From: Candidatus Aenigmatarchaeota archaeon
Lineage (GTDB): Archaea; Aenigmatarchaeota; Aenigmatarchaeia; PWEA01; JACQIF01
NCBI GenBank assembly: GCA_016432325.1
Contig: CP066684.1
Location: 265,018 to 329,017 of the forward strand
Direction: 5' to 3'
Length of the DNA stretch: 64,000 nucleotides
Part shown: piece by piece, positions 1 to 64,000 of the stretch
How the letters are laid out: each line of letters begins with the position of its first letter
Position numbering within the stretch: the first letter of the stretch is position 1
The notes under the pieces: generated by a model
Databases searched by the model: none
What the model was told of the DNA's origin: nothing
What the model saw: only the letters and a program-made list of their open reading frames with translations
Program-made: the position numbers and the translations under genes

Positions 1-12
1 GCGGGAGGCCTC

Positions 13-2862
13 TTGATATACATTAGCGGATTCATCGCCGTGAACCTGCTGACCACCCCGCGCGCCGCTTCCCTGAGCCTCTACAGCCTCGTTGTGTCCG
101 CTGTCGTCTCTGCCACTCCGGCCGAGTATTTCATGATGGCCCTCGGCGCGTGCCTCGGCTTCGTAATCGCCAACAACACGTGGAGGTCTTCGGGCCTCAT
201 CATCTATACGGCTCTCGTCGGCATAATATTCGGCTACCTGACGTACACCTTCGTCGTAACGCTCCCCCTCGTGCCGCTGTCGCAGAAGCCTCTCAGCATC
301 CTTCTCTTCATAGCCGAGACTGCGAGCCTCTCGATGGTCGTCATATACGCTTTCTACACCTTGGACTTCACGACCAAGGTGAGGTGGTTGAGGGACATGC
401 GCGACTTCCACTTCTCCAAGCACTACATGCCCGCAGTCGCGTTCCACGTGGCGACTTTCAACGAGCCTCCTGACATCGTAATCGACACTCTCAAATCGCT
501 TCTCAGGGTGGACTATCCGCGAAACAAGCGCAAGATAATGGTCATCGACGACTCCACGGAAGCGCAGAGCTGGAAGCCCGTCAAGAGTTTTTGCGACAAG
601 AACGGCATCTCTTTCATCCGCCGTCCAGAACGCAAAGGATACAAAGCAGGCGCGCTCAACTACGCGCTGAAGAAGACTCCTTCTGACGTGGACCTCGTGG
701 CCGTCGTGGACGCCGACTACATTGTGGAGAGCGACTACCTGAAGAGCGTCGTGGGTTACTTCGTGGATCAGGACCTCGGCTTCGTCCAGACGCCCCAGGA
801 CTACAGGAACCGCGACGAAAACTATCTCACGGAGCAGTACTACTACGCGGACAGCTACTTCTATCGCGTCGTGATGCTCTCGCGCAACGAGGCGAACGCG
901 ATAATCTTCGCGGGTACGATGGGTATCATACGCAAGGAGGTTCTGGAGAAGGTGGGAGGATGGGGAGAAGGCTTCATCTGCGAGGACGCCGAGCTCTCTG
1001 TGCGCATCCTCAACGACGGCTACAAGTCGCTCTACATCAACCGCACCTTCGGCCGCGGCCTCATTCCGACGACGTACGATAGTTACCAGAAGCAGCTGTA
1101 CAGGTGGAGTTTCGGCGGGGTGAAGATACTGAAGGCGCACTTCTGGAAGTTCCTCTTTTCGGCCAAGATGTCCCTGAGGCAGAAGTTCGACTTCCTCATC
1201 GGGGGCCTGCACTGGTTCGACGGGACGTGGATACTTCTCATAGCCAGCATACTCTCAACGCTCGCCGTGGCCGACATATTCAACTATCAGGCCGTCACGT
1301 ACCACCAGCGCGAGGTGTGGCTCGTCGGCCTCGTCCCCATCTTCCTGCTCGTGGACGGCGTGACGCGCCTCCATATGGCTCTCAGCAGATCCATGGGAGT
1401 GTCCCTTCTGGGCACGTTCGGCGTGATGGGCATGTGGTTCTCTGTCAAGTTCAACAACATGTTCGCATCCTACCTCGCGCTTATCGGCGTGAACAAGCCG
1501 TTCATAAGAACGTCAAAGAAGCCTCCGGGCAAGATGTCGTTCTCCGAGGCCGTTGAATATTCGGTGAAGCTGACAAAGTTCGAGACCGCCGTCTTCATAA
1601 TACTGATGGCCCTGGCTCTCGCCGTGCTGGTCAAGACAATCCTGCTCTTCATGATAGGCACGCCGGACTACGCGAGACTGCTGATGGTCTTCTGGCTGAC
1701 TTTCTACGCCCTGATATTCGGGAGCGCTCCCCTGTACGCATACCTGTCTTACAGAACGTCAACGCGCACAACGAAGCTGAGCATGGCGAGCCTCGCGCTC
1801 TCCCTGAGGAACATGGTATGGGTTCCATTGAGAAAGGCGATTCATCAGGCGCCTTCCAGCAGGGGCAACGGCTCCAAGACGATTGTCTATCTTGCGGTAG
1901 CAAGCGCGATCGTTGGTGGAGCGCTTCTCCTCTATATGGAAACGAACGGCGCTCAGGCGTCGCCGGTACAGGCGTCTGCGGTCATCGCCCCCCAAATCGA
2001 CCGGAGCAACATATCATTCGGTTCCAGCATCGAGGCGCTGGATTACGCGGGCCAGACGGGCTGGAGGCCCGAATACTCGTCGATGCGAGCCGGCAGGTGG
2101 ATGAAAACAGACCCATACGGCTGGCAGACGTTCTCGGACTGGTTGGACAAGACCGCGAAGAAAGGGACCGTTCCTGTAATCCTGTGGGACTACTGGGGGA
2201 AAGACGCGGCGCCGGACAAGATAGAGAACGGCTACGGGGGCAAGACCGTCGCGGAATGGCATGACATGACGGACCGCATCGCCCTCATGGTAAACGGTTC
2301 GAACAACGAGCAGTCGCTGATAGTGCTGGAACCCGAGTTCAACAAGGCCGGCATGGAAAACTGGACGCCTTTCAACGACCACCTCATCAACCTGACAGAG
2401 GCCGTACACGCCGGGAGCCCGAACACCAGCGTGGTGATAGGCTTTGGCAACTGGAATCAAGACGCGTGGGCCACGTTCGCACCCGCAATACGCTCGGCAG
2501 ACATGGTAGGATACCAGTCGGTTGTCATCTCGACGCAGGCCAGCAGCCGGGATTTTGCAGACCTGCCCGAGAACGCGATAGCCGCCAGCAAGAAGCTTCG
2601 GCCGTACGGCAAGCCAATAGTGCTCTTCGACCTGGCTGTCTCGACGTATCCGCATATGGAAGCGTTGCAGAACGACACGCTTTCCGAATTTTTCTCCAAG
2701 GCGCCGCAGCTGTCCGCTGCAGGCACGCGCATAGTAATCTACAGGCATTTCGTGGACGCGACTGCGTACGTGCCTTCTGAAGAGATGCACTGGGGTCTGG
2801 TCTATGGCAACGGGACGAAGAAGCCCGCATACCAGACATGGATCAATGGGGTGGGAGCATGA
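13..2862 (+). CDS. Integral-membrane processive family-2 glycosyltransferase (cellulose/chitin/hyaluronan-synthase-like) with a C-terminal extracytoplasmic glycoside-hydrolase-like domain; the ORF is open to the window start and may begin upstream
   Basis: 949-aa ORF with no in-frame stop upstream of the TTG at 13. N-terminal TM helices; GT2 motifs VIDDST, VVDADY, QTPQDY and the processivity motif QKQLYRWSFG (QxxRW); further TM helices; then a ~300-aa soluble C-terminal domain with an LEPEFN acid/base-like motif. Confidence 0.7.
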   Translation: MIYISGFIAVNLLTTPRAASLSLYSLVVSAVVSATPAEYFMMALGACLGFVIANNTWRSSGLIIYTALVGIIFGYLTYTFVVTLPLVPLSQKPLSILLFIAETASLSMVVIYAFYTLDFTTKVRWLRDMRDFHFSKHYMPAVAFHVATFNEPPDIVIDTLKSLLRVDYPRNKRKIMVIDDSTEAQSWKPVKSFCDKNGISFIRRPERKGYKAGALNYALKKTPSDVDLVAVVDADYIVESDYLKSVVGYFVDQDLGFVQTPQDYRNRDENYLTEQYYYADSYFYRVVMLSRNEANAIIFAGTMGIIRKEVLEKVGGWGEGFICEDAELSVRILNDGYKSLYINRTFGRGLIPTTYDSYQKQLYRWSFGGVKILKAHFWKFLFSAKMSLRQKFDFLIGGLHWFDGTWILLIASILSTLAVADIFNYQAVTYHQREVWLVGLVPIFLLVDGVTRLHMALSRSMGVSLLGTFGVMGMWFSVKFNNMFASYLALIGVNKPFIRTSKKPPGKMSFSEAVEYSVKLTKFETAVFIILMALALAVLVKTILLFMIGTPDYARLLMVFWLTFYALIFGSAPLYAYLSYRTSTRTTKLSMASLALSLRNMVWVPLRKAIHQAPSSRGNGSKTIVYLAVASAIVGGALLLYMETNGAQASPVQASAVIAPQIDRSNISFGSSIEALDYAGQTGWRPEYSSMRAGRWMKTDPYGWQTFSDWLDKTAKKGTVPVILWDYWGKDAAPDKIENGYGGKTVAEWHDMTDRIALMVNGSNNEQSLIVLEPEFNKAGMENWTPFNDHLINLTEAVHAGSPNTSVVIGFGNWNQDAWATFAPAIRSADMVGYQSVVISTQASSRDFADLPENAIAASKKLRPYGKPIVLFDLAVSTYPHMEALQNDTLSEFFSKAPQLSAAGTRIVIYRHFVDATAYVPSEEMHWGLVYGNGTKKPAYQTWINGVGA

Positions 2863-4217
2863 GAATGGTTATAGTCGCCGCGGTATTCGCCGTTGTCCTC
2901 CTCACGGCGTTCTCTCTTGGAATCGCGACAACCGTCGGAGAGCGCGTGGTCGAGAAGGGCGTACCCACAGAAGTCGCAATACGGGACGGGACGCTATTGG
3001 TTAACGGCAATCCCTTTATCGTCAAAGGCGTCACGTATTCAGGCGTTCCGATAGGTGAGGATCCCAGAGACAAGCATTGTCCCACGTGCCTGAGCGAAGA
3101 CACCTATATGCACGACCTTGCCCTAATGAAAGCCGGCGGAGTCAACACTGTCCGCATTCTTGATCCAGCGAATCCTGAGAACACAAGGAAGTTCCTCGAT
3201 GCCGCCTACGCTCATGGGATAATGGCCATCATCGGGACGTCTGGTCCTGTCAAGGAGGATGCTTCTCTTCCAGGAGTGCGCGAACACTCGACGGAAGGGA
3301 TGTTGGACGTGGTCAAGACTTACAAGGACCACCCAGCCGTCCTGATGTGGATGTACGGCAACGAGGTCAACTTCTGGTACCCGAAGGACGCGAACGTGGA
3401 CGACTGGTACACGCTACTCGACGAAACGGCCGCGGCCGTCAAGAAGGAGGATCCTTTGCACCCCGTAATAACAGGCAACAACGACCTCCTGAACCTCGAT
3501 GGCGTCCGCACCGTCAGGAACGTGGACGTTTACGGCTCCAACCAGTACAGTCTCAACGACGGCTCGTGGAACTGGTTCTTCACCACATACGACCAGTCGG
3601 CGATAGGCCTTCCTCTGATGCTCACGGAATTTGGAGCCGATTCGTGGAACTCTGAGAAATCGGCGGAAGATGAAGCGTCGCAGGCGCGCATACTGTCGGC
3701 AAGCTGGAACTCAACTAAAGGCCGCCCCGGTTTCATCGGAGCGATAGCGTTCGAGTGGGCGGACGAATGGTGGAAGTCGGAAAACCCGGAAAAGAGAAAC
3801 TGCGAAAGGGACTGGCAGCCGTTTGACAGCGCTTCTCTTCCGGACAAATGGTTCTCGGAGGAGTGTTTCGGACTGGTGCGCATGCAAGAGAACACCAATG
3901 AAAGGGTGCCGAAGCTGGCGTACTACGAACTGCAAAAGGAATGGGTCGTGCCGGACCAAGGAAGCGCTCCCACAATATCATTGGTGGAAATCTCCGGTAA
4001 AGAGGTAAACGCCATCGTCGCCACGTACGGAGGCGCGGCTGCGGACGTAACACTGCGTTACAAAGGCTTGCTCGAAGACTGGAAGGAGACTCCGATGCGG
4101 CGCGACGGTTTCACGTACGCCGCTGAAATCTCTCATGTGACGCCTCCCCTATCCTACAGGATCGTTGCGGCTGACGAATACGGCACCCGGACAAAGGAAG
4201 GAACGGTGATTGTATGA
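2859..4217 (+). CDS. Secreted or membrane-anchored glycoside hydrolase, GH-A clan TIM-barrel-like
   Basis: Hydrophobic N-terminal signal/anchor MRMVIVAAVFAVVLLTAF; YGNEVNFW (NE acid/base-like) and MLTEFGADSW (TEFG nucleophile-like) motifs; the ATG overlaps the upstream stop (ATGA). Confidence 0.55.
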   Translation: MRMVIVAAVFAVVLLTAFSLGIATTVGERVVEKGVPTEVAIRDGTLLVNGNPFIVKGVTYSGVPIGEDPRDKHCPTCLSEDTYMHDLALMKAGGVNTVRILDPANPENTRKFLDAAYAHGIMAIIGTSGPVKEDASLPGVREHSTEGMLDVVKTYKDHPAVLMWMYGNEVNFWYPKDANVDDWYTLLDETAAAVKKEDPLHPVITGNNDLLNLDGVRTVRNVDVYGSNQYSLNDGSWNWFFTTYDQSAIGLPLMLTEFGADSWNSEKSAEDEASQARILSASWNSTKGRPGFIGAIAFEWADEWWKSENPEKRNCERDWQPFDSASLPDKWFSEECFGLVRMQENTNERVPKLAYYELQKEWVVPDQGSAPTISLVEISGKEVNAIVATYGGAAADVTLRYKGLLEDWKETPMRRDGFTYAAEISHVTPPLSYRIVAADEYGTRTKEGTVIV

Positions 4218-5953
4218 GACCACTCTTCGTGGTGGCCGTGCTAACGTTGGCTCTATTGGCCTCGGCCGTATCTGTCCACGCAGGACACGATGCAGCGACT
4301 GCAGTAAGCTTCGGGGACACGGTTTTCACCACGCCCAACGGCTCCCAGTACGCGCCCGCGGCATCCTATCCGGTCAGCGTCACCATAACCAACGAGAGCT
4401 TCGGAAGCGATACGATAGACGCAAGCTCGGTAAAGATGAGGCTCGTGGCTCCTGGCGGAGGCTCGTTCAACTATACGAGCGCGACGACGCCTGCCGTCTC
4501 GAACACCAGCAACGGCGTCTTCAGCATCACGTTCACCCAAGGCCAACTGGGACCCGCGGGCACTTACACGCTGACGTGGTTCGCGAAAACGGTCGCGGAG
4601 AACGATACCGAAACCGCGTCAGGCGGCGTGGAGTATACGGTATCCAAGAACTCCAGCGCATCTGTATCGCTCAAACTCAACGGCACCGCGGGAGACAGGG
4701 CGTATAACATCGGGAGCGTTATTGAGCAAAACGCGCAGTCGACAGTCAGCGGACTCACTACACGCCTCTACAATAATTTCAGCGGCTCCATCGGGCTGGT
4801 GGGCAGCGGCTCTGCAGAAGTCACGGTCTCGAACAGGACAGATACGACCGCACCGACTACTACTCTGGGAGTCTCTCCATCCAGTGCATCCCCTCAGCAA
4901 GTCGTTACAGTATCCTGCACAGTCTCGGATTCCGGAAACGTGGGCGCGGGCCCCTACGCGGTTTCGGCTAACGCGACAGGCAATGAAAACTATTCGGCCT
5001 CTGCGACTGTCACGCGGACAGCCACGCTGAGCTCTGTCGCGCCAACAAAGACCATCACAGTAACAAAGCCCGGAGGAAGTACGTTCGCCGTGGCCAACTG
5101 CAACGAGACGATTTCCGGAAGCAGTACGGAAGAGTCAGGCACGTACTCTGTGAGACTGCAGGCCGCAGACAACGCAGGCAACACAGACGAGAGGACTGTC
5201 ACATTCACCGTAAGCGCGGCCAGCGGCGACTCTGGTAACGGGAGCAGCGGAAGCTCTGGCGGCAGCAGCGGTTCTGGCGGCAGTTCAGGCGGAGGAGGCT
5301 CCGGCGGCAGCACGGGAGGCCTTGATGAAGGCGCGGTAGAGACCGTATCCCTCCAAACGGTCAGGCCCGGAGAGGCTTACGTTGCGAAGTTCTCCAATTC
5401 CAATCTGGGAATAGTTGAGATTGACTTCGTTGCCAAGGCGCCTGCCAGCGACGTTCGCATCACTGTAACAGAACTCAAAACAAGGCCGGAAACCACCTCG
5501 AGGCTCAACGACTGGGTATACAAGTACGTGTCGATAAAAGTCACCAACATAGAAGCCGGCGACATCGAATCGGTAAAGATACGGTTTGCCGTTTCCAACA
5601 AATGGGCCAAGGAAAACCGGGTGGACTTGGACTCGATAGCGCTCTACAGGTATACGACCGAATGGACTCCGTTACAAACCACGTCAGAGCCCTCTTTCCT
5701 TTCAGAAATGACGTTCTATGACGCGAAAAGCCCAGGGGTCTCGTTTTTCGCCATTGCCGGTTCCGAACGGGCAGAGCCCATCGTCAGCGTGCTGAATACC
5801 ACAGAACTGAACCTGACGTCGATAACGTCGCCGGAGGCGGTTGCGAACTACTCCAAAGGGCTGCTGGTCCTTCTTGCACTGATATTCGCGATAGCCGCGG
5901 GCGTGATGTACTGGAAATGGGACGTTCTGTTCAAGAAGCCGCATTCCAGGTGA
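4214..5953 (+). CDS. Cell-surface protein, Ser/Thr/Gly-rich, with a C-terminal transmembrane anchor
   Basis: Signal peptide MRPLFVVAVLTLALLASAVSVHA; long S/T-rich beta-type region; SG linker SGDSGNGSSGSSGGSSGSGGSSGGGGSGGSTGG; a C-terminal ~190-aa domain followed by a hydrophobic helix and YWKWDVLFKK; the ATG overlaps the upstream stop (ATGA). Confidence 0.55.
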   Translation: MRPLFVVAVLTLALLASAVSVHAGHDAATAVSFGDTVFTTPNGSQYAPAASYPVSVTITNESFGSDTIDASSVKMRLVAPGGGSFNYTSATTPAVSNTSNGVFSITFTQGQLGPAGTYTLTWFAKTVAENDTETASGGVEYTVSKNSSASVSLKLNGTAGDRAYNIGSVIEQNAQSTVSGLTTRLYNNFSGSIGLVGSGSAEVTVSNRTDTTAPTTTLGVSPSSASPQQVVTVSCTVSDSGNVGAGPYAVSANATGNENYSASATVTRTATLSSVAPTKTITVTKPGGSTFAVANCNETISGSSTEESGTYSVRLQAADNAGNTDERTVTFTVSAASGDSGNGSSGSSGGSSGSGGSSGGGGSGGSTGGLDEGAVETVSLQTVRPGEAYVAKFSNSNLGIVEIDFVAKAPASDVRITVTELKTRPETTSRLNDWVYKYVSIKVTNIEAGDIESVKIRFAVSNKWAKENRVDLDSIALYRYTTEWTPLQTTSEPSFLSEMTFYDAKSPGVSFFAIAGSERAEPIVSVLNTTELNLTSITSPEAVANYSKGLLVLLALIFAIAAGVMYWKWDVLFKKPHSR

Positions 5954-5962
5954 GGTAGGACC

Positions 5963-6262
5963 ATGAAAGACGTTGTTCGCCTGGCGCTCGTAATATCCTT
6001 CTTTCTCCTCACATCCACGGTCTCTGCGCTTCCCGAAGAGAATCAGAAGGAACAGCACAGTCCTCTGGTTTCCATCAACATCGGAGAGTCTGGGGAGACC
6101 AATGATACGGGAGCCTCAAACTACACGCAGAACGCGACGGCGCCTGCGCAACCCCCGGCTTCCGAAGGCGTCCGCGGGATGCTGGTGATACTTGCGCTCG
6201 TAATATCCATAGCCGCGGGCCTGCTCTACTGGAAGTGGGACTCCATCTTCAAGAGATATTAG
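5963..6262 (+). CDS. Small secreted protein sharing the same C-terminal anchor (hydrophobic helix + YWKWD-x-IFK)
   Basis: 99 aa; N-terminal signal MKDVVRLALVISFFLLTSTVSA; C-terminus GMLVILALVISIAAGLLYWKWDSIFKRY is nearly identical in pattern to the C-terminus of the upstream 579-aa protein. Confidence 0.4.
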   Translation: MKDVVRLALVISFFLLTSTVSALPEENQKEQHSPLVSINIGESGETNDTGASNYTQNATAPAQPPASEGVRGMLVILALVISIAAGLLYWKWDSIFKRY

Positions 6263-6316
6263 ACCGTTTCTGAGCGTTTTTGACTATTATATCAACCTGT
6301 TTATCATGGTGTTTCC

Positions 6317-6943
6317 ATGACGTCCAAAAACGTTCGAAAAGGAGTCTCCTATCTCAAGCGCACAGATCCGCGCCTCGCACGCGTCATCGCCCGTTCGAAG
6401 ACACGCCCGTCCTTAAGCCGCCGCAACAAGCCCTTCGCCTCTCTCGTGCAGTCGATAATGTACCAGCAGCTCGCGGGCGCAGCCGCGGCGGCTATCCATA
6501 AAAGACTTCTCGCTCTCTATGATGGAAAGGAACCAACACCGCGGCAGGTTCTCAAAACGCACTCGCGAACGCTCCGCTACAGGTGCGGCATGTCGTGGAA
6601 GAAAGCCGAGTTCCTGAAGGACCTTTCGAGGAAAGTCTTGGACGGAACGGTCGAAATACACGAACTCGACCATCTGCCCGACGACAAGATTATCGAAGAG
6701 CTCACGCAAGTCAAAGGCATAGGCCGCTGGTCCGCGGAGATGTTCCTGATGTTCAACCTCGGGCGGCTGGACGTGTTTCCCGTGGACGATCTGGGCATCA
6801 GAAACGGCATGACAAGACTGTACAAGCTTCGCGGCCGCGTCACCAACGAGCGACTCGAACGAATCGCGGAGAGATGGCGCCCTTACCGTTCGCTCGCATG
6901 TTGGTACGTCTGGACATACAAGGAAGGCGAATGGAAGTACTAG
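6317..6943 (+). CDS. HhH-GPD superfamily DNA glycosylase (AlkA / 3-methyladenine DNA glycosylase II-like)
   Basis: 208 aa; helix-hairpin-helix + GPD region LTQVKGIGRWSAEMFLMFNLGRLDVFPVDDLGIRNG with the catalytic Asp. Confidence 0.65.
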   Translation: MTSKNVRKGVSYLKRTDPRLARVIARSKTRPSLSRRNKPFASLVQSIMYQQLAGAAAAAIHKRLLALYDGKEPTPRQVLKTHSRTLRYRCGMSWKKAEFLKDLSRKVLDGTVEIHELDHLPDDKIIEELTQVKGIGRWSAEMFLMFNLGRLDVFPVDDLGIRNGMTRLYKLRGRVTNERLERIAERWRPYRSLACWYVWTYKEGEWKY

Positions 6944-6982
6944 ACTTTCTGGAACAGCGCCTCAGCGATGTGCTGAAAGTCA

Positions 6983-7501
6983 TCAGACTTTCATGAAAAG
7001 CGCCACGTAGTCTGTTTCGCGCTCGTCTCCCACGACGCCTTCTTTCAGGAGTTTCAAGCCGGCAAAACTCTTCAAGAGCCGCGCTCTTTTGCCCTCCATC
7101 GTTTCGGGATTGCAGAAGTCTGAAATGAGCAGGAAGCCCCCAGGCTTGACGACTCTCACGAGTTCGTGGATATTCTGAATGAGATGTATCGTGTCGAACG
7201 AGACGACGATGTCGAACGCCTCGTTCGCGAACGGCAGCGAGTTCCCGTCGGAAAGCACGAACAGCGCATTCTTCTGCGCGTGAGGGCTGGCATCCACGCC
7301 CACGGCAAGTCGCGGCGTTATCCCCTTCCCCGCCAGAAAATCCTCGAACCAGCCTTCGCCTGAGCCTACGTCAAGAACGCGCGCGCTCTCGAACCTGAGC
7401 TTTGCCGCGGCAGGCACGATGAACTCCACGAAGATCCCCTCGTATTTGTTGAGTTGGGTCTCCTTCATCCATTTGGAGTATATCTTCTCCGTGAAGGACA
7501 T
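6983..7501 (-). CDS. Class I SAM-dependent methyltransferase
   Basis: 172 aa; motif I VLDVGSGEGWF, acidic motif II, Methyltransf_11-like. Confidence 0.6.
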   Translation of the reverse strand: MSFTEKIYSKWMKETQLNKYEGIFVEFIVPAAAKLRFESARVLDVGSGEGWFEDFLAGKGITPRLAVGVDASPHAQKNALFVLSDGNSLPFANEAFDIVVSFDTIHLIQNIHELVRVVKPGGFLLISDFCNPETMEGKRARLLKSFAGLKLLKEGVVGDERETDYVALFMKV

Positions 7502-7559
7502 GCTATAGATTGGGAAAGGGACGCTTTATATCTAAAGCGTTTCTTGCCGTTAAGACTCT

Positions 7560-8159
7560 TTATATCGTCTGCCGCGGCTCCGCGCTGTCTCTCCCTTTGG
7601 CTTCCGGTGGACCGGTTTCGCGCGCCTGTTCGCCAAGAGGGAGATCGGCTATCTTTCGATAAAGCGACGGCCCGTCGCGCATGACGCTTTCGTAGTAGCT
7701 CACGCCGCTGACGACGAACTCTCCCAGCTCAAAATCGTCGTGGCGCTCAACAATTTCCCCAAGTCCCAGAGAATCCTGTCCAAGCGCCCTTCTGTACAAG
7801 GTCATGTGCGGAACGTATGTTTTATTGGGCTCCCGGCCAAGACTATGCAGCAGGGAGTCGTTGACGCGCCTGTTGAGGTCCGTAAACTCTTCCCGGCCCT
7901 CGGCTACTGTCACGTGAAGGGTCCACTCGTCGAAAGCCAGGCCCCGCAAACGGATCTTGAAGGGAGCTACTCCTGAGATAACGGGCCTCGCCGCCTCTTC
8001 CACGGCTGTCGTGTCCGGCGTTTCTCCCAGAAACCTGACGGTTATGTGCGAGTTGGGCTGAGGCAACAGGCCGTCCACATGGGAAAAGTTCCCCTGAATT
8101 GAATATACTTTCTCACGAAATGACGCGGGGATGTTCACGGCCAGGAAGGTTTTGTTCAT
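7560..8159 (-). CDS. thpR: RNA 2',3'-cyclic phosphodiesterase / 2'-5' RNA ligase (LigT/ThpR, 2H family)
   Basis: Two H-x-T-x motifs: HITVRFLG and PHMTLYRR. Confidence 0.7.
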   Translation of the reverse strand: MNKTFLAVNIPASFREKVYSIQGNFSHVDGLLPQPNSHITVRFLGETPDTTAVEEAARPVISGVAPFKIRLRGLAFDEWTLHVTVAEGREEFTDLNRRVNDSLLHSLGREPNKTYVPHMTLYRRALGQDSLGLGEIVERHDDFELGEFVVSGVSYYESVMRDGPSLYRKIADLPLGEQARETGPPEAKGRDSAEPRQTI

Positions 8160-8177
8160 ACGAAATGTTGTGCGAAC

Positions 8178-8190
8178 AATTATTTAAAAT
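8178..8190 (-). promoter_or_regulatory. Candidate TATA box for thpR (leaderless transcript)
   Basis: AATTATTTAAAAT lies 19-31 bp upstream of the thpR ATG at 8159 on the minus strand. Confidence 0.3.
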
Positions 8191-8209
8191 GGTGCGCCGT
8201 TTTATAGTT

Positions 8210-8253
8210 CTTACGAACAGCGGTTCGTAAGTTTGCGAACCCTTGTTCGCAAA
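8210..8253. repeat. Two directly abutting perfect 22-bp palindromes with a shared CGAAC-N4-GTTCG core (candidate operator or terminator)
   Basis: CTTACGAACagcgGTTCGTAAG at 8210-8231 and TTTGCGAACccttGTTCGCAAA at 8232-8253. A third imperfect copy, TTGTGCGAACAA, is at 8168-8179. Confidence 0.5.
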
Positions 8254-8277
8254 TACCGCGCCGATCGCAGTAACTGT

Positions 8278-8706
8278 TTAGATTTTCCTCGGCATGAAGT
8301 CCATGCCCACCATGACCTTCGTTATGCGCGTCGAGTTGCCCGCCGCCTTGGTGATAAGAGCCATGGCCTCCTCCGCGCTTTTCATCCTGTTAATGCTCAG
8401 CAGCATCTCGCCGAACCGCGCGTTGCTGATAAAGAACATCGCCTTGCCTATGCAACTCTTTGATTTGATAGCCTTCCCGACGTCCGCTTCCAGTATCTGC
8501 GCCTGCCTCTCGGGCTTTACCTGCCCGCCCACGTTCAGTTTAAGTGCGCGTATGTCACCGAACCCAAGGACAACCTGTTTCTTGCCTCCGAGGTTGCCCT
8601 TCCTGTCCGCCGATATCATCCAGCGCTCGCCGCCGAGAATATGCTTCTCGTGGATTACAATATACTCGTTGCCGCTCTCTGTGGTAAGGATATAGCTGTC
8701 GTCCAT
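8278..8706 (-). CDS. Hypothetical protein (142 aa)
   Basis: ORF with codon usage matching its neighbours; no recognisable motif. Confidence 0.3.
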   Translation of the reverse strand: MDDSYILTTESGNEYIVIHEKHILGGERWMISADRKGNLGGKKQVVLGFGDIRALKLNVGGQVKPERQAQILEADVGKAIKSKSCIGKAMFFISNARFGEMLLSINRMKSAEEAMALITKAAGNSTRITKVMVGMDFMPRKI

Positions 8707-8758
8707 CGCATGAATTGAACGTTCTGCCTATTTAACTTTTCGCGTGCCATAGCGGGCC

Positions 8759-9961
8759 ATGCCAGTGGACTTCGGTTCTGTCCGAAAGCTCGAGGACGCC
8801 CAAATCAAGCAAGGCCAGCGATGGATATACTCTGCTGATTTCAACATCAAGCACGTCGGGACGACGCTAGAGAGCACAGGCAGAATAGACACCGAGATAG
8901 AGGATTTGAAACGGATAATCATAAACGGCGGACGCGTCGCGATTCTCGCACACAAGGGCCGTCACAAGGATGAAGATACGGAAGAACTCGATTATGTAGT
9001 CCCGTATCTCAGCAAGAAGCTCGGCGTGCAGTCCAAGTATCATTTCTCGAACAACTCCTACATGGCTGCAGACTTCATCGACAACCTCAAACCCGGCGAA
9101 GTTGCCGTAATGGGCAATACGCGCGTGCACGAAGGAGAGGAAGAGAACAGCGCGTCCCTGGCAGAACAATACTCCCGCCTCGGCGAGCGCGTTGCCGTCG
9201 GAGGCTTCGGAAAGGCGCACAGGGTGAACGCGTCGAACGTCGGAATTCTTGACTATCTGCCCGGTTATGCAACGAGAAGCCAGCTGCGAGAGATGGAACT
9301 GCTGGCGCCGTGGACCGGCCGCTCCAAAGAGTACTCGGTAGCGGTCCTCGGAGGCGTGAAGAAGGAGAAGATAACCATCGGCCTCAAAGGCTTCGCAGAG
9401 ACGTATGACGCTGTCATACCAGGAGGCATCGTGCTGAACACGGCGCTGCGCGTGATGGGCTACGACGTGGGAGACTCGGTTCTCGACGACGGAGGCAAGA
9501 CGTTCGAGAATAACGTTAAAAAAATACTCGACGGTCCTAACGGCAACAGGGTGCTTCTGCCCGATACTGTCATGGTTGCAGAGAGAACAGAAAAAGGTTT
9601 CGGTCACTCAAGAAAAATCAAGATAAAGGAAGGCGTGCCGAAGGGCAGCGCCATCGTCGATTTCCTGCCGACGCAGAAGATAGCCGACGCGCTGGACCGT
9701 GTCGTAGACGAGCACGGCCGTCTCGTTGTCGCAGGGACGCCGGGCGTGATGATAAACGGCTATACGATAGCCACCAACACGGTGTTCACGAGATTGACAA
9801 AGCCCGGCGTACGGGGACTCGTCCTGGGAGGCGACACGACCGCCGAGATTAAGTACAAAGGCACTACGTCGACAGGAGGCGGCTCGGCGCTCGCGTTCGT
9901 AACGGACGGAACGACAGAGGTTTTCAAGGCTCTGCAGAAGAACAGGCTGGCGTTCGCTTAG
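8759..9961 (+). CDS. pgk: Phosphoglycerate kinase (archaeal type)
   Basis: 400 aa; ILAHKGRHKD (cf. SHLGRP), GGFGKAHRVNASNVG (cf. AHRAHAS) and C-terminal GGDTTA motifs. Confidence 0.7.
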   Translation: MPVDFGSVRKLEDAQIKQGQRWIYSADFNIKHVGTTLESTGRIDTEIEDLKRIIINGGRVAILAHKGRHKDEDTEELDYVVPYLSKKLGVQSKYHFSNNSYMAADFIDNLKPGEVAVMGNTRVHEGEEENSASLAEQYSRLGERVAVGGFGKAHRVNASNVGILDYLPGYATRSQLREMELLAPWTGRSKEYSVAVLGGVKKEKITIGLKGFAETYDAVIPGGIVLNTALRVMGYDVGDSVLDDGGKTFENNVKKILDGPNGNRVLLPDTVMVAERTEKGFGHSRKIKIKEGVPKGSAIVDFLPTQKIADALDRVVDEHGRLVVAGTPGVMINGYTIATNTVFTRLTKPGVRGLVLGGDTTAEIKYKGTTSTGGGSALAFVTDGTTEVFKALQKNRLAFA

Positions 9962-9991
9962 GCTTTTATTCCACGTCTTCTCATCTACAAC

Positions 9992-10402
9992 ATGCCGAAA
10001 GCGATGCCAAAAACGGAGACAGAGTGGAAGAAGAAGCTCGCGCCTGAACAGTACCGCGTTCTCCGACAGTGCGGGACAGAACTTCCTTTCACGGGCAAGT
10101 GGCTCCACAACAAGGAGACGGGCATGTACGTGTGCGGGGCTTGCGGCGCCGAGCTGTTTCCATCGGACACAAAATTCGACTCCGGAACGGGCTGGCCGAG
10201 CTTCTGGGACGCCGCGTCCGCGAAAGCCGTCAAGCTCAAGGAAGACCGCGCGCTGGGGATGACGCGCGTCGAAGTCACGTGCGCCAAGTGCGGCGGCCAT
10301 CTGGGACACCTGTTCAACGACGGGCCTCGGCCAACAGGACAAAGGTACTGCATAAACTCTGCTGCGCTGGACTTTAAGAAAGGAGCACGACGTCACGCGT
10401 AG
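9992..10402 (+). CDS. msrB: Peptide methionine sulfoxide reductase MsrB
   Basis: CGACGAELF...GWPSF...[16 protein letters not shown]; SelR domain with a CxxC zinc site. Confidence 0.85.
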
Positions 10403-10944
10403 AGCGCTACTCCAAGGAACGAACCTATGGCATAGCCGGCCAGAGCCGCAAGCATTCCTATCGAAGCCATCTCTATCCCGCCTGCGAACGGGTTGCCCAT
10501 CGTTATCTTGTTCTTGACAAAGCCAGTCGCGAACAAAACAAGCGTCGAGATGACGAGAGCCGCGATGGTAGCTGCGCCTATATCGAGCACGATGAACGGT
10601 ACGAGAGGCACCAGAGAGCCTACAACGGCGGCCGCGCCTATCACAAGAGCGCTGCGCAACGGGTTCTCCCACGCGTCGATGACTACTCTATGCACGCGCT
10701 TCGGCGCCGTGCTTGCGTAGTACTCCTTGGCCGCCTTGGAGGACGTGTAACCGACGGCCGCCATTGAAATTGATTCGGCGAAAGTGGCGGCGAGGCCTGC
10801 GATGATGACGACGCGCGTGTCGTGCGTCGCGCTTGCGACCGCAAGGATTACGCCCAGAACGTTAACAAGGCCGTCCTGGCCGCCGAGTATTATGTCGCGG
10901 AGGTTTGAGCCCGTGTTTGAATCGACTGTCTTGCGCGTTGGCAT
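10393..10944 (-). CDS. VIT1/CCC1-family membrane protein (putative Fe/Mn transporter, short form)
   Basis: 183 aa, multi-TM; [16 protein letters not shown] and [18 protein letters not shown] motifs. Confidence 0.5.
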
Positions 10945-11038
10945 GAGGTTCTTAGATATGCATGGGATTTAAAGAATGAACGCGTGTAAAAACCGAAAGG
11001 TTTAATAACGAGCCGCGCCCACATACTTCGGTGGTTCC

Positions 11039-11680
11039 ATGGCGAACAGCGTGAATGTATCGATTCTCGGCACTGGCAACGTAGCGTCGAACCTCGCGAA
11101 GGGCCTTTCCAAGAGCGGCTACGCTGTGATGCTCGGTTCCAGAACGCCCGCGGAGGCGAAGAAAAAGATGGGCGCGCTGCCTGCCGACGTAACGGTCGGA
11201 ACGCTCAAAGAGGCGGCCAAGTTCGGAGACGTTATTTTTACGGCAATTCCCTTCGCTTCTCTACCCGAGACAATCGAAGCCATCGGCCCCGAAAACCTGC
11301 GCGGCAAAATAATCGTCGATAACACCAACGTTCTTACGCCTTCGTTCGAGTGGGCCATCGGGTTCTCCACATCAGGCGCCGAAGAGTTGGCCAAGCTCGT
11401 CCCGGGCGCGCGCGTTGTCAAGGCCTTCAACACGGTCTTCGCCGAGCACATGGGTGTTGGAACTCTCGGCAAGGAGAAGCTCACGGTTTTCGCCGCTGGC
11501 GACGACGAGGCGAGCAAGAACGTCGTGCGCACGTTGGCCGAGTCGATAGGCTTCGAGACTGTCGACGCGGGCCCTCTGAAGTCGGCGCGATATCTGGAAG
11601 CGATGGGAATCCTGAACATAACTCTGGGATACGGCCTGAAGATGGGCTCGAGGATTGGATTGAGACTTGTGAAGGAGTGA
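11039..11680 (+). CDS. NADP oxidoreductase, coenzyme F420-dependent family (F420:NADP reductase / P5CR-like Rossmann protein)
   Basis: N-terminal ILGTGNVASNLAKGLSKSGYAVMLGSR dinucleotide-binding motif; 213 aa. Confidence 0.5.
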   Translation: MANSVNVSILGTGNVASNLAKGLSKSGYAVMLGSRTPAEAKKKMGALPADVTVGTLKEAAKFGDVIFTAIPFASLPETIEAIGPENLRGKIIVDNTNVLTPSFEWAIGFSTSGAEELAKLVPGARVVKAFNTVFAEHMGVGTLGKEKLTVFAAGDDEASKNVVRTLAESIGFETVDAGPLKSARYLEAMGILNITLGYGLKMGSRIGLRLVKE

Positions 11681-11733
11681 ATAACTGAATTCTTAACAAT
11701 ATCTTCCGATCCAGAACCGCGCGTTTTATATAG

Positions 11734-11970
11734 TTGCCAAACCAATTCAATAATGTGAACCCCATGAGGCAAGTCATAATCTACAAAGGAGAAGACAATT
11801 ATTGGGTGGCCGAATGCCCGTCCCTTCCGGGATGCATTTCTCAAGGCAAAACGAGAGAGGAGGCCGTCGCAAACATAAAAGAAGCCATAGAAGGTTACAT
11901 CGAAACTCTGAAGCAGGATAAGCTTCCTGTTCCAAAAGAGCACTACGACACTATGATGGTTGCCGTATGA
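11734..11970 (+). CDS. hicB: HicB-family antitoxin (UPF0150)
   Basis: YKGEDNYWVAECPSLPGCISQGKTREEAVANIKEAI. The likely start is the internal Met at 11764. The stop overlaps the hicA start (ATGA). Confidence 0.65.
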   Translation: MPNQFNNVNPMRQVIIYKGEDNYWVAECPSLPGCISQGKTREEAVANIKEAIEGYIETLKQDKLPVPKEHYDTMMVAV

Positions 11971-12185
11971 AACTTCCCGTTGTTTCTGGAAGGGAGACGG
12001 TCAAGGCTTTGGCCAAAGTCGGGTTCTCACTCAGGCACAGAAAAGGCAGTCATATGATCCTGAGGCGCGACAACCCGTTTACACAACTGACCGTGCCAGA
12101 CCATAAAGAGCTGGACAGAGGAACGTTAAGGGCTATCATCAGGCAGGCCGGGTTGACTGTGGAACAGTTCACAGACCTTTTGTAA
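11967..12185 (+). CDS. hicA: HicA-family mRNA interferase toxin
   Basis: 72 aa; VKALAKVGFSLRHRKGSHMIL (YcfA/HicA signature). Confidence 0.7.
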   Translation: MKLPVVSGRETVKALAKVGFSLRHRKGSHMILRRDNPFTQLTVPDHKELDRGTLRAIIRQAGLTVEQFTDLL

Positions 12186-12287
12186 TTTCCGGTGTGGAAT
12201 CTTATCCGCGGCCTATAAATGAAAACGAGTGTTTGCTCAATCTCATATGTGAAGTAGATGTCAGTAGTTAACCATATCAAAGAGGAC

Positions 12288-12301
12288 TGGTGCGATGGCC
12301 G
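12288..12301 (+). repeat. Candidate att core, left copy
   Basis: TGGTGCGATGGCCG is identical to 25299-25312. A 14-mer match alone is within chance for 64 kb, so the call rests mainly on its position. Confidence 0.25.
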
Positions 12302-12391
12302 CTTCCCACCCCCAGAGTGCGGTGCGTCGTTAGGATAACTTTTACCGGCGTTCGTCTGTTGGGAGGGCTTGTATTTATAGATTTTTAGGGC

Positions 12392-13216
12392 TCACCCGAA
12401 TTGATTTTTCCAGTCTTCCAATATCTGTTTTAACCTTTTGACTTCCCTTTCTGGAAGGGGATTATGATGATCTACTATGTTTCTAGATAGTTTCACCGCT
12501 TTCTCAAATGTAACAGGCCATAGTTCCAAATCGAGAAGATTCTTAAAAACTTCGTGCTCTTTGCGCATTATGTAGACCAAATCCTCCAAGTCAGTATAGA
12601 ACAATTCGTGTGACCCGCGTGGGGCGTGCCATTTGTTAATCCCTTCCAATGCCTTTCTGGATTTAACCTCGTTGAGCAAACTACTTCTGATTCCTGCTTT
12701 GTGCCACCAGTCGGCACCGTATTTTTGTGATAGGGTATTATGAATAAAATGTCGCAGAGAATTTTCGAGTAAGTAGAGAATAACATACGGTTCTGCCATT
12801 CTTTGTGCATCTTCTTCCACCGCATCATCGATAAAGGGAATCGAGGAGGGCATTCTGAATCGAGGTTTTATTCTTCTCGGTATGTCTCTAGGGTCTTGAT
12901 CATCTTCTCTAAGGTCTACATGTAGCCATTGATCTAGAACACCGAGAAGCTTGAGCTGCGGTACCTTTTCATAGATTTCTGAGCGATCATTGGTGCCGAT
13001 TTGTCTAATCAGGCCATATCCATGATCGTTGAACCTATTGATGGCCTTGCTCATTGTAGGTTGTGGTATAGAAAGTCTCGTGGAAAGCTCCTTTACGGAT
13101 TCCTTTTTGCTGATGTTCTTTAGGATTCTTAGTCTAATTGGAGAATTCCCCACAGCCTCTTGAAACTTTTTTATCAAGTCTCTTTTTTCCCGGGTCAACA
13201 CCTTCAAGACAATCAC
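12392..13216 (-). CDS. wHTH-HEPN fusion protein (putative HEPN RNase with an N-terminal winged-helix domain)
   Basis: C-terminal RNIVDHHNP fits the HEPN R-N-x3-H motif. An N-terminal winged helix is indicated by ILKNISKKESVKELSTRLSIPQPTMSKAINRF. The gene is AT-rich relative to its flanks. Confidence 0.55.
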   Translation of the reverse strand: MIVLKVLTREKRDLIKKFQEAVGNSPIRLRILKNISKKESVKELSTRLSIPQPTMSKAINRFNDHGYGLIRQIGTNDRSEIYEKVPQLKLLGVLDQWLHVDLREDDQDPRDIPRRIKPRFRMPSSIPFIDDAVEEDAQRMAEPYVILYLLENSLRHFIHNTLSQKYGADWWHKAGIRSSLLNEVKSRKALEGINKWHAPRGSHELFYTDLEDLVYIMRKEHEVFKNLLDLELWPVTFEKAVKLSRNIVDHHNPLPEREVKRLKQILEDWKNQFG

Positions 13217-13425
13217 TGCCGCTTTATCTTTCTTGAAGTTCTCTGGCGTCTTATTGAGCTGGCGGACTTTCCTAATAGGCTCCCGATTTCCTCCGACGTG
13301 AGACCATTTGCAGTCATTATCTTAATCTGCGTCCTCTCATCTTTCCCCTGAGCCGCCACAACTGCTAATAGCCTATCAAGCTTGCGATTCGTTTCCCTCA
13401 AAAGCTCCGATGCTCTATCACTCAT
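13213..13425 (-). CDS. Small HTH DNA-binding protein (HTH_10 / sigma-70 region-4-like)
   Basis: 70 aa; LTSEEIGSLLGKSASSIRRQR; paralogous to the adjacent 81-aa ORF; overlaps its neighbours. Confidence 0.45.
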   Translation of the reverse strand: MSDRASELLRETNRKLDRLLAVVAAQGKDERTQIKIMTANGLTSEEIGSLLGKSASSIRRQRTSRKIKRQ

Positions 13426-13663
13426 TGTTGTCGCCCCCTTTGCCCTTTACGTGTTTTTTGGCCCTTCTTGCCCGCGAGAGGATGGTACTGACGCTCTCTG
13501 GAGTAGTGCCAACAACGCTGGCGATTTCTGACGGCCGCAGATTACATTGATCGAGGAGGGTTATCCTGTCCGTCATGGTCAAACCACGAGTACTCGACAA
13601 CGCTATTATACGCATAAGTTTATCCAACCTAACCGTAAGCTCTTTGAATTGTCTGTCGTCCAA
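13418..13663 (-). CDS. Small HTH DNA-binding protein (HTH_10 / sigma-70 region-4-like), paralogue of 13213-13425
   Basis: 81 aa; LRPSEIASVVGTTPESVSTILSRARRAKK. Confidence 0.45.
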   Translation of the reverse strand: MDDRQFKELTVRLDKLMRIIALSSTRGLTMTDRITLLDQCNLRPSEIASVVGTTPESVSTILSRARRAKKHVKGKGGDNNE

Positions 13664-13667
13664 GATA

Positions 13668-13985
13668 TCACCTTGCCCTAACGTAATATTTTTCCTTGCC
13701 CCCTCCCCGAGCTTCTCTGATTAAACCCGCATTCTGTAGAAGGGCAACATTCTGACTTATCTGTTGGATCGATTTGCTCGTCTCTGCCGCTATCTGACCT
13801 ACCGATCGTTTGCCGTTACATAGCTCATAAATCTTTTTACGCAGCGTTGATTTACCCAACATCCGTTGCTTCGATGCTTCCAAAACCTCAGCATTGACAA
13901 CGGTGGAGAGCTCGACTAGTTCTTGTAACCTATCTTGGATTTTATACAGGGCAAGGAGTATTTCAGCTTCGTTATCCTTAACCAT
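13668..13985 (-). CDS. ArsR/TrmB-like winged-helix transcriptional regulator
   Basis: 105 aa; ELCNGKRSVGQIAAETSKSIQQISQNVALLQNAGLIREARGGG. Confidence 0.45.
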   Translation of the reverse strand: MVKDNEAEILLALYKIQDRLQELVELSTVVNAEVLEASKQRMLGKSTLRKKIYELCNGKRSVGQIAAETSKSIQQISQNVALLQNAGLIREARGGGKEKYYVRAR

Positions 13986-14034
13986 ATCAATCGTTTCATT
14001 AAACGAGAGTTAACCTTAAATACACGACGTTACC

Positions 14035-14051
14035 ATATAACACTGTTATAT
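14035..14051. repeat. 17-bp perfect palindrome ATATAACACTGTTATAT (copy 1 of 4)
   Basis: Sits 50-66 bp upstream of the HTH/HEPN operon start (13985) and is followed by a TATTTAAGG TATA-like element. Confidence 0.6.
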
Positions 14052-14771
14052 TTCCTTGCCTGTCACAAACGGCGCCCTCCCGAGAAGCGCCTGCGCGAAC
14101 TCCGCCTCCGTTATGACCGCCGGCTTGAGCAACTTGATCCCCGTCAGCAGCTCCTTCGGCGCGTCCAGCTGGCCGCAGATGCCGATGGCGCGGGCTTCCA
14201 CGCCGTCCGCCGCCGAGAGTTTCTTGAGAATCTTTTCATCGGTGCCGAGGGAAAGCACCAGCACGAAATATTTTGTAAGCGCGTCTAGTATCGAAAGCTT
14301 GTCCGTATGAACGAAGCCATAACTCGGAACGGAGAAGGCCGCTGTTAGCAGTCTCTCCTGGACCTCCTTCGAATAGAAGAATCGTTCGAGTAGTTCATAA
14401 TCCTTCGTAGTCGGCAGGCGTCCGCCGGCCTCCTTGACGCGCTTCCTCGCGTCCGCGGCCGCGTCATCCCAATATTCCCACAGCGGCTTCAGCGTCGATT
14501 GGTAGAAGACCATTCGCCCGTAGCGGCCGTTGGCCGCCCGCTCGTACTTCTTGATGCCGCGGACGCGCTTCAGGTATTCGTCCCTCGAAACGTCAGCCTT
14601 CGCTACGTAGCCGCGGCTGCGCAGCCACTTCAGCTCGGCGATGAGATACTTCTTCGACGTCCGAACCGTCGCCTGAAGGGTCTTCAGGCTCTGAGGCGCG
14701 ATGAGCGTCATCAGATAGACGCTGAGCGTGAGAGTCTTTGCCAGCTTCGCGTAGGGCCGTGTGCGCTTCAT
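14046..14771 (-). CDS. Hypothetical protein (241 aa), element-borne
   Basis: High-GC ORF with coding-like composition; no recognisable motif. Confidence 0.35.
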   Translation of the reverse strand: MKRTRPYAKLAKTLTLSVYLMTLIAPQSLKTLQATVRTSKKYLIAELKWLRSRGYVAKADVSRDEYLKRVRGIKKYERAANGRYGRMVFYQSTLKPLWEYWDDAAADARKRVKEAGGRLPTTKDYELLERFFYSKEVQERLLTAAFSVPSYGFVHTDKLSILDALTKYFVLVLSLGTDEKILKKLSAADGVEARAIGICGQLDAPKELLTGIKLLKPAVITEAEFAQALLGRAPFVTGKEI

Positions 14772-14897
14772 AATACAACGTTCACGCGCCCGGTTAAATA
14801 GGCACGTGCCCTAAGGTTTCCTAAAAGCAACTTCTGACGCCCGACGAGGAACCTTAAGCGGGTGATAACTATATACCACCGCCGGTAGTAAACTGTC

Positions 14898-15176
14898 ATG
14901 GCAAACAGAACCCGCGCGACGTTCACACTCGGTGTAAAGACCGTCGCGCGCTTGCGCGAAGCGTCCGCGATTGCCGGCCTGCCGATGTCGCAGTTGTGCG
15001 AGCAGGCCATTCTTGAAAAGGCGCGGAGCCTTCTGAAAAACGGCAATGGCCAGAAGCAGTGCAACGGTTCTTCATCCCCGATAGTCTGCCTCATAGTCGC
15101 CATTCTGAAAAAGTTCCTGGGAATCCCAGAGCAGAACGGTAACAAGAACGGAGCTGGTAACGGTGCCAATAATTAG
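14898..15176 (+). CDS. Ribbon-helix-helix (CopG/Arc-like) protein
   Basis: N-terminal ATFTLGVKTVARLREASAIAGLPMSQLCEQAILEKA RHH pattern. Confidence 0.4.
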   Translation: MANRTRATFTLGVKTVARLREASAIAGLPMSQLCEQAILEKARSLLKNGNGQKQCNGSSSPIVCLIVAILKKFLGIPEQNGNKNGAGNGANN

Positions 15177-15292
15177 GTTTGAGTCTCTGGAGGAGTTCTT
15201 CGCCTACATCGAGGAGCAGGGACGCAAGCGCGGCGTGGTGCTGATGAAAGAGCCGCCTGCGGCACCGGCGCCCAAGAAGGAGGTCGAACGCC

Positions 15293-15577
15293 GTGGACGC
15301 TGACGAGATGCTTCCGAGCGTCAAGGGTTGGCGGTCGGCGGGTCTGAGCCAGATGGACATCGTGATAATGGTGCTCCGGCGGAACATGCCCGGCGTTTCG
15401 CAGAGGCTGTTGGCCGAAATACTGGACATAAAACAGCCGGCGATAGCGCGGCGAGTCAGGACGCTCGAGAGATTCGGCTTCCTGAAGGAACGAAAAGAGG
15501 TGGTTGAGTATGAAGGCAAGATACGAGAGCAAGAGATTCCTGTGCGGCGACAAGCGGTCGCTGAGATTGGAGCTTGA
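15293..15577 (+). CDS. Winged-helix (MarR-like) transcriptional regulator
   Basis: GVSQRLLAEILDIKQPAIARRVRTLERFGFLKE. Confidence 0.4.
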   Translation: MDADEMLPSVKGWRSAGLSQMDIVIMVLRRNMPGVSQRLLAEILDIKQPAIARRVRTLERFGFLKERKEVVEYEGKIREQEIPVRRQAVAEIGA

Positions 15578-15848
15578 AGGCGGGGACTTGGCGTTGTTGT
15601 CCAAAGGCCCGCTCGCGGCGACTGCGCACTACAAAGGCGAGGCGCGGCCTGTTGAGCTGCGCATCGGCGAACATAAAGAGGAGCTGCGTTTGGATTCGCA
15701 GAGAGGAACGATGGACGACGCGAAGAATTACGTCGTGACGATGAGCCGCGGCGCGTACGAGTCGCTAGGGCCCGGAATGTTCGCCGGTGTCAGCGGACGG
15801 GACTACTGCGGAGGGGAGATACATGTGTCGACCGAAGAAAAAGATTAG
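15504..15848 (+). CDS. Hypothetical protein (114 aa)
   Basis: ORF only; overlaps its neighbours. Confidence 0.2.
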   Translation: MSMKARYESKRFLCGDKRSLRLELEGGDLALLSKGPLAATAHYKGEARPVELRIGEHKEELRLDSQRGTMDDAKNYVVTMSRGAYESLGPGMFAGVSGRDYCGGEIHVSTEEKD

Positions 15849-15996
15849 GATCGTCAGCTCGCGGCTCACGACCGATATGAACGGCTTCCTGAGACGCGAG
15901 TGCTGCCGCCTGCGCGTCACAAGAAGCGAGTTCATACGCGTGTTCCTGTGGAAGGAATTGGCGCAACGCCTCAAGGCGATGGAGGCGTCGTTATGA
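15823..15996 (+). CDS. Ribbon-helix-helix (CopG-like) protein
   Basis: KKIRIVSSRLTTDMNGFLRRECCRLRVTRSEFIRVFL; the internal Met at 15823 is the likely start. Confidence 0.35.
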   Translation: MCRPKKKIRIVSSRLTTDMNGFLRRECCRLRVTRSEFIRVFLWKELAQRLKAMEASL

Positions 15997-16182
15997 CACA
16001 GCTCATAAGCTATCGCGGCCTGATGAGGCTCTACGAACTGTGGCGCGGCGGCTCGTCCATGCCTCCGGGATGGCGCGAGTCGGTTCGCCGTTACGTCGTT
16101 CATAAGCGCTGCCGCGTCCTGATTGACAGCGACGGCGTATCGCAGCTCGCCCAGGCGGAGCAGATGGCCAAGATGATGTTCG

Positions 16183-17475
16183 GTGGTGCGGATGCGCAAA
16201 TGCCTGTTTGAAGGATGCACGGCGGAGGTGGAGGATTCATACCCTCTCGATTTCTGCGCGGCGCACAGGGAGGCGCCGGATGAAAGAATTACGGCACCGA
16301 TGTCTCTTGATGAACTCAAAGAAATCCTCGGCGTCACAATCAAAGCCGACGACACGAACAAGGTTATAACGTTTCTCGCTATGCTGACTGCGTTCACCGA
16401 GGACGCGCAGATTAATGTTTCGTTCCGCGCGCCATCGAGCACCGGCAAGTCTTACATACCTTTAGAAATCGCTTCTCTCTTCCCCAAAGACGACATAATA
16501 GAAATCGCCTATGCTAGCCCGACAGCCTTCTTCCACGACCGCGGCGAGTGGGACGCGGAGACGGGATGCCTCAAAATAAACCTTGAGAGAAAGATAATGA
16601 TTTTCGTGGACATGCCGCACGATTCGCTGCTTCACCGATTGCGTCCGCTTCTTTCGCACGACCGCAAGGAATTAATCTTCAAAATCACAGACAGGAGCGA
16701 CAAGAAAGGATTGAGAACGAAGAACGTCATACTGCGCGGCTACCCTTCGGTTGTCTTCTGTACGGCCTCTTTGAAAATGGATGAACAAGAATCCACGCGC
16801 AACGTTCTGTTGAGCCCCGAAACGAACCAAGAAAAGCTGCGAGAGTCCGTTCTGCTCAAGATCCGCAAGAACGCCGATGTGAAGACATACCAAGACTGGC
16901 TGATGAGCGATTCGCGGCGCGAAATCCTGAAGGCGCGCGTCGAGCAGATTAGGAACGCGAAGATAGACAACGTCATAATCCCGGACACGGCGCGCATCCA
17001 AGAACGTTTCCTCAACCGCAAGCTGAAGCCGCGCGACATGAGGGACGTGGGGCGGCTGATGTCCATCGTAAAGGCAGTCGCCCTGCTTAACTTTTCCCAC
17101 AGGGAACGGCGCGGCAACGACCTTGTCTGCAGCGCGGACGACATAAACACTGGCTTCGCCGTCTGGGGCGACATAGAGCGGTCGCAAGACTTGGGAGTGC
17201 CGCCGTACATTCTGCGGGTTTTTGACGAGGTTATAATGCCGCTGGCCGGGAACGGGGGAATCCAGCGCAAGCGGATAGTCAGCAAGCACTACGAGGTCTA
17301 TGGCAAGCCTCTGCCCGACTGGCTGCTGAGACAGCAGATATTGCCATCGCTGGAGGCTGCCGGACTCGTCTATCAGGAGGTCGATCCCGAGGATCGGCGC
17401 CAGCTCCTCATCCAAGTTTCACCCGCACCCGCTACTCACGGTATCTCTGGGTCGCTGGAAAATACCGTGAGTTAA
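16183..17475 (+). CDS. Element replication/packaging-type P-loop NTPase with an N-terminal Cys-rich region
   Basis: 430 aa; N-terminal CxxC...CAAH; Walker A RAPSSTGKSY; Walker B KIMIFVDM. Confidence 0.5.
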   Translation: MVRMRKCLFEGCTAEVEDSYPLDFCAAHREAPDERITAPMSLDELKEILGVTIKADDTNKVITFLAMLTAFTEDAQINVSFRAPSSTGKSYIPLEIASLFPKDDIIEIAYASPTAFFHDRGEWDAETGCLKINLERKIMIFVDMPHDSLLHRLRPLLSHDRKELIFKITDRSDKKGLRTKNVILRGYPSVVFCTASLKMDEQESTRNVLLSPETNQEKLRESVLLKIRKNADVKTYQDWLMSDSRREILKARVEQIRNAKIDNVIIPDTARIQERFLNRKLKPRDMRDVGRLMSIVKAVALLNFSHRERRGNDLVCSADDINTGFAVWGDIERSQDLGVPPYILRVFDEVIMPLAGNGGIQRKRIVSKHYEVYGKPLPDWLLRQQILPSLEAAGLVYQEVDPEDRRQLLIQVSPAPATHGISGSLENTVS

Positions 17476-17488
17476 GACTGGGGGTAAG

Positions 17489-17503
17489 TATAACAGTGTT
17501 ATA
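17489..17503. repeat. Palindrome TATAACAGTGTTATA (copy 2 of 4; 15 bp perfect within the 17-mer)
   Basis: Lies exactly at the GC-to-AT compositional break after the rep gene (ends 17475). Confidence 0.6.
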
Positions 17504-17504
17504 T

Positions 17505-17978
17505 TTAAACAACAAATGTTGTTTGAAAATGGGTTAGCGTATCCTTTAGAGGCAGCCCACTTCCTATACAAATTTGGACTTTCATCGCACCGTCCTTAAA
17601 TTGGGTGTCGTATAGACTGCCCACATTGGATGGCTGATGATGCCAGTTCTTGTCTTTCCATATTATATCGGTACCAGCAGGCGAGACCACGACACCATAA
17701 ACATCGATAGTATCCCCATCTTTCGTATCTTGCCTAGCTTGCAGGAAGACGTTACCGCTAACTTGCGGTGCGATATCGAAAAAAAGTTGGTTTCCCACCA
17801 AGCGCATGTAACCGTATGTAAGATGTGATTCTTCCTGAGTCCCCAATCTCAGAACAAAGGTCATATTAGATTTAGACCCTTCCGTAATCCGAAGATGGGA
17901 TTCTTGGTTCTCGTAAAACTTCAGTTTCTTCATATCTCGGGAAAGGTTGAACTGACTTTTATAGTGCATAGCACTCAT
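17505..17978 (-). CDS. Hypothetical protein (AT-rich cassette)
   Basis: ORF 17505-18038 trimmed to an internal Met to avoid overlapping the divergent RM gene; no known motif. Confidence 0.3.
   Translation of the reverse strand: MSAMHYKSQFNLSRDMKKLKFYENQESHLRITEGSKSNMTFVLRLGTQEESHLTYGYMRLVGNQLFFDIAPQVSGNVFLQARQDTKDGDTIDVYGVVVSPAGTDIIWKDKNWHHQPSNVGSLYDTQFKDGAMKVQICIGSGLPLKDTLTHFQTTFVV
17507..17524. terminator. Palindrome AAACAACA-aa-TGTTGTTT between convergent genes (candidate bidirectional terminator)
   Basis: 8-bp perfect arms flanked by T/A runs, between the rep gene (+) and ORF 17505-17978 (-). Confidence 0.3.
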
Positions 17979-17985
17979 TAAGGTC

Positions 17986-20598
17986 ATGGAACGCCAAGAA
18001 GTCAGGGCACAGATCAAAACTCTTGTAGAAGACTTCAAGGCAAACTATACTTCATACAAATCCCGCTCCGAAGCTGACATAGAGCAACTTGTGCTACGAC
18101 TCTTCAAGATTCTTGGTTGGACAGACGTCAACGACGTTTTCCAGCAAGTTAAGACGCACCGAGGCGAAAAACGAGGTAGAGCCGACTTCGCCTTCAAAAT
18201 CAATGATAGGACAGTTTTCTTTTTGGAAGTAAAGAAGATGGGCGTACCTTTGGATAAAGAGGCGGATAGACAGGTTATATCGTATGCTCTATCTCAGAGA
18301 ATACCGTTCGCCGTATCGACAAACTTCGAGGAATTAAAGCTCTTTTGTGTTGAAGCGTTCGATAAGAAAGATCAGGTTTTCAGAGTCTTCAGGTACGAAG
18401 ATTACTCGATCAAAGATGATTTGTTTCTTCTGTCGAAGGAGAGTTTCGCTTCGGGTAACACGTTGAAAGAAGCTGAAAGCGAGGGTCGACTGAAGAAGAG
18501 AGTAACCATCGACAAACCGCTTTTGGAAGACCTCATGCATATCCGCAGTCTCGTAGCAGGCGACATAGAAAAAAGTTACCCGGACAAATACGAACTCAAT
18601 GAGCGCGACGAAATAATTCAGAGAATAATAGACCGCTTGATTTTCATACGTCGGTGTGAGGATGTGGGCATGAACCCAGAGGGTCAAACGCTCGAAGAAA
18701 TCAAACATCTTTCAGACGAGAAAGCGTATCCTAAACTGAAACAACTCTTCGCTAAGTATAATGATGTCTACGATAGCGGCTTATTCTCGATTGGCACGGA
18801 TAATGATTGTGATAGAATAACGATCGATGGGTCTATCATTCACAAGCTTGTAGGATACCTCTATGAATCCAAGAACGGTCAGTATATTTACAACTTTGAC
18901 TGGATAGATGCCGACGTACTTGGACAAGTGTACGAACAATATCTCGGTAAAATACTCGCACAAACAAAATCAGGTAAAACGAAACTTAAGGAAGGACAAG
19001 CGCATCGTAAGGAACAGGGAATATACTATACTCCCACCTACATTGTCAATTACATTATTAAGAACACTGTTGGCGCTAAACTAAAAGAGAGGAAAATTAA
19101 CGTGAACGATATTTCGATACTCGATCCTGCTTGTGGGTCTGGATCATTTCTTATCAAGGCATTTGACGAGATGTATAACTATAGACGGGGTAAAGGCGGC
19201 ACGGATCAGCGTAAATTTGATACACAAGGCATTTACTCCATTAAAACCGAAATTCTTAAAAACAATATTTTCGGTGTCGATCTTGACAACAAAGCCGTGG
19301 AAATAGCTAAATTAAATCTACTCTTAAAGGCGGCAGAGAACGGACGCCGATTACCGAAGGAATTAGACGCTCACGTCAAGCGTGGTAATAGTATTATAGA
19401 TGATGAAAAAGTTGTGGGCGCCGATGCGTTCCGTTGGGAGAGTGAATTTACAGATATCGTAAAACAAGGTGGATTTGACATCATTATAGGCAATCCGCCT
19501 TATGGGGCAGAGTTGAAGGAAAACGAAAGGGAATACATTTCTCGGAAATATGAAACCGCGAAATCGTACAAAAATACAGCGCTTGTTTTCATAGAGAAAT
19601 CGATGAATCTATTAAAAGATGGAGGATACTTTGGAATGATTGTACCAAAGTCCTTGGCATATAGCCAAGCGTGGAAACCATGTAGAGACTTCATTAAGAA
19701 GGACATGATTTTGTTAGTTGATGTTAGCAAAGCCTTTGAAGATGTTTTATTGGAACAAGTTATATTCATTATACAAAAGGGCAGTGGCAAAAAGTCCTAC
19801 ATTGTAGAAAACATTGATACCGGCTCTAAATTTACTGTGGACAAATCATTCATAGATAAAATCGATTCCTTGATAGTTCATGACAGTAGAGAAGACTTCG
19901 AAGTGTTCAAACATCTTATGTCCTCTCCATTACAAATGAAGAGTGTTTCCAAAACAAGTCGTGGATTGCCGCTCCAGAAGTTTATAACCAAAAAGAAAAC
20001 ACCATATAAAATATTTCGTGGGGTCAACATTTCCCGCTATCACCTTGGGGATAGTACAGACTTCTTAGAGAAAATCGATGCTACAAATACAAAGGTTAAA
20101 CAGCTTCTTCAACCTAAGATAATTTCACAGAGAATAGTGGCTCATGTAACACGCCCAAAGGACCATATCATAATCATGTCTGCATTGGATGGAGAAGGAC
20201 AGTTAAATGTGGATACTGTAGAAAATACCACTCTAACCGATAAGAAATACAAGCTAGAGACTATTTTGGCTATAATGAACTCCGAATTGATTTCATGGTA
20301 TGCATACAGGTATATCTTCGGTAAAGCCATTAGAACTATGGATTTCGATGATTACTATGTTGGTAAAATACCTCTGCCTCATACATCTAAATCTGTTGAA
20401 ACTGCTCTAACCGAGAAGGTTTCAAGAATAAATGACCTTAACAAAAAAGTTCATCAGTTGGGCGATAAGAAAACGGCCGAGACTGCTAAGCTCGACGAAG
20501 AAGTCAAGAAGACTAATGCGGAGATAGACGAACTCGTCTACAAGATATACGGGGTAACGGACGCCGAGAAGAAGACTATTAAAGAAAGCTTAAATTAA
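17986..20598 (+). CDS. Type IIG (fused REase-MTase-TRD) restriction-modification enzyme, gamma-class N6-adenine methyltransferase
   Basis: 870 aa. HsdR_N-like N-terminus with PD-(D/E)xK (ADFAF...FLEVKK); motif X VLGQVYEQYL; GIYYTPTYIV; motif I ILDPACGSGSFL; motif IV IIGNPPYGAE; ~300-aa C-terminal target-recognition region. ~40% GC. Confidence 0.7.
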   Translation: MERQEVRAQIKTLVEDFKANYTSYKSRSEADIEQLVLRLFKILGWTDVNDVFQQVKTHRGEKRGRADFAFKINDRTVFFLEVKKMGVPLDKEADRQVISYALSQRIPFAVSTNFEELKLFCVEAFDKKDQVFRVFRYEDYSIKDDLFLLSKESFASGNTLKEAESEGRLKKRVTIDKPLLEDLMHIRSLVAGDIEKSYPDKYELNERDEIIQRIIDRLIFIRRCEDVGMNPEGQTLEEIKHLSDEKAYPKLKQLFAKYNDVYDSGLFSIGTDNDCDRITIDGSIIHKLVGYLYESKNGQYIYNFDWIDADVLGQVYEQYLGKILAQTKSGKTKLKEGQAHRKEQGIYYTPTYIVNYIIKNTVGAKLKERKINVNDISILDPACGSGSFLIKAFDEMYNYRRGKGGTDQRKFDTQGIYSIKTEILKNNIFGVDLDNKAVEIAKLNLLLKAAENGRRLPKELDAHVKRGNSIIDDEKVVGADAFRWESEFTDIVKQGGFDIIIGNPPYGAELKENEREYISRKYETAKSYKNTALVFIEKSMNLLKDGGYFGMIVPKSLAYSQAWKPCRDFIKKDMILLVDVSKAFEDVLLEQVIFIIQKGSGKKSYIVENIDTGSKFTVDKSFIDKIDSLIVHDSREDFEVFKHLMSSPLQMKSVSKTSRGLPLQKFITKKKTPYKIFRGVNISRYHLGDSTDFLEKIDATNTKVKQLLQPKIISQRIVAHVTRPKDHIIIMSALDGEGQLNVDTVENTTLTDKKYKLETILAIMNSELISWYAYRYIFGKAIRTMDFDDYYVGKIPLPHTSKSVETALTEKVSRINDLNKKVHQLGDKKTAETAKLDEEVKKTNAEIDELVYKIYGVTDAEKKTIKESLN

Positions 20599-20664
20599 CG
20601 TCTGAGACTTGACCCAATACACCATATGGAAAGGGTTTAATAGCTTTGTCCATTCACATTATAC

Positions 20665-21759
20665 ATGGTCAGGGATAGTCTAGAATTCTTTGATGCTGAC
20701 GGAGAATTTTTAAAAAGAATAGAGTCCGTCAAGTCAATTGGACCTACGCCCCGTAAGGTCATTCTCTTTATCCAAGATTCAGAAATGCCTTTTTTGAAAC
20801 TGATTAAGCAATGGATTCCTGCTAGATATGAAGGCACTATTTGTAAAACAGAAGAATTTGATAGATTCGACGTAGCGGAGCTTACTATAAAAAATAGAGA
20901 TTTAGAAGGCGCTTTATACAAATGTTCTCACTGTGGTCAAGAAATTCCCAAAGAAGAACTTTTTGAATATGGACAAAACATGCAGAACTTACTTGTATTC
21001 CCTAAAAATAGTCCCGTCTTTTTCTTGGTAACAAATAAAGGTTCCCATGAACTGGACGCCGATTTAGGCTTCTTCAAAGCACTTTATCCCTTCGTATCTC
21101 GTGTACGATTCCGTTCGTACCAACTAAAACAAATGCTAGACGTTCTTCCTAATAAAACCGATATAGTTATTTCAGAATACGTTGCTAAACGTTATTATGG
21201 CGAAAAAAAGACAATCGAACTTCACCAAAAGGTGGACGTTGATACGGCATTTCTTCAAGCGGCTAAGGAAAATACCTGGATTGACAGCATTCTTCTGGAA
21301 GTTGATGGAAAGAAAATACGATTGGCGCGAAACGGAAGAATACAATACTATCAGTCGTATCACTTTAGCAACATCTTCAGTCAACTGATTAAACCAATAC
21401 TGCATAACCTAACAGCAAACTATGAAAATGTTCTAAGAAATCGCTCTCGGACAATTGCTAACCCGGCGGCCAAACCTATAGTATTTAAAACGGAAAAACC
21501 AGTTTTTACTTCTCAGAATGCTGGTATCGAACTGATAAAACGACTTGGCCGCCTACGGGGAATAGAAATAGCACAAGTCAATAGCGACGACCAGATGCCG
21601 GAGTTGATGGTAAAAGATTACACGTCTGGAGCAAGCTACTCAATAGACGTCGTAGCCGAGAATATGATAGTTATGACACCACAGACAGGCGTACGAGAAA
21701 TTTCTCTTAATAGAGTCGTGAATAAAATACTAGAAGATTTTGACTGTGAGGTAATCTGA
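20665..21759 (+). CDS. Hypothetical protein (364 aa) with a CxxC pair, AT-rich cassette
   Basis: CSHCGQ motif; ~36% GC; its stop overlaps the next start (TGATG). Confidence 0.4.
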   Translation: MVRDSLEFFDADGEFLKRIESVKSIGPTPRKVILFIQDSEMPFLKLIKQWIPARYEGTICKTEEFDRFDVAELTIKNRDLEGALYKCSHCGQEIPKEELFEYGQNMQNLLVFPKNSPVFFLVTNKGSHELDADLGFFKALYPFVSRVRFRSYQLKQMLDVLPNKTDIVISEYVAKRYYGEKKTIELHQKVDVDTAFLQAAKENTWIDSILLEVDGKKIRLARNGRIQYYQSYHFSNIFSQLIKPILHNLTANYENVLRNRSRTIANPAAKPIVFKTEKPVFTSQNAGIELIKRLGRLRGIEIAQVNSDDQMPELMVKDYTSGASYSIDVVAENMIVMTPQTGVREISLNRVVNKILEDFDCEVI

Positions 21760-22889
21760 TGGTTGCTCCAAAACACACGAAAGATGATGTAGACAGTTAT
21801 CGGGAGGCCGTTTTGGCTAATATTGTTTTTAAAAAGTATTTGAAAGAAATATGGAATGTTGGATACGATCTATATTTCGGTGCTAGACTAGTCTATGATA
21901 AAGACAAACCAGCGGTAACGCCCGATTTGTTTCTTAAAGGTACTTCGAGTAATGATATTGTAGGGGATATTAAACGTTCTTTGCCGTCAAATTTCCCTAA
22001 CAGTTTGGAGTCCAAAAACTATATGGAATGGGCCAGGGGGGAAGGTGGAAAAGGTTTCGTTATGCAGATGTTGGATGTAAGTCTAACACAAAAGTTAAAG
22101 AAATATGATAGCGAATTTCTCAATTGTACGAACCCACATGATATTTTATTTATCCTGCACGAAAGAGCACAGAGAACATACATGCTCTGGAAGAGACATT
22201 TACCGTACATCCCACGAAACAATCTGGTTGGTCTACAATATCATGTTTCTAGAGGGTCTAGCGTCAAAACACTTAATATCGGAATACTAGACGGACAGTT
22301 CTCAGATCAGGGCTTAGGCGAATTCTTCAGAGATAACCCAATAGCTTGGCACTTTAACGAAGAATCCCAGCTAATCGGAGAATACAAAATTGCTGTAGTT
22401 GACGAGGGCCATCAGCCACCAAAAGAATATGTGATGCTCATTCTGTGGCAAAACATTTTTGATGAAATTCTGAGAAACAAATACTCAGAAAGTCTTTTGG
22501 ATAGAGTGAAAATACTAGAACAAGGATTAAATCCAGTTATAGTTGTGGATTTGGATACCATTATAGAATACCTTAGTAAATATTATATATTACCATATTA
22601 TGATACCGCCGACAACTCACAGGACACAAGGAGACAGTTCACGAGAAGCCTTGTAAAAGATGCAATGAACTCATTTACTGAAATTGATATAACCGATGTA
22701 ACGAAGGTAGACGGGGGAACAAATCCCGCGTATAAAATAGTCTATCAACCGCTGTCTAAAGGACAGGATGCCTTGCAAGTCTTAATAGACGCGTTGTCTG
22801 ATGCGGGAATTTTAGAAAAGGAAGTGGTCGATATCCCGAGACAGATTGATCTAACATCATTTACCGATAAAGACAGTGATACTCGATAG
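21759..22889 (+). CDS. Hypothetical protein (376 aa) with an N-terminal PD-(D/E)xK-like nuclease motif
   Basis: TPDLFLKGTSSNDIVGDIKR (PD...D-I-K); translationally coupled to the upstream ORF. Confidence 0.4.
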   Translation: MVAPKHTKDDVDSYREAVLANIVFKKYLKEIWNVGYDLYFGARLVYDKDKPAVTPDLFLKGTSSNDIVGDIKRSLPSNFPNSLESKNYMEWARGEGGKGFVMQMLDVSLTQKLKKYDSEFLNCTNPHDILFILHERAQRTYMLWKRHLPYIPRNNLVGLQYHVSRGSSVKTLNIGILDGQFSDQGLGEFFRDNPIAWHFNEESQLIGEYKIAVVDEGHQPPKEYVMLILWQNIFDEILRNKYSESLLDRVKILEQGLNPVIVVDLDTIIEYLSKYYILPYYDTADNSQDTRRQFTRSLVKDAMNSFTEIDITDVTKVDGGTNPAYKIVYQPLSKGQDALQVLIDALSDAGILEKEVVDIPRQIDLTSFTDKDSDTR

Positions 22890-23275
22890 AGTGTAGAGAG
22901 TTAGAGGAGTAGCCAATTGAAGTCCCAAAAATAAGGTATATAAACATCCTCACCAATCAATTATTCAATATGCTCCCCAGTCTTGTACGCCGGCTCGTCC
23001 GGCGGCAACACTGGGTTATTCTCTCTTTTCCTTGATGCATTCTAAGGCTTCTAGAAGGCTGTGTTTGACGCAACGACTAGACTACGAATTTCGATGTATC
23101 AAACAATTTAGATTTTATTCTAACTCCACCTTCTGCTTCCACCTGGGCCACTCGGTGATTCCCCCTTTCACTCGTAATTCTCCGTGCCTTGGAAATGTTG
23201 GTGGCCTGAACCAGAACCTTTCCTAATCTATGGACGTTAATCCAATCATCACTGTCCACGGGAAAAGTTACTGGG

Positions 23276-23674
23276 TTATTCATCTGTCTCACTCATTTTT
23301 CCTGCTTTTACAAACTTGTCAAAAACTCGTTGTACCTGCTCGCCAGAAAGGGCCAATTCTGTGGAGACAAAAAAGACGGATAGTTTCGTATTACCAGCAC
23401 TCTTTTCTCTCAATATTAGTTGTGTTATCTCCTTTTCTGCTTCCATATCACTTATCCTCCTGTCTTTAGTGATCGATTCGTGCATCCCATGCATTTCATG
23501 TTGCCTTCTCAATGAGACTACCTCTTGGCGAAGGAAATCAACCTCATCCTCAAGACTTCTCAGTCTCTGTTGTTGCGCCCTAAAAACAGGCAGAGGGATG
23601 GATAGACGCTCGAAAACGGTTTGTATAGGCTCGTCTTCTCCAACAATGTCTATTGCACGTCTGATGGTTGCCAT
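23276..23674 (-). CDS. Hypothetical coiled-coil protein (132 aa)
   Basis: AT-rich ORF downstream of the integrase on the same strand. Confidence 0.3.
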   Translation of the reverse strand: MATIRRAIDIVGEDEPIQTVFERLSIPLPVFRAQQQRLRSLEDEVDFLRQEVVSLRRQHEMHGMHESITKDRRISDMEAEKEITQLILREKSAGNTKLSVFFVSTELALSGEQVQRVFDKFVKAGKMSETDE

Positions 23675-23678
23675 ACAT

Positions 23679-23942
23679 TCACCTACTTATCATACTCTTT
23701 ACCTTTTGCAAAAACTCCGGATCTGGTGATTCTATGTGCAGTATTTTGTCTTCAACTTCCTTCTTGTTTTGGTGGCTCATTATCAATGGAATGGGCATGT
23801 TGTTTTTTACCTTTACCAGAACAATGCTCGCTGGCATTATATCTTTATCCATTTGAGATAGATTAGACGCGAATTCTTTATCAAAGAGATCCCCAAGGCC
23901 CACACCATGCAATCGCACGCTCTCTATTTGTTCCATGAACAC
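23679..23942 (-). CDS. Hypothetical protein (87 aa)
   Basis: ORF between the integrase and 23276-23674, same strand. Confidence 0.3.
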   Translation of the reverse strand: MFMEQIESVRLHGVGLGDLFDKEFASNLSQMDKDIMPASIVLVKVKNNMPIPLIMSHQNKKEVEDKILHIESPDPEFLQKVKSMISR

Positions 23943-24048
23943 TCACCGTATATTATTGGTGCTACAGCCACTTAAACTGAAGACGGGGTGGTTTTACATC
24001 ATTCCGAAGTCTTTATTTAAGGCTATGTATCATTGACCATAGTGTTTT

Positions 24049-24065
24049 ATATAACACTGTTATAT
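24049..24065. repeat. 17-bp perfect palindrome ATATAACACTGTTATAT (copy 3 of 4)
   Basis: Overlaps the integrase stop codon at the AT-to-GC compositional break. Confidence 0.6.
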
Positions 24066-25238
24066 TCTCTCCCTCATCCTCTCTTCCATCCTGTCCATGA
24101 GAGCCGTCACGAGCTCCTCGGATATAACGAAGCCCTTGTTGCTTTCCATCGTCTGCGCCTTCGCCTTCTCCGAAATCGGATGGCGGCATCGCACGCACCA
24201 GTTCCTGTCCATAGTATTAGACGTGCCGCAGACGCCGCACTCTTTCGGCCGCAGATGGCCGTTCGTCTCCTCCTTCTTCGGAACGAGGCCGTGAATCCTC
24301 AATATAGCCTCGTCCATCTGCGCACCGCTGAGATGGACATAGATTGCGGCCATCTTTGAAGCGCCGGTCCAACCAAGATAAGCCTTCATCTGCTGTTCGG
24401 TCAGCTCGGTGGCCAGCCGCGTCGCGGCCGTGTGGCGGAAGAGGTGTGGGTGCAGCCTTTTCCGATAGCCGCTGCGCTCCTTGATGCGCCTCAGCAGCGT
24501 TTTGAACGTCGAGTAGCTCATCGGTCTGCCGTAGTCCGTCAGCCACAGCGCGTCGTCGCCGTTTTTCGTCGGGTGGGATTCCAAGTAGGCGGACAGGGCT
24601 GGAATGGAGGAAACGATGCGCACGCGCCGCGGGCCGGTCTTGCCGCGGACGTGGATGACGCCGCCGTACTCGTCGAAGGCGGCGTCCTTGTATCTCATGG
24701 AGAGGAGTTCCCCTATCCGCACGCCGCTCTCCCAGAGGGTCCACAGCATGGCGCGGTCGCGCGCCGAACGCGCGTGACGCAGAAGCAGCCGCAGGTCGTC
24801 CTCGCTCACCAAATCCTCGGGAAGCTTTCTCTTGTTCGAGGGCTCGTTCGTCTTTATCCATCGAACCTCCGGCGGGATTTCCTCGTCGTTGCCACGCAGC
24901 CACTTGAAGAAGCGTTTGATGCACGCCCGCTGATCGACCTTCGTTCGCTCTGTCCAGTCGCGCTTCTCCTGTATGCGGCTGACGAGTTCCATCAGATCGT
25001 CCTTGTCCATCTCATCGAAGTTCTTGTGCGCGAGGCGGCCGATGTTGGTCATGCGGATGGCGTAGAAGACCTGGCGATAGACACTGCCCCCGCCGACGCC
25101 GAACTGCCTTATGAACTTGAGAAGCAACTCCCTGTTGGGCTCTGTTATCCGCCCGTCCGTCCGCAGGCGGCGCATCGCCGACTCAAGGCGGTTGTCTATG
25201 TTGTAGATGTCGTGGACTTCAAGACTCTGCTGCGCCAT
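24060..25238 (-). CDS. int: Tyrosine recombinase / phage-type integrase
   Basis: 392 aa; C-terminal catalytic region HLFRHTAATRLA...LGWTGASKMAAIYVHL with the R..H..R..Y residues. Confidence 0.8.
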   Translation of the reverse strand: MAQQSLEVHDIYNIDNRLESAMRRLRTDGRITEPNRELLLKFIRQFGVGGGSVYRQVFYAIRMTNIGRLAHKNFDEMDKDDLMELVSRIQEKRDWTERTKVDQRACIKRFFKWLRGNDEEIPPEVRWIKTNEPSNKRKLPEDLVSEDDLRLLLRHARSARDRAMLWTLWESGVRIGELLSMRYKDAAFDEYGGVIHVRGKTGPRRVRIVSSIPALSAYLESHPTKNGDDALWLTDYGRPMSYSTFKTLLRRIKERSGYRKRLHPHLFRHTAATRLATELTEQQMKAYLGWTGASKMAAIYVHLSGAQMDEAILRIHGLVPKKEETNGHLRPKECGVCGTSNTMDRNWCVRCRHPISEKAKAQTMESNKGFVISEELVTALMDRMEERMRERI

Positions 25239-25298
25239 AATACATTAACCTCCGCCGGAGTATATAGTTATCGCCGTCGACGCACCATAGAATGAGGT

Positions 25299-25312
25299 TG
25301 GTGCGATGGCCG
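25299..25312 (+). repeat. Candidate att core, right copy
   Basis: TGGTGCGATGGCCG is identical to 12288-12301 and lies 61 bp upstream of the integrase start. Confidence 0.25.
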
Positions 25313-25334
25313 GGATTTTCAAGCACTCCTACGT

Positions 25335-25382
25335 TCGTAGGGGTTAAAGGGGCGCCGAAGTGCCACTTTTTTGAACCCGGGC
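25335..25382 (+). repeat. ~50-nt intergenic repeat, copy A
   Basis: TCGTAGGGGTTAAAGGGGCGCCGAAGTGCCACTTTTTTGAACCCGGGC is ~85% identical to 27787-27840. Confidence 0.5.
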
Positions 25383-25458
25383 TACGACGTTGGCAACGTC
25401 GAGTCCTACCACTAGACTACCATCGCTCGCCCGAGAATATGCCAGTATTGTATTTAAA

Positions 25459-25941
25459 CTATGTACTCGACCAGAACGTGCCGCCCTCGTGCTTCCACTT
25501 CAGATAGTCCTGAAGGATGCGCCAGTGGTCGAAACCGAACTCCTCCTCCTTAAGCGCCGAGGGGTCGTACCATCCTGCGTCAATCGCGTCATCGCCTCCT
25601 TCTGGCTGTCCGGAAATCCACCTGACGACGAATATGGTGGCGATGGTATGCTCCCTTATGTTCCTTTTGGGGTCCGAATAGACCCCCAGCAGGGCCTCAA
25701 TTTTCCCTTTTACGCCCGTCTCTTCCATGAGTTCTCTCAATGTGGCGGCTTCGACGGTCTCGCCTACGTCAACGAAGCCGCCGGGCCACGCCAGCGTGCC
25801 TCTGTAGGGCTCGTTGCCTCTTCTGATGAGCAGGACTTTTCCGTCCTTTTCCACGACGGCGTCCACAGTCGGCTTGGGGTTTTGATGTATCACGAACTTC
25901 CTGCGCTTCGGCCCCTTTATAAACCTATCTCTCTCACTCAC
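25459..25941 (-). CDS. Nudix hydrolase
   Basis: Nudix box GGFVDVGETVEAATLRELMEETG; probable GTG start at 25941. The long upstream extension of the ORF is an artefact. Confidence 0.6.
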   Translation of the reverse strand: MSERDRFIKGPKRRKFVIHQNPKPTVDAVVEKDGKVLLIRRGNEPYRGTLAWPGGFVDVGETVEAATLRELMEETGVKGKIEALLGVYSDPKRNIREHTIATIFVVRWISGQPEGGDDAIDAGWYDPSALKEEEFGFDHWRILQDYLKWKHEGGTFWSST

Positions 25942-25953
25942 GCCGATGAGAAT

Positions 25954-27213
25954 ATGGGATTCAAGAAATTCAACCTGAAAGCCGAGGTGCAGAAAGGAAT
26001 AGAAGAGTGCGGCTTTTCGATACCGACCGAGGTCCAGGACAAGTGCATACCTATGGTACTGCAGGGCAAGGACCTTATTGTCCAATCGAAGACGGGCTCC
26101 GGCAAGACCGCGGCCTTCGGGATTCCGATACTCCACCTCCTCAAGAGCGAGCGTGCGCTCGTGCTCGTGCCGACGCGCGAGCTGGCGCTGCAGGTGGCCG
26201 AAGACATAGAGATACTGGGCAAACACCACCACGTCCGTACAACCGCCGTCTACGGCGGCGAGTCCATAGAGAACCAGATAAGGCGCGCCCACGGCAGGCA
26301 GATAGTCGTCGCCACGCCCGGACGCTTGCTCGACCTCCAGGAACGCAGGGTCATCGACCTGAAGGCCTTCAAGGTTGTCGTTCTGGACGAAGCGGACCGC
26401 ATGCTGGACATGGGCTTCGAGAAGCAGCTCACAGAGATAATGTCTTTGTTGCCGCCACAGCGCCAGACTCTGATGTTCTCCGCGACGATGCCCGAAGGAG
26501 CGCAGCGCATAGCGCGCCGCTACATGAACAGGCCGGAAAACGTGATGCTGACGCCTGACCGCGTTGATACTTCGACGATACGGCAAACATACTATCCATG
26601 CTCACAGAAGACCAAGCTGACGGCTCTCGCCTACGTGCTCACCAAGGAGAAGCCGGAGACGACGCTGATATTTTGCCGGACGAAACGCGACGTCGATTGG
26701 GTGAACGGTGTCTTGTCCGCGTCGGGTTTCAAGTCAATGGCCATCCACGGCGACATGAGCCAATCCCAGCGCCTGCGCGCGATAGAGGCGTTCCGCGGGC
26801 GACACGTCCCGATACTCGTCGCGTCAGACGTCGCCGCGAGGGGTCTGGATATAGAAAACATCAGCCACGTGATAAACTTCAACGTTCCCGAGGAGTCCGA
26901 TACGTACGTACACCGCATAGGTCGTACGGGTCGCATGGGCCGCTCAGGCCGCGCGATAACGTTCGTCACGCCGGAGGACGGCCGCGCGTGGGACGAGATA
27001 CGCAGAAAGATACGAAAGGACATAGCCGAAGAGCGCGTGCCCGCGGATTTCACTTACAATATAGTCGTGCCGAGGCGCGAGTATCACGAGCGCGGTCCCA
27101 GGCGAAGCGGTCCCGGCCGCGGGGGCCCGAGACGCGGCGGACCCGGCGGTCGCAGCAAGAAAGGCTGGGGAGAGCCCGTGCGGTACGTGATTGGAGCTAG
27201 GCCGAGGTACTAA
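25954..27213 (+). CDS. DEAD-box ATP-dependent RNA helicase with an RG-rich C-terminal tail
   Basis: Q-motif; GSGKTAAF; DEAD (VVLDEADRM); SAT; HRIGRTGR; C-terminus RGPRRSGPGRGGPRRGGPGGRS. The start is taken at the internal ATG at 25954. Confidence 0.85.
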   Translation: MGFKKFNLKAEVQKGIEECGFSIPTEVQDKCIPMVLQGKDLIVQSKTGSGKTAAFGIPILHLLKSERALVLVPTRELALQVAEDIEILGKHHHVRTTAVYGGESIENQIRRAHGRQIVVATPGRLLDLQERRVIDLKAFKVVVLDEADRMLDMGFEKQLTEIMSLLPPQRQTLMFSATMPEGAQRIARRYMNRPENVMLTPDRVDTSTIRQTYYPCSQKTKLTALAYVLTKEKPETTLIFCRTKRDVDWVNGVLSASGFKSMAIHGDMSQSQRLRAIEAFRGRHVPILVASDVAARGLDIENISHVINFNVPEESDTYVHRIGRTGRMGRSGRAITFVTPEDGRAWDEIRRKIRKDIAEERVPADFTYNIVVPRREYHERGPRRSGPGRGGPRRGGPGGRSKKGWGEPVRYVIGARPRY

Positions 27214-27214
27214 T

Positions 27215-27658
27215 CTACCGGCTTCCCAGTCGAAGCGCCATCAAGGAATATTTTTTAGATAGCCTATAGATTGTCCTGAATCCGAACCTCTCGTAGAAAC
27301 GCACATTGGTTGTGGTAAGAAGTATCAATGAGGCCTTGTTCCTGCCCTTCTTCGTCTTGATTTCCTGTATCGTTCGTTTGATTAGTTCTGTGCCAATTCC
27401 TTCTTTCTGGCGCGTCGGCTCGACGTTCACCCAGAATATATGGTAGACATGCCAATCCATCCAAGATTGGATAAATCCCGCGAATCCAACCATTCTTCCA
27501 TTCTCTTCTGCAACAAGGTACCGAGGCGGTATGATCGGATTTTTGAAGGCGGCTTTTATTTCCCGTCTTGCAGCAAGCTCGAATGCCTTCGAATAGTTCA
27601 AACCGACAATCCTGGCGGCTTTTAGAATTTCATGCTTCCTGACGTATCTTATCTTCAT
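27215..27658 (-). CDS. GNAT-family N-acetyltransferase
   Basis: 147 aa; acetyl-CoA-binding-like region QKEGIGTELIKRTIQEIK. Confidence 0.55.
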   Translation of the reverse strand: MKIRYVRKHEILKAARIVGLNYSKAFELAARREIKAAFKNPIIPPRYLVAEENGRMVGFAGFIQSWMDWHVYHIFWVNVEPTRQKEGIGTELIKRTIQEIKTKKGRNKASLILLTTTNVRFYERFGFRTIYRLSKKYSLMALRLGSR

Positions 27659-27786
27659 ACTATCCTGAGATGGGATTGCAGAGCTTACGATATAAAAGTA
27701 AATGGCGCTGATGCTTGAAACGGCGGTTTCATATCAGCGCGTCTGTTGAATTGGTTGGCGCTGAGGGGGAGATTCTCGTGAACCCG

Positions 27787-27840
27787 TCGTAGGGGTTCAA
27801 GGGGCGCACGCATGTGCCACTTGTTTGAACTCCCGCGGGC
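27787..27840 (+). repeat. ~50-nt intergenic repeat, copy B
   Basis: TCGTAGGGGTTCAAGGGGCGCACGCATGTGCCACTTGTTTGAACTCCCGCGGGC. Confidence 0.5.
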
Positions 27841-27912
27841 TTGCGCCCACCGGTTTTCGAGACCGGCGCAGTTGGTCCGCCTTCTGCCCGCAGGCGTATT
27901 TTTTCCCGCGGG

Positions 27913-27937
27913 TTTTTGCGCGGATATTGCGCAAAAA
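27913..27937. repeat. Palindrome TTTTTGCGC-N7-GCGCAAAAA (copy 1 of 4)
   Basis: Divergent promoter region between the GNAT gene and ttuB. Confidence 0.5.
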
Positions 27938-27992
27938 GGCGCTAAACCAAGCTTTGCTACCTCAGCACTGTGTCCAGTAGGCCGGTTATAGT

Positions 27993-28000
27993 TATAAAAG
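27993..28000 (+). promoter_or_regulatory. Candidate TATA box for ttuB
   Basis: TTATAAAA lies 23-30 bp upstream of the ATG at 28023. Confidence 0.3.
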
Positions 28001-28022
28001 GTTTACTTGCGGTGTTTATTCT

Positions 28023-28223
28023 ATGTTCGTAAAGGTTCTGTTCCAGAAGAAGGAAACCGAGGTAGAGGTCCCCGCGAACGCCAAGGTAGCCGACGCCCTG
28101 AAGGCCGCTGGGATATCCGTTCAAACAGTGATACCAAGGCGCAATGGTTCTGTGATAACCGACGAGGATTCTGTCAAGGAAGGCGACGTCATAGACGCGT
28201 TGCGCATTGTTTCGGGTGGTTAG
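28023..28223 (+). CDS. MoaD/ThiS-fold sulfur-carrier protein (TtuB/SAMP-like) with a C-terminal GG
   Basis: 66 aa ending ...RIVSGG; beta-grasp-like sequence; sits upstream of ttuA. Confidence 0.5.
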   Translation: MFVKVLFQKKETEVEVPANAKVADALKAAGISVQTVIPRRNGSVITDEDSVKEGDVIDALRIVSGG

Positions 28224-28281
28224 AATACTGTTCATGAAACCTGCGGTTTCAAGATTCCCTCGCGGGGCTTGGTGAAGTGCG

Positions 28282-28467
28282 ATGGAATGCCAACGATGCG
28301 GGAAGAATACAATTCTGTTCCGCGTAAAAGACGAAGGACTCTGCGAGTCGTGCATACGCAAAGATCCCAAACTCGAGCTCGTCCCATACTCAAAAGAGGA
28401 AGAACGCAGATTGGGCGCGCTTATGAAACATCCCGCGAAATGGTACAAGGAGGTAAGAACGAAATGA
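28282..28467 (+). CDS. Possible small zinc-ribbon protein (61 aa)
   Basis: MECQRCGKNT...CESC with two CxxC pairs; lies in the ttuB-ttuA spacer in another frame. Confidence 0.2.
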   Translation: MECQRCGKNTILFRVKDEGLCESCIRKDPKLELVPYSKEEERRLGALMKHPAKWYKEVRTK

Positions 28468-29417
28468 ACTGTTCGGCTTGCGAAAAGGATGCGGTATACC
28501 ACAGAAAGTACGAAGGACGCGCGCTCTGCAAGGAACATTTCTCCGAGGACCTTCTGACCAAAATACGCAGGACGATACGCACCGAGCAACTCATCAAGCA
28601 CGGCGACAAGATATGCGTCGCGCTCTCCGGTGGGAAGGACTCCTCTCTTACGCTTTACGTGCTTTCTGATTTGCTCAAGACGTGGCCTAATGTTGAACTG
28701 TTCGCATTAGCTGTCGACGAAGGCATAGAAGGCTATCGGGACAAGAGTCTCGAATCCGCGAAGGAGCTGTGCGCGCGGCTGGGCGTACGGCTTCACGTCG
28801 TCTCGTACAAGGATGAGTTCGGCAAGACCATGGACCAGGTTTTGCACGGGAAGAAGGACTTTCAGAACGCGGACTCCGAGGGTTCCGCACGCGGCAACGT
28901 GCGCGCCTGCACGTACTGCGGCGTTTTCCGCAGAAACATCCTCAACAAGTATGCGCGCGAGCTCGGCGCGACAAAAGTTGCGACAGGCCACAACCTCGAC
29001 GACGAGCTGCAAAGCGTGTTCATGGACTTCCTGAAAGGAGACGTCAACCGTCTGGTACGCATGGGAACGACGATGAATGCGCATGAAAATGATCTTATAC
29101 TACGCGTAAAGCCGTTGCGAAACGTGCCGGAACGCGAGATAGGACTGTTCTGCATCCTGAACGGACTGCCTCACCACGAGGACGAGTGCCCGAACGCGCA
29201 CGACTCGCTGCGGTTCGACGTGCGCGACTTCCTGAACAGGATGGAAGAGCGTTATCCAGGAACGAAGCACAACGCGTCCGCAACGTTTGAGAAGGTACTG
29301 CCTGCGCTGCGCGAGTCATTTATGAAACAAATGCCTTCCCTGCGCGCGTGCGAGAAGTGCGGAGAGCTGTGCTCAGGCGAAACGTGCAAGGCATGCGAAT
29401 TGAAGGCGACGATTTAG
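28464..29417 (+). CDS. ttuA: tRNA 2-thiolation PP-loop ATPase (TtuA/NcsA/Ncs6 family)
   Basis: GGAGGT Shine-Dalgarno 5 nt before the ATG at 28464; N-terminal Zn finger CSACEK...C..H; PP-loop ALSGGKDSS; CTYCGVFRR; C-terminal CEKCGELCSGETCKAC. Confidence 0.75.
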   Translation: MNCSACEKDAVYHRKYEGRALCKEHFSEDLLTKIRRTIRTEQLIKHGDKICVALSGGKDSSLTLYVLSDLLKTWPNVELFALAVDEGIEGYRDKSLESAKELCARLGVRLHVVSYKDEFGKTMDQVLHGKKDFQNADSEGSARGNVRACTYCGVFRRNILNKYARELGATKVATGHNLDDELQSVFMDFLKGDVNRLVRMGTTMNAHENDLILRVKPLRNVPEREIGLFCILNGLPHHEDECPNAHDSLRFDVRDFLNRMEERYPGTKHNASATFEKVLPALRESFMKQMPSLRACEKCGELCSGETCKACELKATI

Positions 29418-29830
29418 GCCGGGGCGGCCGTCGGCCCGCTCTTTTTCAAGAGACGGAACTCGTAGCGCCGCGGCGCGAACTGCTTCAAATCCGCCTCGTA
29501 CGCGCAGCGCCTGCAATGCACGCCTATCATCACGCGCTCGCCTCTGAGGTTGTTTGAGACGGTGGCGAACAGTTCTCCGCTGCAGGCCGGACATTCATCA
29601 GGCAGGTCTCCAGAACCCTTCTTCGTCTCGACGCCGAGCTCGAGTCCGGCTATTTCCAGCGCCAGCTTGCGCGCTCGCTGCGGCGTTATCTCGAACTTGC
29701 TGTCCAGCCTCTTCAAACTGTCTTCCACGAGCTCCGCGAGCTCTTCCTGCGTGCGGACGATGCCGTGCTCCTTGAGAGTCATGTAGATTACGCGCTTCAC
29801 GAGTTCTGAATCGGGTATCTTCGTGCTCAT
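29414..29830 (-). CDS. Zinc-ribbon protein (138 aa), hypothetical
   Basis: CPACSGE...CRRCAY; four-Cys pattern. Confidence 0.3.
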   Translation of the reverse strand: MSTKIPDSELVKRVIYMTLKEHGIVRTQEELAELVEDSLKRLDSKFEITPQRARKLALEIAGLELGVETKKGSGDLPDECPACSGELFATVSNNLRGERVMIGVHCRRCAYEADLKQFAPRRYEFRLLKKSGPTAAPA

Positions 29831-29868
29831 ATCCCCACACGTCCCGTGGGCTGTGTGACTATTAAACC

Positions 29869-30615
29869 TTATCGCCTGAGTTCCAGATACATCGTCGGAT
29901 TCACGACCCCCATATACGCGGCCGTCAGTGACGTCACGTAGCGCAGTATCACGAACGCCGCGAGGCTTGCCGTGCGAATCGTTCCGGGCAGGAAGAACGC
30001 CACGGCGATGAGGGCGAACGAAATGAGGACGACGTATGTGGTCTCTGTCCTATACTTCTTTGACAAACGGAAGCTGCGCCTGAACGACTCGAAGACGCCA
30101 ACATCGTCTATAATGACCGAAGACGGAGAGAAGTAGAACTTGAGCGTAATGTAAAATGTGATTATGGCTACTGTTCCGAAACCGATTGCCATGAGCAGCA
30201 CGTTTCCTGTAAGAACGCCGAGCATCGCGACGACCATCGGCACGAGCATCAGAGCGGTTGCAAGCAACACGGGCAAGAAAACGGACAAGAACGTACGCGG
30301 CAAACAGGTCCACGCGACGCGCATGGACTTTGCGAAATCGAACTTCTTGTTCTTCCTGTAGCCTTTTACGAGCGTCGGATACATGCTGTGGAAGTAGACG
30401 GAAACAACGGTTACGAGTATAGAGCCTGTCAGGTAGAGGAACGCGACGTCGATTGTTGGCGGCTTTGAGAAGCCCGTGACGTCGATGCCGAACTCCAGCA
30501 GGAAATAAAGCAGGAACGCGTTCCAGACCGTCGTCGATATCAGGTTCGGCGCGAAGAACAGCGGCTGTTTCACGAGGAAGCGCAGCGAATCGTTGAGGAC
30601 TTTGAAGGCCTTCAT
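29869..30615 (-). CDS. Polytopic membrane protein, unknown function
   Basis: 248 aa with ~7 predicted TM helices. Confidence 0.4.
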   Translation of the reverse strand: MKAFKVLNDSLRFLVKQPLFFAPNLISTTVWNAFLLYFLLEFGIDVTGFSKPPTIDVAFLYLTGSILVTVVSVYFHSMYPTLVKGYRKNKKFDFAKSMRVAWTCLPRTFLSVFLPVLLATALMLVPMVVAMLGVLTGNVLLMAIGFGTVAIITFYITLKFYFSPSSVIIDDVGVFESFRRSFRLSKKYRTETTYVVLISFALIAVAFFLPGTIRTASLAAFVILRYVTSLTAAYMGVVNPTMYLELRR

Positions 30616-30668
30616 CGTTGGCTCTTCGTCCCGGTTCCTATATATCCTTTTAGTGTCAATGAGAGCGC

Positions 30669-31328
30669 ATGACGCGGGGGGCGTTCATCGCATTCGAAGG
30701 AATGGACGGAAGCGGCAAGAGCACTGTCATGGAAAAGACTATGTTCGAGCTCAGTGGCAACGGCTATAGTATCAGATGGACCGCGGAGCCCACTCACCAA
30801 GGGACGGGCAAGCACATACGTGATAGGCTCAACGCCAAGTGGCCTCCCAAAGGGACGATGAGCGATCTCGCGGCCGCGGCGGTCTATACGCGTCTTTTCT
30901 TCGCGGACAGGATCGAACATAATGCGCTGGATATCCAACCCAACCTCTCAAAAAGAATCAACATCTTCACAGACCGTTCCTACGGTTCTACGGTTGCTTA
31001 CCAAAGCGCGCAGGGCTATCCAATAGAGAAGCTCGCGGGGGAAGTCGAGTGGCTCGTTGGCAAAAGTATGATAGAGCGCCCCGACCTGATGGTTGTGCTT
31101 GATGTGAGCGTGCCGACAGCTCTTGCAAGGCTTGCAAAGACGGGCAAGAAACCAGACAAGTTCGAAGACCCTGAATTCCTGCCCAAGCTGCACGAGGCCT
31201 ATGGAAACCTGCCCAAATACCTGCCGAACGACAGAATAGAATTCGTCGACGCCGAGAGGCCCTTGAAAGAGGTCGTGGTGGACGTCTGTTCAAGAATACG
31301 CCCGCTGCTCGTGAAGAAAGCCGCCTGA
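30669..31328 (+). CDS. tmk: Thymidylate kinase
   Basis: P-loop FIAFEGMDGSGKST; DRS/DRY region; LID region. Confidence 0.85.
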   Translation: MTRGAFIAFEGMDGSGKSTVMEKTMFELSGNGYSIRWTAEPTHQGTGKHIRDRLNAKWPPKGTMSDLAAAAVYTRLFFADRIEHNALDIQPNLSKRINIFTDRSYGSTVAYQSAQGYPIEKLAGEVEWLVGKSMIERPDLMVVLDVSVPTALARLAKTGKKPDKFEDPEFLPKLHEAYGNLPKYLPNDRIEFVDAERPLKEVVVDVCSRIRPLLVKKAA

Positions 31329-32894
31329 TTATTTGGCGTCGGCCTCGGTCTCTCCCGAGTAGTATGATATCTTGTTCAGGTCCATGTCCCAGACAGGCTT
31401 GCCGCAGAAGAGCTTGCCTTGGTTGCACATGGGGCCGACGCCCGCGCCTTTCCTGAGATGGCACGGCGGGCCCAGGAAGTTCCCTATCAACGGCGTCACT
31501 TCCCTTACTTGGTTCACTTCGTCGCGGTTTATCTTCCACTCCTCTTCCTGAGTGCGCAGGCACGTGCGCAACTCCCACTTGTGACGGGCGCCAAACAGGT
31601 CCGTGGTCTCCTCTATTCGCAAAGCCGTCGCGTTGGGAAGAAGGTACGCGACGAACTCCCTGCTCTCTCCGTTATCCAGAAGATAGCGGACATCTTCCCA
31701 AGTTCCTTCCATGGCATCGTTGAATATCTGAAGCGCTTCTGCGTTGCCTGCTATCAGTTCCGGCGCAACCGTGTCGGGTTCGCGCGTGAGGACGTCCTGC
31801 AGCCGCGGCCTTATTCCTTTCGTCGCCCTGTGCCTCTGCCCCTGCGAGTCGGCTGTGTGGCTGAGCTTCTTGCGGAACGTGTACGCGACCTGTCCCATCG
31901 CGTACGAGGCCGGGTCCATGTGCTCGAGTTCTGCGGGGTGCAGGAGCGTGCGGTTATTGGCGGGGTTCATCACCAGGCCTATCAGCTGTTCGTCCGTCGC
32001 CACGCCGTCAGCCGCGCCCAAGTGAATGCGGACCGCATCGGCAAGGATGCGATCGCCGTCAGGCGTGTGCGTGACGAGTTTGGAACGGTAAGGATTGAGT
32101 TTCTTGTCGAACTGTGCGTTGTAAGCCGCGACGTCGACGTCGCCCAAGAGCTTGCGGCCCTTGAACGAGGGGCCGTCCTGCCTCTGCAACGGCGCTCCTA
32201 TATGATCGAAGAGTTCTGGCTCTGTCTTCCTTGCCTCGGCCATCATCTGTTCGACAACGGTCTGCGCCTCCCACGGCACGTTGGTGAGCTTGGGGCTGAG
32301 CGCCAGCCTGTTGAGCGTCGAAAGATTCACCGTATAGTACATCCCGGAAAGCGCCGCGATGGGCAGAACATAGCGCGCCGTCTCGATGGCCTGCTTGGGC
32401 ACGAGCTGGGTGTCCCGCTTGGAGAGCTTCCCTCTGGCCTCGGATTTGATGCCTTTCAACTCCTCTTCGAGAATGGGAATCAGCGCAGCATAAGCGTCCC
32501 ATTGGGCGCGGATTCTCTTTCGCGTCCTGTCCCTGCTGTCAGAGTCGTGAAACGGAGGTATTCGTACTGTCGCGGTCCTGTTAGATACGTATCTCTGGCT
32601 TATCTGGTCTGTAACGTACGTAGACGGAAGATGGAAGAAATCGTGGATGAGGTTTCTGGAGACGTTCTCCAGAGCGAACGTAAAAGTCGGGTGGCCGAAC
32701 ACCTGGTGGCCGGAGTTAAACGTATCCTGTACGACTTTCTTCAGCGCCTCGTCCGGGACCTCGTCCGGAAGGACTATCCTGTTCGCAGCCCGCGGAGAAT
32801 AGCAGCTCTTTGCCGATGCGCCTGCGATTCTTAGAGGTTCGTTGGGATATGCGATCAGCTCTACCTTCGACGGCGGATCTAGGACAGACGACAT
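31329..32894 (-). CDS. thyX: FAD-dependent thymidylate synthase ThyX-like, apparently tandem-duplicated (two ThyX-like halves)
   Basis: 521 aa. The N-half has GHQVFGHPTFTFALENVSRNLIHDFFHL...ISQRYV and ARYVLP; it is ThyX-like but RHR is replaced by FHL. The C-half carries QRHRATKG and ARHKWELR...EEEWKI. Confidence 0.5.
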   Translation of the reverse strand: MSSVLDPPSKVELIAYPNEPLRIAGASAKSCYSPRAANRIVLPDEVPDEALKKVVQDTFNSGHQVFGHPTFTFALENVSRNLIHDFFHLPSTYVTDQISQRYVSNRTATVRIPPFHDSDSRDRTRKRIRAQWDAYAALIPILEEELKGIKSEARGKLSKRDTQLVPKQAIETARYVLPIAALSGMYYTVNLSTLNRLALSPKLTNVPWEAQTVVEQMMAEARKTEPELFDHIGAPLQRQDGPSFKGRKLLGDVDVAAYNAQFDKKLNPYRSKLVTHTPDGDRILADAVRIHLGAADGVATDEQLIGLVMNPANNRTLLHPAELEHMDPASYAMGQVAYTFRKKLSHTADSQGQRHRATKGIRPRLQDVLTREPDTVAPELIAGNAEALQIFNDAMEGTWEDVRYLLDNGESREFVAYLLPNATALRIEETTDLFGARHKWELRTCLRTQEEEWKINRDEVNQVREVTPLIGNFLGPPCHLRKGAGVGPMCNQGKLFCGKPVWDMDLNKISYYSGETEADAK

Positions 32895-33023
32895 CCGATA
32901 CTCCCCACTGGCATTCGCTTATAAAGCGGCGAAAGGTTAAATACTCTTCTTCAGGAGTGTGCCGACAGATGAAGTGCATGAAACCACGTTTCATACTTCC
33001 CGCGAACCATTGGTGATGACCGC

Positions 33024-33449
33024 ATGAAGTGCCTTTCAGTAAAGCAACCGTACGCAGACCTCATCCTTTCTGGAAGAAAGACCATCGAAAACCGCCACTG
33101 GAACGCGGCGTATCGGGGCGACCTCCTCATACACGCGTCCGCTAACGTGGACGCCGAAGGCTGCAAGAGGCTCGGAATAGACCCCGCGAAACTCGCCAAG
33201 GGCGCTATTCTAGGCAAGGTCAGGATGGTCGACGTCATAAAATACGACTCGCTGGACAAGTTCCGTTTCCTTTACACAAAACATTTCGCGCCTGACGCGT
33301 ATTACGACGAAGGCAAGACATTCGGCCTTGTGATGACGCAACCGCAGAGGTTTCCCAAGCCCGTCCTTTTGAAGGGAAGGCTCGGGATGTTCGAGGTCCG
33401 TCTCACGCGAACAGGACGAATAGAAACCAACGCGAAGAGGCAGAAATAA
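33024..33449 (+). CDS. ASCH (PUA-like) domain protein
   Basis: LSVKQPYADLILSGRKTIENRHW. Confidence 0.5.
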   Translation: MKCLSVKQPYADLILSGRKTIENRHWNAAYRGDLLIHASANVDAEGCKRLGIDPAKLAKGAILGKVRMVDVIKYDSLDKFRFLYTKHFAPDAYYDEGKTFGLVMTQPQRFPKPVLLKGRLGMFEVRLTRTGRIETNAKRQK

Positions 33450-34801
33450 TGACTCTCGATGCGTTCTTCAATCCGCAAAGCGTCGCTGTCATCGGCGCGA
33501 GCCGCGACCCGAAGAAAGTAGGACATGTAATCTTCCGCAACTTCGTGGAGAGCGGATTCCGCGGGCACGTGTATCCGATAAACCCGAACGCTGAAGAGGT
33601 TTTCCAGAAACGCGCGTATGCGAGCGTGCGGGACGTACCGCACCATGTGGATCTGGCCGTCGTCTGCGTGCCGCAGCCGCTTGTCGCGCACGTTCTCGAG
33701 GAGTGCGGAATGAAGGGCGTGCGGGCTGTGATAGTCATCTCCGCCGGTTTCAAGGAGACCGGAAACGAGACCGCGGAGAAAGAACTTGCGAAGATAGCCA
33801 AGCGCCATAACATCCGCCTCATCGGTCCGAACTGTCTTGGAGTGTACGATCCGTACACCGGAGTGGATACGTTCTTTTTGCCGCGCCACAGGCTCGGAAG
33901 ACCGAAACCCGGCAACATGGCGTTCATCTCCCAGTCAGGCGCCGTGGCGTCTGTCGTGCTCGACTGGATGGAAAGCAAGGGTTACCGCGCTTCGAAGTTC
34001 GTATCATACGGCAACGCCGTAGACATCAACGAAAACGAGCTCATCGAATATCTGGCAAAAGACAGGCAGACGGAAATCATCTGCGTCTATCTTGAAGGCG
34101 CGCACGACGGCCGCAGACTCATGGAGGTCGCGAAGAAGTGCAAGAAGCCGATAGTCGCCCTGAAGGGCGGCGTAACAAGCGATGGAACGCGCGCCGTTGC
34201 GTCCCACACAGGCTCTCTCGCAGGCGCGGCCGAGGTGTACGCCGCTGCGTTCAAACAATCCGGCATCGTCCAAGCGCACGACATGGTGCAGATATTCGAC
34301 TATGCGCGCGTTCTCTCTTCGTGTCCGAAACCGAAAGGCAAGCGAGTACAGGTCATAACAAACGGCGGCGGCTTCGGAATCCTTACCGTTGACGAGATAG
34401 TGGCCAACGAACTGGAGATGGCCCAGCCTTCCAAGGATACGGTGAAAGCGATAAGGAAGGCCGCGCCTCCGCACGTGATAGTCAAAAACCCGATAGATTT
34501 GGCAGGAGACGCGACTGTCGAAACGTATCGCGCGGCTCTCGACGCGGCGATAAAAGACAAGAACAATGACATGCTCGTCGTGATTGCGCTCATGCAGGTG
34601 CCGAACCTGACCGACGACATCGTGGACGTACTTGAAGAGGCGTACCAGACATCCAAAAAACCGATGGTGATCGTATCCGCAGGAGGCAACTACACGGAAC
34701 TCATGAAAAAGACGCTCGACGAGAATGGCATACCGACGTTTTCTTATCCGGATAGGGCCGTGACGGCGCTGCGCGCTTTGTGGGACTATAGCAAGAAGTA
34801 A
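33449..34801 (+). CDS. Acetyl-CoA synthetase (ADP-forming), alpha subunit / CoA-binding ligase domain protein
   Basis: FNPQSVAVIGASRDPKKVGHVIFRN...YPINP, a succinyl-CoA-synthetase-like alpha domain, 450 aa. Confidence 0.7.
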   Translation: MTLDAFFNPQSVAVIGASRDPKKVGHVIFRNFVESGFRGHVYPINPNAEEVFQKRAYASVRDVPHHVDLAVVCVPQPLVAHVLEECGMKGVRAVIVISAGFKETGNETAEKELAKIAKRHNIRLIGPNCLGVYDPYTGVDTFFLPRHRLGRPKPGNMAFISQSGAVASVVLDWMESKGYRASKFVSYGNAVDINENELIEYLAKDRQTEIICVYLEGAHDGRRLMEVAKKCKKPIVALKGGVTSDGTRAVASHTGSLAGAAEVYAAAFKQSGIVQAHDMVQIFDYARVLSSCPKPKGKRVQVITNGGGFGILTVDEIVANELEMAQPSKDTVKAIRKAAPPHVIVKNPIDLAGDATVETYRAALDAAIKDKNNDMLVVIALMQVPNLTDDIVDVLEEAYQTSKKPMVIVSAGGNYTELMKKTLDENGIPTFSYPDRAVTALRALWDYSKK

Positions 34802-36244
34802 TTAGCCTGTCGAATTGGTCTCGTTCCTTTCGTTGTCTTCGTCTTCATCGGTTTCGTCATCTTCTGTCTCGTTCTCTTCCATATCGTCTTCTTCGTCTTC
34901 CATCTCGTCCTCTTCTGTTTCATTCTCTTTCATGTCTCCGAAGTCACCGCGGGCGCGCGCTCGCAGCTTGGTCAGAAACTCTTCGCGGTTCACCCTTAGT
35001 TTGTGCTCCAGCTCGGCACGCTCCGTCTCAAACTTCGCTTTGAATCTGGCTCTCACGCCCTCCTGCGTCTCACAGTCCGTTCCAAGGAACGTCTCCACTT
35101 CTTCTGCCGTAAGGCTCGTGCGCGCGTCTATCTCTTGTTTTATGGTCGCGCAGTCCGTGGTGTTGAGCGTGAATTCGACGCGTTCGCGCGTGCCGTCGCG
35201 TTCGATGCGGACGCCAACGCGCGTCTGATTGCCTTCGCTGTTTATCTTTATCTCTACCTTCTCATGACGCTCTTCCTCGTCGTCCGCCTCTCCGACGCCT
35301 TTGTCCTCTCCAAGACGGCCTGTGAGGACGCGCTCTGCGTTTCTTGCGATGTGAAGCGCGGCCGTGGCCTGACCGAAGGCTTTGCCCGTCTGGTTTTCGG
35401 TAAGCGCCGTTTCAGAAACATTGAGGTGGAATTCTGCACGCTCGATTAGATGAAGGCCCGCGTTGAGGCGGCGCACGCTCGCATTCGTGGCGTTGCCTCC
35501 GCCAATCTCGGCCGACAACACTTCCGCGGCTGTCTTCGCGTCGGCTATCGCTGTCCTGGCCATCTCTATCCTTTCAGAGGCTTTCGCTTGCAAGAACTCG
35601 TGCAAACCGTGGCGTCCCTCGGTTTCATTGAACTTCTCGTTTATCTCGTCGTCATCAAGTCCCCGCGCCTCGAACTTGGCGCGCAAGGCGTCCTTCTTTT
35701 GCCTTATCTCAATCCTGACGTCCGCGGTGCTGTTGGTCAGGCTGTCCAAGAACGCGTCCAGACGCGCGCGCTGTTCGCCTGTAAGCGTCCCTCGAACTTT
35801 CAACTTGACGCTGATGGCGCTGTTTACTTCCTCCACGTCACTCTCGTGTTTCTCGACCTCACTTTCTATCTCCGCCGTGTCGTCCAGCTCGTCTTCCTCC
35901 CTGGCCTCCTTGAGCGCCTTTATGCGCGCCTTGACCTCGGCGAGCGTATGAGTGTGTTCATTCTCGGCCTTGGCTGCGTCGTCCACTTTGTTGGCCGCTA
36001 TCATTGCCTTGACTTCGGCCAGACGTTCGGCAGCGATGTGCAGGTTCGCGTGTGCCTTTGCATCGTCCGTGGTCGCAAGCAGGATGCCTATCTTGTCAAG
36101 AGCAACGTCGATGCCCCACAGAGGAGAATCAGGCGTTGTGCCGGGGTCTGTGGAGGGTTCGGTTTCGTGAGCGAGAACCGGAAGAGGACCAATCAACAGC
36201 AGGAAGGCCGTCATGGACAGGATGAAACGCTGAACGCCTTTCAT
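34802..36244 (-). CDS. Secreted coiled-coil protein with a highly acidic C-terminus
   Basis: Signal peptide MKGVQRFILSMTAFLLLIGPLPVLA; long heptad-like E/K/A-rich region; C-terminal EDEMEDEEDDMEENETEDDETDEDEDNE. Confidence 0.45.
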   Translation of the reverse strand: MKGVQRFILSMTAFLLLIGPLPVLAHETEPSTDPGTTPDSPLWGIDVALDKIGILLATTDDAKAHANLHIAAERLAEVKAMIAANKVDDAAKAENEHTHTLAEVKARIKALKEAREEDELDDTAEIESEVEKHESDVEEVNSAISVKLKVRGTLTGEQRARLDAFLDSLTNSTADVRIEIRQKKDALRAKFEARGLDDDEINEKFNETEGRHGLHEFLQAKASERIEMARTAIADAKTAAEVLSAEIGGGNATNASVRRLNAGLHLIERAEFHLNVSETALTENQTGKAFGQATAALHIARNAERVLTGRLGEDKGVGEADDEEERHEKVEIKINSEGNQTRVGVRIERDGTRERVEFTLNTTDCATIKQEIDARTSLTAEEVETFLGTDCETQEGVRARFKAKFETERAELEHKLRVNREEFLTKLRARARGDFGDMKENETEEDEMEDEEDDMEENETEDDETDEDEDNERNETNSTG

Positions 36245-36480
36245 ACCAAGGATAGCGGCGCCCGCTATATAAAACTGCCGTCGTAAGCCTCTTATGCGCT
36301 TTTTAAAGCTATCCGCACAGGTTTATTGCGGCGATGATTGAACCGCTCCAGAGCGAGCCTCCCCTACGGTAAAGTGGAGGGGCTGTGAGCATCAAGGTAA
36401 CTCATGAGCCGCTATTCCATCATATGAAGCTCAACGCTACCCGCTTCGAAGTTTTTGTGTAGCTCATGAGCCGCTAAATC

Positions 36481-36515
36481 TTTTTGCGCCAAAGACGCAG
36501 GTAAACGCGCAAAAA
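36481..36515. repeat. Palindrome TTTTTGCGC-N17-GCGCAAAAA (copy 2 of 4)
   Basis: Sits between two minus-strand genes. Confidence 0.5.
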
Positions 36516-36550
36516 CATTTATGAAAAATCTACTGCCGCCATTTGACTCT

Positions 36551-36820
36551 CTACTTCAGCGACTTCAGAAAACTCGTGACTGCTCTCTCGCCTTTGTACT
36601 CGACTTCTGTCATCACTTTCTTTCGGTCTATCTCGATCTCTTCCTGCAGCGTTATCTCAGGCAACCCGAGGCTCTCCCTTGCCGACGCGATCTTTATCCG
36701 TTCGACAACCAAACCAATTCCTTTCTTCTTCAAAACTCGACGTTTACTCCGAGCCAGCTTGACGGCTTCCCTGCATTCCAGAGAATCGTCAACCCATAAA
36801 ATCAGAATCTTTGACGACAT
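36551..36820 (-). CDS. Hypothetical protein (89 aa)
   Basis: ORF with plausible composition; the long + strand ORF 36543-37610 is rejected as antisense. Confidence 0.3.
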   Translation of the reverse strand: MSSKILILWVDDSLECREAVKLARSKRRVLKKKGIGLVVERIKIASARESLGLPEITLQEEIEIDRKKVMTEVEYKGERAVTSFLKSLK

Positions 36821-36881
36821 CCGCGCTCATCCCGTTCTGTTCAAAAAGAAAAAAGGGGAAGAAGGTTTGTCTCTTCTGCGG

Positions 36882-36965
36882 TCAGCGCTTGCGTCCGCGA
36901 GACGCCTTGCGCCTGCCGCCCTTTTTCACTGCCTTCTTCCTCGATCTTTTCACTTTTCTCGCCAT
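36882..36965 (-). CDS. Very small, highly basic peptide (27 aa: MARKVKRSRKKAVKKGGRRKASRGRKR)
   Basis: GAGGTG Shine-Dalgarno ~6 nt upstream of the ATG; stop TGA; followed by a T-rich tract. Confidence 0.3.
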   Translation of the reverse strand: MARKVKRSRKKAVKKGGRRKASRGRKR

Positions 36966-37076
36966 TTTTGCACCTCTTTTTTGAAGCCGCGACGTACGCG
37001 AACGACCGAAGCTTCTTGTAATTATTTGAAACCGCAGAATATAACTGTTTTACGGGCGAATTTTCTCCGGATTGTC

Positions 37077-37619
37077 TCATTTTTTTCTCTTCTTGTCGAT
37101 GTCGAGCGCCTCGTCTTCCACTTCCATCGTCTTCTTGAAGATGGACGCGAGATGCACGAAATATTTTCCGTCTTCCTTTATCTCCACGATGAGCGGCTCT
37201 TTTTGGACGAGCTTCGCGACGTTGATGTCGTAGACTCCCTCGTCTATGACGCGTATGGCCTCGAGATCGAATTCGACGTCGTCAACGACGCGCGTCTCCT
37301 TGTGATGGAGTTTCTCAATCGCGCTTTGAACTTTCTTCACGACGTCCTGAGGGCTCGGCGCTTCTCTCGGAGAGGGTCGACTGCGCTCTCGCGGGGCATC
37401 AAAAGAAGCGGGTCCCGGCGATGCGCCGGGCGCGCGCTGCGCAAGTCCCGACACGACGGCGCGCTCGTGCGCGAGCATGCGCTGCGAAGGTTTGACGCGC
37501 TGGTAGATGAAGATGTTCGAGCCGCATTCGCAGCCTTTGACGAGCTCCACGGCGTAGTTGTCGTACGTGCGTCCGCAAGACGCGCATTTGTTCGGCATAG
37601 TAACGGTTAAGAGGCACAA
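37077..37619 (-). CDS. Zinc-ribbon-containing protein (archaeal DUF2072-like)
   Basis: N-terminal CASCGRTYDNYAVELVKGCECG (Cx2C...CxC). Confidence 0.4.
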   Translation of the reverse strand: MCLLTVTMPNKCASCGRTYDNYAVELVKGCECGSNIFIYQRVKPSQRMLAHERAVVSGLAQRAPGASPGPASFDAPRERSRPSPREAPSPQDVVKKVQSAIEKLHHKETRVVDDVEFDLEAIRVIDEGVYDINVAKLVQKEPLIVEIKEDGKYFVHLASIFKKTMEVEDEALDIDKKRKK

Positions 37620-37629
37620 TAGTATAAAT

Positions 37630-38304
37630 CTACAAGTAGCGGTGCAACGCCATCTCGAACGCCGCGTACTTCATGTTCTGCCTCGTCTCCTCGAGCTTCG
37701 CGTACGCCTTCCACGCCTCGAACTCGGGGTCGTCTTTTCTCTTGTTCAGAACCGCAGTCAGCGTCTCCCGCGCCTCGTTAAGCCTGTTCAGCCTGCCCAG
37801 CGCGGACTCGAAAGACATAGCGGGCTTCCACGGCCCGTCGTCCTTTACGCCTCCGCGACGCAGAGGGTGCCCGTAGAAGAACTTCGCGGCGTATCCCTTT
37901 GCAACGTCAGAACGTCTTACATGCTGCGCGTCGCGGGCGGCCCATTCAGGGACGTTGGGAAACTCTACAGGGACTTTCCCGGGTATCCTCTCAGCCGCGC
38001 GCCCTATCTTTTCTCGCATCTGGTAGAGCTCCTCCCTGCAGTAAGCGAGTTGGTCCGGAAGCGCTCCGTCGCGAGCCATGTAGTTCGCGGCATAGTGAAG
38101 CAACGTTATCTTGGGCGACGCCACGGGGCCTCTCGACGCGCCCGGCAGTTCGTCGCCTATGTATCTGGGAAATCCCGATCTCGAAGCGCGCCGCCTCAGG
38201 CGAAGGTCCTCCCTGTGAAGATCGAGGAACGTTCGGTCGTCCATAGTAATCACTTTACCATGGTGACAATTCGTATTTAAAGCTTTCTGTGCCTCCAGAA
38301 GCAT
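37630..38304 (-). CDS. Hypothetical protein (224 aa)
   Basis: ORF only. Confidence 0.3.
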   Translation of the reverse strand: MLLEAQKALNTNCHHGKVITMDDRTFLDLHREDLRLRRRASRSGFPRYIGDELPGASRGPVASPKITLLHYAANYMARDGALPDQLAYCREELYQMREKIGRAAERIPGKVPVEFPNVPEWAARDAQHVRRSDVAKGYAAKFFYGHPLRRGGVKDDGPWKPAMSFESALGRLNRLNEARETLTAVLNKRKDDPEFEAWKAYAKLEETRQNMKYAAFEMALHRYL

Positions 38305-38851
38305 GAACGAAGAGAATGGCTACAGGATACCTCTCGTCAAACCGCAGAGGGTCGACGCCGTCCGGGAGCTCGAGGTCAGCGGCCCGTGGCTTACAAAATC
38401 CGACGCCGCGCTTGACGTTTCTCTGTCGATGCCTCTCGACGAGCTCAGGGACGAATTCATGGCCTGCGATCCCGACGAGCTGGCGCACGTCGGAACAGAC
38501 ATACGAGGCCTCAGGATATACGACGTCAGGGGTATCGAACCCGGAAAAGTCGGCGGAACCGAATTTCACCGCGTGCGCCAAGAACTCGCCTTCTGCAAGA
38601 GAGGCGCCGTCGAATGGGTGTGCCAGGACGTCTACGGGCAAATAAGGACGTTCGTACTCACGCAGGCAAACGCGGTGCGCGTGCCGCCTTTCATAAAGCA
38701 CACCTACAAGGCTCTCGAGACCAGCGACCTGCAGGTCGTGGCGAATACTCTGTACAACGCGGACAATCCTAGAACGCACGACACCTTCTCGGCGGCGGAC
38801 TTCGATATCCTGAAGAAAAGCTTCAACGGAGCTTCGCCAGCAGGGAAATAG
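38303..38851 (+). CDS. Cupin-fold protein (sugar-nucleotide epimerase-like), hypothetical
   Basis: 182 aa; weak RmlC-like pattern. Confidence 0.3.
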   Translation: MNEENGYRIPLVKPQRVDAVRELEVSGPWLTKSDAALDVSLSMPLDELRDEFMACDPDELAHVGTDIRGLRIYDVRGIEPGKVGGTEFHRVRQELAFCKRGAVEWVCQDVYGQIRTFVLTQANAVRVPPFIKHTYKALETSDLQVVANTLYNADNPRTHDTFSAADFDILKKSFNGASPAGK

Positions 38852-39191
38852 CGTCCTTCTCCTCGCGGACCTTCTCTATCACGTCAGAAGAGCCTACTAC
38901 CACGAGGCCCTCGCGTCTCTCCCAGCCGAACAGGCGCGTTATCGCGTCGAACGGGCCTGCGCGGGCGTCGAAACCGACGAACTCTATCCCCGGGAAGCCG
39001 GCCTTTGCCTCGCGCACCGAACGCTCTATAAGGAGCTTCTTCTCGTCTGCGGTGAGCGCCTCTTCCAGAACGACGATTGTGCGGTTCTTGACCTTGTCGA
39101 AAATCATCTTGAGCTTTTCGTTGAAACTCTTGCGCGCCAGCCGCTCGCGTGACAGGAACTCTATGTTTATTCCTTTCGCCGATTTGCGCAC
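38823..39191 (-). CDS. Hypothetical protein (archaeal DUF2073-like) adjacent to a GTPase
   Basis: 122 aa; conserved-neighbourhood argument only. Confidence 0.3.
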   Translation of the reverse strand: MRKSAKGINIEFLSRERLARKSFNEKLKMIFDKVKNRTIVVLEEALTADEKKLLIERSVREAKAGFPGIEFVGFDARAGPFDAITRLFGWERREGLVVVGSSDVIEKVREEKDAISLLAKLR

Positions 39192-39192
39192 G

Positions 39193-39816
39193 CTAGGCCA
39201 ACTCCTTCACTATTTTCTCGTACAGGGCGTCCATGTTCTTGCCCTGCTTCGCGGAGATCTCGACGCACGGATATTGGGGGAACGCGTCCTTGACGCGCTC
39301 GGGTTTGGCGCCCTTGAGGTCAACCTTGTTCGCGACGAGCAGTATGGGGATCTTCTTGGATTCGAGGTTGCCTAAGATGGTGACGTTGACCTGCGTGTAC
39401 GGGTTGTCAGTCGAATCGAAGACGACCAAACAGGCGTCCACGTTGTCCAGCCACTTTATCGCTTCGACTATGCCTTTTGTCGCTTCCTTGGAGCGGTTCT
39501 TGGCCTTCTTGGCGGCCATTCCGTACTTGACAAAGTCCTTGTAATCGACGCGGGTAGCTATGCCCGGCATGTCAAGCAGGTTCATGTTGATGCGGTGGCC
39601 ATTGCTTTCGAGAACGAGCTTCTCCTTCTTCTTGACCATGCGCGTCTCGTGAGGAATCTCGGATACCTTGGTGAACTCTCCGCCGCCAAAGTCCTTGGAG
39701 ATGCGGTTGGCGAGCGTGGACTTGCCTGTGTTGGGCGGCCCGTAAAGGCCTAGGCTTATCTCCTTGCGGCCTCCGAAGAGACGCGCGAAAAACTGCTTGA
39801 TTACCCTGAATACCAT
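39193..39816 (-). CDS. Small GTP-binding protein (Ras/Era-like P-loop GTPase)
   Basis: G1 GLYGPPNTGKST; G3 LLDMPGI; G4 LVANKVDL. The start is placed at the internal Met at 39816. Confidence 0.6.
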   Translation of the reverse strand: MVFRVIKQFFARLFGGRKEISLGLYGPPNTGKSTLANRISKDFGGGEFTKVSEIPHETRMVKKKEKLVLESNGHRINMNLLDMPGIATRVDYKDFVKYGMAAKKAKNRSKEATKGIVEAIKWLDNVDACLVVFDSTDNPYTQVNVTILGNLESKKIPILLVANKVDLKGAKPERVKDAFPQYPCVEISAKQGKNMDALYEKIVKELA

Positions 39817-39959
39817 AGATATCGTTCCGTGTTTTAGTGTGTTGAACGTAGGTCGTATAAATATGCATTCGCGTGCGCGGCACGTATCCGTAAGATCCGT
39901 ATACAACTGTTTATGCTATCTATATATTCGGGCTTGTCCAAACTTGATAAGGGCACGGC

Positions 39960-40883
39960 TTGGTTAAAATTTCCATGGGTAGTCGCAGCACCGGTTTCTA
40001 CGGATTTCCAGTCAAACTTATCGGCTCCAGGAGCATTGGAATGGTCGACGATCTAATAAGGCCGGCGGATTACATTGTCTTGGAACTTGGAAGAGACCCT
40101 TTCGCGTCAGATAGGCAAAAGATGAGGAGGGAATCGCGCAAATATGATTTTTCTCTCGTTACTCATGAACATAGGGACCACAACGGCGAACCCGGCAGCC
40201 AATACGGCAGCCATAGGGAACAGCTTGTGGACAGGATAGAGAACCTGATAAGAGACAGGCGGGATTTGAAACAATTCGTCCCCAAGAACTACGAAACGTT
40301 TGATTACAGCGCAATCATCAATGGCTCTGTTCACATGCTCCCGGTAGCGCCTGTTGCGGCACAATTAAAAGAGGCGAAACCGGTGGAAACCTATCCTCTA
40401 CACGGCAGCGACAGCGTAACGCGCGCACGCACGTTGCACGGCTCCTATACGGGATTCCCGATGGATTACGTGTACCACACGAGCTACGTCTTCAACATCG
40501 ACGGTGTCGTCATCGGAGTAATGGGCGACAACCACGGCCAGATGAAAGGACAGAAGGTAAAAGTTGATGACAGGGAAATCGAGCTTCTTGACTTCCTGGA
40601 AGAGATTGGGGTAAATGTCCTTATATCCGACGGAGTCAGCATTTCACACGCGAGCAGCCCGGCGGCTATCGAGAACGGCATACAGACGTCTCTGAGGGCG
40701 CTGGAGATCCCGACGCTCAAGTATTTCATCCAGGACCACCACGCGAGCCGCTTCGATCCGGACGCCGGCGAACTCATGGGAATAGTGCAACCGCAGGCGG
40801 AAGAGCGCGGAATCGAATACGGACTGGTTTCGCACTTCATTCAGAACGACGGCCACCTGCGCGGCTTTAAGGCCGTCGCGTAA
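39960..40883 (+). CDS. Metallo-beta-lactamase-fold protein
   Basis: LVTHEHRDHNG contains the HxHxDH motif. Confidence 0.4.
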   Translation: MVKISMGSRSTGFYGFPVKLIGSRSIGMVDDLIRPADYIVLELGRDPFASDRQKMRRESRKYDFSLVTHEHRDHNGEPGSQYGSHREQLVDRIENLIRDRRDLKQFVPKNYETFDYSAIINGSVHMLPVAPVAAQLKEAKPVETYPLHGSDSVTRARTLHGSYTGFPMDYVYHTSYVFNIDGVVIGVMGDNHGQMKGQKVKVDDREIELLDFLEEIGVNVLISDGVSISHASSPAAIENGIQTSLRALEIPTLKYFIQDHHASRFDPDAGELMGIVQPQAEERGIEYGLVSHFIQNDGHLRGFKAVA

Positions 40884-40967
40884 ATTACTGCAATATAAAG
40901 ATTTGTTCGGCGAACGCAAGACAAACGCATATAAAGATGCCGCGCGTTCTAACGTCGGGTGTGCTGA

Positions 40968-41618
40968 TTGAAGCTCAGTAACGACATCTTCCTGCTCGAT
41001 GGCGCGGAACCGGACTCGAACGTCTTTCTTATCGATGGAGAACTGCTCATTGACACCGGCTCCGGCCTGTACATGCAGGAAACTCTCGACCAGATGGCCG
41101 AATACGGATTAAACCCGAAGGCGATAAAGCTCATCGTCATCACGCACGCCCACTTCGGCCACTGCGGCGCGATAAAGGAGTGGAAGAAGCTTACAGGCGC
41201 GAAGGTCGCCGTGCATCAAGGAGACCTTGACGCGCTCGAAAAGGGCGAAGGGGTGTTCTACGACGAGGACACCGTAGATTACGCAGGCGTACGGCCGGAC
41301 GTCGTGCTCAAGGACGGAGAGACCGTAAAGACAAGGAACCACGCGTTCACCGTCGTTCATGCGCCCGGCCACAGTCCTGGTTCTATATGTCTGTGGGAAC
41401 CGAAGCAACGCGTGCTCGTCTCCGGAGACCTGCTGTTCCTGGACGGGGTGGGCGACCAGATACCGACGGCCGACGCGAGCGCGCTCGCCGCGTCGCTGAA
41501 GAAGGTCAAGAAACTCGGAGACATTGAGATACTGCTGCCGGGCCACGGGGCCCCGGCGCACAAGAGGAATCCTTATGCCAAAGACGCCATCAAAAAAGCT
41601 CTCGCGCAAATCAAGTAA
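40968..41618 (+). CDS. MBL-fold metallo-hydrolase
   Basis: ITHAHFGHCG (variant HxHxxH), HAPGHSPGS, SGDLLF and LLPGHG motifs. Confidence 0.55.
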   Translation: MKLSNDIFLLDGAEPDSNVFLIDGELLIDTGSGLYMQETLDQMAEYGLNPKAIKLIVITHAHFGHCGAIKEWKKLTGAKVAVHQGDLDALEKGEGVFYDEDTVDYAGVRPDVVLKDGETVKTRNHAFTVVHAPGHSPGSICLWEPKQRVLVSGDLLFLDGVGDQIPTADASALAASLKKVKKLGDIEILLPGHGAPAHKRNPYAKDAIKKALAQIK

Positions 41619-41862
41619 GCCCGCAGGCGACGGTCTGAAAGACCGCATCCTCGCCGCCATCTTTCTCGCAGGGGAAGCGGGCGTGCCCTTGGAGAAGATA
41701 GCGACCGTCCTGCAGGCCGATCTTGAAGAAGAGGGCGTCGCCGAGACGCTGGAAACGGTCCTCGTGGAGATGTCCAACGACGGTCTGGTTTCCGCGGACG
41801 GGCAAGACAGCTACTTCATCGAAGACAAGGGCTTCAGGAGAATCGAGAAATTCCCGGACTGA
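41575..41862 (+). CDS. Small hypothetical protein (possible winged helix)
   Basis: ORF trimmed to an internal Met. Confidence 0.25.
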   Translation: MPKTPSKKLSRKSSKPAGDGLKDRILAAIFLAGEAGVPLEKIATVLQADLEEEGVAETLETVLVEMSNDGLVSADGQDSYFIEDKGFRRIEKFPD

Positions 41863-41914
41863 TGTTCTGCGCAATAGATAACTTTATATATCGACCGAAC
41901 TCCTTTCTGTCCAG

Positions 41915-41962
41915 ACACAACAGGTTGTGGTTGCGCACGTTCGCGAACACAACAGGTTGTGT
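41915..41962 (+). promoter_or_regulatory. Tandem NrdR boxes upstream of nrdR-nrdJ
   Basis: ACACAACAGGTTGTGG at 41915-41930 and ACACAACAGGTTGTGT at 41947-41962 are 16-bp palindromes of the ACAC...GTGT type. Their starts are 32 bp apart and the second ends 20 bp before the nrdR GTG. TTTATATAT lies upstream at 41883-41891. Confidence 0.6.
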
Positions 41963-41981
41963 TCTAAGAAAGTAGTAACAG

Positions 41982-42437
41982 GTGCCCGGTCTGAACTGTC
42001 CTTATTGCGCCCACACGGAAACGCGTGTCGTAGACAAACGCGAATCCGAGGACGAATCGACGCGCCGCAGGCGCGAATGCACGTCGTGCGTCAAGCGTTT
42101 CACCACGTACGAGCGCGTGGAGTCGCTTGACATGACGGTGGTAAAGCGGAACGGCGCCAAGGAACCCTTTATGAGGGAGAAGATTCTGATGGGCATGAAA
42201 AGGGCGTGCGAGAAGAGGCCTATAACGGACGCCGAAATCGAAGAAGCAGTCGACTCCGTGGAACGCGTGCTCCGCAGGCGCAAATCCACAGAGGTCAAGA
42301 GCACGGACATCGGGGACCTTGTGCTGAGAAAGCTCAAAGCGCTCGACGAAGTCGCATACATAAGGTTCGCGTCCGTATACCAGTCATTCGAAAGCGCCAA
42401 GGCCTTCGCAAAAGAAGTGGCGGCGCTGAAAATATAA
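41982..42437 (+). CDS. nrdR: Transcriptional repressor NrdR (zinc ribbon + ATP-cone)
   Basis: GTG start; CPYC...CTSC zinc ribbon; ATP-cone VVKRNGAKEPFMREKI...VAYIRFASVYQSFES. Confidence 0.85.
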   Translation: MPGLNCPYCAHTETRVVDKRESEDESTRRRRECTSCVKRFTTYERVESLDMTVVKRNGAKEPFMREKILMGMKRACEKRPITDAEIEEAVDSVERVLRRRKSTEVKSTDIGDLVLRKLKALDEVAYIRFASVYQSFESAKAFAKEVAALKI

Positions 42438-42443
42438 GGGGGG

Positions 42444-45400
42444 ATGTTCATGAAAGCACAGGCGGCGCAGGCCGTGAAAAGCGCCGAGAAGGCGGGGAGC
42501 GGTTTGCGAATCGACAGGCGTTACACTCAACAGGGCGCGAGCGTTTTTGACCAGATCGAATGGACCACGCGCTCGTCCATCATAGCAGAACCGGACGGCA
42601 CCGTCGTCTTCAAATTCGACAAGGTTGAGGTCCCTGCGGCCTGGTCCCAGCTCGCGACAGACATTCTCGCCTCGAAATATCTCAAGCGCGCGCAAGTGAA
42701 AACCCAGGATGGCACCGTAGGCTCGGAAACCAGCGCGCGGCAGGTCGTCTCGCGAATAGCGACCACGTTCCGCTGGTTCGGTGAGAAGTACGGCTATTTC
42801 GCGTCCGCAGACGACGCGCAGGCGTTCGAGGACGAACTGACGTATCTGCTCATAACACAGCGCGCGGCCTTCAACAGCCCTGTCTGGTTCAACGTCGGCC
42901 ACTGGCACTATCACAACATAAACCAGGACGGCGACAACTGGGCATGGGACATGGAGAACGGTCGCGTCTATCAGGAGAACAACTACTACGCCCGCCCGCA
43001 AGGAGCGGCGTGCTTCATCCAGAGATGCGAGGACTGGATAAACGGACCCATGGGTATAATGGACCTCGTGGACAAGGAAGCGCGTCTCTTCAAGGGCGGC
43101 TCCGGCACAGGCACGAACTTCTCGCGCGTACGCGGCAGAGACGAACCGCTGTCGGGAGGGGGCGTTTCGAGCGGACTGATGAGCTTCCTTAAGATTCTCG
43201 ACACCAACGCAGGCAGCATCAAGTCAGGAGGAACCACGCGCCGCGCGGCCAAGATGGTCATCCTCGACGCGGACCACCCTGACATAGAGGAGTTCGTCGG
43301 GTGGAAAGCGCACGAGGAAAAGAAGGCCAAGCTGCTGTTGCAGGCCGGGATCGGCCTCGATTCTATGGGCCGCCCGGACTTCAACGGCGAGGCGTATACT
43401 ACCGTTTCCGGCCAGAACTCCAACAATTCCGTGCGCGTTACAGACGAATTCATGAACGCCATTCGCGAAGACAAGGAGTGGAATCTCATCGCGCGCAGGA
43501 GCAAGAAGACATGGAAGACCGTTCGTGCGAAGGAACTCTGGAACAAGATTTCCCGATGCGCATGGGAGTGCGCGGACCCCGGAGTGCAATACGACGATAC
43601 GATACAGAGATGGCACACCTGCAAGAACACGGACAAGATATACGCGACAAACCCGTGCTCGGAGTTTGTGTTCCTTGACGAAACGTCATGCAATCTCGCG
43701 TCCGTGAACCTTCTGAAGTTTTTCGACGATACGAAATTCGACGTGGACGCGTACAGGTACGCGTGCCGCGTGATGTTCATCGCGCAGGAGATAGGCGTCG
43801 ACCTCTTCTCCTACCCGAGCCGCACGATTGCGGAGACCACGCACAAGACGCGGCCGCTCGGTCTCGGTTACGCGAATCTCGGAACGCTTTTGATGTGCAT
43901 GGGCCTGCCGTACGACAGCGCAGAAGGCCGCGCTATGGCAGGCGCGCTGACCGCGCTCATGACAGGAGAGGCCTATCTTACGTCCGTTGAGATGGCCCGC
44001 GTCAAAGGCCCTTTCGCACTGTACGAGGAGAACAGGGAGCCGATGCTCGGCGTAATGAGAATGCACCGCGACTCAACGTACGAGCTCTTCCGCACAGGAA
44101 GCCCGATACCCGAAAAGATGGCCGGCGCGATGCCGGAGAAATGGTTCGAGGATATAGCAAAGACCGCTGTGGAAGTCTGGGACGATGTCGTCGAGGAAGG
44201 GAGCAAGCACGGCTTCAGGAACGCGCAGGCGACGGTCCTCGCGCCCACAGGAACGATAGCGCTGCTGATGGACTGCGACACCACAGGCGTCGAACCGGAC
44301 TTTAGCCTCGTCAAGTGGAAGAAGCTCGCTGGCGGAGGATATTTCCGCATCATCAACCAGTCTGTTCCACGCGCGCTGCGCAACCTCGGCTATACGAACG
44401 AACAGGTCAAGGTGATAGAAGAGCACGTGCTGGGCAAGAGGACGGCCGACGGGACCGTGCTCGAACTGGGCAAGGAGACGATAGAAGGCGCTCCGCACGT
44501 ACGCACGGAACACTACGCGGTCTTCGACTGCGCCAACAGGTGCGGCGACGGCGTCCGCTTCATAGCCCCTGAAGGCCACATACATATGATGGCCGCGTCA
44601 CAGCCTTTCCTCTCGGGCGCGATATCGAAGACCGTGAATCTCCCTTCTGACGTTACGGTGGAAGACGTGGCACGCACGTACGAACTGGGATGGAACCTCG
44701 GCCTCAAGGCCATAGCGCTCTACCGCGACGGCTGTAAAGCATCGCAACCGCTCAACGCCAAGGCCGCCATAAAGGCCGAAGCGAAGGAAGAGGGGCCTAC
44801 GTGGGGAGAGATGGTACGCCTCCCAAAGTTCACGGACAACATCATCAAGCGCGAAGTCGCCGTGATGGACCCGAAGCTCGGCAGAATAAAGATGCACATA
44901 ATCTTCTGCGAGGACGACCGCGGAAGGCCCATGGAAGTTTTCATGGCTGTCGGCCGCAACGCCTCGTCGGTCAACGAGTTCTGCCGCGACCTTGGAATCG
45001 CATGGTCCAAGCAGCTGCAGCTCGGCCGCCCTGCCAAGGATCTTGCCCTTGACATGGTTGGAGAGGTTGGGGCAATCGCAGGCATGACAGACCACCCGCT
45101 CTTCAAGACGTGCATGTCTGTGAAGGACCTCGTCGGCAAGATGACCCTCTACGAGTACTACGGAAAGACCGATTTCATAAATCCCGAAGTTCTGGAGACG
45201 TACCAGAAGTCGCTGAACTATGTCAAGCCCCGCTGGCAGGTCCTTGAGGAACTGCACCACCTGCGTTCGCTGCGGGAAGCGCGAAAGGAAAAGCCGCTGA
45301 CCGCGTTCACAACGCCTGCGGCGGCAAAGGACAGCGTGGACCCGCACGAAATAGCGAAGAAGTTCATGGCTGACGCGCCTGACTGCGACGTCTGCGGCTT

Positions 45401-45467
45401 CAAGACCGTGCGCAACGCCGCGTGCTTCAAGTGCCTTAACTGCGGGAACAGCATGGGATGTTCGTGA
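42444..45467 (+). CDS. nrdJ: Ribonucleoside-diphosphate/triphosphate reductase, class II (adenosylcobalamin-dependent), large form
   Basis: 1007 aa; NPCSEFVFLDETSCNLASVNL active-site loop and other class II hallmarks; 6-bp spacer after nrdR. Confidence 0.85.
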   Translation: MFMKAQAAQAVKSAEKAGSGLRIDRRYTQQGASVFDQIEWTTRSSIIAEPDGTVVFKFDKVEVPAAWSQLATDILASKYLKRAQVKTQDGTVGSETSARQVVSRIATTFRWFGEKYGYFASADDAQAFEDELTYLLITQRAAFNSPVWFNVGHWHYHNINQDGDNWAWDMENGRVYQENNYYARPQGAACFIQRCEDWINGPMGIMDLVDKEARLFKGGSGTGTNFSRVRGRDEPLSGGGVSSGLMSFLKILDTNAGSIKSGGTTRRAAKMVILDADHPDIEEFVGWKAHEEKKAKLLLQAGIGLDSMGRPDFNGEAYTTVSGQNSNNSVRVTDEFMNAIREDKEWNLIARRSKKTWKTVRAKELWNKISRCAWECADPGVQYDDTIQRWHTCKNTDKIYATNPCSEFVFLDETSCNLASVNLLKFFDDTKFDVDAYRYACRVMFIAQEIGVDLFSYPSRTIAETTHKTRPLGLGYANLGTLLMCMGLPYDSAEGRAMAGALTALMTGEAYLTSVEMARVKGPFALYEENREPMLGVMRMHRDSTYELFRTGSPIPEKMAGAMPEKWFEDIAKTAVEVWDDVVEEGSKHGFRNAQATVLAPTGTIALLMDCDTTGVEPDFSLVKWKKLAGGGYFRIINQSVPRALRNLGYTNEQVKVIEEHVLGKRTADGTVLELGKETIEGAPHVRTEHYAVFDCANRCGDGVRFIAPEGHIHMMAASQPFLSGAISKTVNLPSDVTVEDVARTYELGWNLGLKAIALYRDGCKASQPLNAKAAIKAEAKEEGPTWGEMVRLPKFTDNIIKREVAVMDPKLGRIKMHIIFCEDDRGRPMEVFMAVGRNASSVNEFCRDLGIAWSKQLQLGRPAKDLALDMVGEVGAIAGMTDHPLFKTCMSVKDLVGKMTLYEYYGKTDFINPEVLETYQKSLNYVKPRWQVLEELHHLRSLREARKEKPLTAFTTPAAAKDSVDPHEIAKKFMADAPDCDVCGFKTVRNAACFKCLNCGNSMGCS

Positions 45468-45504
45468 ACTCAATCCTTTTATTTCGGCTGAACGAACTAT
45501 ATCC

Positions 45505-47316
45505 ATGCTCCTAGACCGCCCGCCAAAGACGAAGCTCGCGTTAACGGACAACGCGAAGCGCGTGCTCCAGAAGCGCTACCTGAGGAAGGACGTCCGCGGG
45601 CGCGTCGTCGAGACGCCGGCGCAGATGTTATGGCGCGTCGCGCGCAAAATCGCCTCTGTGAACGCGCGTTACGGAGACCGCTCAACAGAACGCGAAGCCA
45701 GGGAATTTTACGGTATCATGGCGCGCCTCGAATTCCTGCCCAACTCGCCGACGCTCATGAACGCGGGCACGCCTTTGCAGCAGCTGTCCGCGTGTTTCGT
45801 ACTGCCTGTCGAAGACTCGCTGGACGGCATCTACGACGCGCTCAAATTGCAGGCGCTGATACAACAGACAGGCGGAGGCACAGGATTCTCGTTCTCGCAT
45901 CTGCGACCCGAGGGGGACGTAGTCAGGGAGACGGGCGGAGTCGCGTCAGGACCCGTGTCATTCGCACGCGTGTTCGACTGCAGCACGGACGCGATAAAGC
46001 AGGGCGGCCGCAGGCGCGGCGCCAACATGGGCATCCTGCGTTACGACCACCCGGACATCGTGAAGTTCGTCGACGCGAAGCTCGCCGAAGGCGCGCTGAA
46101 AAACTTCAACGTCTCGGTGAGCGTCACGGACGACTTCATGCGGCGCGCGGAGCACGGCCAGAGCTTCAAGCTCATCAACCCCCGCACGCGCAAATCGGAA
46201 GGCGTCCTGAACGCGGAAAGGCTGCTCGACAGGATATGCGAGAACGCGTGGAAGAGCGCCGAACCCGGAATGGTATTCGTCGATCGTATCGAGCGTGACA
46301 ATCCTACCCCGAAGATAGGCCGCCTCGAGGCGACCAATCCGTGCGCCGAACAGCCTCTGTTACCATACGAGGCGTGCAATCTGGGCTCCATAAACCTGAC
46401 TAAGTGCGTGCGCGGGTCTCTTGGGCGGGCGCGCATCGATTGGAAGAAGCTTGCGTATCTCGTGGACACGGGGGTGCGCTTCCTTGACAACGTAGTTGAC
46501 GCGTCTGTCTTCCCAGACCGCCGCATAACGGCTGTCGTGCGCGGCAACAGGAAGATAGGCCTCGGCGTCATGGGTTTCGCTGATGCGCTCGTGTTGATGG
46601 GAATGCCTTACGACTCCAAGGAGGCGCTGGAGACCGCAGAACGCATCATGAAGTTCGTAGACGAACATGCGAAGGAAACCTCTATCCGAATAGCCGAAGC
46701 GCGCGGCCCCTTCCCCAACTTCAGCAGGAGCATCTATGCGAAGGGAGATCCGATACGCAACGCGACGCGAACGACGATAGCGCCAACGGGAACGATAAGC
46801 ATGCTCGCGGACTGCTCATCGGGCATCGAACCGCTGTACTCCGTGTACTATACGAAGAACGTACTGGAAGGCGAGCACCTCTCCGAAATCAACCCGTATC
46901 TTGTCCTGCTGGCAAAGAAGCGCGGGTTCTATTCCGTGAAGTTCGTCGGAAGCCTTCGCGGCCGCCACACCATACGCGACATGAAAGGGGTTCCGGAGGA
47001 CGTGCGCCGGCTGTTCGTAACGGCTCACGACGTGACGCCAGAACGGCACGTCCGCATGCAGGCCGCGTTCCAAAAACACACGGACAACGCGGTGTCAAAG
47101 ACGATAAACCTTCCTGCAGACTCGAGCGCCCGGGATGTCAAAAATGCGTACGTTCTTGCGTGGCGATTGGGCTGCAAGGGCATAACGGTTTACCGCGAAG
47201 GCACACGATTGGGCCAGGTCATAACAGCAGGAGGCGTCTGCGAGGAGTGCGGCGGGACGTACGCAACTATTGAAGGTGCCTTTGTCTGCAAGACATGCGG
47301 AGACTCGGGAGAATGA
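45505..47316 (+). CDS. nrdJ: Class II ribonucleotide reductase, second paralogue (603 aa), with a C-terminal Cys4 zinc ribbon
   Basis: ATNPCAEQPLLPYEACNLGSINL; C-terminal CEECGGTYATIEGAFVCKTCG. Confidence 0.8.
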   Translation: MLLDRPPKTKLALTDNAKRVLQKRYLRKDVRGRVVETPAQMLWRVARKIASVNARYGDRSTEREAREFYGIMARLEFLPNSPTLMNAGTPLQQLSACFVLPVEDSLDGIYDALKLQALIQQTGGGTGFSFSHLRPEGDVVRETGGVASGPVSFARVFDCSTDAIKQGGRRRGANMGILRYDHPDIVKFVDAKLAEGALKNFNVSVSVTDDFMRRAEHGQSFKLINPRTRKSEGVLNAERLLDRICENAWKSAEPGMVFVDRIERDNPTPKIGRLEATNPCAEQPLLPYEACNLGSINLTKCVRGSLGRARIDWKKLAYLVDTGVRFLDNVVDASVFPDRRITAVVRGNRKIGLGVMGFADALVLMGMPYDSKEALETAERIMKFVDEHAKETSIRIAEARGPFPNFSRSIYAKGDPIRNATRTTIAPTGTISMLADCSSGIEPLYSVYYTKNVLEGEHLSEINPYLVLLAKKRGFYSVKFVGSLRGRHTIRDMKGVPEDVRRLFVTAHDVTPERHVRMQAAFQKHTDNAVSKTINLPADSSARDVKNAYVLAWRLGCKGITVYREGTRLGQVITAGGVCEECGGTYATIEGAFVCKTCGDSGE

Positions 47317-47849
47317 AGTACTACACGGGCGCAGGCGACAAGGGCAAGACGACCATTACTGGCAAGACCGGAGTGGCCAAGGACTCGCCGCGCGTGGAGG
47401 CCTACGGAAATCTGGACGAGCTTGAAGCGATTCTTGGAATAGCGATATCGCATGCCGATGGGCACAAAGACGTAGTTTCCATTCTCAAGAAGATGCAGAA
47501 CCTGCTGCACGTCGCCTCGGCCGAGCTGGCCGATCCGAAAGGCAAGCGCGGCATGCGCATCGCAAAGGAACATCTGAAGTGGCTCGAAGATGTGTGCGAC
47601 TCCTACGGCGCGAAGACGCGGCCTCTTTCCACGTTCGTACTGCTCGGCGGCTCGCCGGCTGGAGCGCGGCTGCACTTCGCGCGCACGGTCGCACGGCGCG
47701 CTGAGCGTTCGCTCGTCGCGTTGTGGAGGAAGGAACGCGTGTCAAAAGAGATGCTCGCGTTCATCAACCGCCTGTCTTCGGCGCTGTTCGTGCTGGCCCG
47801 TTACGTGAACGAACGCGATGGCTACAAGGAAGAGAGCCCCTCATACTGA
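47313..47849 (+). CDS. ATP:cob(I)alamin adenosyltransferase, PduO type
   Basis: MKYYTGAGDKGKTTITGKTGVAKDSPRVEAYGNLDELEA; its ATG overlaps the nrdJ2 stop (ATGA). Confidence 0.7.
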   Translation: MKYYTGAGDKGKTTITGKTGVAKDSPRVEAYGNLDELEAILGIAISHADGHKDVVSILKKMQNLLHVASAELADPKGKRGMRIAKEHLKWLEDVCDSYGAKTRPLSTFVLLGGSPAGARLHFARTVARRAERSLVALWRKERVSKEMLAFINRLSSALFVLARYVNERDGYKEESPSY

Positions 47850-47891
47850 CTCTTATATACGCGCGCACGCAAGTCGACCCGAGGACACGAC

Positions 47892-48098
47892 ATGCACGTT
47901 TCTGTCGACAGCGGGCTCTGCATAGGATGCGATCTGTGCGCACGCCTCTGTCCACTCACGTTTTCCATGGACGGCAAGAAGGCCGAGGTGCGCGACCCTC
48001 TGGGCCACGCCCGCGAGGACGTTTCAAAGGTTGCGGACAAGTGTCCTACGGGCGCGATACGCGTTTCTCACGCTGAGTGGACGAAGCATCTCCGTTAG
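47892..48098 (+). CDS. Small [4Fe-4S]/[3Fe-4S] ferredoxin
   Basis: CIGCDLCARLCP ... CPTGAI. Confidence 0.6.
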   Translation: MHVSVDSGLCIGCDLCARLCPLTFSMDGKKAEVRDPLGHAREDVSKVADKCPTGAIRVSHAEWTKHLR

Positions 48099-48559
48099 CT
48101 TTTGTACACGTTTGCTCTTGAAGGATTTCTCGTCTTCTCCTTCGCGGTCTGTGCGCCAAAGAGTCTTCCGAAGTCCTGTATGAACTTCGGCGACATATCC
48201 AGCGGCCCCTCCAGTCTTGAGCCGTGTATCATTATCTCGTGGTTTCTGTCGCCTGTCGCGTCGCGGATGATGTAGTCTGTCAGTGGATAAGGGCTGTCAA
48301 GAACCGTCCAACCGTAAGCGGTCGCGAGTTTCTTCAGACCGTCTTCACGCTCCTGCGTCCACGACCTGTCGCTAGGATCGGTTGCCATGTACGCAATAAG
48401 CTGCATCCCCTTGGCTCCTGGCGCGCGTCTGGCTTCTATGCGAAAGTCTCCGTCCGCTCCGACCTTTTTCACCTCGCTCTCTATGACTGGAGCCGACTTG
48501 TTCTCTATTGAAGAAAGCCTGTCGACGAGTTCCTTCGCCTTGCGCACTGTGGCTGCCAT
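48095..48559 (-). CDS. Hypothetical protein (154 aa)
   Basis: ORF only. Confidence 0.3.
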   Translation of the reverse strand: MAATVRKAKELVDRLSSIENKSAPVIESEVKKVGADGDFRIEARRAPGAKGMQLIAYMATDPSDRSWTQEREDGLKKLATAYGWTVLDSPYPLTDYIIRDATGDRNHEIMIHGSRLEGPLDMSPKFIQDFGRLFGAQTAKEKTRNPSRANVYKS

Positions 48560-48622
48560 GGAACGTCCTCCTGCTCGTATCTGATATTCGCAGTGATATA
48601 AGTCTTGCTCAGACGCCGAACC

Positions 48623-49282
48623 TTAAATACGTTTCGAATAACCCTCCTTGTAGTACTTGCATATCTTGCTTAGTGGACATATGGAACACTTGGGGCCCAC
48701 GGGTCTGCATAAATCGCGGCCGAACTTGATGAGATCTGTATTGATTAAATGCCATTTAGATTTGGGAATGTTGTTTTCCAAGACGCGCTTCACGTCCTCG
48801 ACGCTCGCCTCTTCGTCAATCAGCCCGATCCTCTTGGGCACGCGATTGCAGTGCGTATCGATTGCTATCGATGGTATTCCGTGGCCGTACATCAGAACAA
48901 TGTCCGCGCACTTGGGGCCGATGCCGTAAAGAGTCATGAGTTCATGGCGCGTACGCGGCACGCGCCCGCCGAACTCTTCCATAATCTGCCTGCAAGTCTC
49001 GTGAATCTTCTTCGCCTTTTGCTTGTACGGGCCCGAGACGCGGATAAGCCGTTCGAGTCGTGCGCGCGGCAGCGCCAGAATCTCCTGTGGCGTCGACGCA
49101 ACGGCGACAAGGGCCGAAAAGGCTCTCTCGGTCTGCTCGTCGCGGGTGCGCTGGGACAGGATGCATGAGATGATTACGGAGAACGGGTCCTCTTTATTGG
49201 CGGCTAGGTTCTGGACGTCCCCGTAGCGGCGGACGAGAAAGTCTACCATAATATCGGTTTTCTCTCGAACTGACAGCCCCAT
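48623..49282 (-). CDS. nth: Endonuclease III (Nth), HhH-GPD with a [4Fe-4S] loop
   Basis: HhH-GPD region; CRPVGPKCSICPLSKIC (C-x6-C-x2-C-x5-C). Confidence 0.8.
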   Translation of the reverse strand: MGLSVREKTDIMVDFLVRRYGDVQNLAANKEDPFSVIISCILSQRTRDEQTERAFSALVAVASTPQEILALPRARLERLIRVSGPYKQKAKKIHETCRQIMEEFGGRVPRTRHELMTLYGIGPKCADIVLMYGHGIPSIAIDTHCNRVPKRIGLIDEEASVEDVKRVLENNIPKSKWHLINTDLIKFGRDLCRPVGPKCSICPLSKICKYYKEGYSKRI

Positions 49283-49465
49283 GGGCCACTTTTAGCCCTT
49301 TTAATATATTACGACGACCATTCACGGCAACGGGCTTGTAACTCAGCTTGGTAGTCTCCCAAAGCGAAAGGGAGGCCATCAGTATCGGGCTTTTAACGGC
49401 GTTAAAAGCGCTGAGGTCTCGAAGACCGATGAATGGAGGAAACCCGAGAGTCGTGGGTTCGAAAC

Positions 49466-49489
49466 TTTTTGCGCACGTCCGCGCAAAAA
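49466..49489. repeat. Palindrome TTTTTGCGC-N6-GCGCAAAAA (copy 3 of 4)
   Basis: In the 360-bp nth/thiI divergent intergenic region. Confidence 0.5.
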
Positions 49490-49543
49490 CTTTCATGAAA
49501 AGTACGCTGCCGCCGGTGCGCGTGCGCGGATTTTTCAGGCGGG

Positions 49544-49579
49544 TTTTTGCGCGTCGAGCGGATGTGATTGGCGCAAAAA
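49544..49579. repeat. Palindrome TTTTTGCGC-N18-GCGCAAAAA (copy 4 of 4)
   Basis: Same intergenic region, 55 bp downstream of copy 3. Confidence 0.5.
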
Positions 49580-49676
49580 GCTGCAATCCCACCAGGCCCG
49601 CCATAAATTTCAAAGGTCGGGCCGTTGGAAAGCGAAGCTTTCCTTGAGGCCCGCCATTACGTTCACGGTGCGAAGA

Positions 49677-50936
49677 ATGGCCAAGAAAACAACGAAGAGA
49701 GCGCAGAAAAAAGTTGCGGCAAAGAAGGCCGATGCAACGAAGCGTGAGCAGGCCGCAGCGCCGAAGACCAAAATCCGCTATGACCGCATCCTCGTCCGTT
49801 ACGGGGAGATGGCCCTCAAGAGCGACGTTGTGCGACGCCGCATGGAAGACCGCCTTCTCGGGAACATTCGAAGCGGTCTGGACAAGATGCAGATAAAGTA
49901 CGTCCTGCACAAGGAGATGGGCCGCATCTTCGTCGAGACCAGACAGATTGAAGAAACGGTCGGCGTACTCACACACATCTTCGGACTCGTCAGCGTATCG
50001 CCGGTGCAGACGCGCGTCATAGGCTCGTCTCTCGAGAAGATAGCCGAAACGGCCGAGAGGATAGGGCGCACGTTCATCACGTCGAAAGATACGTTCGCGT
50101 TGCGCGCACGGCGGACGGGCAACGAGAACTTCACTTCAAAGATGATAGAACGCGAGGCCGGAGGCCGCGTGCAGGACGCCACGCAGGCGCGCGTGGACCT
50201 AGACAACCCGGACAAGACTCTGTACGTCGAGGTTCGCCAGAACAAGGCATATTTCTACATCGAAGAACACGCCTGTCCGGGCGGCCTTCCTTTGGGAACA
50301 CAGGGGCGCGTTGTCATTCTCTTTTCGGGTTCTGTCGATGCCGCGGCGGCCGCGTGGCTGATGATGAAACGGGGCTGTACCGTAGTTCCGATATACTTCG
50401 AGTCCTCCCCTTACACGGACGCGTCCACAGACGAACGCGCGGCGCGCGTCTTCGAAACGCTTCGGGAATGGTCGCATGGCAACAAGATGTCATTGAGACG
50501 CGTACCGCACGGCAAGGCGCTGTTCATGTTCACGGAAGAATGCCGCGACGAACATCTTGACGTGCTCTCGAAGAGACAGATGCTTCGCGTGGCGAATCTT
50601 ATCGCCAAGCAGGAAGGCGCGCGTGCTGTCGTGACGGGCGACAACCTCAACCAGAACGCCTCGCAGACTCTCGAGAACATGGCCGTCGTCGACCGCGCGT
50701 CAGAACTGCCCGTGTTCAGGCCCGTCCTCACGTGGGACAAGGAGGAGATACTGAAGCTGGCGCAGAGAATCGGAGCGTTCGAGGCGGCGACAAAGGAAGT
50801 GAAGCCCGCCCCGCGCTCGCGCAGGTCGTTCCCCGCTGTGCGTCTGGAGGACATCGAACGCGAAGAGCAGAAGGTGGACGTAAAGAAACTGGCCGAGGAG
50901 GCCGCCGAACCCGTCAGCTCCAAAACTTCTTCGTGA
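49677..50936 (+). CDS. thiI: tRNA sulfurtransferase ThiI-like (THUMP + PP-loop), with a Lys-rich N-terminal extension
   Basis: ILVRYGEMALKS THUMP start; PP-loop region VVILFSGSVDAAAAAWLMMKRG (SGGxDS replaced by SGSVDA); TGDNLNQNASQTLENM; start taken at the first ATG. Confidence 0.6.
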   Translation: MAKKTTKRAQKKVAAKKADATKREQAAAPKTKIRYDRILVRYGEMALKSDVVRRRMEDRLLGNIRSGLDKMQIKYVLHKEMGRIFVETRQIEETVGVLTHIFGLVSVSPVQTRVIGSSLEKIAETAERIGRTFITSKDTFALRARRTGNENFTSKMIEREAGGRVQDATQARVDLDNPDKTLYVEVRQNKAYFYIEEHACPGGLPLGTQGRVVILFSGSVDAAAAAWLMMKRGCTVVPIYFESSPYTDASTDERAARVFETLREWSHGNKMSLRRVPHGKALFMFTEECRDEHLDVLSKRQMLRVANLIAKQEGARAVVTGDNLNQNASQTLENMAVVDRASELPVFRPVLTWDKEEILKLAQRIGAFEAATKEVKPAPRSRRSFPAVRLEDIEREEQKVDVKKLAEEAAEPVSSKTSS

Positions 50937-53769
50937 TCGCGAACTGGCGCTCGGCGTCGAGCACGTCGCGCAGCATGCCGTTTTCATCCGCCCGCTGCTT
51001 TGCAAGCACGCGTATCGTTGTGTCAGGACCGACGCCGCGGCCGGCCAGGCACACGACAGCGCGCCGACCGTAAGTCAGAACAAGGTCGGCGGTGTCCTGC
51101 AGCTTCGACAAGCGCAACGCGTCTTCCGCAGAGAGCTTCTTGCCTTCGGCGCTCTTCTTTATCAGAATCTCGGATTCCCGCGCGAACGGTTTTATCACGG
51201 CGAGCATACGGGACGCGCACTTCGGGCATTCCGGGTCCTCGCGCACGTCGCGCACGAGCTTGTTCGTCGCAAAGTCTCCGCACTTCATGCACACGAGACG
51301 CACCTGCGTTCCGAGCAGGCGCTCGCGGAACACCTCGAATATCTCCTTGTCCGGCCTTTTCGGACCGACGAGCTCGCGGAACTGGTATTCTATGCCGCGG
51401 CGGCCTATGGGCGAGATTGCGTTCGCAGTGACGAGTTTGACTTCGCCTGCCTTTACCTCCGTGAACATCTCCTTGGTCTTCTGCACATCAAGTTTCTCGA
51501 AGAGAACCTCGTTCTTCGCCTCTTCGGAGACCGGCGTGTCTGCGAATGCGTCGACCATTTTCTTCAGGTTCAGTTTGTCCCATTTCGCGCGCCTCGTAAC
51601 GGCGCCGAAGCGCTTTGCGACGTGCACGAGCCTCCAGCGGAACATCTGCGTGAGCCCGAGCGTCTTCAGTATGACGTCATGCAATTCGTCCGCGGAGTTC
51701 TCCTTTATCAGCGCCTCTATCGCGCCCTTGTCAACGCCTTGGAATATTATTCTGTACGGATCGTTTTTTATGGCAATCGAATGACCGAACTGAGAGGAGA
51801 GCAGAACCGCGAAGAAGCGCGCGAGTGTGGCGTTCACCATCGCGCCGAAACAGGCGTGCATCACTACGAAATCCTTGTCGTTTTGAAACCCATCGGGTTT
51901 CAAATACTTCGAAGCATCGCTTCGAAGACCCTCCAGTACAACCGTCCGATCGTCAGGCACAACAGCGCCGGCTTTGAGCTGTTCTCCTATGTAAGAAACG
52001 AGCTTGGATGCCGCGCCCTCCGACAGAGGGTATCGATGTCTTATGCGTTCTATGACGTCGCCTTCTTTCTCGCCGCTCTTCATCGCCTCGGCTATCATGC
52101 GCCTCAGCGCGCCAACCTCCTGCGCAATCTCGAACGGAACGGGTATCAGTTCGCCTTCCCACGCAGGAACCGCGGACGTCATGTCGTCCACTGGTTCTAC
52201 CAGGACGCGGCCCTCGTATACGGAAAGGATGCGCCACGGAGTGCCTTTCACGATGAACGTCGTGCCCGTGTTTCCGTGCTCGGCGACGAATGTCTCGTCG
52301 AGAACGCCCACGTGCGACTGGTCGAGGTTGTTGACTACGTGGTACTGGTAGATGTCCGGAATCGTGGAAAGGTTTGAGTAGTAGTACTCCCATGCTTTCT
52401 TGCGGCGCCTGAGCACCGCGGCGTCTCTCCAAACCATGTTCAGGTCCGCGACGTAAGCGAGCACGGCGTCGAACGTCTCGCGGTCAAGGTTGCGATATGG
52501 ATACGCGTTCCTGAACAGCGCGTACATCTCGTCGGGGTTCTGGTCATAGCTCTCGAGCGCCATCCCGACAATCTGATTGGCCATCACGTCCAGAGGCATC
52601 GGATATATCTCCGTTGGTTCCAGCTCGCCTGCCAGAGCGCGCCGCGCGATGACCGCGCTTTCCAGTATGTCGTCCGCGTCGCCGGCGACTATGACTCCCT
52701 TGCTCTTCTCTCCTATCCGGTGGCCAGAGCGGCCGACGCGCTGGACGAGCTTCGAGACCTGCCGCGGGGAAGTGTGCTGGACCACGAGGTCTATGGAACC
52801 GACGTCTATGCCCAACTCAAGCGACGAAGTGCATATCAAAGCCTTCACGCTCTCGGCTTTCAGCGAGTCTTCGGCCTTGATGCGCACTTCCTTGCTCAGG
52901 CTCGAGTGGTGTATGTCGTGCGTCCACGTCTTGTCCATCTTCGTCAAACGCGAAGAGAGGACTTCCGCAGACTCGCGCGTATTGGTGAATACAAGCGTAG
53001 ACTTGTGCTTCGTAATCAGGTCTTTTATCGCGTGCAAACGCGCGGCCACGTCCGCCCCTATGTAGAGCTTCTCAGCGACCGCCTTGTCTTCCGGAGACGG
53101 CGTCGGGGATATCACCTCTATCCCGAAGTATTTCGACGCCGCGGCATTCACGATGCGCGCGGTGGGCGCGATGAACTCGGCTACGCGTTCAGGCGAGCCG
53201 ACTGTTGCCGACAGGCCCACGGTCTGGAACTTTCCCGCAAGCTTGCGCAGCCGCGCGAGCCCGACGCTCAGCTGCGTGCCGCGCTTGCTCTCCACAAGCT
53301 CGTGTATCTCGTCCACGACCACCCATTTCAGGTTTTTGAGAGCCTCGCGCAGCTTCGGGGCCGTGAGCATCGCCTGGAGCGTTTCCGGAGTCGTGATAAA
53401 CATGTGCGCGGGGAAAGCGGACTGTTTCGAGCGTTCGTACTGCGTGGTATCGCCGTGGCGGACAGTGAGGTCCAACTCAAGGCGTTCGGCCCACCATTTC
53501 AGACGCTTGAAAAGGTCGCGGTTGAGGGCGCGGAGAGGCGTTATGTAAAGTATCGAAATTGGTGCCGGGCGCGTCGACGCCCACATGGAGAAGATGGGCA
53601 ACATCGCTGATTCGGTTTTGCCGATGCCTGTAGGCGCAAGCACGAGAACGTCCTCGCCTTTGAGGATTACAGGCGCGGCCAGCTTCTGGACCGGAGTAGG
53701 GTCTGTCCAGCCACGTTCGCGTATCGCCGCCTGAAGTTTCTTGTCGAGTTCTTCGAACACCCTAATCAC
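50914..53769 (-). CDS. lhr: Lhr-like large ATP-dependent helicase (superfamily 2)
   Basis: APTGIGKTESA; DEIHELV; SAT. The start is probably the GTG at 53769 or 53760 (VIRVFEELD...PTPVQ), not the upstream ATG at 53835. Confidence 0.7.
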   Translation of the reverse strand: MIRVFEELDKKLQAAIRERGWTDPTPVQKLAAPVILKGEDVLVLAPTGIGKTESAMLPIFSMWASTRPAPISILYITPLRALNRDLFKRLKWWAERLELDLTVRHGDTTQYERSKQSAFPAHMFITTPETLQAMLTAPKLREALKNLKWVVVDEIHELVESKRGTQLSVGLARLRKLAGKFQTVGLSATVGSPERVAEFIAPTARIVNAAASKYFGIEVISPTPSPEDKAVAEKLYIGADVAARLHAIKDLITKHKSTLVFTNTRESAEVLSSRLTKMDKTWTHDIHHSSLSKEVRIKAEDSLKAESVKALICTSSLELGIDVGSIDLVVQHTSPRQVSKLVQRVGRSGHRIGEKSKGVIVAGDADDILESAVIARRALAGELEPTEIYPMPLDVMANQIVGMALESYDQNPDEMYALFRNAYPYRNLDRETFDAVLAYVADLNMVWRDAAVLRRRKKAWEYYYSNLSTIPDIYQYHVVNNLDQSHVGVLDETFVAEHGNTGTTFIVKGTPWRILSVYEGRVLVEPVDDMTSAVPAWEGELIPVPFEIAQEVGALRRMIAEAMKSGEKEGDVIERIRHRYPLSEGAASKLVSYIGEQLKAGAVVPDDRTVVLEGLRSDASKYLKPDGFQNDKDFVVMHACFGAMVNATLARFFAVLLSSQFGHSIAIKNDPYRIIFQGVDKGAIEALIKENSADELHDVILKTLGLTQMFRWRLVHVAKRFGAVTRRAKWDKLNLKKMVDAFADTPVSEEAKNEVLFEKLDVQKTKEMFTEVKAGEVKLVTANAISPIGRRGIEYQFRELVGPKRPDKEIFEVFRERLLGTQVRLVCMKCGDFATNKLVRDVREDPECPKCASRMLAVIKPFARESEILIKKSAEGKKLSAEDALRLSKLQDTADLVLTYGRRAVVCLAGRGVGPDTTIRVLAKQRADENGMLRDVLDAERQFAITKKFWS

Positions 53770-53775
53770 CTGAAA

Positions 53776-53792
53776 ATATAACAGTGTTATAT
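53776..53792. repeat. 17-bp perfect palindrome ATATAACAGTGTTATAT (copy 4 of 4)
   Basis: Immediately upstream (7-16 nt) of the probable lhr start, in the chromosome outside the element. Confidence 0.6.
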
Positions 53793-53895
53793 TATACGGC
53801 CTGCGCTTGGTCCCAAACGGATAGTACACTAACACGGAGATAAATAGTTAGAGCAAGCGACATGCGAGGTAATTTTAAATTGGATGGAATAACAG

Positions 53896-54651
53896 TCAGA
53901 ACATGTAGGACTCGACTGTCGCCATGTCCTCCTTATCAAGTTTCAGCGTCATCTCGAGATGGGGGGCTTTTTCTAGCCAGAGATGGCGTGGAGGGAAAAC
54001 AGTATTGTAAAAAACGAACCCGCCAAGCAGAGATCTCTTAACTGCCGTTCCATACGCGTTTATCACTTTCGGCCTTAACGAGCGTTTGGCTGCATGAAAG
54101 TCTTCCCGACAGTTGCCGTGGTGGTCGTCCAAGAAGAGACTCTGCGGCGGATTGCCGTAAGAAATATACCGCCTGGCTTCCTTGGATTTAGGAATGATAA
54201 TTTTCGCTCTCTTCAGTTTCACCTCATCGAAGAACTGGGTATAAACTTCCAGAATCCTGCTGTGCTCTTCCTCATTGAACACGGATGCGCACTCGATCGG
54301 AATGTCTGAATAAACAAGACCGTCCGGCCTCTTTATGGAGAAACCGTCTCCCGGAGTCCTCTTGACATACTCGGCGTGACGAACCTCTGTCCAGACTCCG
54401 TTGTCGCACGCTTCCAGCGCCAAGGCAAGCGTGTCTATGGGTATCACCCATGGAAATGAACACGCCTTGAACTGATCGGATTTGTGCCTCCCATAGTTCA
54501 GAGCTGGGAAGGTAGGAAGGGTGGGGACTGTAGGAACCCCGCTGTCTTCAACGGGTAGTCGCAACCATCCCTGATCCCTCAGCTTAATAGAAACGGAGGG
54601 TTCTTCCGGGCTTGGCGGGAAGAAGACTCCAGAATCCGAATGTTCTCGCAT
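53896..54651 (-). CDS. Hypothetical protein (251 aa)
   Basis: ORF only. Confidence 0.3.
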   Translation of the reverse strand: MREHSDSGVFFPPSPEEPSVSIKLRDQGWLRLPVEDSGVPTVPTLPTFPALNYGRHKSDQFKACSFPWVIPIDTLALALEACDNGVWTEVRHAEYVKRTPGDGFSIKRPDGLVYSDIPIECASVFNEEEHSRILEVYTQFFDEVKLKRAKIIIPKSKEARRYISYGNPPQSLFLDDHHGNCREDFHAAKRSLRPKVINAYGTAVKRSLLGGFVFYNTVFPPRHLWLEKAPHLEMTLKLDKEDMATVESYMF

Positions 54652-54705
54652 AATGGTTTAACGCAGTTAAAAGATATAAACGGCGCGTCGTTTTCAATAT
54701 GGAGA

Positions 54706-56085
54706 TTACCGCAGCCAACCCCGCAAAGCGTTGATAAACGACTCCCAGACTCCGGTCTTCTTGGCCGGCGCGGGCAGAGGAGTTTTATATTCGGCAAAAT
54801 CGTCCTGCTCGCTTCTTTTAGGCTCTTCCTGCGTTTCGGTTATGTTGCTGTCCTCGTAAACGAAAACGCTCTTCGACGCGTCGTACGTCTTGTTTCCGTC
54901 TTTGAGTCTTACGACAAGAACCAACTCGCCGGTCTTGACTGGCGTATTGAAGAGTTCCGCATAAGTGATTTCTGTCGCGTTTATCTTTCGCACGTTTCCT
55001 TTCCAGCCTCCGGACGAGGCCACGGACTTGCCGTCGCGCAGGTAAGAGTATATCTCGAACGCGCCAGATCCCATCGCAACTATCTTAACCGTGATGTTTG
55101 AACCGAGAGTTGCGTTTTCCGGCGCATCAACTACGTAAACCTTGGGTTCTGCGTTCTCGGTCTCTTGCTCGTCTGCACCGCTTACATCACAATCCTCTCC
55201 TGCGCCGTAGAGTTCCAGAAATACGTCCGCGGTCTCTATCTCGTCTCCTTGCGCGTCGGCGAGCCTCACGCGCACCCTGTACTGGCCGTCCTCGTACTGG
55301 CTGTCGCAGTTGTCTTTCGTTCTGAACGGCACAAGCGCGTTCCCGTTCGTCTGGACGAAGACGCTCGTGGGTCCATCGAACCCCGCTGCGCCGGAATCCA
55401 TAAGAACTTTTTTCGGATATCCGTACGCGTATACGTACGAAGGCGTGGTCTGCACGTCAACGCCAATGAAACCGTTGGAACCGAATGCGAACTTCTTCGG
55501 ATACGATAGGACGTTCAGAGGATTTGGCTTGTCGAGACTGTCCTGCGTATCGTTTGCGATGGTCGCGTTACTGCTATTGTTCACCACTGCGATCGACACG
55601 CTAGCAAACCCGGGCGTCGAAGCGCAGACCGTCCACGTCGAGTTCAGAAAACAGAACGTCTGGCCTTCCGGAGTTTCGTTGTAAGCCAAACTCGCGTTGT
55701 ACGTCGCGTTCTTCAGGACCAGCAGTTCTCCCGCATTGGACAGAGAGAACGCAGAGTCGAACAGCGTTCCGTTAAATCCGCTTTCGTTCGCGAACGCCGC
55801 CGCGTCGTCGGCTATTATGAAATATGCGCCGGAAGGAACGGTCTCATTGCCTCTAAAAAGGCTCAACTTGTGCTCGACGCCGTTTTCGACGAGCTTCCAT
55901 CCGGTCATGTCTGTTTCTTCTTCCGCGTAGAACTCCACCCATTCTCTCCCGTCGTCCGCTCCAAGGGGGTTGGCCGCGACTTCGCTGAAGAGAACGGCTG
56001 TAGCGGCGGCGGGAAGCAATGCCAGTGCCAGGGTCAAGAAGACGAAAAGCTGTTGCATCCCACCACCATGCCTAGATGCACGCAC
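54706..56085 (-). CDS. Secreted protein with an N-terminal lamin-tail-domain (LTD)-like module
   Basis: Signal peptide; LFSEVAANPLGADDGREWVEFYA...DMTGWKL, typical of an LTD. Confidence 0.45.
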   Translation of the reverse strand: MRASRHGGGMQQLFVFLTLALALLPAAATAVLFSEVAANPLGADDGREWVEFYAEEETDMTGWKLVENGVEHKLSLFRGNETVPSGAYFIIADDAAAFANESGFNGTLFDSAFSLSNAGELLVLKNATYNASLAYNETPEGQTFCFLNSTWTVCASTPGFASVSIAVVNNSSNATIANDTQDSLDKPNPLNVLSYPKKFAFGSNGFIGVDVQTTPSYVYAYGYPKKVLMDSGAAGFDGPTSVFVQTNGNALVPFRTKDNCDSQYEDGQYRVRVRLADAQGDEIETADVFLELYGAGEDCDVSGADEQETENAEPKVYVVDAPENATLGSNITVKIVAMGSGAFEIYSYLRDGKSVASSGGWKGNVRKINATEITYAELFNTPVKTGELVLVVRLKDGNKTYDASKSVFVYEDSNITETQEEPKRSEQDDFAEYKTPLPAPAKKTGVWESFINALRGWLR

Positions 56086-56341
56086 CGAAGGTCAAGCTTT
56101 TTCGACCACCGCGGTGGTGATGGATTCGTAACCACCGGCGGTGGTAAGGAACGCTTAAATACATCGCATGTGCACAGAGCATGCAAAGAAACCGTTTGGG
56201 CATGGGAACAGTCCTGATTCTCGAACGGATATGAGATGAGCCAGAACAAGTTTCCGGCTCAGAAAACATAGAGGTAAGCCAGAAATCGTCGAAACTGATG
56301 TTTCGAATTTCTGGTTCGGCAAACAATGAGGTGAACCAAAA

Positions 56342-56644
56342 ATGGTAGAATTTGAAACTATAATGGCCAGAGACGTACGCTTTGGGAACAACGACACCAA
56401 CTTCATAGAAGTCGCGAAGAAGAAGGCCATAACAGAGGAAGGAGAGAACGTATTCTTCTCTCTCGCGCGGGGCTTCATAACGCCGGAAGGCGAGAAACGC
56501 TACAAGAAGAACTTCTCGATACCGGCGGACGGCAAGACGCTCGACGCCATCGTAGTCGCGCTCAAGGAGGTTTCCGAAGGCAGCTCAGGCGAAGCTCCCG
56601 CGGAACCGGCGGCCGAATCTGCGGACATAGAGGACGAGGAGTAG
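56342..56644 (+). CDS. Small protein resembling the PC4/YdbC ssDNA-binding fold, with an acidic C-terminal tail
   Basis: VRFGNNDTNFIEV...GENVFFSLARGFITPEGEKRYKKNFSIP pattern; acidic tail. Confidence 0.3.
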   Translation: MVEFETIMARDVRFGNNDTNFIEVAKKKAITEEGENVFFSLARGFITPEGEKRYKKNFSIPADGKTLDAIVVALKEVSEGSSGEAPAEPAAESADIEDEE

Positions 56645-56647
56645 AGG

Positions 56648-56977
56648 CTAGTCCCTCTTTCCTTTCTTGTGCCTCGCGTCTTCCCCGCTCCAGTCTTCAG
56701 GAGGAGCAAGCAGTCTGAAAACCGCAGCGCCGTCAAACTTCACTTCGTATGCGAACTCTTTGGGCTTGCCTCCCTCGTAGACAATCGTTCGCTCTGCTTG
56801 TTCCACAAGACCCCTCCCCGCAAGCTCGTCGATACCATTCTCTATGTACAGGTTGTGCGACGAACCTGGACTGGACTCAAATTTTATAGGTCCCTTGGAA
56901 CCTTCCTTCATAACCTGCCAAGCCGCTAGGCCCACGCCTTCCGGTCTTCCTGTCCAATATCCTTTGTTTCTTACCAT
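56648..56977 (-). CDS. Hypothetical protein (109 aa)
   Basis: ORF only. Confidence 0.25.
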   Translation of the reverse strand: MVRNKGYWTGRPEGVGLAAWQVMKEGSKGPIKFESSPGSSHNLYIENGIDELAGRGLVEQAERTIVYEGGKPKEFAYEVKFDGAAVFRLLAPPEDWSGEDARHKKGKRD

Positions 56978-57260
56978 TCCTTCATCACCTCAAACTATCT
57001 CGTATTCTCTCGTCTCGATTCTCTCTGGCATTACGTCCTTCACGACTGCAACGCCCTCGTAACAGAGCATCGCGTCCGCGCGCTCCCCCGCGTCCCTCTG
57101 GCGCCTGCGCTTTTCCGCAAGCCTTTGTCTCCACGCATAGTCCCGTGTCCACATATTTCATCACCTAACCGTGGTAATGCATGCGCGTCTATTAATTGCC
57201 TTCGGTTCAAAAACGCGTGAAATACGGTCTTTTTATACATATTCCGCGTAAAACACGTGT

Positions 57261-57794
57261 ATGGAGAAGCAATCCTTCGAAGAGGTTCGCAAACGGAAAG
57301 AGATGCACCTAAAATACGGGAAAATCTACGATTTCGACGAATATGATAAAAAACTCATGCGCGCGCTATTCGACAACGCGAGAAAGAGTCTGGCCGAGTT
57401 ATCCAAGGAAGTTGGTCTGTCAAGAGATGCGATACGCAATCGTATAACGAAGATGATGAAAGCGGAAGTCATCGAAACGTTTAGGCCAGTCGTCAACTCC
57501 CCAATAATGGGATTTCCGATTACTAACTACGTTTTCATTGCAATACAGAATCCCACAGTGGAGCTGGAAGAAAGGCTTGTCGCATATGTTCGCGCCCACC
57601 CTCTGATCACCTACATGGGAACGTTGATAGGAAAATGGGACTATGTTCTGTACGTACAGTGCAGAAATCCAGGAGAGTTCAACGTCGTGATGAAGACTCT
57701 TCGACAGAAGTTCCCAGATATAAAAGACTATGATGTTTACGGTGTTCTTGATGAAGTCAAATACTATTACGAGGGAGAGTTACTTTACTCTTAA
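57261..57794 (+). CDS. Lrp/AsnC-family transcriptional regulator
   Basis: HTH MRALFDNARKSLAELSKEVGLSRDAIRNRITKM plus a C-terminal RAM domain. Confidence 0.7.
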   Translation: MEKQSFEEVRKRKEMHLKYGKIYDFDEYDKKLMRALFDNARKSLAELSKEVGLSRDAIRNRITKMMKAEVIETFRPVVNSPIMGFPITNYVFIAIQNPTVELEERLVAYVRAHPLITYMGTLIGKWDYVLYVQCRNPGEFNVVMKTLRQKFPDIKDYDVYGVLDEVKYYYEGELLYS

Positions 57795-57804
57795 AAGTGG
57801 TGCC

Positions 57805-58989
57805 ATGAACTTCCGTTCCATAATATCCGAGCGCGAACGCAACCTGCCCGGAACGATGATAGGGAGGCTGCTGCGCATGGCCGAGGAGTCGCGCAGCGTC
57901 ATCTCTCTTGGGCCCGGCGAACCGGACTTCTGCGCGCCCATGTACGTCATAGACGCCATGAAGCGCGCCGTATCGACGTGCGAGACTCACTACTCGCCCA
58001 CGTCCGGCCGCAAAGAACTCAAGGAGGCGATTGTTCGCAAACTCAAGCGCGAGAACAAAATCGACGCGTCTCCGGAGAACGTCATAGTCACGAACGGCTC
58101 GACAGAAGCGATAATGCTTTCTCTGATGTGCCTAGTGGATCCCGGGGAAGAGGTTCTCGTGCCCGATCCGGGCTTTCTGGGATACATTCCTACAATAGAA
58201 CTGCTCAACGGTTTCGCCGTTTCCGTGCCTCTGCGCCAGAGCGAGAACTTCCAGATGACCGGCGACGCGATACGCGCGCAGATAGTCAATCCCAAGAAGC
58301 TGCGGGCCATCATAATCAACACACCCGGCAATCCGACAGGAACGGTCCTGAAGAAACGCGCGCTGGAAGAGATTGCTGACGTAGCGATAGAGTACAACGT
58401 TCCCATACTCTCAGACGAAGCATACGAACGCTTCGTCTACGGGAGCGCGAAGCACGTCTCAATTGCCAGCCTGAACGGCATGGAAGACTACGTCGTCACG
58501 TTCCAGTCCTTCTCCAAGACGTTCGCGATGCCTGGCTTCCGTATCGGCTACGCCGTGGGACCGAAACCGCTGATCGAGGCCATGTCAAAATTGCACATCT
58601 ACACCACGCTCTGCGCTCCTACCCCTTCGCAGATGGCCGCGACTGTCGCGCTCAACGACACCAAGAATGCCAAGAAGAGCGTTGGGGCGATGGTCATGGA
58701 GTACGCGCGACGCAGGCGGCTCATTCTGAAGAGGCTTCGCGAGATAAAAGGCTTCCGCGTCGACAATCCTGAGGGAGCGTTCTACCTGTTCCCGTCGTTC
58801 CAATTCAAGAAACGGATGACGTCCGCAGAACTCGTCGAATGGATGATACGCAACGCGCGCGTCTCTGCCGTCCCGGGCTCGGAGTTCGGCCGCTACGGAG
58901 AAGGTTACGTTCGCTTCTCTTACGCGACCGCGTACGACCTCATCGAAAAGGCGATGGACAGGCTGGAAAGCGCGGCGAAGAAGATGTGA
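57805..58989 (+). CDS. Class I/II PLP-dependent aminotransferase (aspartate aminotransferase family)
   Basis: FSKTFAMPGFRIGY lysine region; fold-type I patterns. Confidence 0.7.
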   Translation: MNFRSIISERERNLPGTMIGRLLRMAEESRSVISLGPGEPDFCAPMYVIDAMKRAVSTCETHYSPTSGRKELKEAIVRKLKRENKIDASPENVIVTNGSTEAIMLSLMCLVDPGEEVLVPDPGFLGYIPTIELLNGFAVSVPLRQSENFQMTGDAIRAQIVNPKKLRAIIINTPGNPTGTVLKKRALEEIADVAIEYNVPILSDEAYERFVYGSAKHVSIASLNGMEDYVVTFQSFSKTFAMPGFRIGYAVGPKPLIEAMSKLHIYTTLCAPTPSQMAATVALNDTKNAKKSVGAMVMEYARRRRLILKRLREIKGFRVDNPEGAFYLFPSFQFKKRMTSAELVEWMIRNARVSAVPGSEFGRYGEGYVRFSYATAYDLIEKAMDRLESAAKKM

Positions 58990-59031
58990 TGTTACCATCA
59001 CGTTTAAGTAGTTAACGGTCCTTCTTTTATC

Positions 59032-60267
59032 ATGAAAAGGCTTACAGATAAGGCCGGTCGCGTAAATCAGGATTCGCTTGTACTAGTCCATGCTACGAAA
59101 TATTTCCCCGGAGCATCCGAGAAGGATCTGTTCGAAGGGGCGAAACTGGCCGGACGGCCCGGCTACCTGCGACCTTCTGTCAAATATACACAACACGGCA
59201 TTCTACCCACGTTCGATTTCGATTCCTATTTTTATAAACATCCGAGAGCCGTGCTGCATTTCGAACTCAACGATCTCCCGAAAGATATGGAAATGGTAGG
59301 CTCCATCTACAACCGTTCCAAACGAGATTGGGATAAAGAGAACTTTGCGGTCATCATACCACATAGGCACCTAGCGCAATCCACCGACGGGTTTCCCGAA
59401 GATCCAGTTCCAACGAGTAGACAAATACTACAGATACACCCGCACGACACGCTGGTATTGGGCGACGTATCTCTGTTGCATCATACGCCGTACGCGCCGG
59501 ATCCCGTTGTTCTGGCCAGAGAGGGGACCGAGGACGATTTGGAGGCCTACTTGAAAAAATATATCGAACCCGAACATCTGGAGTTTGAGAAAGATGGCGA
59601 CTCTTTCGTCATATCCGAACGCGGGGGCGGCAAATTTACGGTCAAGACGCTCCCGAAGGACGTCTCTCTGAGAGAGGCAACGAGAGAAACGATAAGAAAG
59701 ATGGGGTATCCGGTCGTTGAGGCGCGTGGCTACGCTAGGGCGAGCCCGTGGGTCGAAGTGACGAAGGAAGGCGAGATCGACCGAAACAATCCAAAGGCAT
59801 TCGGGAAAGTCCCATACAAATACGGAATGTATGAGGATACCGACTGGTTCAAGCTCGAATTCTCTGCGAGCCAGCTTCATCGTTTCAAAGTCGGCAGAAG
59901 CACATATCCGCAAACCCCGTATAACCCACTGGTAGTCGGCAAATTCGTGGAATATCACAAAGAGTCTATAATGGGAGCAGTAAATTCTCTCATTGACCAG
60001 TCCCGAAAGTCAAACGCACCATTTTTCGCGCATTATGCAGGCGATGTCTCAAAGATCGCTCTTGATGAACTGACAGCAGCTCTAAGCATTGAACGAATGA
60101 ACGCCGAGGAGTTCGAGGCCTCTAAGAGAAATAAGGAAACTCGCCATCGAGAAGTAGTCGGTGGAAGTCTGTTTCAGGCCCTCCAACGAAGGGAAAGAGA
60201 TATAGAAAAGCAAGCTAAGAAAACAGACGACGGCGGAAAAATAGTCTTCGTGGACCAGCTCTACTAG
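59032..60267 (+). CDS. Hypothetical protein (411 aa)
   Basis: ORF only. Confidence 0.3.
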   Translation: MKRLTDKAGRVNQDSLVLVHATKYFPGASEKDLFEGAKLAGRPGYLRPSVKYTQHGILPTFDFDSYFYKHPRAVLHFELNDLPKDMEMVGSIYNRSKRDWDKENFAVIIPHRHLAQSTDGFPEDPVPTSRQILQIHPHDTLVLGDVSLLHHTPYAPDPVVLAREGTEDDLEAYLKKYIEPEHLEFEKDGDSFVISERGGGKFTVKTLPKDVSLREATRETIRKMGYPVVEARGYARASPWVEVTKEGEIDRNNPKAFGKVPYKYGMYEDTDWFKLEFSASQLHRFKVGRSTYPQTPYNPLVVGKFVEYHKESIMGAVNSLIDQSRKSNAPFFAHYAGDVSKIALDELTAALSIERMNAEEFEASKRNKETRHREVVGGSLFQALQRRERDIEKQAKKTDDGGKIVFVDQLY

Positions 60268-60268
60268 A

Positions 60269-61942
60269 TCACTCCTTCACCATGCGTTCCACGAGCTTGC
60301 CATAGAACGGCCTTGTTATCAGGATTCCTATGAGCACGCCGAAGATTGTCGTGACTGCGAAGCCGCGCATCACGCCGATTCCTATGAACCCAAGAGGTAT
60401 CATCGCCGCGATTATCGTCGCCGCCGCGCCAAATACTATGAAGAACGCCCTCTTGACGCGCTCCTTGGCCGTGAAGTGCTCCTTGCGCAGCGCCTCGTCG
60501 GCGATGACTATCTGGTCGTTCACGCCCGTTCCTATCGAAGCGATTATCCCGGCTATCGCGGCGAGGTCTATGGTCCACTTTATCGCCGCTGCCAAGCCGA
60601 GAATCATTATTATTTCAGACAGGGCTATGAGAAGCATCGGAAGCGCGATGTCGATGCGCCTGTATCTGAGGTAAACGATAGCAACCACTCCGATGAACGC
60701 CAATACGCCCGCTGTCGATACGGACGCGAGGAACTGCTTGCCCAATGTGGGCGAAACCGTATCCGTGCGCACGGGCTTCAACGGAACGGGCAGGGCGCCT
60801 GACTTGAGGACGGTCTGGAGCTGCTTCATCTCCTGCAAAGCAGCCTCTTCGGTTTCCCTGCCGCCTGTTATGCTTACAGAATTTACAACGTCTCCGCGCA
60901 AGCCGCACGTTATCCTTAGCGAGCTGACCAGCTCGCGGTCAAGATATAGCTCTATGGGCTTCTCAAGGACGCAGTCATCCGGTCTCTGCAAATCCGTAAT
61001 CTCTGCAAGGTCCGCGGTAACGCCTGCGAACCGCTGGGCGCCCGAATCAGAAACGATTATGCCGAATGAGAACTCGTAGAAGTTCCCTCTCTTCACCACG
61101 TACGCGTTTGACGCGTCCGTGTGAACGTACTTTATGTCGTCCCCTGTAAAGACGCGCACCGCCAGTTGGGCAGACTCATTAGTGACGTTGCGAACTTCGA
61201 ACGTGAGGCCGCCTGCTTCGAATGTCTGGTTGGCGCCGTACGTTTTTCCTTCGAATGCGATGGACGCGTTGTCCTTGAATGCTATGGTGTAGTTCTCTCC
61301 TCCGATGCCGAGGACGCCGCTGTCATCAAACCACTCGACTTCGCGCGGCACGAACGCCTCGAACTTGCCCTGACGGTTGAGAACCGTTTCGATATCGCTC
61401 AGCGTGCCTTCCGTGGTTTCGACCTGTATGTACGTCAACCCTCCGATGTCCTTCACCGGCCTTATAGGGATTTCGCGCAGGCCGTAGATGTTGGTGCGGG
61501 TCTCAAGAGTTGTTATCGTCTGTTCCGCTATGGCGTCCCTGTCTTCGGCAGTCGCGTCTTCAGGATACTGCGGCTCGAGCAGGACGCGCGTGCCTCCTAT
61601 CAGGTCCATTCCAAGAGCCAGATTCGACGTTCCGACAGGCGCAACCTCAACGCCGAGGCCGCCTCCTTCCACATTCACAAGGCTTATCCTGCCGCCGTGA
61701 ACGACGCGCATCACGCCAGTGTAGTTCTCCCATTTCTCCAGGTCGGCCGGCGCGTATATCGGCTGCTCGTTTATCGCCTGCAGCCCCTCGCCCGGCGTCA
61801 CGTACGGCGCAAGAGGGGAGTCCGCATCGACATGCGCAACGACGACGCCGGTTTTCCACGGAGCGTAGCCTATCGACGCGATGCTTAGCAAGAGCGCGAA
61901 CGCGAACAGCCAGAAACGCCATTCCCTAAGAAGATGTCTCAT
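60269..61942 (-). CDS. secD: Protein-export membrane protein SecD
   Basis: 557 aa; N-terminal TM, large periplasmic-type domain, C-terminal 5-6 TM bundle. Confidence 0.75.
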   Translation of the reverse strand: MRHLLREWRFWLFAFALLLSIASIGYAPWKTGVVVAHVDADSPLAPYVTPGEGLQAINEQPIYAPADLEKWENYTGVMRVVHGGRISLVNVEGGGLGVEVAPVGTSNLALGMDLIGGTRVLLEPQYPEDATAEDRDAIAEQTITTLETRTNIYGLREIPIRPVKDIGGLTYIQVETTEGTLSDIETVLNRQGKFEAFVPREVEWFDDSGVLGIGGENYTIAFKDNASIAFEGKTYGANQTFEAGGLTFEVRNVTNESAQLAVRVFTGDDIKYVHTDASNAYVVKRGNFYEFSFGIIVSDSGAQRFAGVTADLAEITDLQRPDDCVLEKPIELYLDRELVSSLRITCGLRGDVVNSVSITGGRETEEAALQEMKQLQTVLKSGALPVPLKPVRTDTVSPTLGKQFLASVSTAGVLAFIGVVAIVYLRYRRIDIALPMLLIALSEIIMILGLAAAIKWTIDLAAIAGIIASIGTGVNDQIVIADEALRKEHFTAKERVKRAFFIVFGAAATIIAAMIPLGFIGIGVMRGFAVTTIFGVLIGILITRPFYGKLVERMVKE

Positions 61943-61979
61943 TGCTTACCGACCCCGTAAGTCTGAAACGCCTCGTGTT

Positions 61980-62852
61980 TCATTCGTGCGCACCTCTCTT
62001 TTCCATCCACCAACGCAGTATGCCGGCGTTCATCAGGTACGTCGCCGGAATGTCCAAAATCAGCGCGATGATCAGAACGGCCGCGATGTCGCTTATGACA
62101 GGCGTTGAGGACGTCGCATACATGGCTATCAACGCCACGAGAGCCGTCAGCGTCATTGTCAGTCCGGTCTTCATGGCGCCTATGACGCGTCCTGTGACAG
62201 GGCCGCTGCCCCTGAGCACTCGCGCGGTCAGAAGGATGTCAGTGTCCACGGAATATCCTATTATGAGCATGATGGCGGCAAAACCGGCAAGAGACATCTC
62301 TATGCCCAGCAGCTGCATCATCGCGATGGTTCCAAGAACGTCAGTAACGGCGGCCTGTATGACGGCTATCGAAGGAATGAAAGTACGGAAGGCCAGGAAC
62401 ACGACAAAAGCCATGAAGACGAACGCCACAAAGAAGGCGAGCTGGCTCTGTCTCCAAAAGGCCTCGCCGAGCGCAGGGCCCACCTGCTGCGTGGAAGAGT
62501 CCTTGACAGTTATTCCTTCCTCGGCCAGCGTGTCCATCACGCCTTTCACGTCGACGCCTGCCGGAACAGAAATCAGCAGAGCCTTCCCTCCGACTCCGCC
62601 CAGCTCGCGCACGCTCACGTCGCCGAACTGCGTCTCAAGATGCTTTTGCAGGGACCCAATGTCCGGTTCGCCCTCTATGGAGACCGTAATCTGAGTGCCT
62701 CCCTTGAGATCGGCCGAACGCTCGAACCATTCGCCTGTCGTCTGGTGGTTGTAGGCGAGCAGCCCGACAGAGAGGAAAAGCATTGCGAGAGGTATGAGCA
62801 TCAACATCTTGTAGTTTGCGCGGCCGTACAGCTCGGCGAAGTTCATCAGCAT
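61980..62852 (-). CDS. secF: Protein-export membrane protein SecF
   Basis: 290 aa; SecF-type TM bundle; sits directly downstream of secD. Confidence 0.75.
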   Translation of the reverse strand: MLMNFAELYGRANYKMLMLIPLAMLFLSVGLLAYNHQTTGEWFERSADLKGGTQITVSIEGEPDIGSLQKHLETQFGDVSVRELGGVGGKALLISVPAGVDVKGVMDTLAEEGITVKDSSTQQVGPALGEAFWRQSQLAFFVAFVFMAFVVFLAFRTFIPSIAVIQAAVTDVLGTIAMMQLLGIEMSLAGFAAIMLIIGYSVDTDILLTARVLRGSGPVTGRVIGAMKTGLTMTLTALVALIAMYATSSTPVISDIAAVLIIALILDIPATYLMNAGILRWWMEKRGAHE

Positions 62853-62956
62853 CCCACGGGCAGAGGTGTGGGTGTGCGTATATAAAACACGTTATAAAGT
62901 TCGCGGGTGGGCAGGAACTATATAAAGGGTCGCGGAGAGTCCGTAAAGGGGATTCG

Positions 62957-64000
62957 GTGTACGATCTGATTGTCGTGGGCGCGGGCCCGTCCGGCTCGCA
63001 ACTGGCGTGGCGTTTCGCGCAGAATGGCAAGCGCGTACTCATTCTGGAAGAGCACGGCGTTGTCGGACGTCCTGTCGCGTGTTCCGGACACGTCTCCACA
63101 AAGATATGGGACACCATACCGTACAATGAAGATATCGTGGAAAACAAGATTCGCGCGGGCGTTTTGCACGTGGGCGCGCGTTCATACGAGTTCCGCAAAA
63201 AAGACGTCGTTTCGTACGTACTTTGCCGCGAGCGCCTGGACAAATATGTGCACGGACTGGCGTCCGAAGCAGGAGCCGAAACGATGCTCAACACGCGGTT
63301 GACGGGCTTCACCCATCATAAGGATAACGTCGATGTCCACGTATACAATACGCAGACCAAGCAGAAGCAGACGATACGAACGAAGATGCTGGCCGGCTGC
63401 GACGGTCCTGCGTCCGCGGTGCGCCGCACGCTGGGACTGCCTGACCCGAAGATGCTGCACGGCGTGTTCTGTTACGTGAACGCGCGCGATGCAAGCGACG
63501 CAGTGGAGCTGTGGTTCGACATTCCGAAGTTCTTCTCGTGGAAAATCCCGCGCGGCGCGTCCGTCGAATACGGGCTGGCCGTCGAGAAAGGCAGCGCAAA
63601 GGCGTATTTCGAACGCCTCCTCAAACAGCAAAACGTAAAGCCATCGGCTTTGCACGCGGGCCTGATTCCATACGGGCTGCTGAAGCGCGTCTCGAAGGGT
63701 CGCGTGTTCCTGTGCGGGGACGCCGCGTCGCAGGTCAAGCCGTTCACAGGAGGTGGAATCGTCTATGGAATGACGTGCGCGAAGATCGCATCTGAAACAA
63801 TAGACGTCGACGCGCCCGAGACGCTGCGGGCATACGAACGCGCATGGAGGCGCGAACTGGGCAAGGAAATAGTCGCGGGCTCGGTCTTGAAAGGAGTATA
63901 TTCCACGCCTCTGATGCAGCCTCTCGTGTACTTTGCATCGAAACTGGACGCCGAACGGCTTCACATGGACATGCCGACGACTCTGGTGAAACCGCTGCGA
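62957..64000 (+). CDS. Geranylgeranyl reductase family FAD-dependent oxidoreductase (partial, runs off the window end)
   Basis: GTG start; YDLIVVGAGPSGSQLAWRFAQNGKRVLILEEHG; CGDAASQVKPFTGGG; open to position 64000. Confidence 0.7.
   Translation, partial: MYDLIVVGAGPSGSQLAWRFAQNGKRVLILEEHGVVGRPVACSGHVSTKIWDTIPYNEDIVENKIRAGVLHVGARSYEFRKKDVVSYVLCRERLDKYVHGLASEAGAETMLNTRLTGFTHHKDNVDVHVYNTQTKQKQTIRTKMLAGCDGPASAVRRTLGLPDPKMLHGVFCYVNARDASDAVELWFDIPKFFSWKIPRGASVEYGLAVEKGSAKAYFERLLKQQNVKPSALHAGLIPYGLLKRVSKGRVFLCGDAASQVKPFTGGGIVYGMTCAKIASETIDVDAPETLRAYERAWRRELGKEIVAGSVLKGVYSTPLMQPLVYFASKLDAERLHMDMPTTLVKPLR

What the first reader, a model, noticed from the sequence alone, without database searches (positions are those of the whole stretch)
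12392..13985. wHTH-HEPN fusion protein in an overlapping operon with three small HTH proteins (two paralogous)
The 274-aa protein ends with RNIVDHHNP, matching the HEPN RNxxxH RNase motif, and starts with a winged helix. It is co-transcribed with an ArsR-like wHTH protein and two paralogous ~75-aa HTH_10-like proteins; start/stop overlaps of 4-8 nt indicate co-transcription. This is not the classical HEPN-MNT pairing, and the three HTH proteins may act as antitoxin or regulators. This cassette is also AT-rich.
Basis: seen in the sequence. Interest (0 to 1): 0.6.

Follow-up and report, generated by a model that had tools for sequence, protein, structure and literature searches.

The report
Small-HTH gene array plus HEPN RNase
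Four tightly packed genes on a 13-kb integrated element of a DPANN archaeon encode three small DNA-binding proteins and a DNA-binding/RNase fusion; the same cassette recurs in archaea and bacteria with the RNase swapped for other toxic enzymes, so it is probably an undescribed defence or addiction module.

Summary
Four minus-strand genes (12392-13985) encode an ArsR-like wHTH (105 aa), two distant paralogues of a sigma-4/GerE-like small HTH family (81 and 70 aa), and a 274-aa wHTH plus Swt1-type HEPN protein. The HEPN match is above Pfam's gathering score, and RNxxxH is invariant in 32 homologues.

The cassette is AT-rich (44% against 54% GC). It lies at the far end of a 13-kb element integrated into an intron-containing tRNA-Gly.

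All 22 distinct loci holding a homologue of the HEPN protein have 2-6 such small HTH genes directly upstream. This holds in Aenigmatarchaeota, Nitrosarchaeum, Bathyarchaeia, Chloroflexota and Ignavibacteria.

Searching from the small-HTH side gave 71 distinct loci, all but one with an array of 2-7 genes. About 31 end in Swt1-HEPN. Others end in Ymh-HEPN, Schlafen/AlbA_2, SIR2, PD-(D/E)xK-like domains or an unknown ~295-aa family.

A constant HTH array with swappable toxic effectors is the signature of a conflict system, either defence/abortive infection or toxin-antitoxin-like. I found no description of it in PADLOC, Pfam, NCBIfam or the paper library. How it works is inferred, not shown.

The parts
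13668..13985 (-). Gene 1: 105-aa 'famA' protein, an N-terminal helix plus an ArsR/SmtB-like winged HTH
   Evidence: ORF. NCBIfam HTH_metalloreg E 7.4e-8, below cut-off. Sub-threshold Pfam MarR_2/HTH_20/HTH_5 hits. famA HMM 2.5e-39, with orthologues in L015, L001 and L016.
13418..13663 (-). Gene 2: 81-aa 'famB-alpha' small HTH (helix xRLDKLxxxxAL, then an HTH with EIAxxxG, then a basic tail); TTG start
   Evidence: famB HMM 8.7e-24. Hits the L001 68-aa protein at 8.7e-14, with the N-termini aligning. Usually one member of this subfamily per cassette. Sigma70_r4_2 and HTH_Crp_2 hits below threshold. At least 612 related 90%-identity clusters.
13213..13425 (-). Gene 3: 70-aa 'famB-beta' small HTH, a distant paralogue of gene 2
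   Evidence: famB HMM 8.0e-21. Hits the L004 75-aa protein at 8.0e-15. No direct BLASTP hit to gene 2. The ECF-sigma model aligns residues 10-63 to sigma region 4.
12392..13216 (-). Gene 4: 274-aa wHTH plus Swt1-like HEPN protein, the predicted RNase effector
   Evidence: Pfam PF18731 E 7.9e-9, 36.2 bits against GA 27.5. PADLOC PDC-M34B 1.5e-37 over residues 125-274. 41 homologues at 41-59% identity. AF2 pLDDT 85.
12965..13192 (-). N-terminal helix plus winged HTH of gene 4 (residues 9-84)
   Evidence: AF2 secondary structure H9-22, H26-34, H41-48, H52-62, E70-76, E79-84. Foldseek hits to NolR, ArsR, CzrA, SmtB and HlyU at prob 1.0, TM(target) 0.6-0.69. Translation checked.
12398..12826 (-). 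HEPN domain of gene 4 (residues 131-273), all-alpha
   Evidence: AF2 domain model with pLDDT 88 and pTM 0.81, all helices. Invariant E151, N152, S153, R155, R245, N246, H250, H251, N252. Translation checked.
12467..12484 (-). RNIVDH, the Rx4H catalytic motif of the HEPN domain
   Evidence: Translation. R245, N246 and H250 are invariant in 32 sequences and retained in bacterial relatives, for example RNIIAH in L018.
13986..14052 (-). Upstream region of the cassette, with TATA-like boxes and the palindrome ATATAACACTGTTATAT (14035-14052)
   Evidence: Sequence. The palindrome occurs 4 times in the window against 0.02 expected, and one copy is at an unrelated helicase promoter, so it is probably a host or element promoter/operator motif rather than part of the cassette.
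12288..12301 (.). attL-like copy of the last 14 nt of tRNA-Gly (TGGTGCGATGGCCG on the + strand); left border of the integrated element that carries the cassette
   Evidence: Direct repeat with 25299-25312. The repeat is the 3' end of the tRNA.
25299..25426 (-). tRNA-Gly(GCC) with a ~53-nt insert in the T-arm; its 3' end is attR
   Evidence: Read by eye. ARAGORN calls tRNA-Gly(GCC) once 52-54 nt are removed in silico. Missed by ARAGORN and Rfam on the raw sequence.
24060..25238 (-). Tyrosine recombinase/integrase of the 13-kb element
   Evidence: NCBIfam XerC/XerA/XerD-type hits at E 6e-29 to 8e-26, below the equivalog cut-offs. It lies next to attR.

Best explanation
The four genes are one copy of a compact cassette that moves horizontally between genomes. 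The cassette has a constant part and a variable part.

The constant part is an array of small DNA-binding proteins. These are sigma-4/GerE-like 'famB' proteins, usually together with an ArsR-like 'famA' protein. The variable part is the last gene, a wHTH fused to a toxic enzyme. Here that enzyme is a catalytically intact Swt1-type HEPN RNase.

The cassette most likely works as a conflict module, either abortive-infection/defence or toxin-antitoxin-like addiction of the integrated element. The HEPN domain would be the effector that cleaves RNA when active. The co-expressed HTH proteins would keep it off. They could do this by repressing the operon, by holding the effector in an inactive DNA-bound hetero-complex, or both, until a trigger such as infection or loss of the element releases it.

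Shown: the gene anatomy, the domain identities, conservation of the catalytic motif, conservation of the array-plus-effector architecture across two domains of life, the effector swapping, and the location in a mobile element.

Inferred: RNase activity, toxicity, neutralisation by the HTH proteins, and the trigger.
For: - HEPN identity: HEPN_Swt1 is above Pfam's gathering score. RNxxxH plus ENSxR are invariant in 32 homologues and kept in bacterial relatives.
- Architecture seen from the HEPN side: all 22 distinct loci with a homologue have 2-6 famA/famB genes directly upstream, on the same strand and tightly packed.
- Architecture seen from the array side: probing with famB-alpha gave 71 distinct loci with 1-7 small HTH genes, mode 3. 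The terminal genes were Swt1-HEPN (28 plus 3 short forms), Ymh-HEPN, SLFN_AlbA_2, SIR2_2, a PDC-M36A-like protein, a weak DUF4062 match, and an unknown ~295-aa family in 9 loci.
- The effector classes found are those typical of abortive-infection and TA systems. HEPN families are described as Abi/TA/R-M-linked toxins in PMC3710099.
- Neighbourhoods: the window copy lies in a 13-kb tRNA-integrated element that also carries a type IIG R-M gene. Other copies lie next to type IIG R-M, GmrSD, ThsB_TIR, DUF499+DUF1156, an SLFN-like helicase, and integrases.
- Mobility: AT-rich composition, and bacterial and archaeal famB-alpha proteins about 58% identical, both point to horizontal transfer.
- Subunit differentiation: famA and famB are homologous (hhalign 93.8%, E 1.7e-7), and distinct famB subfamilies are kept across cassettes. 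That argues for non-redundant subunits.
Against: - There is no experimental or structural evidence that the HTH proteins bind or neutralise the effector.
- Several paralogous 'antitoxins' per toxin is not how known type II TA systems are built.
- Bacterial copies mostly sit among housekeeping genes, not in defence islands.
- None was found in IMG/VR viral contigs.
- No shared operator was found upstream of the cassettes.
- The fold comparison of the HEPN domain with PDB was not significant; the best hit was Csm6 at E 1.6.
- The small proteins hit no PADLOC model, so nothing links them to an already tested system.
Confidence: 0.55

Rival explanations
1. DNA-templated sensor. The paralogous small HTH proteins and the effector's own wHTH assemble side by side on a particular DNA, for instance invading DNA carrying a combination of short motifs. 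This brings effector domains together. HEPN, SIR2 and PD-(D/E)xK enzymes need dimers or oligomers to be active, so assembly switches them on. On this reading the array is a combinatorial specificity module, not an antitoxin.
For: - Every protein of the cassette, the effector included, carries a DNA-binding domain.
- The number and subfamily make-up of the small HTH genes vary between cassettes (1-7), while the subfamilies themselves are old and conserved.
- Tight packing and overlaps suggest stoichiometric co-production.
- HEPN active sites are known to form across a dimer interface (general knowledge of HEPN RNases; PMC3710099).
Against: This is pure inference. No target motif, no complex prediction and no example of such a mechanism were obtained here. 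It does not explain how self DNA would be spared.
Confidence: 0.15
2. Ordinary regulatory cassette of mobile elements. The HTH proteins are transcription factors of the integrated element, and the wHTH-HEPN protein is a regulator whose HEPN domain binds or processes a specific RNA without being toxic.
For: - All four proteins have DNA-binding domains.
- The window copy and the L004 copy lie in integrase-bearing elements.
- Non-catalytic regulatory HEPN proteins exist, such as MtlR, and Swt1's own HEPN is thought inactive (PMC3710099).
Against: - The catalytic Rx4H and the ENSxR residues are invariant.
- The terminal gene is replaced in relatives by SIR2, Schlafen/AlbA_2, Ymh-HEPN and nuclease-like domains, which makes sense for effectors but not for a specific regulator.
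- Many copies lie outside any recognisable mobile element.
Confidence: 0.12
3. Accessory of the neighbouring restriction-modification system. The HEPN RNase would be an RNA-level second line for the type IIG R-M enzyme, and the small HTH proteins would be controller (C) proteins.
For: - A type IIG R-M gene lies 4 kb away in the same element (17986-20598; PADLOC REase_MTase_IIG 1.6e-93).
- Type IIG-like genes lie next to the cassette in L027 and L030, and DUF499+DUF1156 in L028.
- Links between HEPN and R-M systems are described in PMC3710099.
Against: - In the window the two are separated by six or more unrelated backbone genes of different GC content and lie on opposite strands.
- Most bacterial and several archaeal cassettes have no R-M neighbour.
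- The cassette is conserved as a unit on its own.
Confidence: 0.08

Closest known systems
Swt1-like / Abi2 clade of HEPN RNases (Pfam PF18731; Anantharaman et al. 2013, PMC3710099)
   Same: The C-terminal domain matches the family model above threshold. It has the Rx4H motif with N after R, and a conserved acidic/polar first helix. Prokaryotic members are described as active enzymes linked to R-M and Abi contexts.
   Different: The architectures listed in that survey for this clade are fusions to an AAA+ ATPase (DUF499), to giant helicase/REase/wHTH proteins, or to a TM helix. A ~270-aa wHTH-HEPN protein preceded by an array of small HTH genes is not mentioned.
PADLOC candidate PDC-M34 (two-gene 'guilt-by-embedding' candidate, Payne et al. 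2024 preprint, 10.1101/2024.01.29.577857)
   Same: The HEPN domain (residues 125-274) matches PDC-M34B at 1.5e-37, and the bacterial relative in L018 at 8.8e-53.
   Different: PDC-M34 is defined as a two-family cassette, FAM_01148>>FAM_01657. No protein of this cassette or of two bacterial relatives hits a PDC-M34A model at E <= 0.1. The M34B models are 147-192 positions long and cover only the HEPN part. PDC-M34 is itself untested.
Type II toxin-antitoxin operons with HTH antitoxins, and the HEPN-MNT (type VII) system
   Same: Small DNA-binding genes come first and a toxic-enzyme gene last. The genes are tightly packed or overlapping, the unit is small and self-contained, and it is scattered by horizontal transfer and found on mobile elements. 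The partner module is used with many toxins, as with promiscuous antitoxin domains.
   Different: Two to seven paralogous small genes stand in place of one antitoxin. The toxin carries its own wHTH. There is no MNT. Neutralisation has not been shown.
Csx1/Csm6 and Csa3 (CARF-wHTH-HEPN and CARF-wHTH proteins of CRISPR ancillary signalling)
   Same: A wHTH is joined to a C-terminal HEPN RNase. The wHTH parts hit PADLOC Csa3/CasR models weakly (1.4e-6 and 5.4e-6). The top, non-significant, fold hit of the HEPN domain is Csm6.
   Different: There is no CARF domain and no CRISPR-Cas genes in the neighbourhood. The HEPN belongs to a different family (Swt1-like).
Stand-alone sigma-70 region 4 / LuxR-GerE type HTH proteins
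   Same: famB proteins align with sigma region 4 and with GerE/NarL DNA-binding domains. Sigma70_r4_2 is hit by 11 of 37 members, best E 6.7e-7. PDB hits include NarL, SigR and SigW, and sources name the proteins 'sigma factor-like HTH'.
   Different: All matches are below the curated cut-offs. The proteins are present in archaea, which have no sigma factors. They occur in tandem paralogous arrays tied to an effector gene.

Membership tests
HEPN superfamily, Swt1-like family (PF18731) | Match to the family model at or above the curated gathering score | tested here: met
   36.2 bits against 27.5, E 7.9e-9, residues 147-270 on profile positions 3-111 of 115.
HEPN superfamily, Swt1-like family (PF18731) | Rx4-6H motif present and conserved in homologues | tested here: met
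   R245-N-I-V-D-H250. R245, N246, H250, H251 and N252 are invariant in 32 sequences and in the 20-sequence domain alignment.
HEPN superfamily, Swt1-like family (PF18731) | All-alpha HEPN fold similar to solved HEPN structures | tested here: inconclusive
HEPN superfamily, Swt1-like family (PF18731) | Metal-independent endoribonuclease activity | not testable with these tools
   Needs biochemistry.
HEPN-MNT toxin-antitoxin system | Adjacent minimal nucleotidyltransferase (MNT) gene | tested here: not met
   No nucleotidyltransferase domain in any of the four proteins or in the flanking genes.
PADLOC PDC-M34 | Component B (HEPN) present | tested here: met
   PDC-M34B E 1.5e-37, covering residues 125-274 only.
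PADLOC PDC-M34 | Component A encoded next to B (two-family cassette) | tested here: not met
   No PDC-M34A hit at E <= 0.1 for the three small proteins or for the small proteins of L018 and L021. The cassette definition comes from the preprint's supplement.
Type II toxin-antitoxin system | Small upstream gene with a DNA-binding domain, co-transcribed with a downstream toxin gene | tested here: met
   The gene order and the HTH domains fit. Co-transcription is inferred only from spacing and from conservation of the order.
Type II toxin-antitoxin system | Two-gene unit in which the antitoxin binds and neutralises the toxin | not testable with these tools
   The unit has 4 genes here and 3-8 in relatives. 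Binding and neutralisation need experiments or complex prediction.
ArsR/SmtB winged-HTH regulators | Winged-helix fold of the family | tested here: met
   For the N-terminus of the 274-aa protein, Foldseek hits NolR, ArsR, CzrA, SmtB and HlyU at prob 1.0 and TM(target) 0.59-0.69, with E about 1e-2.
ArsR/SmtB winged-HTH regulators | Sequence match above the curated cut-off | tested here: not met
   For the 105-aa protein, NF033788 scores 32.1 bits against a cut-off of 55, and Pfam HTH_5 scores 19.4 against 22. It resembles the family, but membership is not shown.
   HTH_10 is not among the hits at E <= 1 for either small protein, nor among the 25 most-hit of the 40 families matched by the 37 family members.
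Sigma-70 region 4 / LuxR-GerE tetrahelical HTH | Match to the family models | tested here: inconclusive
   Sigma70_r4_2 scores 18.8 and 15.2 bits against a cut-off of 25.7 for the window proteins. 11 of 37 family members hit it at E <= 0.01, best 6.7e-7. The PDB profile hits to NarL, SigR and SigW are at E 3e-3 to 2e-2.

The most novel reading that the evidence does not exclude
The cassette would represent a new family of modular immune systems shared by archaea and bacteria. In it, a combinatorial array of small sigma-4/GerE-like and ArsR-like DNA-binding proteins acts as the sensor/specificity module, recognising foreign DNA or holding the effector on DNA. A wHTH-tethered effector (HEPN, Ymh-HEPN, Schlafen/AlbA_2, SIR2, a nuclease-like domain or an unknown ~295-aa domain) would be switched on by assembly. 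That would be a sensing principle not used by any described defence system.
Probability: 0.2. Interest if true: 0.85.

Novelty: new variant of a known kind. Interest (0 to 1): 0.68.

Why it matters
HEPN RNases, SIR2, Schlafen-like and PD-(D/E)xK domains are the standard killing enzymes of prokaryotic immunity and toxin-antitoxin systems. What differs from one system to another is how these enzymes are controlled.

Here the control module is unusual. It is a tandem array of 2-7 paralogous, very small DNA-binding proteins, conserved from DPANN archaea to Chloroflexota and Planctomycetota, and recombined with at least six effector types.

If it is a defence or addiction system, three things follow:
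- It adds a compact module of 1.5-2.5 kb that is frequent in small-genome, host-dependent archaea, whose immunity is poorly known (PMC12988326).
- It gives a function to at least 612 clusters of 'sigma factor-like HTH' hypothetical proteins.
- It offers a tractable test case for how DNA-binding arrays gate toxic enzymes.

Tried and rejected
1. Direct paralogy of the 70-aa and 81-aa proteins by BLASTP gave no alignment. Paralogy was accepted only through family HMMs and shared intermediates.
2. I considered that famA is a HEPN-less copy of the effector's N-terminal wHTH and acts by heterodimerisation. The hhalign comparison of the effector N-termini with famA was not significant (prob 2%), and BLASTP of the two window proteins found nothing. 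Only weak HMM cross-hits exist. The idea was dropped as unsupported.
3. I considered the palindrome TATAACA[C/G]TGTTATA as the cassette's operator. It has 4 copies in the window, one at an unrelated Lhr-type helicase promoter. No comparable shared palindrome lies upstream of other cassettes. It was rejected as cassette-specific.
5. Viral carriage: a pattern scan of IMG/VR found no relative.
6. ARAGORN and Rfam on the raw window found no tRNA or other RNA. The tRNA was found by eye and confirmed after removing the insert in silico.
7. The bacterial promoter/terminator scan gave counts at chance level and does not apply to an archaeon.
8. Literature searches for PDC-M34, PF18731/Swt1-like HEPN, HEPN+DPANN, and wHTH+HEPN+Schlafen+SIR2 found no description of the cassette.
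9. The ~295-aa alternative terminal family got no hit in Pfam, PADLOC, NCBIfam or PDB sequences.
10. The first metagenome probe, a 10-sequence famB-alpha alignment, was too divergent for pattern design. A 4-sequence alignment worked.
Full report
**1. What is there**

On the minus strand of 12392-13985 lie four ORFs:
- 13668-13985, 105 aa
- 13418-13663, 81 aa, TTG start
- 13213-13425, 70 aa
- 12392-13216, 274 aa, GTG start

The last two junctions overlap by 8 nt and 4 nt. The first junction is a 4-nt gap. The identical large protein is deposited from a Candidatus Aenigmatarchaeota MAG (contig of 875 kb), so the window is from a DPANN archaeon. GC of the cassette is 0.444 against 0.543 for the window (profile).

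**2. Domain identities**

The 274-aa protein matches Pfam HEPN_Swt1 above the gathering score: 36.2 against 27.5 bits, E 7.9e-9, residues 147-270. It also matches PADLOC's PDC-M34B at 1.5e-37 over residues 125-274.

In an alignment with 31 homologues, the RNxxxHHN motif (R245, N246, H250-N252) and ENSxR (E151-R155) are invariant.

An AlphaFold2 model (pLDDT 85) shows three parts:
- an N-terminal helix plus winged HTH, residues 9-84
- a disordered linker, about residues 98-130
- an all-helical C-terminal domain

Foldseek places the N-terminal part with ArsR/SmtB-type regulators (NolR, ArsR, CzrA, SmtB, HlyU) at prob 1.0 and TM 0.6-0.69.

The 105-aa protein is ArsR-like, but below the curated cut-offs.

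The 81-aa and 70-aa proteins resemble sigma-70 region 4, Crp and HTH_38 helix-turn-helix domains, again below cut-off. There is no HTH_10 hit.

**3. The small proteins form families**

The 70-aa and 81-aa proteins show no direct BLASTP similarity. Both, however, hit the same 68-aa protein of another locus, at 3.2e-8 and 8.7e-14. Both also fit one family HMM ('famB'), at 8.0e-21 and 8.7e-24.

famB proteins share this layout:
- an N-terminal helix, xRLDxLIxLL
- a short spacer
- an HTH, GxxxxEIAxxLG
- a basic tail

The 105-aa protein belongs to a second family ('famA', 2.5e-39). famA is itself distantly related to famB (hhalign 93.8%, E 1.7e-7).

Clustering shows old subfamilies. The 81-aa protein is 'B-alpha', usually one per cassette. 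The 70-aa protein is 'B-beta'. So 'two paralogous' is right at family level, but the two are not recent duplicates.

**4. The cassette is conserved**

I examined 22 distinct loci carrying a homologue of the 274-aa protein. The gene is always preceded, on the same strand and tightly packed, by 2-6 famA/famB genes. The loci come from:
- Aenigmatarchaeota and other uncultured archaea
- Nitrosarchaeum
- Bathyarchaeia
- Anaerolineae, Chloroflexia and Dehalococcoidales
- Ignavibacteria

The closest arrangement is in another Aenigmatarchaeota MAG (L015): A-Balpha-Bbeta-Bgamma-HEPN, against A-Balpha-Bbeta-HEPN here.

A full-library HMMER search with the family profile gave 1343 representatives at E <= 1e-3 and 672 at <= 1e-10. 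Nearly all of the best 150 are 250-280 aa long with the HEPN at the C-terminus.

**5. The reverse test**

Probing metagenome contigs with famB-alpha returned 80 loci, 71 of them distinct. All but one carry an array; the count runs from 1 to 7 small HTH genes, with a mode of 3.

Terminal genes in these loci:

| Terminal gene | Evidence | Loci |
|---|---|---|
| Swt1-type HEPN | cassette HMM | 28, plus 3 with a ~150-aa stand-alone form |
| Ymh-family HEPN | PF09509, 4.9e-17; PADLOC PD-Lambda-3_B, 1.8e-10 | up to 7 (only L060 tested; count by eye) |
| wHTH plus Schlafen/AlbA_2 | PF04326, 1.2e-18 | 3 |
| SIR2_2 | PF13289, 1.5e-8 | 1 |
| PDC-M36A-like protein | PADLOC, 4.5e-7 | 1 |
| DUF4062 | weak, below cut-off | 1 |
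| Unidentified ~240-aa family | no tested member hit any library | 3 |
| Unidentified ~295-aa family | no hit in any library | 9 |

Two well-assembled bacterial chromosomes confirm the pattern. One has the array followed by the 303-aa protein, the other the array followed by AlbA_2.

The famB-alpha family has at least 612 clusters at 90% identity. Where sources name them at all, the names are 'sigma factor-like HTH', 'sigma24' or 'CsgD family'.

So the array is a constant module and the last gene is a swappable effector, usually with its own N-terminal wHTH.

**6. Context in the window**

The last 14 nt of a tRNA gene (CGGCCATCGCACCA on the minus strand, 25299-25312) are repeated at 12288-12301.

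The tRNA (minus strand, 25299-25426) is tRNA-Gly(GCC) with a ~53-nt insert in the T-arm. ARAGORN and Rfam missed it. ARAGORN calls it once the insert is removed in silico.

A tyrosine recombinase gene lies next to it (24060-25238). The interval 12.3-25.3 kb is therefore a 13-kb integrated element. The HEPN cassette is its far end, 90 nt from attL.

The element is a mosaic:
- backbone, 57-60% GC
- HEPN cassette, 44% GC
- a 6.5-kb segment at 40% GC carrying a type IIG R-M gene (PADLOC 1.6e-93) and two unknown genes

A HicAB pair lies just outside attL.

**7. Context elsewhere**

Archaeal copies lie next to:
- type IIG R-M genes (L027, L030)
- GmrSD, ThsB_TIR and DUF499+DUF1156 (L028)
- FokI/MvaI/MTase/Csa3-like genes and an SLFN-like helicase (L007, L009)
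- an integrase (L004)

Other archaeal copies sit beside ribosomal or replication genes. Bacterial copies mostly sit among housekeeping genes. None was found in IMG/VR.

Bacterial and archaeal famB-alpha proteins can be about 58% identical, which points to transfer between the two domains of life.

**8. Mechanism**

Shown: an intact HEPN catalytic motif, a DNA-binding domain in every protein, a fixed array-then-effector order, effector swapping, and mobility.

Inferred: the cassette is a conflict module. The effector is toxic; here it would cleave RNA. The HTH proteins keep it silent, by autorepression or in a DNA-bound complex, until a trigger. I put this at 0.55.

A more novel variant is that the array works as a combinatorial DNA sensor that templates effector oligomerisation. 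The data are compatible with this but it is untested (0.15).

A purely regulatory role is disfavoured by the invariant catalytic residues and by the effector swapping.

A role as an R-M accessory is disfavoured by the many copies that have no R-M neighbour.

**9. Comparison with what is known**

- The HEPN domain is a member of the Swt1-like/Abi2 clade. The 2013 HEPN survey lists other architectures for this clade and does not describe this cassette.
- It is not HEPN-MNT, because there is no MNT.
- It is not PDC-M34 as defined, because the A component is absent.
- It resembles type II TA operons in layout, but has several paralogous small genes and a toxin with its own wHTH.
- It recalls Csx1/Csm6 in joining a wHTH to a HEPN, but has no CARF domain and no CRISPR context.
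- I found no description in PADLOC, Pfam, NCBIfam or the searchable literature. Absence from these sources does not prove that it is unpublished.

**10. Verdict**

It is one member of a widespread and apparently undescribed family of 'small-HTH array plus wHTH-effector' cassettes. I rate it a new variant of a known kind (HEPN-type conflict modules) and score interest at 0.68. Function and mechanism remain to be tested.

Noticed in passing
window 25299-25426 (-): tRNA-Gly(GCC) gene with a ~53-nt insert (non-canonical intron) in the T-arm and an encoded CCA. ARAGORN and Rfam miss it. ARAGORN calls it after the insert is removed in silico.
   Followed up: yes
window 12288-25312: A 13-kb integrated element bounded by a 14-nt direct repeat that is the tRNA 3' end, with a tyrosine recombinase at 24060-25238(-). 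Its composition is mosaic: backbone 57-60% GC, and two AT-rich inserts at 12.3-14.0 kb and 17.5-24.05 kb.
   Followed up: partly
window 14036-14050, 17489-17503, 24050-24064, 53777-53791: The perfect palindrome TATAACA[C/G]TGTTATA occurs 4 times against 0.02 expected. Three copies sit exactly at the borders between the high-GC backbone and the AT-rich inserts of the element. The fourth lies about 20 nt upstream of the likely start of an Lhr-type helicase gene. It could be a promoter/operator or a recombination site; its role is unexplained.
   Followed up: partly
window 17986-22889 (+): A type IIG R-M-like 870-aa gene (PADLOC REase_MTase_IIG 1.6e-93) is followed by two co-directional genes of 364 and 376 aa. 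These have no significant hit in PADLOC or NCBIfam (only a sub-threshold NCBIfam zinc-binding match at E 0.012 for the 364-aa protein), and all lie in the 40% GC insert. They may be unknown partners of the R-M enzyme.
   Followed up: no
window 11734-12185 (+): A HicB-like antitoxin (78 aa) and a HicA toxin (72 aa, E 1.1e-19) overlap by 4 nt, immediately outside attL of the element.
   Followed up: no
window 16183-17475 (+): A 430-aa protein of the element backbone has no significant family hit (sub-threshold MarR-type matches only). It could be the element's replication or maintenance protein. Nearby are small RHH-like (14898-15176) and MarR-like (15293-15577) genes.
   Followed up: no
L004 4495-5004 (also L005, L006); L037, L041, L047: Some arrays contain or end in a stand-alone ~150-170-aa Swt1-like HEPN without a wHTH. 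L004 has both this form and the full wHTH-HEPN in one array.
   Followed up: partly
L043, L052, L057, L063, L070, L075, L087, L112 (5961-6872): A recurrent ~295-aa terminal protein has an N-terminal wHTH-like region and a conserved C-terminal region, FKDWGGExxDLxT...AFALKG...MGKNGDQIxRLF. It has no hit in Pfam, PADLOC, NCBIfam or PDB sequences. It may be a nuclease-like effector of unknown family.
   Followed up: partly
L012/L031 (archaeal) vs L018/L032 (Ignavibacteria): The famB-alpha proteins of an archaeal and a bacterial cassette are about 58% identical and the gene order is similar. This suggests fairly recent transfer of the cassette between the two domains of life.
   Followed up: no
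L030 1139-1936: In one archaeal locus a 265-aa SLFN_AlbA_2 gene sits inside the array, upstream of the wHTH-HEPN gene. That is two effectors in one cassette, next to a type IIG R-M gene and a transposase.
   Followed up: no

What the first reader, a model, noticed from the sequence alone, without database searches (positions are those of the whole stretch)
14035..53792. Four copies of one 17-bp perfect palindrome (ATATAACA-S-TGTTATAT) placed at cassette edges and at the lhr promoter
Copies sit at 14035-14051 (upstream of the HTH/HEPN operon), 17489-17503 and 24049-24065 (the two edges of the AT-rich RM cassette), and 53776-53792 (7-16 nt upstream of the probable lhr start, outside the element). 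Identical 17-mers at four sites are far beyond chance. The site could be a shared operator or TATA-overlapping promoter element, or a recombination site used for cassette insertion.
Basis: seen in the sequence. Interest (0 to 1): 0.6.

Follow-up and report, generated by a model that had tools for sequence, protein, structure and literature searches.

The report
Conserved archaeal operator-like palindrome, reused by mobile element
The repeated 17-base palindrome is real and is most likely the docking site of an unidentified DNA-binding protein of Aenigmatarchaeota and related DPANN archaea. It marks the replication origin and the promoters of the lhr helicase and several other genes, and an integrated mobile element in this window carries three further copies.

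Summary
Three exact copies of ATATAACASTGTTATAT lie at 14035, 24049 and 53776, and a one-mismatch copy at 17488; no shuffle reproduces this.

The source is an Aenigmatarchaeota MAG. The core TATAAC-N3-GTTATA is a conserved cis-element.
- It precedes lhr by 0-15 nt in about 15 diverged lhr loci, and 16 of 17 hits in 560 kb fetched via Lhr sit there.
- It lies inside the oriC core (ORB, palindrome, AT-rich stretch, ORB, cdc6) in 11 loci, including 4 of 4 fetched without reference to the motif.
- It recurs upstream of Fe-S/sulfur genes (iscS/iscU, sufC, tusA/dsrE), hjc, a metallophosphoesterase and NAC/polB.

Overall, 54% of archaeal sites lie within 60 nt upstream of a gene start, against 11% of random positions.

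In the window, sites 1-3 sit at the 5' ends of three low-GC cargo operons of a roughly 13-kb integrase-bearing element. A related element (L219) has the motif elsewhere and none at its junctions, so the recombination-site reading is not supported.

Best reading: an operator for an unidentified host dimeric DNA-binding protein, co-opted by the mobile element. In bacteria the same word is a TetR-family operator, apparently independently. The protein's identity and the direction of regulation are inferred, not shown.

The parts
14035..14051 (.). Palindrome copy 1 (ATATAACACTGTTATAT). It overlaps the stop codon of the 241-aa backbone ORF (14046-14771, -) and lies 49 nt upstream of the ArsR-like wHTH gene that opens low-GC cargo operon A.
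17488..17504 (.). Palindrome copy 2 (GTATAACAGTGTTATAT; one mismatch, 15-bp core exact). It lies 13 nt after the stop of the 430-aa P-loop backbone gene and upstream of the plus-strand RM operon. A second small palindrome, AAACAACAAATGTTGTTT, follows directly.
24049..24065 (.). Palindrome copy 3 (ATATAACACTGTTATAT). It overlaps the integrase stop codon and lies 112 nt upstream of the 85-aa gene (ATG 23936) that opens a minus-strand operon of three small genes.
53776..53792 (.). Palindrome copy 4 (ATATAACAGTGTTATAT), 15 nt upstream of the lhr start. It is the only copy outside the mobile element and the one conserved in orthologous loci.
50914..53760 (-). lhr (large helicase-related; DEAD, Helicase_C, WH_Lhr and DEAD_assoc domains). 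Start GTG 53760 is inferred from alignment to orthologues.
53765..53771 (-). Shine-Dalgarno-like AGGTGAT between the palindrome and the lhr start, conserved in orthologous loci.
   Evidence: alignment A4
53819..53832 (-). Semi-conserved block TTAGTGTACTATCC (consensus TAGTGTAtTATTA) about 25 nt upstream of the palindrome. It may be the TATA region of lhr, which would place the palindrome at the transcription start.
   Evidence: inference
12392..13985 (-). Low-GC cargo operon A: ArsR-like wHTH (105 aa), HTH (81 aa) and HTH plus Swt1-like HEPN (274 aa).
14046..17475 (.). GC-rich backbone module of the element: a 241-aa ORF on the minus strand and a plus-strand operon ending in the 430-aa P-loop protein. 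It is homologous to the backbone of the related element L219.
17986..22889 (+). Low-GC cargo operon B1: a type IIG Eco57I/MmeI-like restriction-modification enzyme (870 aa) and two ORFs of unknown function.
23077..23936 (-). Low-GC cargo operon B2: three small ORFs (85, 132 and 71 aa) downstream of copy 3.
24060..25238 (-). Tyrosine integrase (392 aa, C-terminal Cys-rich tail). It is 100% identical to a protein of an NCBI 'Candidatus Aenigmatarchaeota archaeon' MAG.
12288..12301 (+). Left copy of the 14-nt exact direct repeat TGGTGCGATGGCCG. This is a candidate attL, but about 0.6 such repeats are expected by chance.
25299..25312 (+). Right copy of the same 14-nt repeat, 61 nt upstream of the integrase start. 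This is a candidate attR.

Best explanation
The palindrome (core TATAAC-N3-GTTATA, usually the full ATATAACA-S-TGTTATAT) is most likely the recognition site of a host-encoded, sequence-specific DNA-binding protein, probably a homodimer, conserved in Aenigmatarchaeota and related DPANN archaea.

At lhr the site lies in the core promoter or initial transcribed region, ending 0-15 nt from the start codon. A bound protein there would block TBP/TFB or RNA polymerase, so the most likely action is repression. The same site is built into the chromosomal replication origin, between an inverted ORB and the AT-rich unwinding region. It also recurs at promoters of DNA-repair genes (nth, hjc, a metallophosphoesterase), Fe-S/sulfur-relay genes (iscS/iscU, sufC, tusA/dsrE) and NAC/polB. 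That points to one regulator coupling origin activity with repair and Fe-S supply.

In this window an integrated element of about 13 kb (integrase, ORFan backbone, low-GC defence cargo) carries three copies at the 5' ends of its three cargo operons. This most likely places the cargo under the host factor's control, as bacterial mobile elements do with LexA boxes. The copies sit at G+C boundaries because they belong to the AT-rich 5' regulatory ends of acquired operons that abut the backbone genes.

Shown: the sequence, its non-random placement, and its conservation across genomes. Inferred: protein binding, repression, the stress-regulon theme, and co-option by the element. The identity of the factor is unknown.
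For: Statistics in the window:
- Three exact copies and one near-exact copy, against 0 in 100 shuffles.

Conservation upstream of lhr:
- A scan of one genome per species found the exact 17-mer 13-14 nt upstream of Lhr orthologues in two other Aenigmatarchaeota MAGs, L047 and L067, which are 56% identical in protein.
- Of 80 lhr loci fetched by protein only, all 5 closest and about 10 more carry the core just upstream of lhr. Sixteen of the 17 core hits in about 560 kb are in that position.
- In the alignment of nine lhr upstream regions, only the palindrome arms and the start codon are invariant.

Presence at the replication origin:
- Seven motif-fetched loci have the palindrome upstream of orthologous Orc1/Cdc6 genes, followed by the PolD small subunit.
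- Four of four cdc6-containing loci fetched via an unrelated neighbouring gene have their perfect cores there.
- The arrangement ORB, palindrome, AT-rich stretch, ORB is conserved in the nine origin loci aligned.
- There are about 9 copies in 350 bp in Nanohaloarchaeota locus L064.

Placement and other targets:
- 25 of 46 archaeal sites lie within 60 nt upstream of the start of an ORF of at least 100 aa, against 10.7% of random positions.
- Recurrent targets were confirmed by Pfam/NCBIfam: cysteine desulfurase near 7 of 42 loci, plus NifU, TusA, DsrE, FTR1, AhpC, Hjc and a metallophosphoesterase.

Form of the site:
- Some sites change symmetrically at the +/-1 positions (A..T to G..C) and others asymmetrically. 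The six arm positions are near-invariant (this set was selected with at most one core mismatch, so arm invariance is partly imposed).
- In bacteria the identical word lies next to about 50 TetR-family genes, showing it is the kind of sequence an HTH dimer reads.

The mobile element:
- The related element L219 also carries one perfect core, in a promoter region.
Against: - No cognate protein was identified. Element-encoded HTH proteins are excluded as the general factor.
- No TetR, Fur/PerR or IscR homologue was found in about 1 Mb of archaeal loci held.
- The conserved HTH_3-DRTGG protein next to oriC has no site in its own promoter in the four motif-independent loci that contain cdc6.
- The distance from site to start codon varies from 0 to about 250 nt, so a single promoter geometry does not fit all sites. 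At oriC the site is not in a core promoter.
- The set of neighbouring genes is heterogeneous and was partly collected by searching for the exact word, which is an ascertainment bias.
- No transcription start sites or binding data exist.
- For sites 2 and 3 the first downstream genes are 112 to about 480 nt away, so their regulatory role is the weakest part of the argument.
Confidence: 0.68

Rival explanations
1. Replication-origin element. The palindrome is primarily a site for a replication protein (an Orc1/Cdc6 mode of binding, a second initiator or a loader). The three copies in the mobile element would then mark or support its own replication or segregation, like iterons or parS/KorB sites, and the promoter copies would be secondary.
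For: - It is an integral part of the oriC core, between ORBs and next to the AT-rich stretch, in 11 loci. Up to about 9 copies lie upstream of cdc6 in Nanohaloarchaeota.
- Copies 1 and 2 bracket the backbone module that encodes a P-loop protein.
- The centre CAGTG resembles the centre of ORB dyads.
Against: - Canonical ORBs with G-strings co-occur in the same origins and have a different sequence.
- No ORB with a G-string occurs in the element.
- The tight, conserved position 0-15 nt before lhr in many genomes is typical of transcription control, not replication.
- In Aenigmatarchaeota origins there are only one or two copies.
Confidence: 0.15
2. Generic core-promoter element. The palindrome would be two back-to-back TATA/BRE-like boxes forming a strong bidirectional promoter read by TBP/TFB alone, with no dedicated regulator.
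For: - Both halves contain TATA-like ATATAA/TTATAT.
- It often lies between divergent genes: nth/lhr in L067, L124 and L137; hjc/iscS in L043; sufS/sufC in L004; moeB/dsrE in L118.
Against: - The non-TATA positions (AAC...GTT) are as invariant as the TATA-like ones.
- Distances to start codons (0-5 nt in several lhr loci, 150-250 nt at cdc6) do not fit a fixed TATA-to-start spacing.
- About 9 copies in 350 bp in L064 is not promoter-like.
- In about 560 kb around lhr genes it occurs only at lhr, not at other promoters.
Confidence: 0.08
3. Recombination or insertion site. Cargo cassettes would be inserted or exchanged at the palindrome by the adjacent tyrosine integrase.
For: - Sites 1-3 coincide with sharp G+C transitions.
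- Two backbone ORFs, including the integrase, end inside the palindrome with ...ATA TAA.
- Site 3 abuts the integrase gene.
Against: - The centre is 1-3 bp, whereas tyrosine recombinase cores need a 6-8 bp overlap (established knowledge).
- Copies 2 and 3, which flank the RM island, have opposite centre bases, and their flanks are not repeated.
- The related element L219 has no copy at the integrase 3' end or at the cargo/backbone junction, and L220-L223 have none at all.
- The same word is conserved at host promoters and at oriC in genomes without such elements.
- A different 14-nt direct repeat (12288 and 25299) is the better att candidate.
Confidence: 0.05
4. Nucleic-acid hairpin: a transcript-level stem-loop (terminator or stability element) or a DNA cruciform.
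For: - It is a perfect inverted repeat.
- Three copies lie 0-13 nt after a stop codon.
- A few variants keep the pairing, for example ACGGCGT.
Against: - The 17-mer folds at only -2.0 kcal/mol.
- Z-scores of the folded flanks are -0.04 to -1.9.
- At site 3 the minimum-energy fold does not use the palindrome.
- No T-run follows it.
- Asymmetric variants that break the pairing occur.
- It works in both orientations relative to genes and inside oriC.
Confidence: 0.03

Closest known systems
Bacterial TetR-family operators (tetO-type odd-centred palindromes)
   Same: The identical 17-mer, often as two overlapping copies, lies between -35/-10-like boxes next to about 50 autoregulated TetR-family genes of roughly 205 aa and ABC transporters in Firmicutes, Treponema and others. 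The architecture is the same: inverted arms around a single centre base, as in tetO (CTATCA-N-TGATAG).
   Different: No TetR-family protein was found in about 1 Mb of archaeal loci carrying the motif (profile search; tblastn). The archaeal targets (oriC, lhr, isc/suf) are unrelated to the bacterial ones. The shared word is most likely convergent.
LexA/SOS boxes, including those on mobile elements and integron integrase promoters; Deinococcus DdrO with its 17-bp RDRM palindrome
   Same: A short palindromic operator overlaps core promoters of DNA-repair genes and is copied by mobile elements to tie their genes to a host stress regulator. The RDRM is also a 17-bp 8-1-8 palindrome read by an XRE-family repressor (from my own knowledge).
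   Different: The sequence is unrelated and no LexA or DdrO/IrrE homologue was identified. Here the site is also inside oriC and at Fe-S genes. A damage response is inferred, not shown.
Transcription-factor sites inside replication origins (Caulobacter CtrA, B. subtilis Spo0A boxes; Sulfolobus Orc1-2 as DNA-damage regulator)
   Same: One sequence-specific factor has sites both in the origin core and in promoters of a regulon. In Sulfolobus an Orc1/Cdc6 paralogue links origins with damage-response promoters (from my own knowledge).
   Different: The motifs are different. The canonical ORBs here are separate from the palindrome. Only one Orc1/Cdc6 gene was seen in the origin loci examined.
Archaeal origin recognition box (ORB / mini-ORB)
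   Same: It is located in the oriC intergenic region upstream of cdc6, has dyad symmetry and has a CAGTG-like centre.
   Different: It lacks the TTCCA..TGGAAA arms and the G-string. True ORBs flank it in the same origins.
NrdR boxes
   Same: The window encodes an NrdR homologue (41982-42437), and the NrdR-box-like palindromes also contain AAC..GTT.
   Different: The tandem boxes upstream of nrdR-RNR are CACAACAGGTTGTG (41914-41962), with a different word and spacing. The 17-mer is absent from the nrd operon, so NrdR is not its factor.

Membership tests
Palindromic transcription-factor operator | Inverted-repeat symmetry compatible with a dimeric reader | tested here: met
   An 8-1-8 perfect palindrome; the arms TATAAC/GTTATA are near-invariant in sites from loci fetched without reference to the motif, noting these sites were selected with at most one core mismatch.
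Palindromic transcription-factor operator | Non-random placement in promoter-proximal DNA | tested here: met
   25 of 46 archaeal sites lie within 60 nt upstream of the start of an ORF of at least 100 aa, against 10.7% of random positions. Sixteen of 17 hits in 560 kb of lhr loci are directly upstream of lhr.
Palindromic transcription-factor operator | Conservation upstream of orthologous genes in diverged genomes (phylogenetic footprint) | tested here: met
   lhr: about 15 loci at 43-57% protein identity, with only the palindrome arms and the start codon invariant. cdc6: 11 loci.
Palindromic transcription-factor operator | A cognate DNA-binding protein that binds the site and changes transcription | not testable with these tools
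   No factor was identified. Candidates examined: element wHTH proteins (excluded), HTH_3-DRTGG (weak), NrdR (own boxes), and TetR/Fur/IscR (not found).
Tyrosine-recombinase core / att / dif-type site | Two inverted binding arms separated by a 6-8 bp overlap region | tested here: not met
   The arms are separated by 1 bp (17-mer) or 3 bp (15-bp core).
Tyrosine-recombinase core / att / dif-type site | Directly repeated copies bounding the inserted DNA | tested here: not met
   Copies 2 and 3, which flank the RM island, have opposite centre bases and unrelated flanks. A different 14-nt direct repeat brackets the whole element.
Tyrosine-recombinase core / att / dif-type site | The same site at the junctions of related elements | tested here: not met
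   L219 (integrase 49% identical, backbone 60-77% identical) has no copy at the integrase end or the cargo junction. L220-L223 have none.
Archaeal ORB | Location in oriC next to cdc6 | tested here: met
Archaeal ORB | ORB consensus (TTCCA-N-TGGAAA dyad plus G-string) | tested here: not met
   The palindrome lacks both features. Canonical ORBs lie beside it in the same origins.
TetR-family operator | Adjacent or co-occurring TetR-family regulator gene | tested here: not met
   Met in about 50 bacterial loci. Not met in archaea: no hit with a profile of 42 of those proteins in 1.04 Mb of archaeal loci.
Intrinsic hairpin / terminator | A stable stem-loop followed by a T-run | tested here: not met
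   The fold is -2.0 kcal/mol and no T-run follows.
Fur/PerR-type 7-1-7 box | A 7-1-7 AT-rich inverted repeat at iron/oxidative-stress genes, with a Fur-family protein present | tested here: inconclusive
   The architecture and some targets (FTR1, AhpC, suf/isc) resemble this type. The half-site differs from TGATAAT/TTATAAT, and no Fur/PerR homologue was found in the loci held. Whole genomes were not available.

The most novel reading that the evidence does not exclude
The palindrome is the operator of a so far undescribed master regulator of DPANN archaea. This regulator would bind inside the chromosomal origin core and at the promoters of lhr, nth, hjc, a metallophosphoesterase, polB/NAC and the Fe-S/sulfur-relay genes. 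It would thereby couple replication initiation to DNA repair and Fe-S supply, as an archaeal counterpart of CtrA- or LexA-type circuits. Integrative defence-island elements would plug their cargo into the same circuit. The conserved HTH_3-DRTGG protein encoded beside oriC would be one testable candidate.
Probability: 0.3. Interest if true: 0.8.

Novelty: new member of a known kind. Interest (0 to 1): 0.62.

Why it matters
Almost nothing is known about gene regulation or replication control in DPANN archaea, which are uncultured or grow only with hosts.

A 15-17 bp word conserved at least across Aenigmatarchaeota and Nanohaloarchaeota gives a concrete handle. It marks both the origin core and the promoter of a conserved repair helicase. 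It defines a candidate regulon. It allows the regulator to be found by DNA-affinity capture or by phylogenetic profiling on complete genomes. It also suggests that origin firing, DNA repair and Fe-S biogenesis are co-ordinated by one factor.

The finding further shows a mobile defence island wiring its restriction-modification and HEPN cargo to a host operator, much as SOS-controlled elements do in bacteria.

If the site turns out to be only an ordinary operator of a minor regulator, the finding is routine.

Tried and rejected
- **Element-encoded wHTH/HTH/HEPN proteins, the integrase or the 430-aa protein as the binder.** None has a homologue in any other motif-bearing locus.
- **The palindrome as the ORB.** Canonical ORBs sit beside it. 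An ORB-like dyad inside the element (15943) lacks a G-string and is at chance level.
- **NrdR.** It has its own tandem boxes at its operon.
- **A TetR orthologue in archaea.** No tblastn or profile hit.
- **Fur, PerR or IscR.** No hits in the loci held.
- **Autoregulation of HTH_3-DRTGG.** The motif lies in its promoter in only one locus (L025). None of the four motif-independent loci that contain cdc6 has it there. Its fold (XRE HTH plus a DRTGG-like domain) was obtained but does not link it to the site.
- **Alternative arrangements in Logan contigs.** An apparent rearrangement (a '241-aa' gene next to the integrase in L002) was a truncated gene call. One contig end was a Nextera adapter. No empty-site or excision junction was found.
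- **PHROGs on backbone proteins.** Only the integrase matched.
- **Rfam and tRNA scans of the window.** Nothing found.
- **Viral-contig scan.** It gave 11 hits, several with a second adjacent or overlapping copy, in low-G+C contigs that look like bacterial phage; not informative.
- **Literature searches** for the motif string and for DPANN regulons or origins found nothing relevant.

Full report
**Observation.** An exact search finds ATATAACASTGTTATAT at 14035-14051 and 24049-24065 (centre C) and at 53776-53792 (centre G). Allowing mismatches adds only 17488-17504, GTATAACAGTGTTATAT. None of 100 dinucleotide-preserving shuffles gives a single exact match. The window averages about 54-57% G+C, with two low-G+C islands at roughly 12.0-14.0 kb and 17.5-24.0 kb. 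Copies 1-3 sit exactly at the transitions.

**Context in the window.**
- The source is an Aenigmatarchaeota MAG. The integrase at 24060-25238 is 100% identical to an NCBI protein of 'Candidatus Aenigmatarchaeota archaeon'. Logan contigs from SRR12113430 match the window at 100% identity.
- Gene content by Pfam/NCBIfam:
  - hicBA at 11765-12185;
  - low-GC operon A (12392-13985, minus strand): ArsR-like wHTH, HTH, and HTH plus Swt1-HEPN;
  - a GC-rich ORFan module (14046-17475) ending in a 430-aa P-loop protein;
  - low-GC island B, with a type IIG Eco57I/MmeI-like RM enzyme and two unknown ORFs on the plus strand (17986-22889), and three small ORFs on the minus strand (23077-23936);
  - the tyrosine integrase.
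- A 14-nt exact direct repeat, TGGTGCGATGGCCG, at 12288 and 25299 brackets all of this. It is a plausible att pair for an element of about 13 kb, but about 0.6 such repeats are expected by chance.
- In gene orientation, each of copies 1-3 lies at the 5' end of one of the three low-GC operons: 49 nt from the first gene for copy 1, 112 nt for copy 3, and 132-481 nt for copy 2. Each is also 0-13 nt from the stop of the preceding GC-rich gene. Two of those genes end inside the palindrome, with ...ATA TAA.
- Copy 4 lies 15 nt upstream of the lhr start GTG 53760, the start fixed by alignment to orthologues. A Shine-Dalgarno-like AGGTGAT lies between them.

- About 50 are bacterial. There the word, often as two overlapping copies beside TTGACA-like boxes, lies immediately upstream of a TetR-family gene of about 205 aa, or of ABC transporters.
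- About 42 are archaeal, far more than the small share of archaea in the collection would give. They are dominated by Aenigmatarchaeota and other DPANN (Nanohaloarchaeota, Nanoarchaeota) plus unclassified archaea.
- Clustering the flanking ORFs and annotating them gives these recurrent neighbours:
  - Lhr orthologues (L047, L067), with endonuclease III (nth) divergent from lhr across the motif in L067;
  - Orc1/Cdc6, followed by the PolD small subunit (7 loci);
  - cysteine desulfurase within 4 kb in 7 of 42 loci;
  - IscU/NifU, SufC-like ATPases, TusA (two loci) and DsrE (a dsrE-tusA-iscS-iscU operon in a Sulfolobales MAG);
  - FTR1 iron permease and AhpC/Bcp;
  - Hjc, a metallophosphoesterase of about 230 aa, Nudix hydrolases, LigT, RtcB and NAC.

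**Tests free of ascertainment bias.**
- *lhr loci.* Eighty lhr loci were fetched from metagenomes by protein similarity alone.
  - The core TATAAC-N3-GTTATA (up to one mismatch) occurs 17 times in about 560 kb, and 16 of these are just upstream of lhr.
  - All five closest orthologues (55-57% identity) have it 10-14 nt before the start.
  - Several loci at 43-48% identity have variants 0-14 nt before the ATG.
  - Four more have it 74-148 nt upstream.
  - Most loci at 40-47% identity lack it, so the link is lineage-restricted.
  - An alignment of nine upstream regions shows invariance only in the two palindrome arms and the start codon. It also shows a conserved SD and a weaker block (TAGTGTAtTATTA) about 25 nt further upstream.
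- *Origin loci.* Five loci were fetched through an unrelated neighbouring gene, the HTH_3 protein. All four that include cdc6 have their perfect cores in the cdc6 upstream region. This holds even where transposons have moved cdc6 away from its usual neighbours. One of them also has a core between polB and NAC.
- *Placement.* 25 of 46 archaeal exact sites lie within 60 nt upstream of the start of an ORF of at least 100 aa, against 10.7% of random positions in the same loci.

**Origin architecture.** Aligning the cdc6 upstream regions shows a constant order:
1. an inverted ORB-like dyad (ttccatcggaaa);
2. the palindrome;
3. 35-45 bp of very AT-rich DNA;
4. a canonical ORB with G-string (tccattagaaac..ggggtgg);
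5. cdc6.

The palindrome is therefore part of the oriC core but is not the ORB. In Nanohaloarchaeota the region carries 4 to about 9 copies.

**What the site is.**
- The symmetrised profile from loci fetched without reference to the motif has near-invariant T-A-T-A-A-C arms (the sites were selected with at most one core mismatch, so this is partly imposed). It has A, or less often G, at +/-1, and C or G at the centre.
- Both symmetric (ACGGCGT) and asymmetric (ACGGTGT, ACAGCGT) variants occur.
- The hairpin is worth only -2.0 kcal/mol and is not favoured in context. No T-run follows it.
- These features, the promoter and origin placement, and the fact that bacterial HTH dimers use the very same word, all point to a sequence-specific, probably dimeric, DNA-binding protein.
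- At lhr the site ends 0-15 nt from the start codon. Either it overlaps the TATA box, if the mRNA is nearly leaderless, or it sits at the transcription start, if the upstream TATTATTA block is the TATA box as the conserved SD suggests. In both cases binding would hinder pre-initiation complex assembly, so repression is the likeliest action. This is an inference.

**Which protein?** This remains unresolved.
- The element's own HTH proteins have no relatives near any other copy.
- NrdR, encoded at 41982-42437, has its own tandem boxes, CACAACAGGTTGTG, at 41914-41962.
- No TetR, Fur/PerR or IscR homologue was found in about 1 Mb of archaeal loci.
- A very conserved protein of about 240 aa lies in the block hjc / HTH_3 / metallophosphoesterase / cdc6. 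Its homologues are 63-75% identical across Aenigmatarchaeota and Nanoarchaeota.
- Its model (pLDDT 79) is an XRE-type HTH followed by a DRTGG-like domain (Foldseek E only 6e-3). It is a candidate by position and conservation only. Its own promoter lacks the motif in the four motif-independent loci that contain cdc6.

**The mobile element and the recombination idea.**
- Homologues of the integrase (about 400 aa, C-terminal zinc ribbon) are widespread in DPANN. In the loci examined they lie next to RM or defence cargo.
- L219 is a true relative of the window element. Its integrase is 49% identical, its 530-aa P-loop protein is 60-77% identical, and it shares a small backbone gene.
- L219 has no palindrome at the integrase 3' end or at the cargo/backbone junction. 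It has one perfect core about 90 nt upstream of its backbone operon. L220-L223 have none.
- Together with the 1-3 bp centre and the opposite centre bases of copies 2 and 3, this argues against a crossover site.
- Three copies in 13 kb compares with roughly one site per several hundred kb outside specific promoters in the motif-independent loci. That density suggests selection in the element.
- The simplest reading is that AT-rich cargo operons, probably acquired from other DPANN genomes where the same factor exists, carry or have acquired the host operator at their 5' ends. This would keep RM and HEPN genes under host control. This reading is an inference.

**Comparison with known systems and verdict.**
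- The element behaves like a classical palindromic operator and regulon.
- Its presence inside oriC recalls CtrA or Spo0A sites in bacterial origins, and the dual role of Sulfolobus Orc1-2.
- Its reuse by a mobile element recalls LexA boxes on bacterial elements.
- It fails the tests for an ORB, an att/dif-type core, an NrdR box and a hairpin terminator.
- Four literature searches found no description of it.
- I classify it as a new member of a known kind: an operator of an unidentified regulator. Interest is moderately high because of its phylogenetic breadth in DPANN and its position in the origin core.

Noticed in passing
window 41914-41962 and 41982-47849: An archaeal NrdR homologue (Zn-ribbon plus ATP-cone) is preceded by two copies of CACAACAGGTTGTG spaced about 34 bp apart. 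It is followed by two ribonucleotide reductase genes, one of them class II B12-type and 1007 aa long, and by a PduO-type adenosyltransferase. This looks like a bacterial-style NrdR circuit in a DPANN archaeon.
   Followed up: partly
window 12288-12301 and 25299-25312: A 14-nt exact direct repeat, TGGTGCGATGGCCG, brackets the integrase-bearing element of about 13 kb. It is a candidate attL/attR pair, but chance expectation is about 0.6 and no empty site or junction reads were found.
   Followed up: partly
window 17506-17523: A second palindrome, AAACAACAAATGTTGTTT, lies directly after copy 2. It shares the AACA..TGTT core but with different spacing. Its function is unknown.
   Followed up: no
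window 25335-25355 and 27787-27807: A 21-nt repeat, TCGTAGGGGTT[A/C]AAGGGGCGC, occurs in two intergenic regions flanking the DEAD-box helicase and acetyltransferase genes. It is unexplained.
   Followed up: no
window 11765-12185: A hicB-hicA toxin-antitoxin pair lies immediately left of the candidate attL.
   Followed up: no
L216-L218, L224, L225 (also L025, L117): A conserved Aenigmatarchaeota block reads hjc, HTH_3-DRTGG regulator, metallophosphoesterase, then (oriC) cdc6 and the PolD small subunit. The HTH_3-DRTGG protein is unusually conserved (63-75% identity) and is uncharacterised.
   Followed up: partly
L094 3706-3937: Four copies of the palindrome lie in a 70-bp tandem repeat directly downstream of a DEAD-box helicase homologous to window 25648-27213, in a related uncultured archaeon.
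   Followed up: no
L219-L223: The DPANN integrase family of about 400 aa with a C-terminal zinc ribbon is repeatedly adjacent to restriction-modification or defence cargo (Dcm plus Vsr; Eco57I/XhoI plus HEPN plus GmrSD). This suggests a family of integrative defence islands.
   Followed up: partly
L065 versus L107; L074: Contigs binned as Thorarchaeota (L065) and Thermotogae (L074) carry near-identical or syntenic Aenigmatarchaeota-type genes around the motif. They are probably mis-binned.
   Followed up: no
L203 3' end: A Logan contig ends in the Nextera adapter sequence CTGTCTCTTATACACAT. This is an assembly artefact, not a biological junction.
   Followed up: yes

What the first reader, a model, noticed from the sequence alone, without database searches (positions are those of the whole stretch)
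17489..24065. AT-rich 6.5-kb cassette bounded by a 17-bp palindrome and carrying a Type IIG RM enzyme plus two coupled unknown genes: a candidate undescribed defence island
Base composition drops from ~58% GC to ~38-42% GC exactly at palindrome copy 2 (17489-17503) and returns to high GC at copy 3 (24049-24065), which overlaps the integrase stop. The cassette encodes an 870-aa fused nuclease/gamma-class N6-adenine methyltransferase/TRD protein (Type IIG). It also encodes two translationally coupled genes with no recognisable family (20665-21759 and 21759-22889), plus small ORFs. This has the shape of a secondarily acquired defence cassette inside an integrated element.
Basis: partly seen in the sequence, partly recalled or inferred. 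Interest (0 to 1): 0.85.

Follow-up and report, generated by a model that had tools for sequence, protein, structure and literature searches.

The report
RM cassette carrying rare archaeal nuclease pair
A foreign, AT-rich 6.5-kb DNA cassette in a tiny archaeon carries an ordinary restriction enzyme plus a very rare, always-paired two-gene module (a DNA-clamp-like protein and a probable nuclease). In other archaea that module repeatedly sits next to restriction and other immune genes, so it is a good candidate for an undescribed archaeal defence system.

Summary
GC falls from about 0.57 to 0.40 between two copies of a 15-17 bp palindrome. Inside are an intact 870-aa Type IIG enzyme and two genes overlapping by 1 nt that match no Pfam, NCBIfam, PADLOC or PHROGs model.

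The three genes are not a conserved block. IIG and geneA each have their own TATA-like box at -29 to -22, and no other locus repeats IIG-A-B.

The A-B pair is the real unit:
- It occurs in 17 loci from at least three archaeal lineages (Aenigmatarchaeota, Halobacteriota, Asgard).
- A is always directly upstream of B, with 1-29 nt overlap in the 11 loci measured, and the two proteins diverge in step (r 0.95).
- The B family has only 25 representatives among 1.84 billion proteins.
- B carries an invariant PD...(D/E)xK nuclease signature.
- The moderate-confidence model of A resembles RdgC.
- In 7 of 11 informative contexts the pair lies within a few genes of Type I, II, IIG, III or IV restriction genes. 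Elsewhere it lies beside BrxL or LmuB ATPases, integrases or IS elements.

Best reading: an autonomous, mobile, nuclease-based defence module, so far undescribed.

The palindrome has four copies. All four sit on compositional breakpoints, which suggests recombination junctions, but this was not tested.

The parts
17489..17503 (.). Palindrome copy 2 (TATAACAGTGTTATA). Left boundary of the low-GC cassette, 13 nt after the stop of the P-loop gene.
   Evidence: GC change point 17459 (17430-17492).
17957..17964 (+). TATA-like box TTTTATAG at -29 to -22 from the IIG ATG. Inferred promoter of a leaderless transcript.
   Evidence: Sequence read. Promoter role inferred from the known archaeal TATA position (about -26).
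17986..20598 (+). Type IIG restriction-modification enzyme, 870 aa. N-terminal PD-(D/E)xK nuclease (RADFAF...FLEVKK), gamma-class N6-adenine MTase (DPACGSG, NPPY) and a TaqI_C target-recognition domain.
   Evidence: Pfam, PADLOC REase_MTase_IIG 1.6e-93, PDB adenine MTases 4e-17.
20636..20643 (+). TATA-like box TTTAATAG at -29 to -22 from the geneA ATG. Inferred separate promoter for the A-B pair.
   Evidence: Sequence read.
20665..21759 (+). geneA, 364 aa. Orphan family. Model shows tandem TBP-like domains resembling RdgC and CENP-L. Invariant residues: Y141, P142, R146, R150, K175, R176, W205, D207, R222, G224, D318, Y319.
21759..22889 (+). geneB, 376 aa. Orphan family with invariant TPD56...G69-(D/E)70-x-K72 (PD-(D/E)xK signature) plus E216, P221 and W230. 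Overlaps geneA by 1 nt.
23077..23942 (-). Three small overlapping or adjacent minus-strand genes (87, 132 and 71 aa), convergent with geneB. No family hits.
   Evidence: (also called on Logan contigs).
24050..24064 (.). Palindrome copy 3 (TATAACACTGTTATA). Right boundary of the cassette. Overlaps the integrase stop codon.
   Evidence: Change point 24071.
24060..25238 (-). Tyrosine recombinase/integrase, 392 aa, with a C-terminal CxxC...CxxC zinc ribbon. Host-like GC of 0.60.
   Evidence: Pfam Phage_integrase 1.5e-22. Below the NCBIfam XerA/XerC cut-offs. PHROG integrase. Relatives with the same Zn ribbon lie next to the pair in L001 and near it in L046.
14036..14050 (.). Palindrome copy 1. Junction between low-GC segment A (11.68-14.03 kb) and host-GC segment B. 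Overlaps the stop of ORF 14046-14771(-).
53777..53791 (.). Palindrome copy 4. Lies on another GC breakpoint, a few nt upstream of the probable GTG start of an Lhr-type helicase.
14046..17475 (.). Segment B (GC 0.575), plasmid- or provirus-like. Contains a 241-aa unknown (-), a MarR-like wHTH (15293-15577) and a 430-aa orphan P-loop protein (16183-17475, Walker A APSSTGKS).
11734..13985 (.). Segment A (GC 0.45). Contains HicB/HicA, an HTH+HEPN protein (PADLOC PDC-M34B) and three small wHTH genes.

Best explanation
The cassette 17.49-24.06 kb is horizontally acquired low-GC DNA inserted between a resident plasmid/provirus-like segment and a tyrosine integrase in a Candidatus Aenigmatarchaeota genome. 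It carries two independent defence-type transcription units.

(1) An ordinary, apparently intact Type IIG restriction-modification enzyme.

(2) A self-contained, translationally coupled pair, A-B. B is the effector. It has an N-terminal PD-(D/E)xK nuclease core (D56, D/E70, K72) followed by a conserved helical and C-terminal region. A is an arginine/lysine-rich protein built of TBP-like domains in an RdgC-like arrangement.

Proposed mechanism, all inferred: A and B form a complex. A binds DNA and senses a feature of invading or replicating foreign DNA, such as ends or recombination/replication intermediates. It holds B inactive until then, and B then cleaves DNA. The module has no methyltransferase of its own and works with or without neighbours. 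It tends to ride directly downstream of RM operons of any type, or with accessory ATPases (LmuB-like, BrxL-like) or a PIN nuclease, and it travels on integrase- or IS-borne islands.

The four identical palindromes mark junctions between compositionally distinct DNA. They are most simply read as the core sites at which segments were joined by site-specific recombination.

Shown: composition, gene content, pair conservation, neighbourhoods, motif invariance.
Inferred: nuclease activity, complex formation, DNA sensing, defence phenotype, recombination at the palindrome.
For: Foreign origin:
- GC is 0.40 against 0.57, with sharp change points at the palindromes.
- The closest homologues sit in 35-42% GC contigs.

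Type IIG.

Separate promoters: TATA-like boxes at -29 to -22 before both IIG and geneA.

The pair is a unit:
- A lies immediately upstream of B in all 17 loci found.
- The genes overlap by 1-29 nt in the 11 loci measured.
- A and B divergence co-vary: Pearson 0.95, Spearman 0.65.

Rarity and spread:
- 25 representatives at 50% identity among 1.84e9 proteins.
- Named sources are Aenigmatarchaeota, Halobacteriota and Candidatus Borrarchaeum.

Nuclease signature: of only 9 invariant columns in 19 sequences, P55, D56, G69 and K72 form PD...(D/E)xK, with D/E always at position 70.

Fold of A:
- Foldseek's top PDB hit is RdgC, E 9e-6, probability 1.0.
- The top BFVD hits are phage RdgC-like proteins, E 3e-6.

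Defence neighbourhood:
- Type I RM-A-B-PIN in L008/L009.
- Type III Mod-Res-DUF2779-A-B-x-integrase in L047.
- MutH-like REase + C5 MTase-A-B-N6/N4 MTase in L043.
- Type IIG + SNF2 + Cas4-like in L010.
- Mrr and ResIII in L013.
- A-B-BrxL with a 4-nt overlap in L006.
- LmuB-A-B plus a Type II MTase in L046.

Mobile-element links: integrases or IS elements in L001, L008, L011, L013, L046 and L047.
Against: - No experiment exists. The defence role rests on guilt by association.
- The B structure prediction failed (pLDDT 31.7). No profile or PDB match confirms a PD-(D/E)xK fold, and hhalign to local nuclease domains was insignificant.
- The A model is only moderate: pLDDT 66.7, and only one of five models folded. 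TM-scores to RdgC are 0.3-0.36.
- In L004, L011 and L012 the pair has no clear defence gene beside it and sits among housekeeping genes.
- Many contexts are short metagenomic contigs.
- For the palindrome, no empty-site or alternative arrangement was found. The same arrangement appears in four SRA assemblies, and related integrases carry no such palindrome.
- Copy 4 looks like part of a promoter.
Confidence: 0.58

Rival explanations
1. IIG, A and B are one three-component system. A and B would be accessory subunits that need the Type IIG enzyme, for example to process restricted DNA or to control the enzyme.
For: The three genes are co-directional and only 66 nt separate IIG from A. In other loci the pair also follows RM operons directly: hsdS-A with a 2-37 nt gap in L009/L008, and Res-DUF2779-A in L047.
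Against: - No other locus has IIG-A-B.
- The RM partner differs every time (Types I, II, IIG, III, IV) and is absent in L001-L004, L006, L011 and L012.
- geneA has its own TATA-like box.
- A specific subunit relationship with five unrelated enzyme architectures is unlikely.
Confidence: 0.1
2. A-B serves the mobile element rather than the host. It could be an addiction or exclusion module, or a recombination/replication function (an RdgC-like recombination modulator plus a nuclease) of integrase-borne elements.
For: - The pair lies next to tyrosine integrases with the same C-terminal Zn ribbon in the window, L001 and L046, and next to another integrase in L047.
- It lies next to IS elements in L008 and L011 and T4SS pilin genes in L043.
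- RdgC and phage RdgC-like proteins are recombination-associated.
- A small wHTH regulator sits upstream in L001-L003 and L011.
Against: - Defence systems are themselves typical cargo at the integrase-proximal ends of elements.
- The recurring immediate neighbours are RM, BrxL, LmuB, PIN and Mrr genes, not replication or partition genes.
- L004 and L012 show the pair in chromosomal contexts with no element genes in view.
Confidence: 0.2
3. A-B is a highly divergent Lamassu (ABC-3C) effector plus middle-component pair. It has mostly lost its SMC-like LmuB, or borrows an ATPase in trans.
For: - L046 has LmuB (PADLOC 1.6e-29, near full length) directly followed by A and B.
- B's layout, an N-terminal PD-(D/E)xK domain plus a C-terminal domain in about 370 aa, parallels LmuA, which is a Cap4 nuclease plus CTD (bioRxiv 10.1101/2025.06.23.660979).
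- One B homologue (P0014) hits Pfam MC7, an ABC-3C middle component, at 2.6e-4.
- L006 has a BrxL-type ATPase coupled to B.
Against: - Only 1 of 11 informative contexts has an LmuB, and the window has none.
- No PADLOC LmuA or LmuC model hits A or B.
- The MC7 hit is below Pfam's cut-off (21.4 against 27 bits), occurs in one of 19 members, and lies in B rather than in the middle gene.
- A, at about 360 aa, is much larger than LmuC.
Confidence: 0.12
4. The palindrome is a transcription-factor operator or promoter element, a TATA-containing dyad bound by one of the island's many wHTH proteins. On this reading it is not a recombination site, and its position at GC junctions only reflects its being intergenic.
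For: - Copy 4 lies a few nt upstream of the probable GTG start of the Lhr helicase, which places a TATA-like TATAATATAA at -27 to -18.
- A 15-bp dyad with a 1-nt centre fits a dimeric HTH operator better than a tyrosine-recombinase core, which normally has a 6-8 bp spacer (established knowledge).
- The island encodes at least five small wHTH proteins.
Against: - At copies 1-3 no annotated gene starts at the right distance. Only ORFs of 5-28 codons follow.
- Four of the six compositional breakpoints in 64 kb coincide with the four copies (P about 1e-5).
- Polarity is consistent in 4 of 4 copies: centre C has the low-GC DNA on the left, centre G on the right.
- Perfect identity of all four copies with no degenerate copies is unusual for a regulon.
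Confidence: 0.3

Closest known systems
Type IIG restriction-modification enzymes (Eco57I/MmeI-like; PADLOC REase_MTase_IIG)
   Same: ORF 17986-20598 has the full single-chain architecture: a PD-(D/E)xK nuclease, a gamma N6-adenine MTase with NPPY, and a TaqI_C target-recognition domain.
   Different: Nothing notable. At 870 aa it is at the short end of the family. Its specificity and cleavage are untested. It is not PglX/BREX: NCBIfam scores are far below the cut-offs and there are no PglZ or BrxC genes.
Lamassu / ABC-3C (LmuA nuclease effector, LmuC middle component, LmuB SMC-like ATPase)
   Same: - B resembles LmuA in layout (N-terminal PD-(D/E)xK-type nuclease plus C-terminal domain) and size.
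- One locus (L046) has LmuB-A-B.
- The proposed logic of a sequestered nuclease released on sensing DNA follows the Lamassu model.
   Different: - There is no LmuB in the window or in most loci.
- No sequence match to LmuA or LmuC models.
- A is twice the size of LmuC and has an RdgC-like rather than a small globular fold.
RdgC (recombination-associated DNA-binding protein) and phage RdgC-like proteins
   Same: RdgC is the top structural match to the geneA model in PDB and BFVD. The alignments cover most of the chain.
   Different: - No sequence similarity: Pfam RdgC is not hit and identity is about 9%.
- TM-scores are only 0.3-0.45.
- RdgC is not known to be paired with a nuclease or linked to RM loci.
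- The model confidence is moderate.
Single- or two-gene PD-(D/E)xK defence nucleases (Shedu SduA, HamA of Hachiman, Mrr/Type IV enzymes)
   Same: A nuclease effector of the restriction-endonuclease superfamily, carried in defence islands, without its own methyltransferase.
   Different: No hit to DUF4263, DUF1837, Mrr_cat or any PADLOC model. It has an obligatory RdgC-like partner instead of a helicase or a fused sensor domain.
Genes 'embedded' in or appended to RM and other defence operons (PADLOC PDC/HEC candidates, Payne et al. bioRxiv 10.1101/2024.01.29.577857)
   Same: The same genomic logic applies: unknown genes recurrently appended to RM operons of different types.
   Different: A and B match none of the PDC/HEC models in PADLOC-DB v2.0.0.
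Integron cassette arrays / tandem accretion of integrative elements at one att site
   Same: A tyrosine recombinase gene sits next to a series of compositionally distinct segments, each delimited by the same short repeat.
   Different: - The integrase is not IntI-type: 39 bits against a 265-bit cut-off.
- The repeats are identical 15-17 bp perfect palindromes, not attC sites.
- The cassettes are multi-gene, 2.4-6.5 kb, with their own promoters.
- Recombination is not demonstrated.

Membership tests
Type IIG RM enzyme (ORF 17986-20598) | Nuclease, N6-adenine methyltransferase and target-recognition domain in a single polypeptide | tested here: met
   HSDR_N 1.9e-6 (residues 51-120, motif D...EVK), Eco57I 1.1e-34, N6_Mtase 5e-23 and TaqI_C 3.9e-9. 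PADLOC REase_MTase_IIG 1.6e-93.
Type IIG RM enzyme (ORF 17986-20598) | Catalytic motifs intact (motif I DPACGSG, motif IV NPPY, nuclease D...ExK) | tested here: met
   Read directly in the translation.
Type IIG RM enzyme (ORF 17986-20598) | Site-specific methylation and cleavage at a fixed distance from the site | not testable with these tools
   Needs biochemistry or methylome data.
BREX (PglX-centred) | A PglX scoring above the family cut-off, together with PglZ and BrxC/BrxL in the locus | tested here: not met
   NCBIfam BREX PglX models score 56-114 bits against cut-offs of 400-900. No PglZ, BrxC or BrxL lies in 17.5-24 kb.
PD-(D/E)xK nuclease superfamily (geneB) | Catalytic signature D...(D/E)xK in conserved positions | tested here: met
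   P55, D56, G69 and K72 are invariant and position 70 is always D or E across 19 sequences down to 22% identity.
PD-(D/E)xK nuclease superfamily (geneB) | Restriction-endonuclease-like alpha-beta-beta-beta-alpha-beta core fold | tested here: inconclusive
   The AF2 model failed (pLDDT 31.7) and no further structure jobs were available.
PD-(D/E)xK nuclease superfamily (geneB) | Significant profile match to a described PD-(D/E)xK family | tested here: not met
   No Pfam hit in any of 19 members. No PDB hit with the family profile. hhalign to local HSDR_N, Mrr and Cas4-like domains gave probability below 2%.
RdgC family (geneA) | RdgC-like fold | tested here: inconclusive
RdgC family (geneA) | Sequence membership (Pfam RdgC) | tested here: not met
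   No Pfam hit at E<=1 in 8 members, apart from weak Zn-ribbon matches.
Lamassu / ABC-3C | An SMC-like ABC ATPase (LmuB) encoded in the system | tested here: not met
   Absent from the window cassette. Present next to the pair only in L046.
Lamassu / ABC-3C | LmuA or LmuC homology of the partner genes | tested here: not met
   No PADLOC LmuA or LmuC hit. Only one sub-threshold MC7 hit, in P0014.
Any defence system in PADLOC-DB v2.0.0, including PDC candidates (geneA, geneB) | Match to a system's HMMs | tested here: not met
   0 families at E<=0.01.
Integron | IntI-type integrase | tested here: not met
   TIGR02249 scores 39 bits against a cut-off of 265. The best matches are XerC/XerA-like, also below their cut-offs.
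Integron | attC-type sites and promoterless single-gene cassettes | tested here: not met
   The sites are identical 15-17 bp perfect palindromes. The cassettes are multi-gene with their own TATA-like boxes.

The most novel reading that the evidence does not exclude
Two linked claims. (1) A-B is a previously undescribed immune system, known so far only from archaea. An RdgC-like DNA-binding sensor licenses a PD-(D/E)xK nuclease, and the module plugs in downstream of any RM type or recruits LmuB- or BrxL-type ATPases. (2) The identical 15-17 bp palindromes are the recombination sites of a cassette-capture platform run by the Zn-ribbon tyrosine integrase. This would be a functional analogue of an integron that assembles multi-gene defence cassettes in a DPANN genome.
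Probability: 0.12. Interest if true: 0.85.

Novelty: new variant of a known kind. Interest (0 to 1): 0.62.

Why it matters
[quoted passage not shown] It argued that archaea-specific systems are being missed by homology searches (PMC12988326).

The A-B pair is a concrete, testable candidate:
- It is a compact two-gene module of about 2.2 kb with clear catalytic residues to mutate.
- It is conserved as a unit across DPANN, Halobacteriota and Asgard archaea.
- It is appended to every major type of RM system.

If it is active, it would add an RdgC-like sensor to the known repertoire. It could also show how nuclease modules cooperate with RM or with SMC/BrxL ATPases.

The palindrome-junction pattern, if recombinational, would show how a reduced DPANN genome assembles its defence island.

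Tried and rejected
- Family scans of A and B against Pfam, NCBIfam, PADLOC and PHROGs found nothing. Permissive Pfam scans of 19 B and 8 A homologues gave only a sub-threshold MC7 hit and weak Zn-ribbon hits.
- PDB sequence searches with family profiles found nothing.
- The AF2 model of B, built from a 4-sequence alignment, failed. The afdb50 fold library was unavailable.
- tblastn of B against plasmids and of A against phages gave no match.
- The search for related loci with B alignments in genome contigs and viral contigs found nothing, so the source MAG is not in the genome collection. Two alignments were too divergent to search.
- The integrase search found one relative in genomes, a 34% match in Methanolobus profundi with no palindrome. 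It found none in JGI metagenomes.
- The palindrome pattern in IMG/VR gave 24 scattered matches, 22 of them on contigs with a single copy, at or below my rough chance estimate. It gave none in the 13 loci held at that point.
- hhalign of the B N-terminus against local PD-(D/E)xK domains was insignificant.
- tRNA and Rfam scans of the window were empty, so there is no tRNA att site.
- A 14-nt direct repeat at 12288/25299 was considered as island att sites and rejected as chance, with about 0.5 expected.
- The 177-aa antisense ORF 17505-18038 was rejected as a gene.
- The literature held no RdgC-like defence system.

Full report
**1. Source and setting**

Proteins identical to the two unknown ORFs are deposited as hypothetical proteins HYS81_01920 and HYS81_01925 of a 'Candidatus Aenigmatarchaeota archaeon' MAG, on a contig of 874,869 bp.

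The window flanks are ordinary chromosome. They carry phosphoglycerate kinase, an F420-dependent oxidoreductase ending at 11680, a DEAD-box helicase from about 25.4 kb, then TtuA, ThyX, acetyl-CoA synthetase, ribonucleotide reductases, ThiI and an Lhr helicase. The window has no tRNA or Rfam match.

**2. Observation check**

*Composition.* GC is 0.402 for 17505-24048, 0.575 for the segment to its left (14053-17487) and 0.600 for the integrase gene to its right. Local maximum-likelihood change points fall at 17459 (support 17430-17492) and 24071 (24063-24155).

*Palindrome.* The core TATAACA[C/G]TGTTATA occurs exactly four times, at 14036, 17489, 24050 and 53777, against 0.01 expected. No degenerate copies appear. 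Copy 3 overlaps the integrase stop codon, and copy 1 overlaps the stop codon of ORF 14046-14771(-). Copy 2 lies 13 nt after the stop of the P-loop gene.

*Segmentation.* An unbiased binary segmentation of the whole window gives six GC breakpoints: 11590, 14070, 17459, 24150, 53732 and 60334. Four of them lie 26-93 nt from the four palindromes, with P about 1e-5 for at least 3 of 4 within 60 nt.

*Polarity.* Copies with centre C (1 and 3) have the lower-GC DNA on their left. Copies with centre G (2 and 4) have it on their right. That is 4 of 4 consistent, which is not significant on its own (P = 0.125).

*Same arrangement elsewhere.* The cassette in the same arrangement appears in Logan assemblies of four SRA runs.

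**3. The island**

The region 11.68-25.3 kb is composite.
- Segment A (GC 0.45) has HicB/HicA, an HTH+HEPN protein matching the PADLOC candidate PDC-M34B at 1.5e-37, and three small wHTH genes.
- Segment B (GC 0.575, host-like) has a 241-aa unknown, a MarR-like wHTH and an orphan 430-aa P-loop protein. It looks like a resident plasmid or provirus remnant.
- Segment C is the cassette in question.
- Next comes a 392-aa tyrosine recombinase with a C-terminal zinc ribbon.

**4. The Type IIG enzyme**

ORF 17986-20598 is ordinary. It has HSDR_N-type nuclease, Eco57I/N6_Mtase and TaqI_C domains. It matches PADLOC REase_MTase_IIG at 1.6e-93 and solved adenine MTases at 4e-17. The motifs D...EVK, DPACGSG and NPPY are intact.

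It is not a BREX PglX. Scores are far below the cut-offs and no partner genes are present.

A TATA-like TTTTATAG lies at -29 to -22 from its ATG. This fits a leaderless archaeal transcript, an inference from the established position of archaeal TATA boxes.

**5. The pair**

geneA (20665-21759, 364 aa) starts 66 nt after the IIG stop. It has its own TATA-like TTTAATAG at -29 to -22. geneB (21759-22889, 376 aa) overlaps it by one base, TGATG.

*Rarity.*
- A word-indexed search of 5.8 billion protein clusters found only 1-3 homologues of each.
- An exhaustive HMMER profile search of 1.84 billion representatives found 25 for B. Most of them (18 of 25) are full length, at 345-391 aa.
- Named sources are a Halobacteriota MAG and Candidatus Borrarchaeum (Asgard). 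The rest are metagenomic.

*Conservation as a unit.*
- In all 17 loci recovered, a geneA homologue (hmmsearch E 1e-58 to 1e-158) lies directly upstream of the geneB homologue on the same strand.
- In the 11 loci measured, the two genes overlap by 1-29 nt.
- Pairwise divergences of A and B track each other, Pearson 0.95.
- The pair is therefore one co-inherited unit, very probably a complex.

**6. What the proteins look like**

*geneB.* Across 19 sequences down to 22% identity only nine columns are invariant. Four of them, P55, D56, G69 and K72, together with an always-acidic residue 70, form 'TPD-x12-IG(D/E)xK(R/K)SL'. This is the classical PD-(D/E)xK arrangement, and it follows a long N-terminal helix. 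The other invariants are Y116, E216, P221 and W230.

The AF2 model failed (pLDDT 31.7). No profile, PDB or hhalign comparison confirms the fold. The nuclease assignment therefore rests on the motif, and I put it at about 0.75.

*geneA.* The best AF2 model has pLDDT 66.7 and pTM 0.62, and only one of five models folded. It consists of repeated TBP-like/KA1-like alpha-beta domains.
- Foldseek ranks E. coli RdgC first in the PDB, E 9e-6, probability 1.0.
- Foldseek ranks phage RdgC-like proteins first in BFVD, E 3e-6.
- The invariant residues are rich in Arg and Lys: R146, R150, K175, R176 and R222. This is compatible with nucleic-acid binding.
- A CxxC knuckle is present in some members only.

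**7. Neighbourhoods**

Eleven contexts show at least three neighbouring genes. In seven of them the pair lies within a few genes of restriction genes (directly adjacent in four, two to five genes away in three), covering every major type.

| Locus | Arrangement |
|---|---|
| window | Type IIG, then A-B |
| L008/L009 | hsdR-x-hsdM-x-hsdS-A-B-PIN |
| L047 | Type III Mod-Res-DUF2779-A-B-207aa-integrase(-) |
| L043 | MutH-like Type II REase + C5 MTase-A-B-N6/N4 MTase, with T4SS pilin genes |
| L010 | A-B convergent with Cas4-like, unknowns, Type IIG (1.6e-198) and a DrmD-like SNF2 |
| L013 | ResIII, integrase fragment, M78-HTH/DUF4411, Mrr, 469aa, A-B |
| L046 | Zn-ribbon integrase ... LmuB (1.6e-29)-A-B ... 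Type II MTase |

Other contexts:
- L006/L007 have A-B-BrxL (9e-118), with BrxL overlapping B by 4 nt.
- L012 (Asgard) has a weak Csm3-like RAMP gene after B.
- L001-L003 and L011 have a small wHTH gene upstream and an integrase or IS4 downstream.
- L004 is plain chromosome next to ribonucleotide reductase.

The L001 integrase is 29% identical to the window's and has the same Zn ribbon.

The window's IIG-A-B block is therefore not conserved. What recurs is 'pair appended to an RM or defence operon on an integrase- or IS-borne island', with variable third partners: PIN, BrxL-type ATPase, LmuB-type ATPase or DUF2779.

**8. Mechanism**

*Shown:* a co-inherited, translationally coupled pair; an invariant nuclease-type signature in B; a defence-island and mobile-element habitat; foreign composition.

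*Inferred:* A and B form a complex. A, RdgC-like and basic, binds DNA and gates B. B cleaves DNA once A senses a feature of invading or replicating DNA. The pair has no methyltransferase and occurs with or without RM, so self/non-self discrimination cannot rely on a cognate methylation mark. Sensing of DNA ends or replication/recombination intermediates is the most plausible alternative, as shown for Lamassu, where the Cap4-type nuclease LmuA is sequestered and then released (bioRxiv 10.1101/2025.06.23.660979). Sensing of modified DNA (Type IV-like) is another possibility.

The LmuB-A-B operon in L046 and one sub-threshold MC7 hit hint at an evolutionary link to ABC-3C/Lamassu. Membership nevertheless fails on the defining LmuB and on sequence.

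**9. The palindrome**

A 15-bp dyad with a single central base fits a dimeric HTH operator better than a canonical tyrosine-recombinase core. Copy 4 overlaps a plausible promoter of the Lhr helicase.

Against that, copies 1-3 have no gene at promoter distance. All four copies coincide with compositional junctions with consistent polarity, and they are perfectly identical. I therefore favour junctions of site-specific recombination (tandem accretion or cassette capture by the adjacent integrase) at about 0.45, against operator/promoter at about 0.3.

No empty-site or rearranged variant could be found. Relatives of the integrase show no such site.

**10. Novelty and score**

The IIG enzyme is a new member of a known family. 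The island is a typical archaeal defence/mobile-element island.

The A-B pair matches no described family or defence system, including the PADLOC 2023 candidates. It is extremely rare yet spread across three archaeal lineages, and it has a distinctive RM-appended habitat. It is a credible new defence-system candidate of the familiar 'sensor + PD-(D/E)xK effector' kind, so I rate it a new variant of a known kind.

Interest is 0.62. It is testable and fills a recognised gap in archaeal immunity (PMC12988326), but the evidence is associative and both structural assignments are soft.

Noticed in passing
window 53777-53791 and 50914-53772(-): The fourth palindrome copy lies a few nt upstream of the probable GTG start of an Lhr-type helicase. 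It supplies a TATA-like box at -27 to -18. It also marks a drop in GC from 0.60 to about 0.51 that lasts to about 60.3 kb.
   Followed up: partly
window 11734-13985: A second low-GC segment (GC 0.45) ends exactly at palindrome copy 1. It carries HicB/HicA, an HTH+HEPN_Swt1 protein matching the PADLOC candidate PDC-M34B (1.5e-37), and three consecutive small wHTH genes.
   Followed up: partly
window 16183-17475: A 430-aa protein with Walker A APSSTGKS and a possible C-terminal wHTH has no match in Pfam, NCBIfam, PADLOC, PHROGs or PDB. It may be the replication protein of an integrated plasmid-like element.
   Followed up: partly
window 42444-45467 and 45505-47316: Two adjacent ribonucleotide reductase large-subunit genes, one class II with a B12-type N-terminus (1007 aa) and one of 603 aa. 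This is unusual redundancy for an 875-kb genome.
   Followed up: no
window 31329-32894(-): The ThyX ORF is 521 aa with two Thy1 matches, which suggests a tandem-fused thymidylate synthase.
   Followed up: no
L046 6443-11092: An LmuB-type SMC-like ATPase (PADLOC 1.6e-29) is followed directly by A and B, with no canonical LmuA or LmuC. This may be a Lamassu variant that uses the A-B pair as its effector module.
   Followed up: partly
L006 912-3418 and L007: A short BrxL-type ATPase (481 aa, no Lon protease part, PADLOC 9e-118) overlaps the B stop by 4 nt. No other BREX genes are nearby.
   Followed up: partly
L047 2776-13542: The operon Type III Mod-Res-DUF2779-A-B is followed by a 207-aa gene and a convergent integrase. 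This mirrors the window's layout of RM-A-B-small ORFs-integrase.
   Followed up: partly
window 24060-25238(-), L001 2917-3708(-), L018, L046 3949-5142(-): Archaeal tyrosine integrases sharing a C-terminal CxxC...CxxC zinc ribbon recur next to the pair and in Methanolobus profundi. All score below the NCBIfam XerA/XerC cut-offs.
   Followed up: partly
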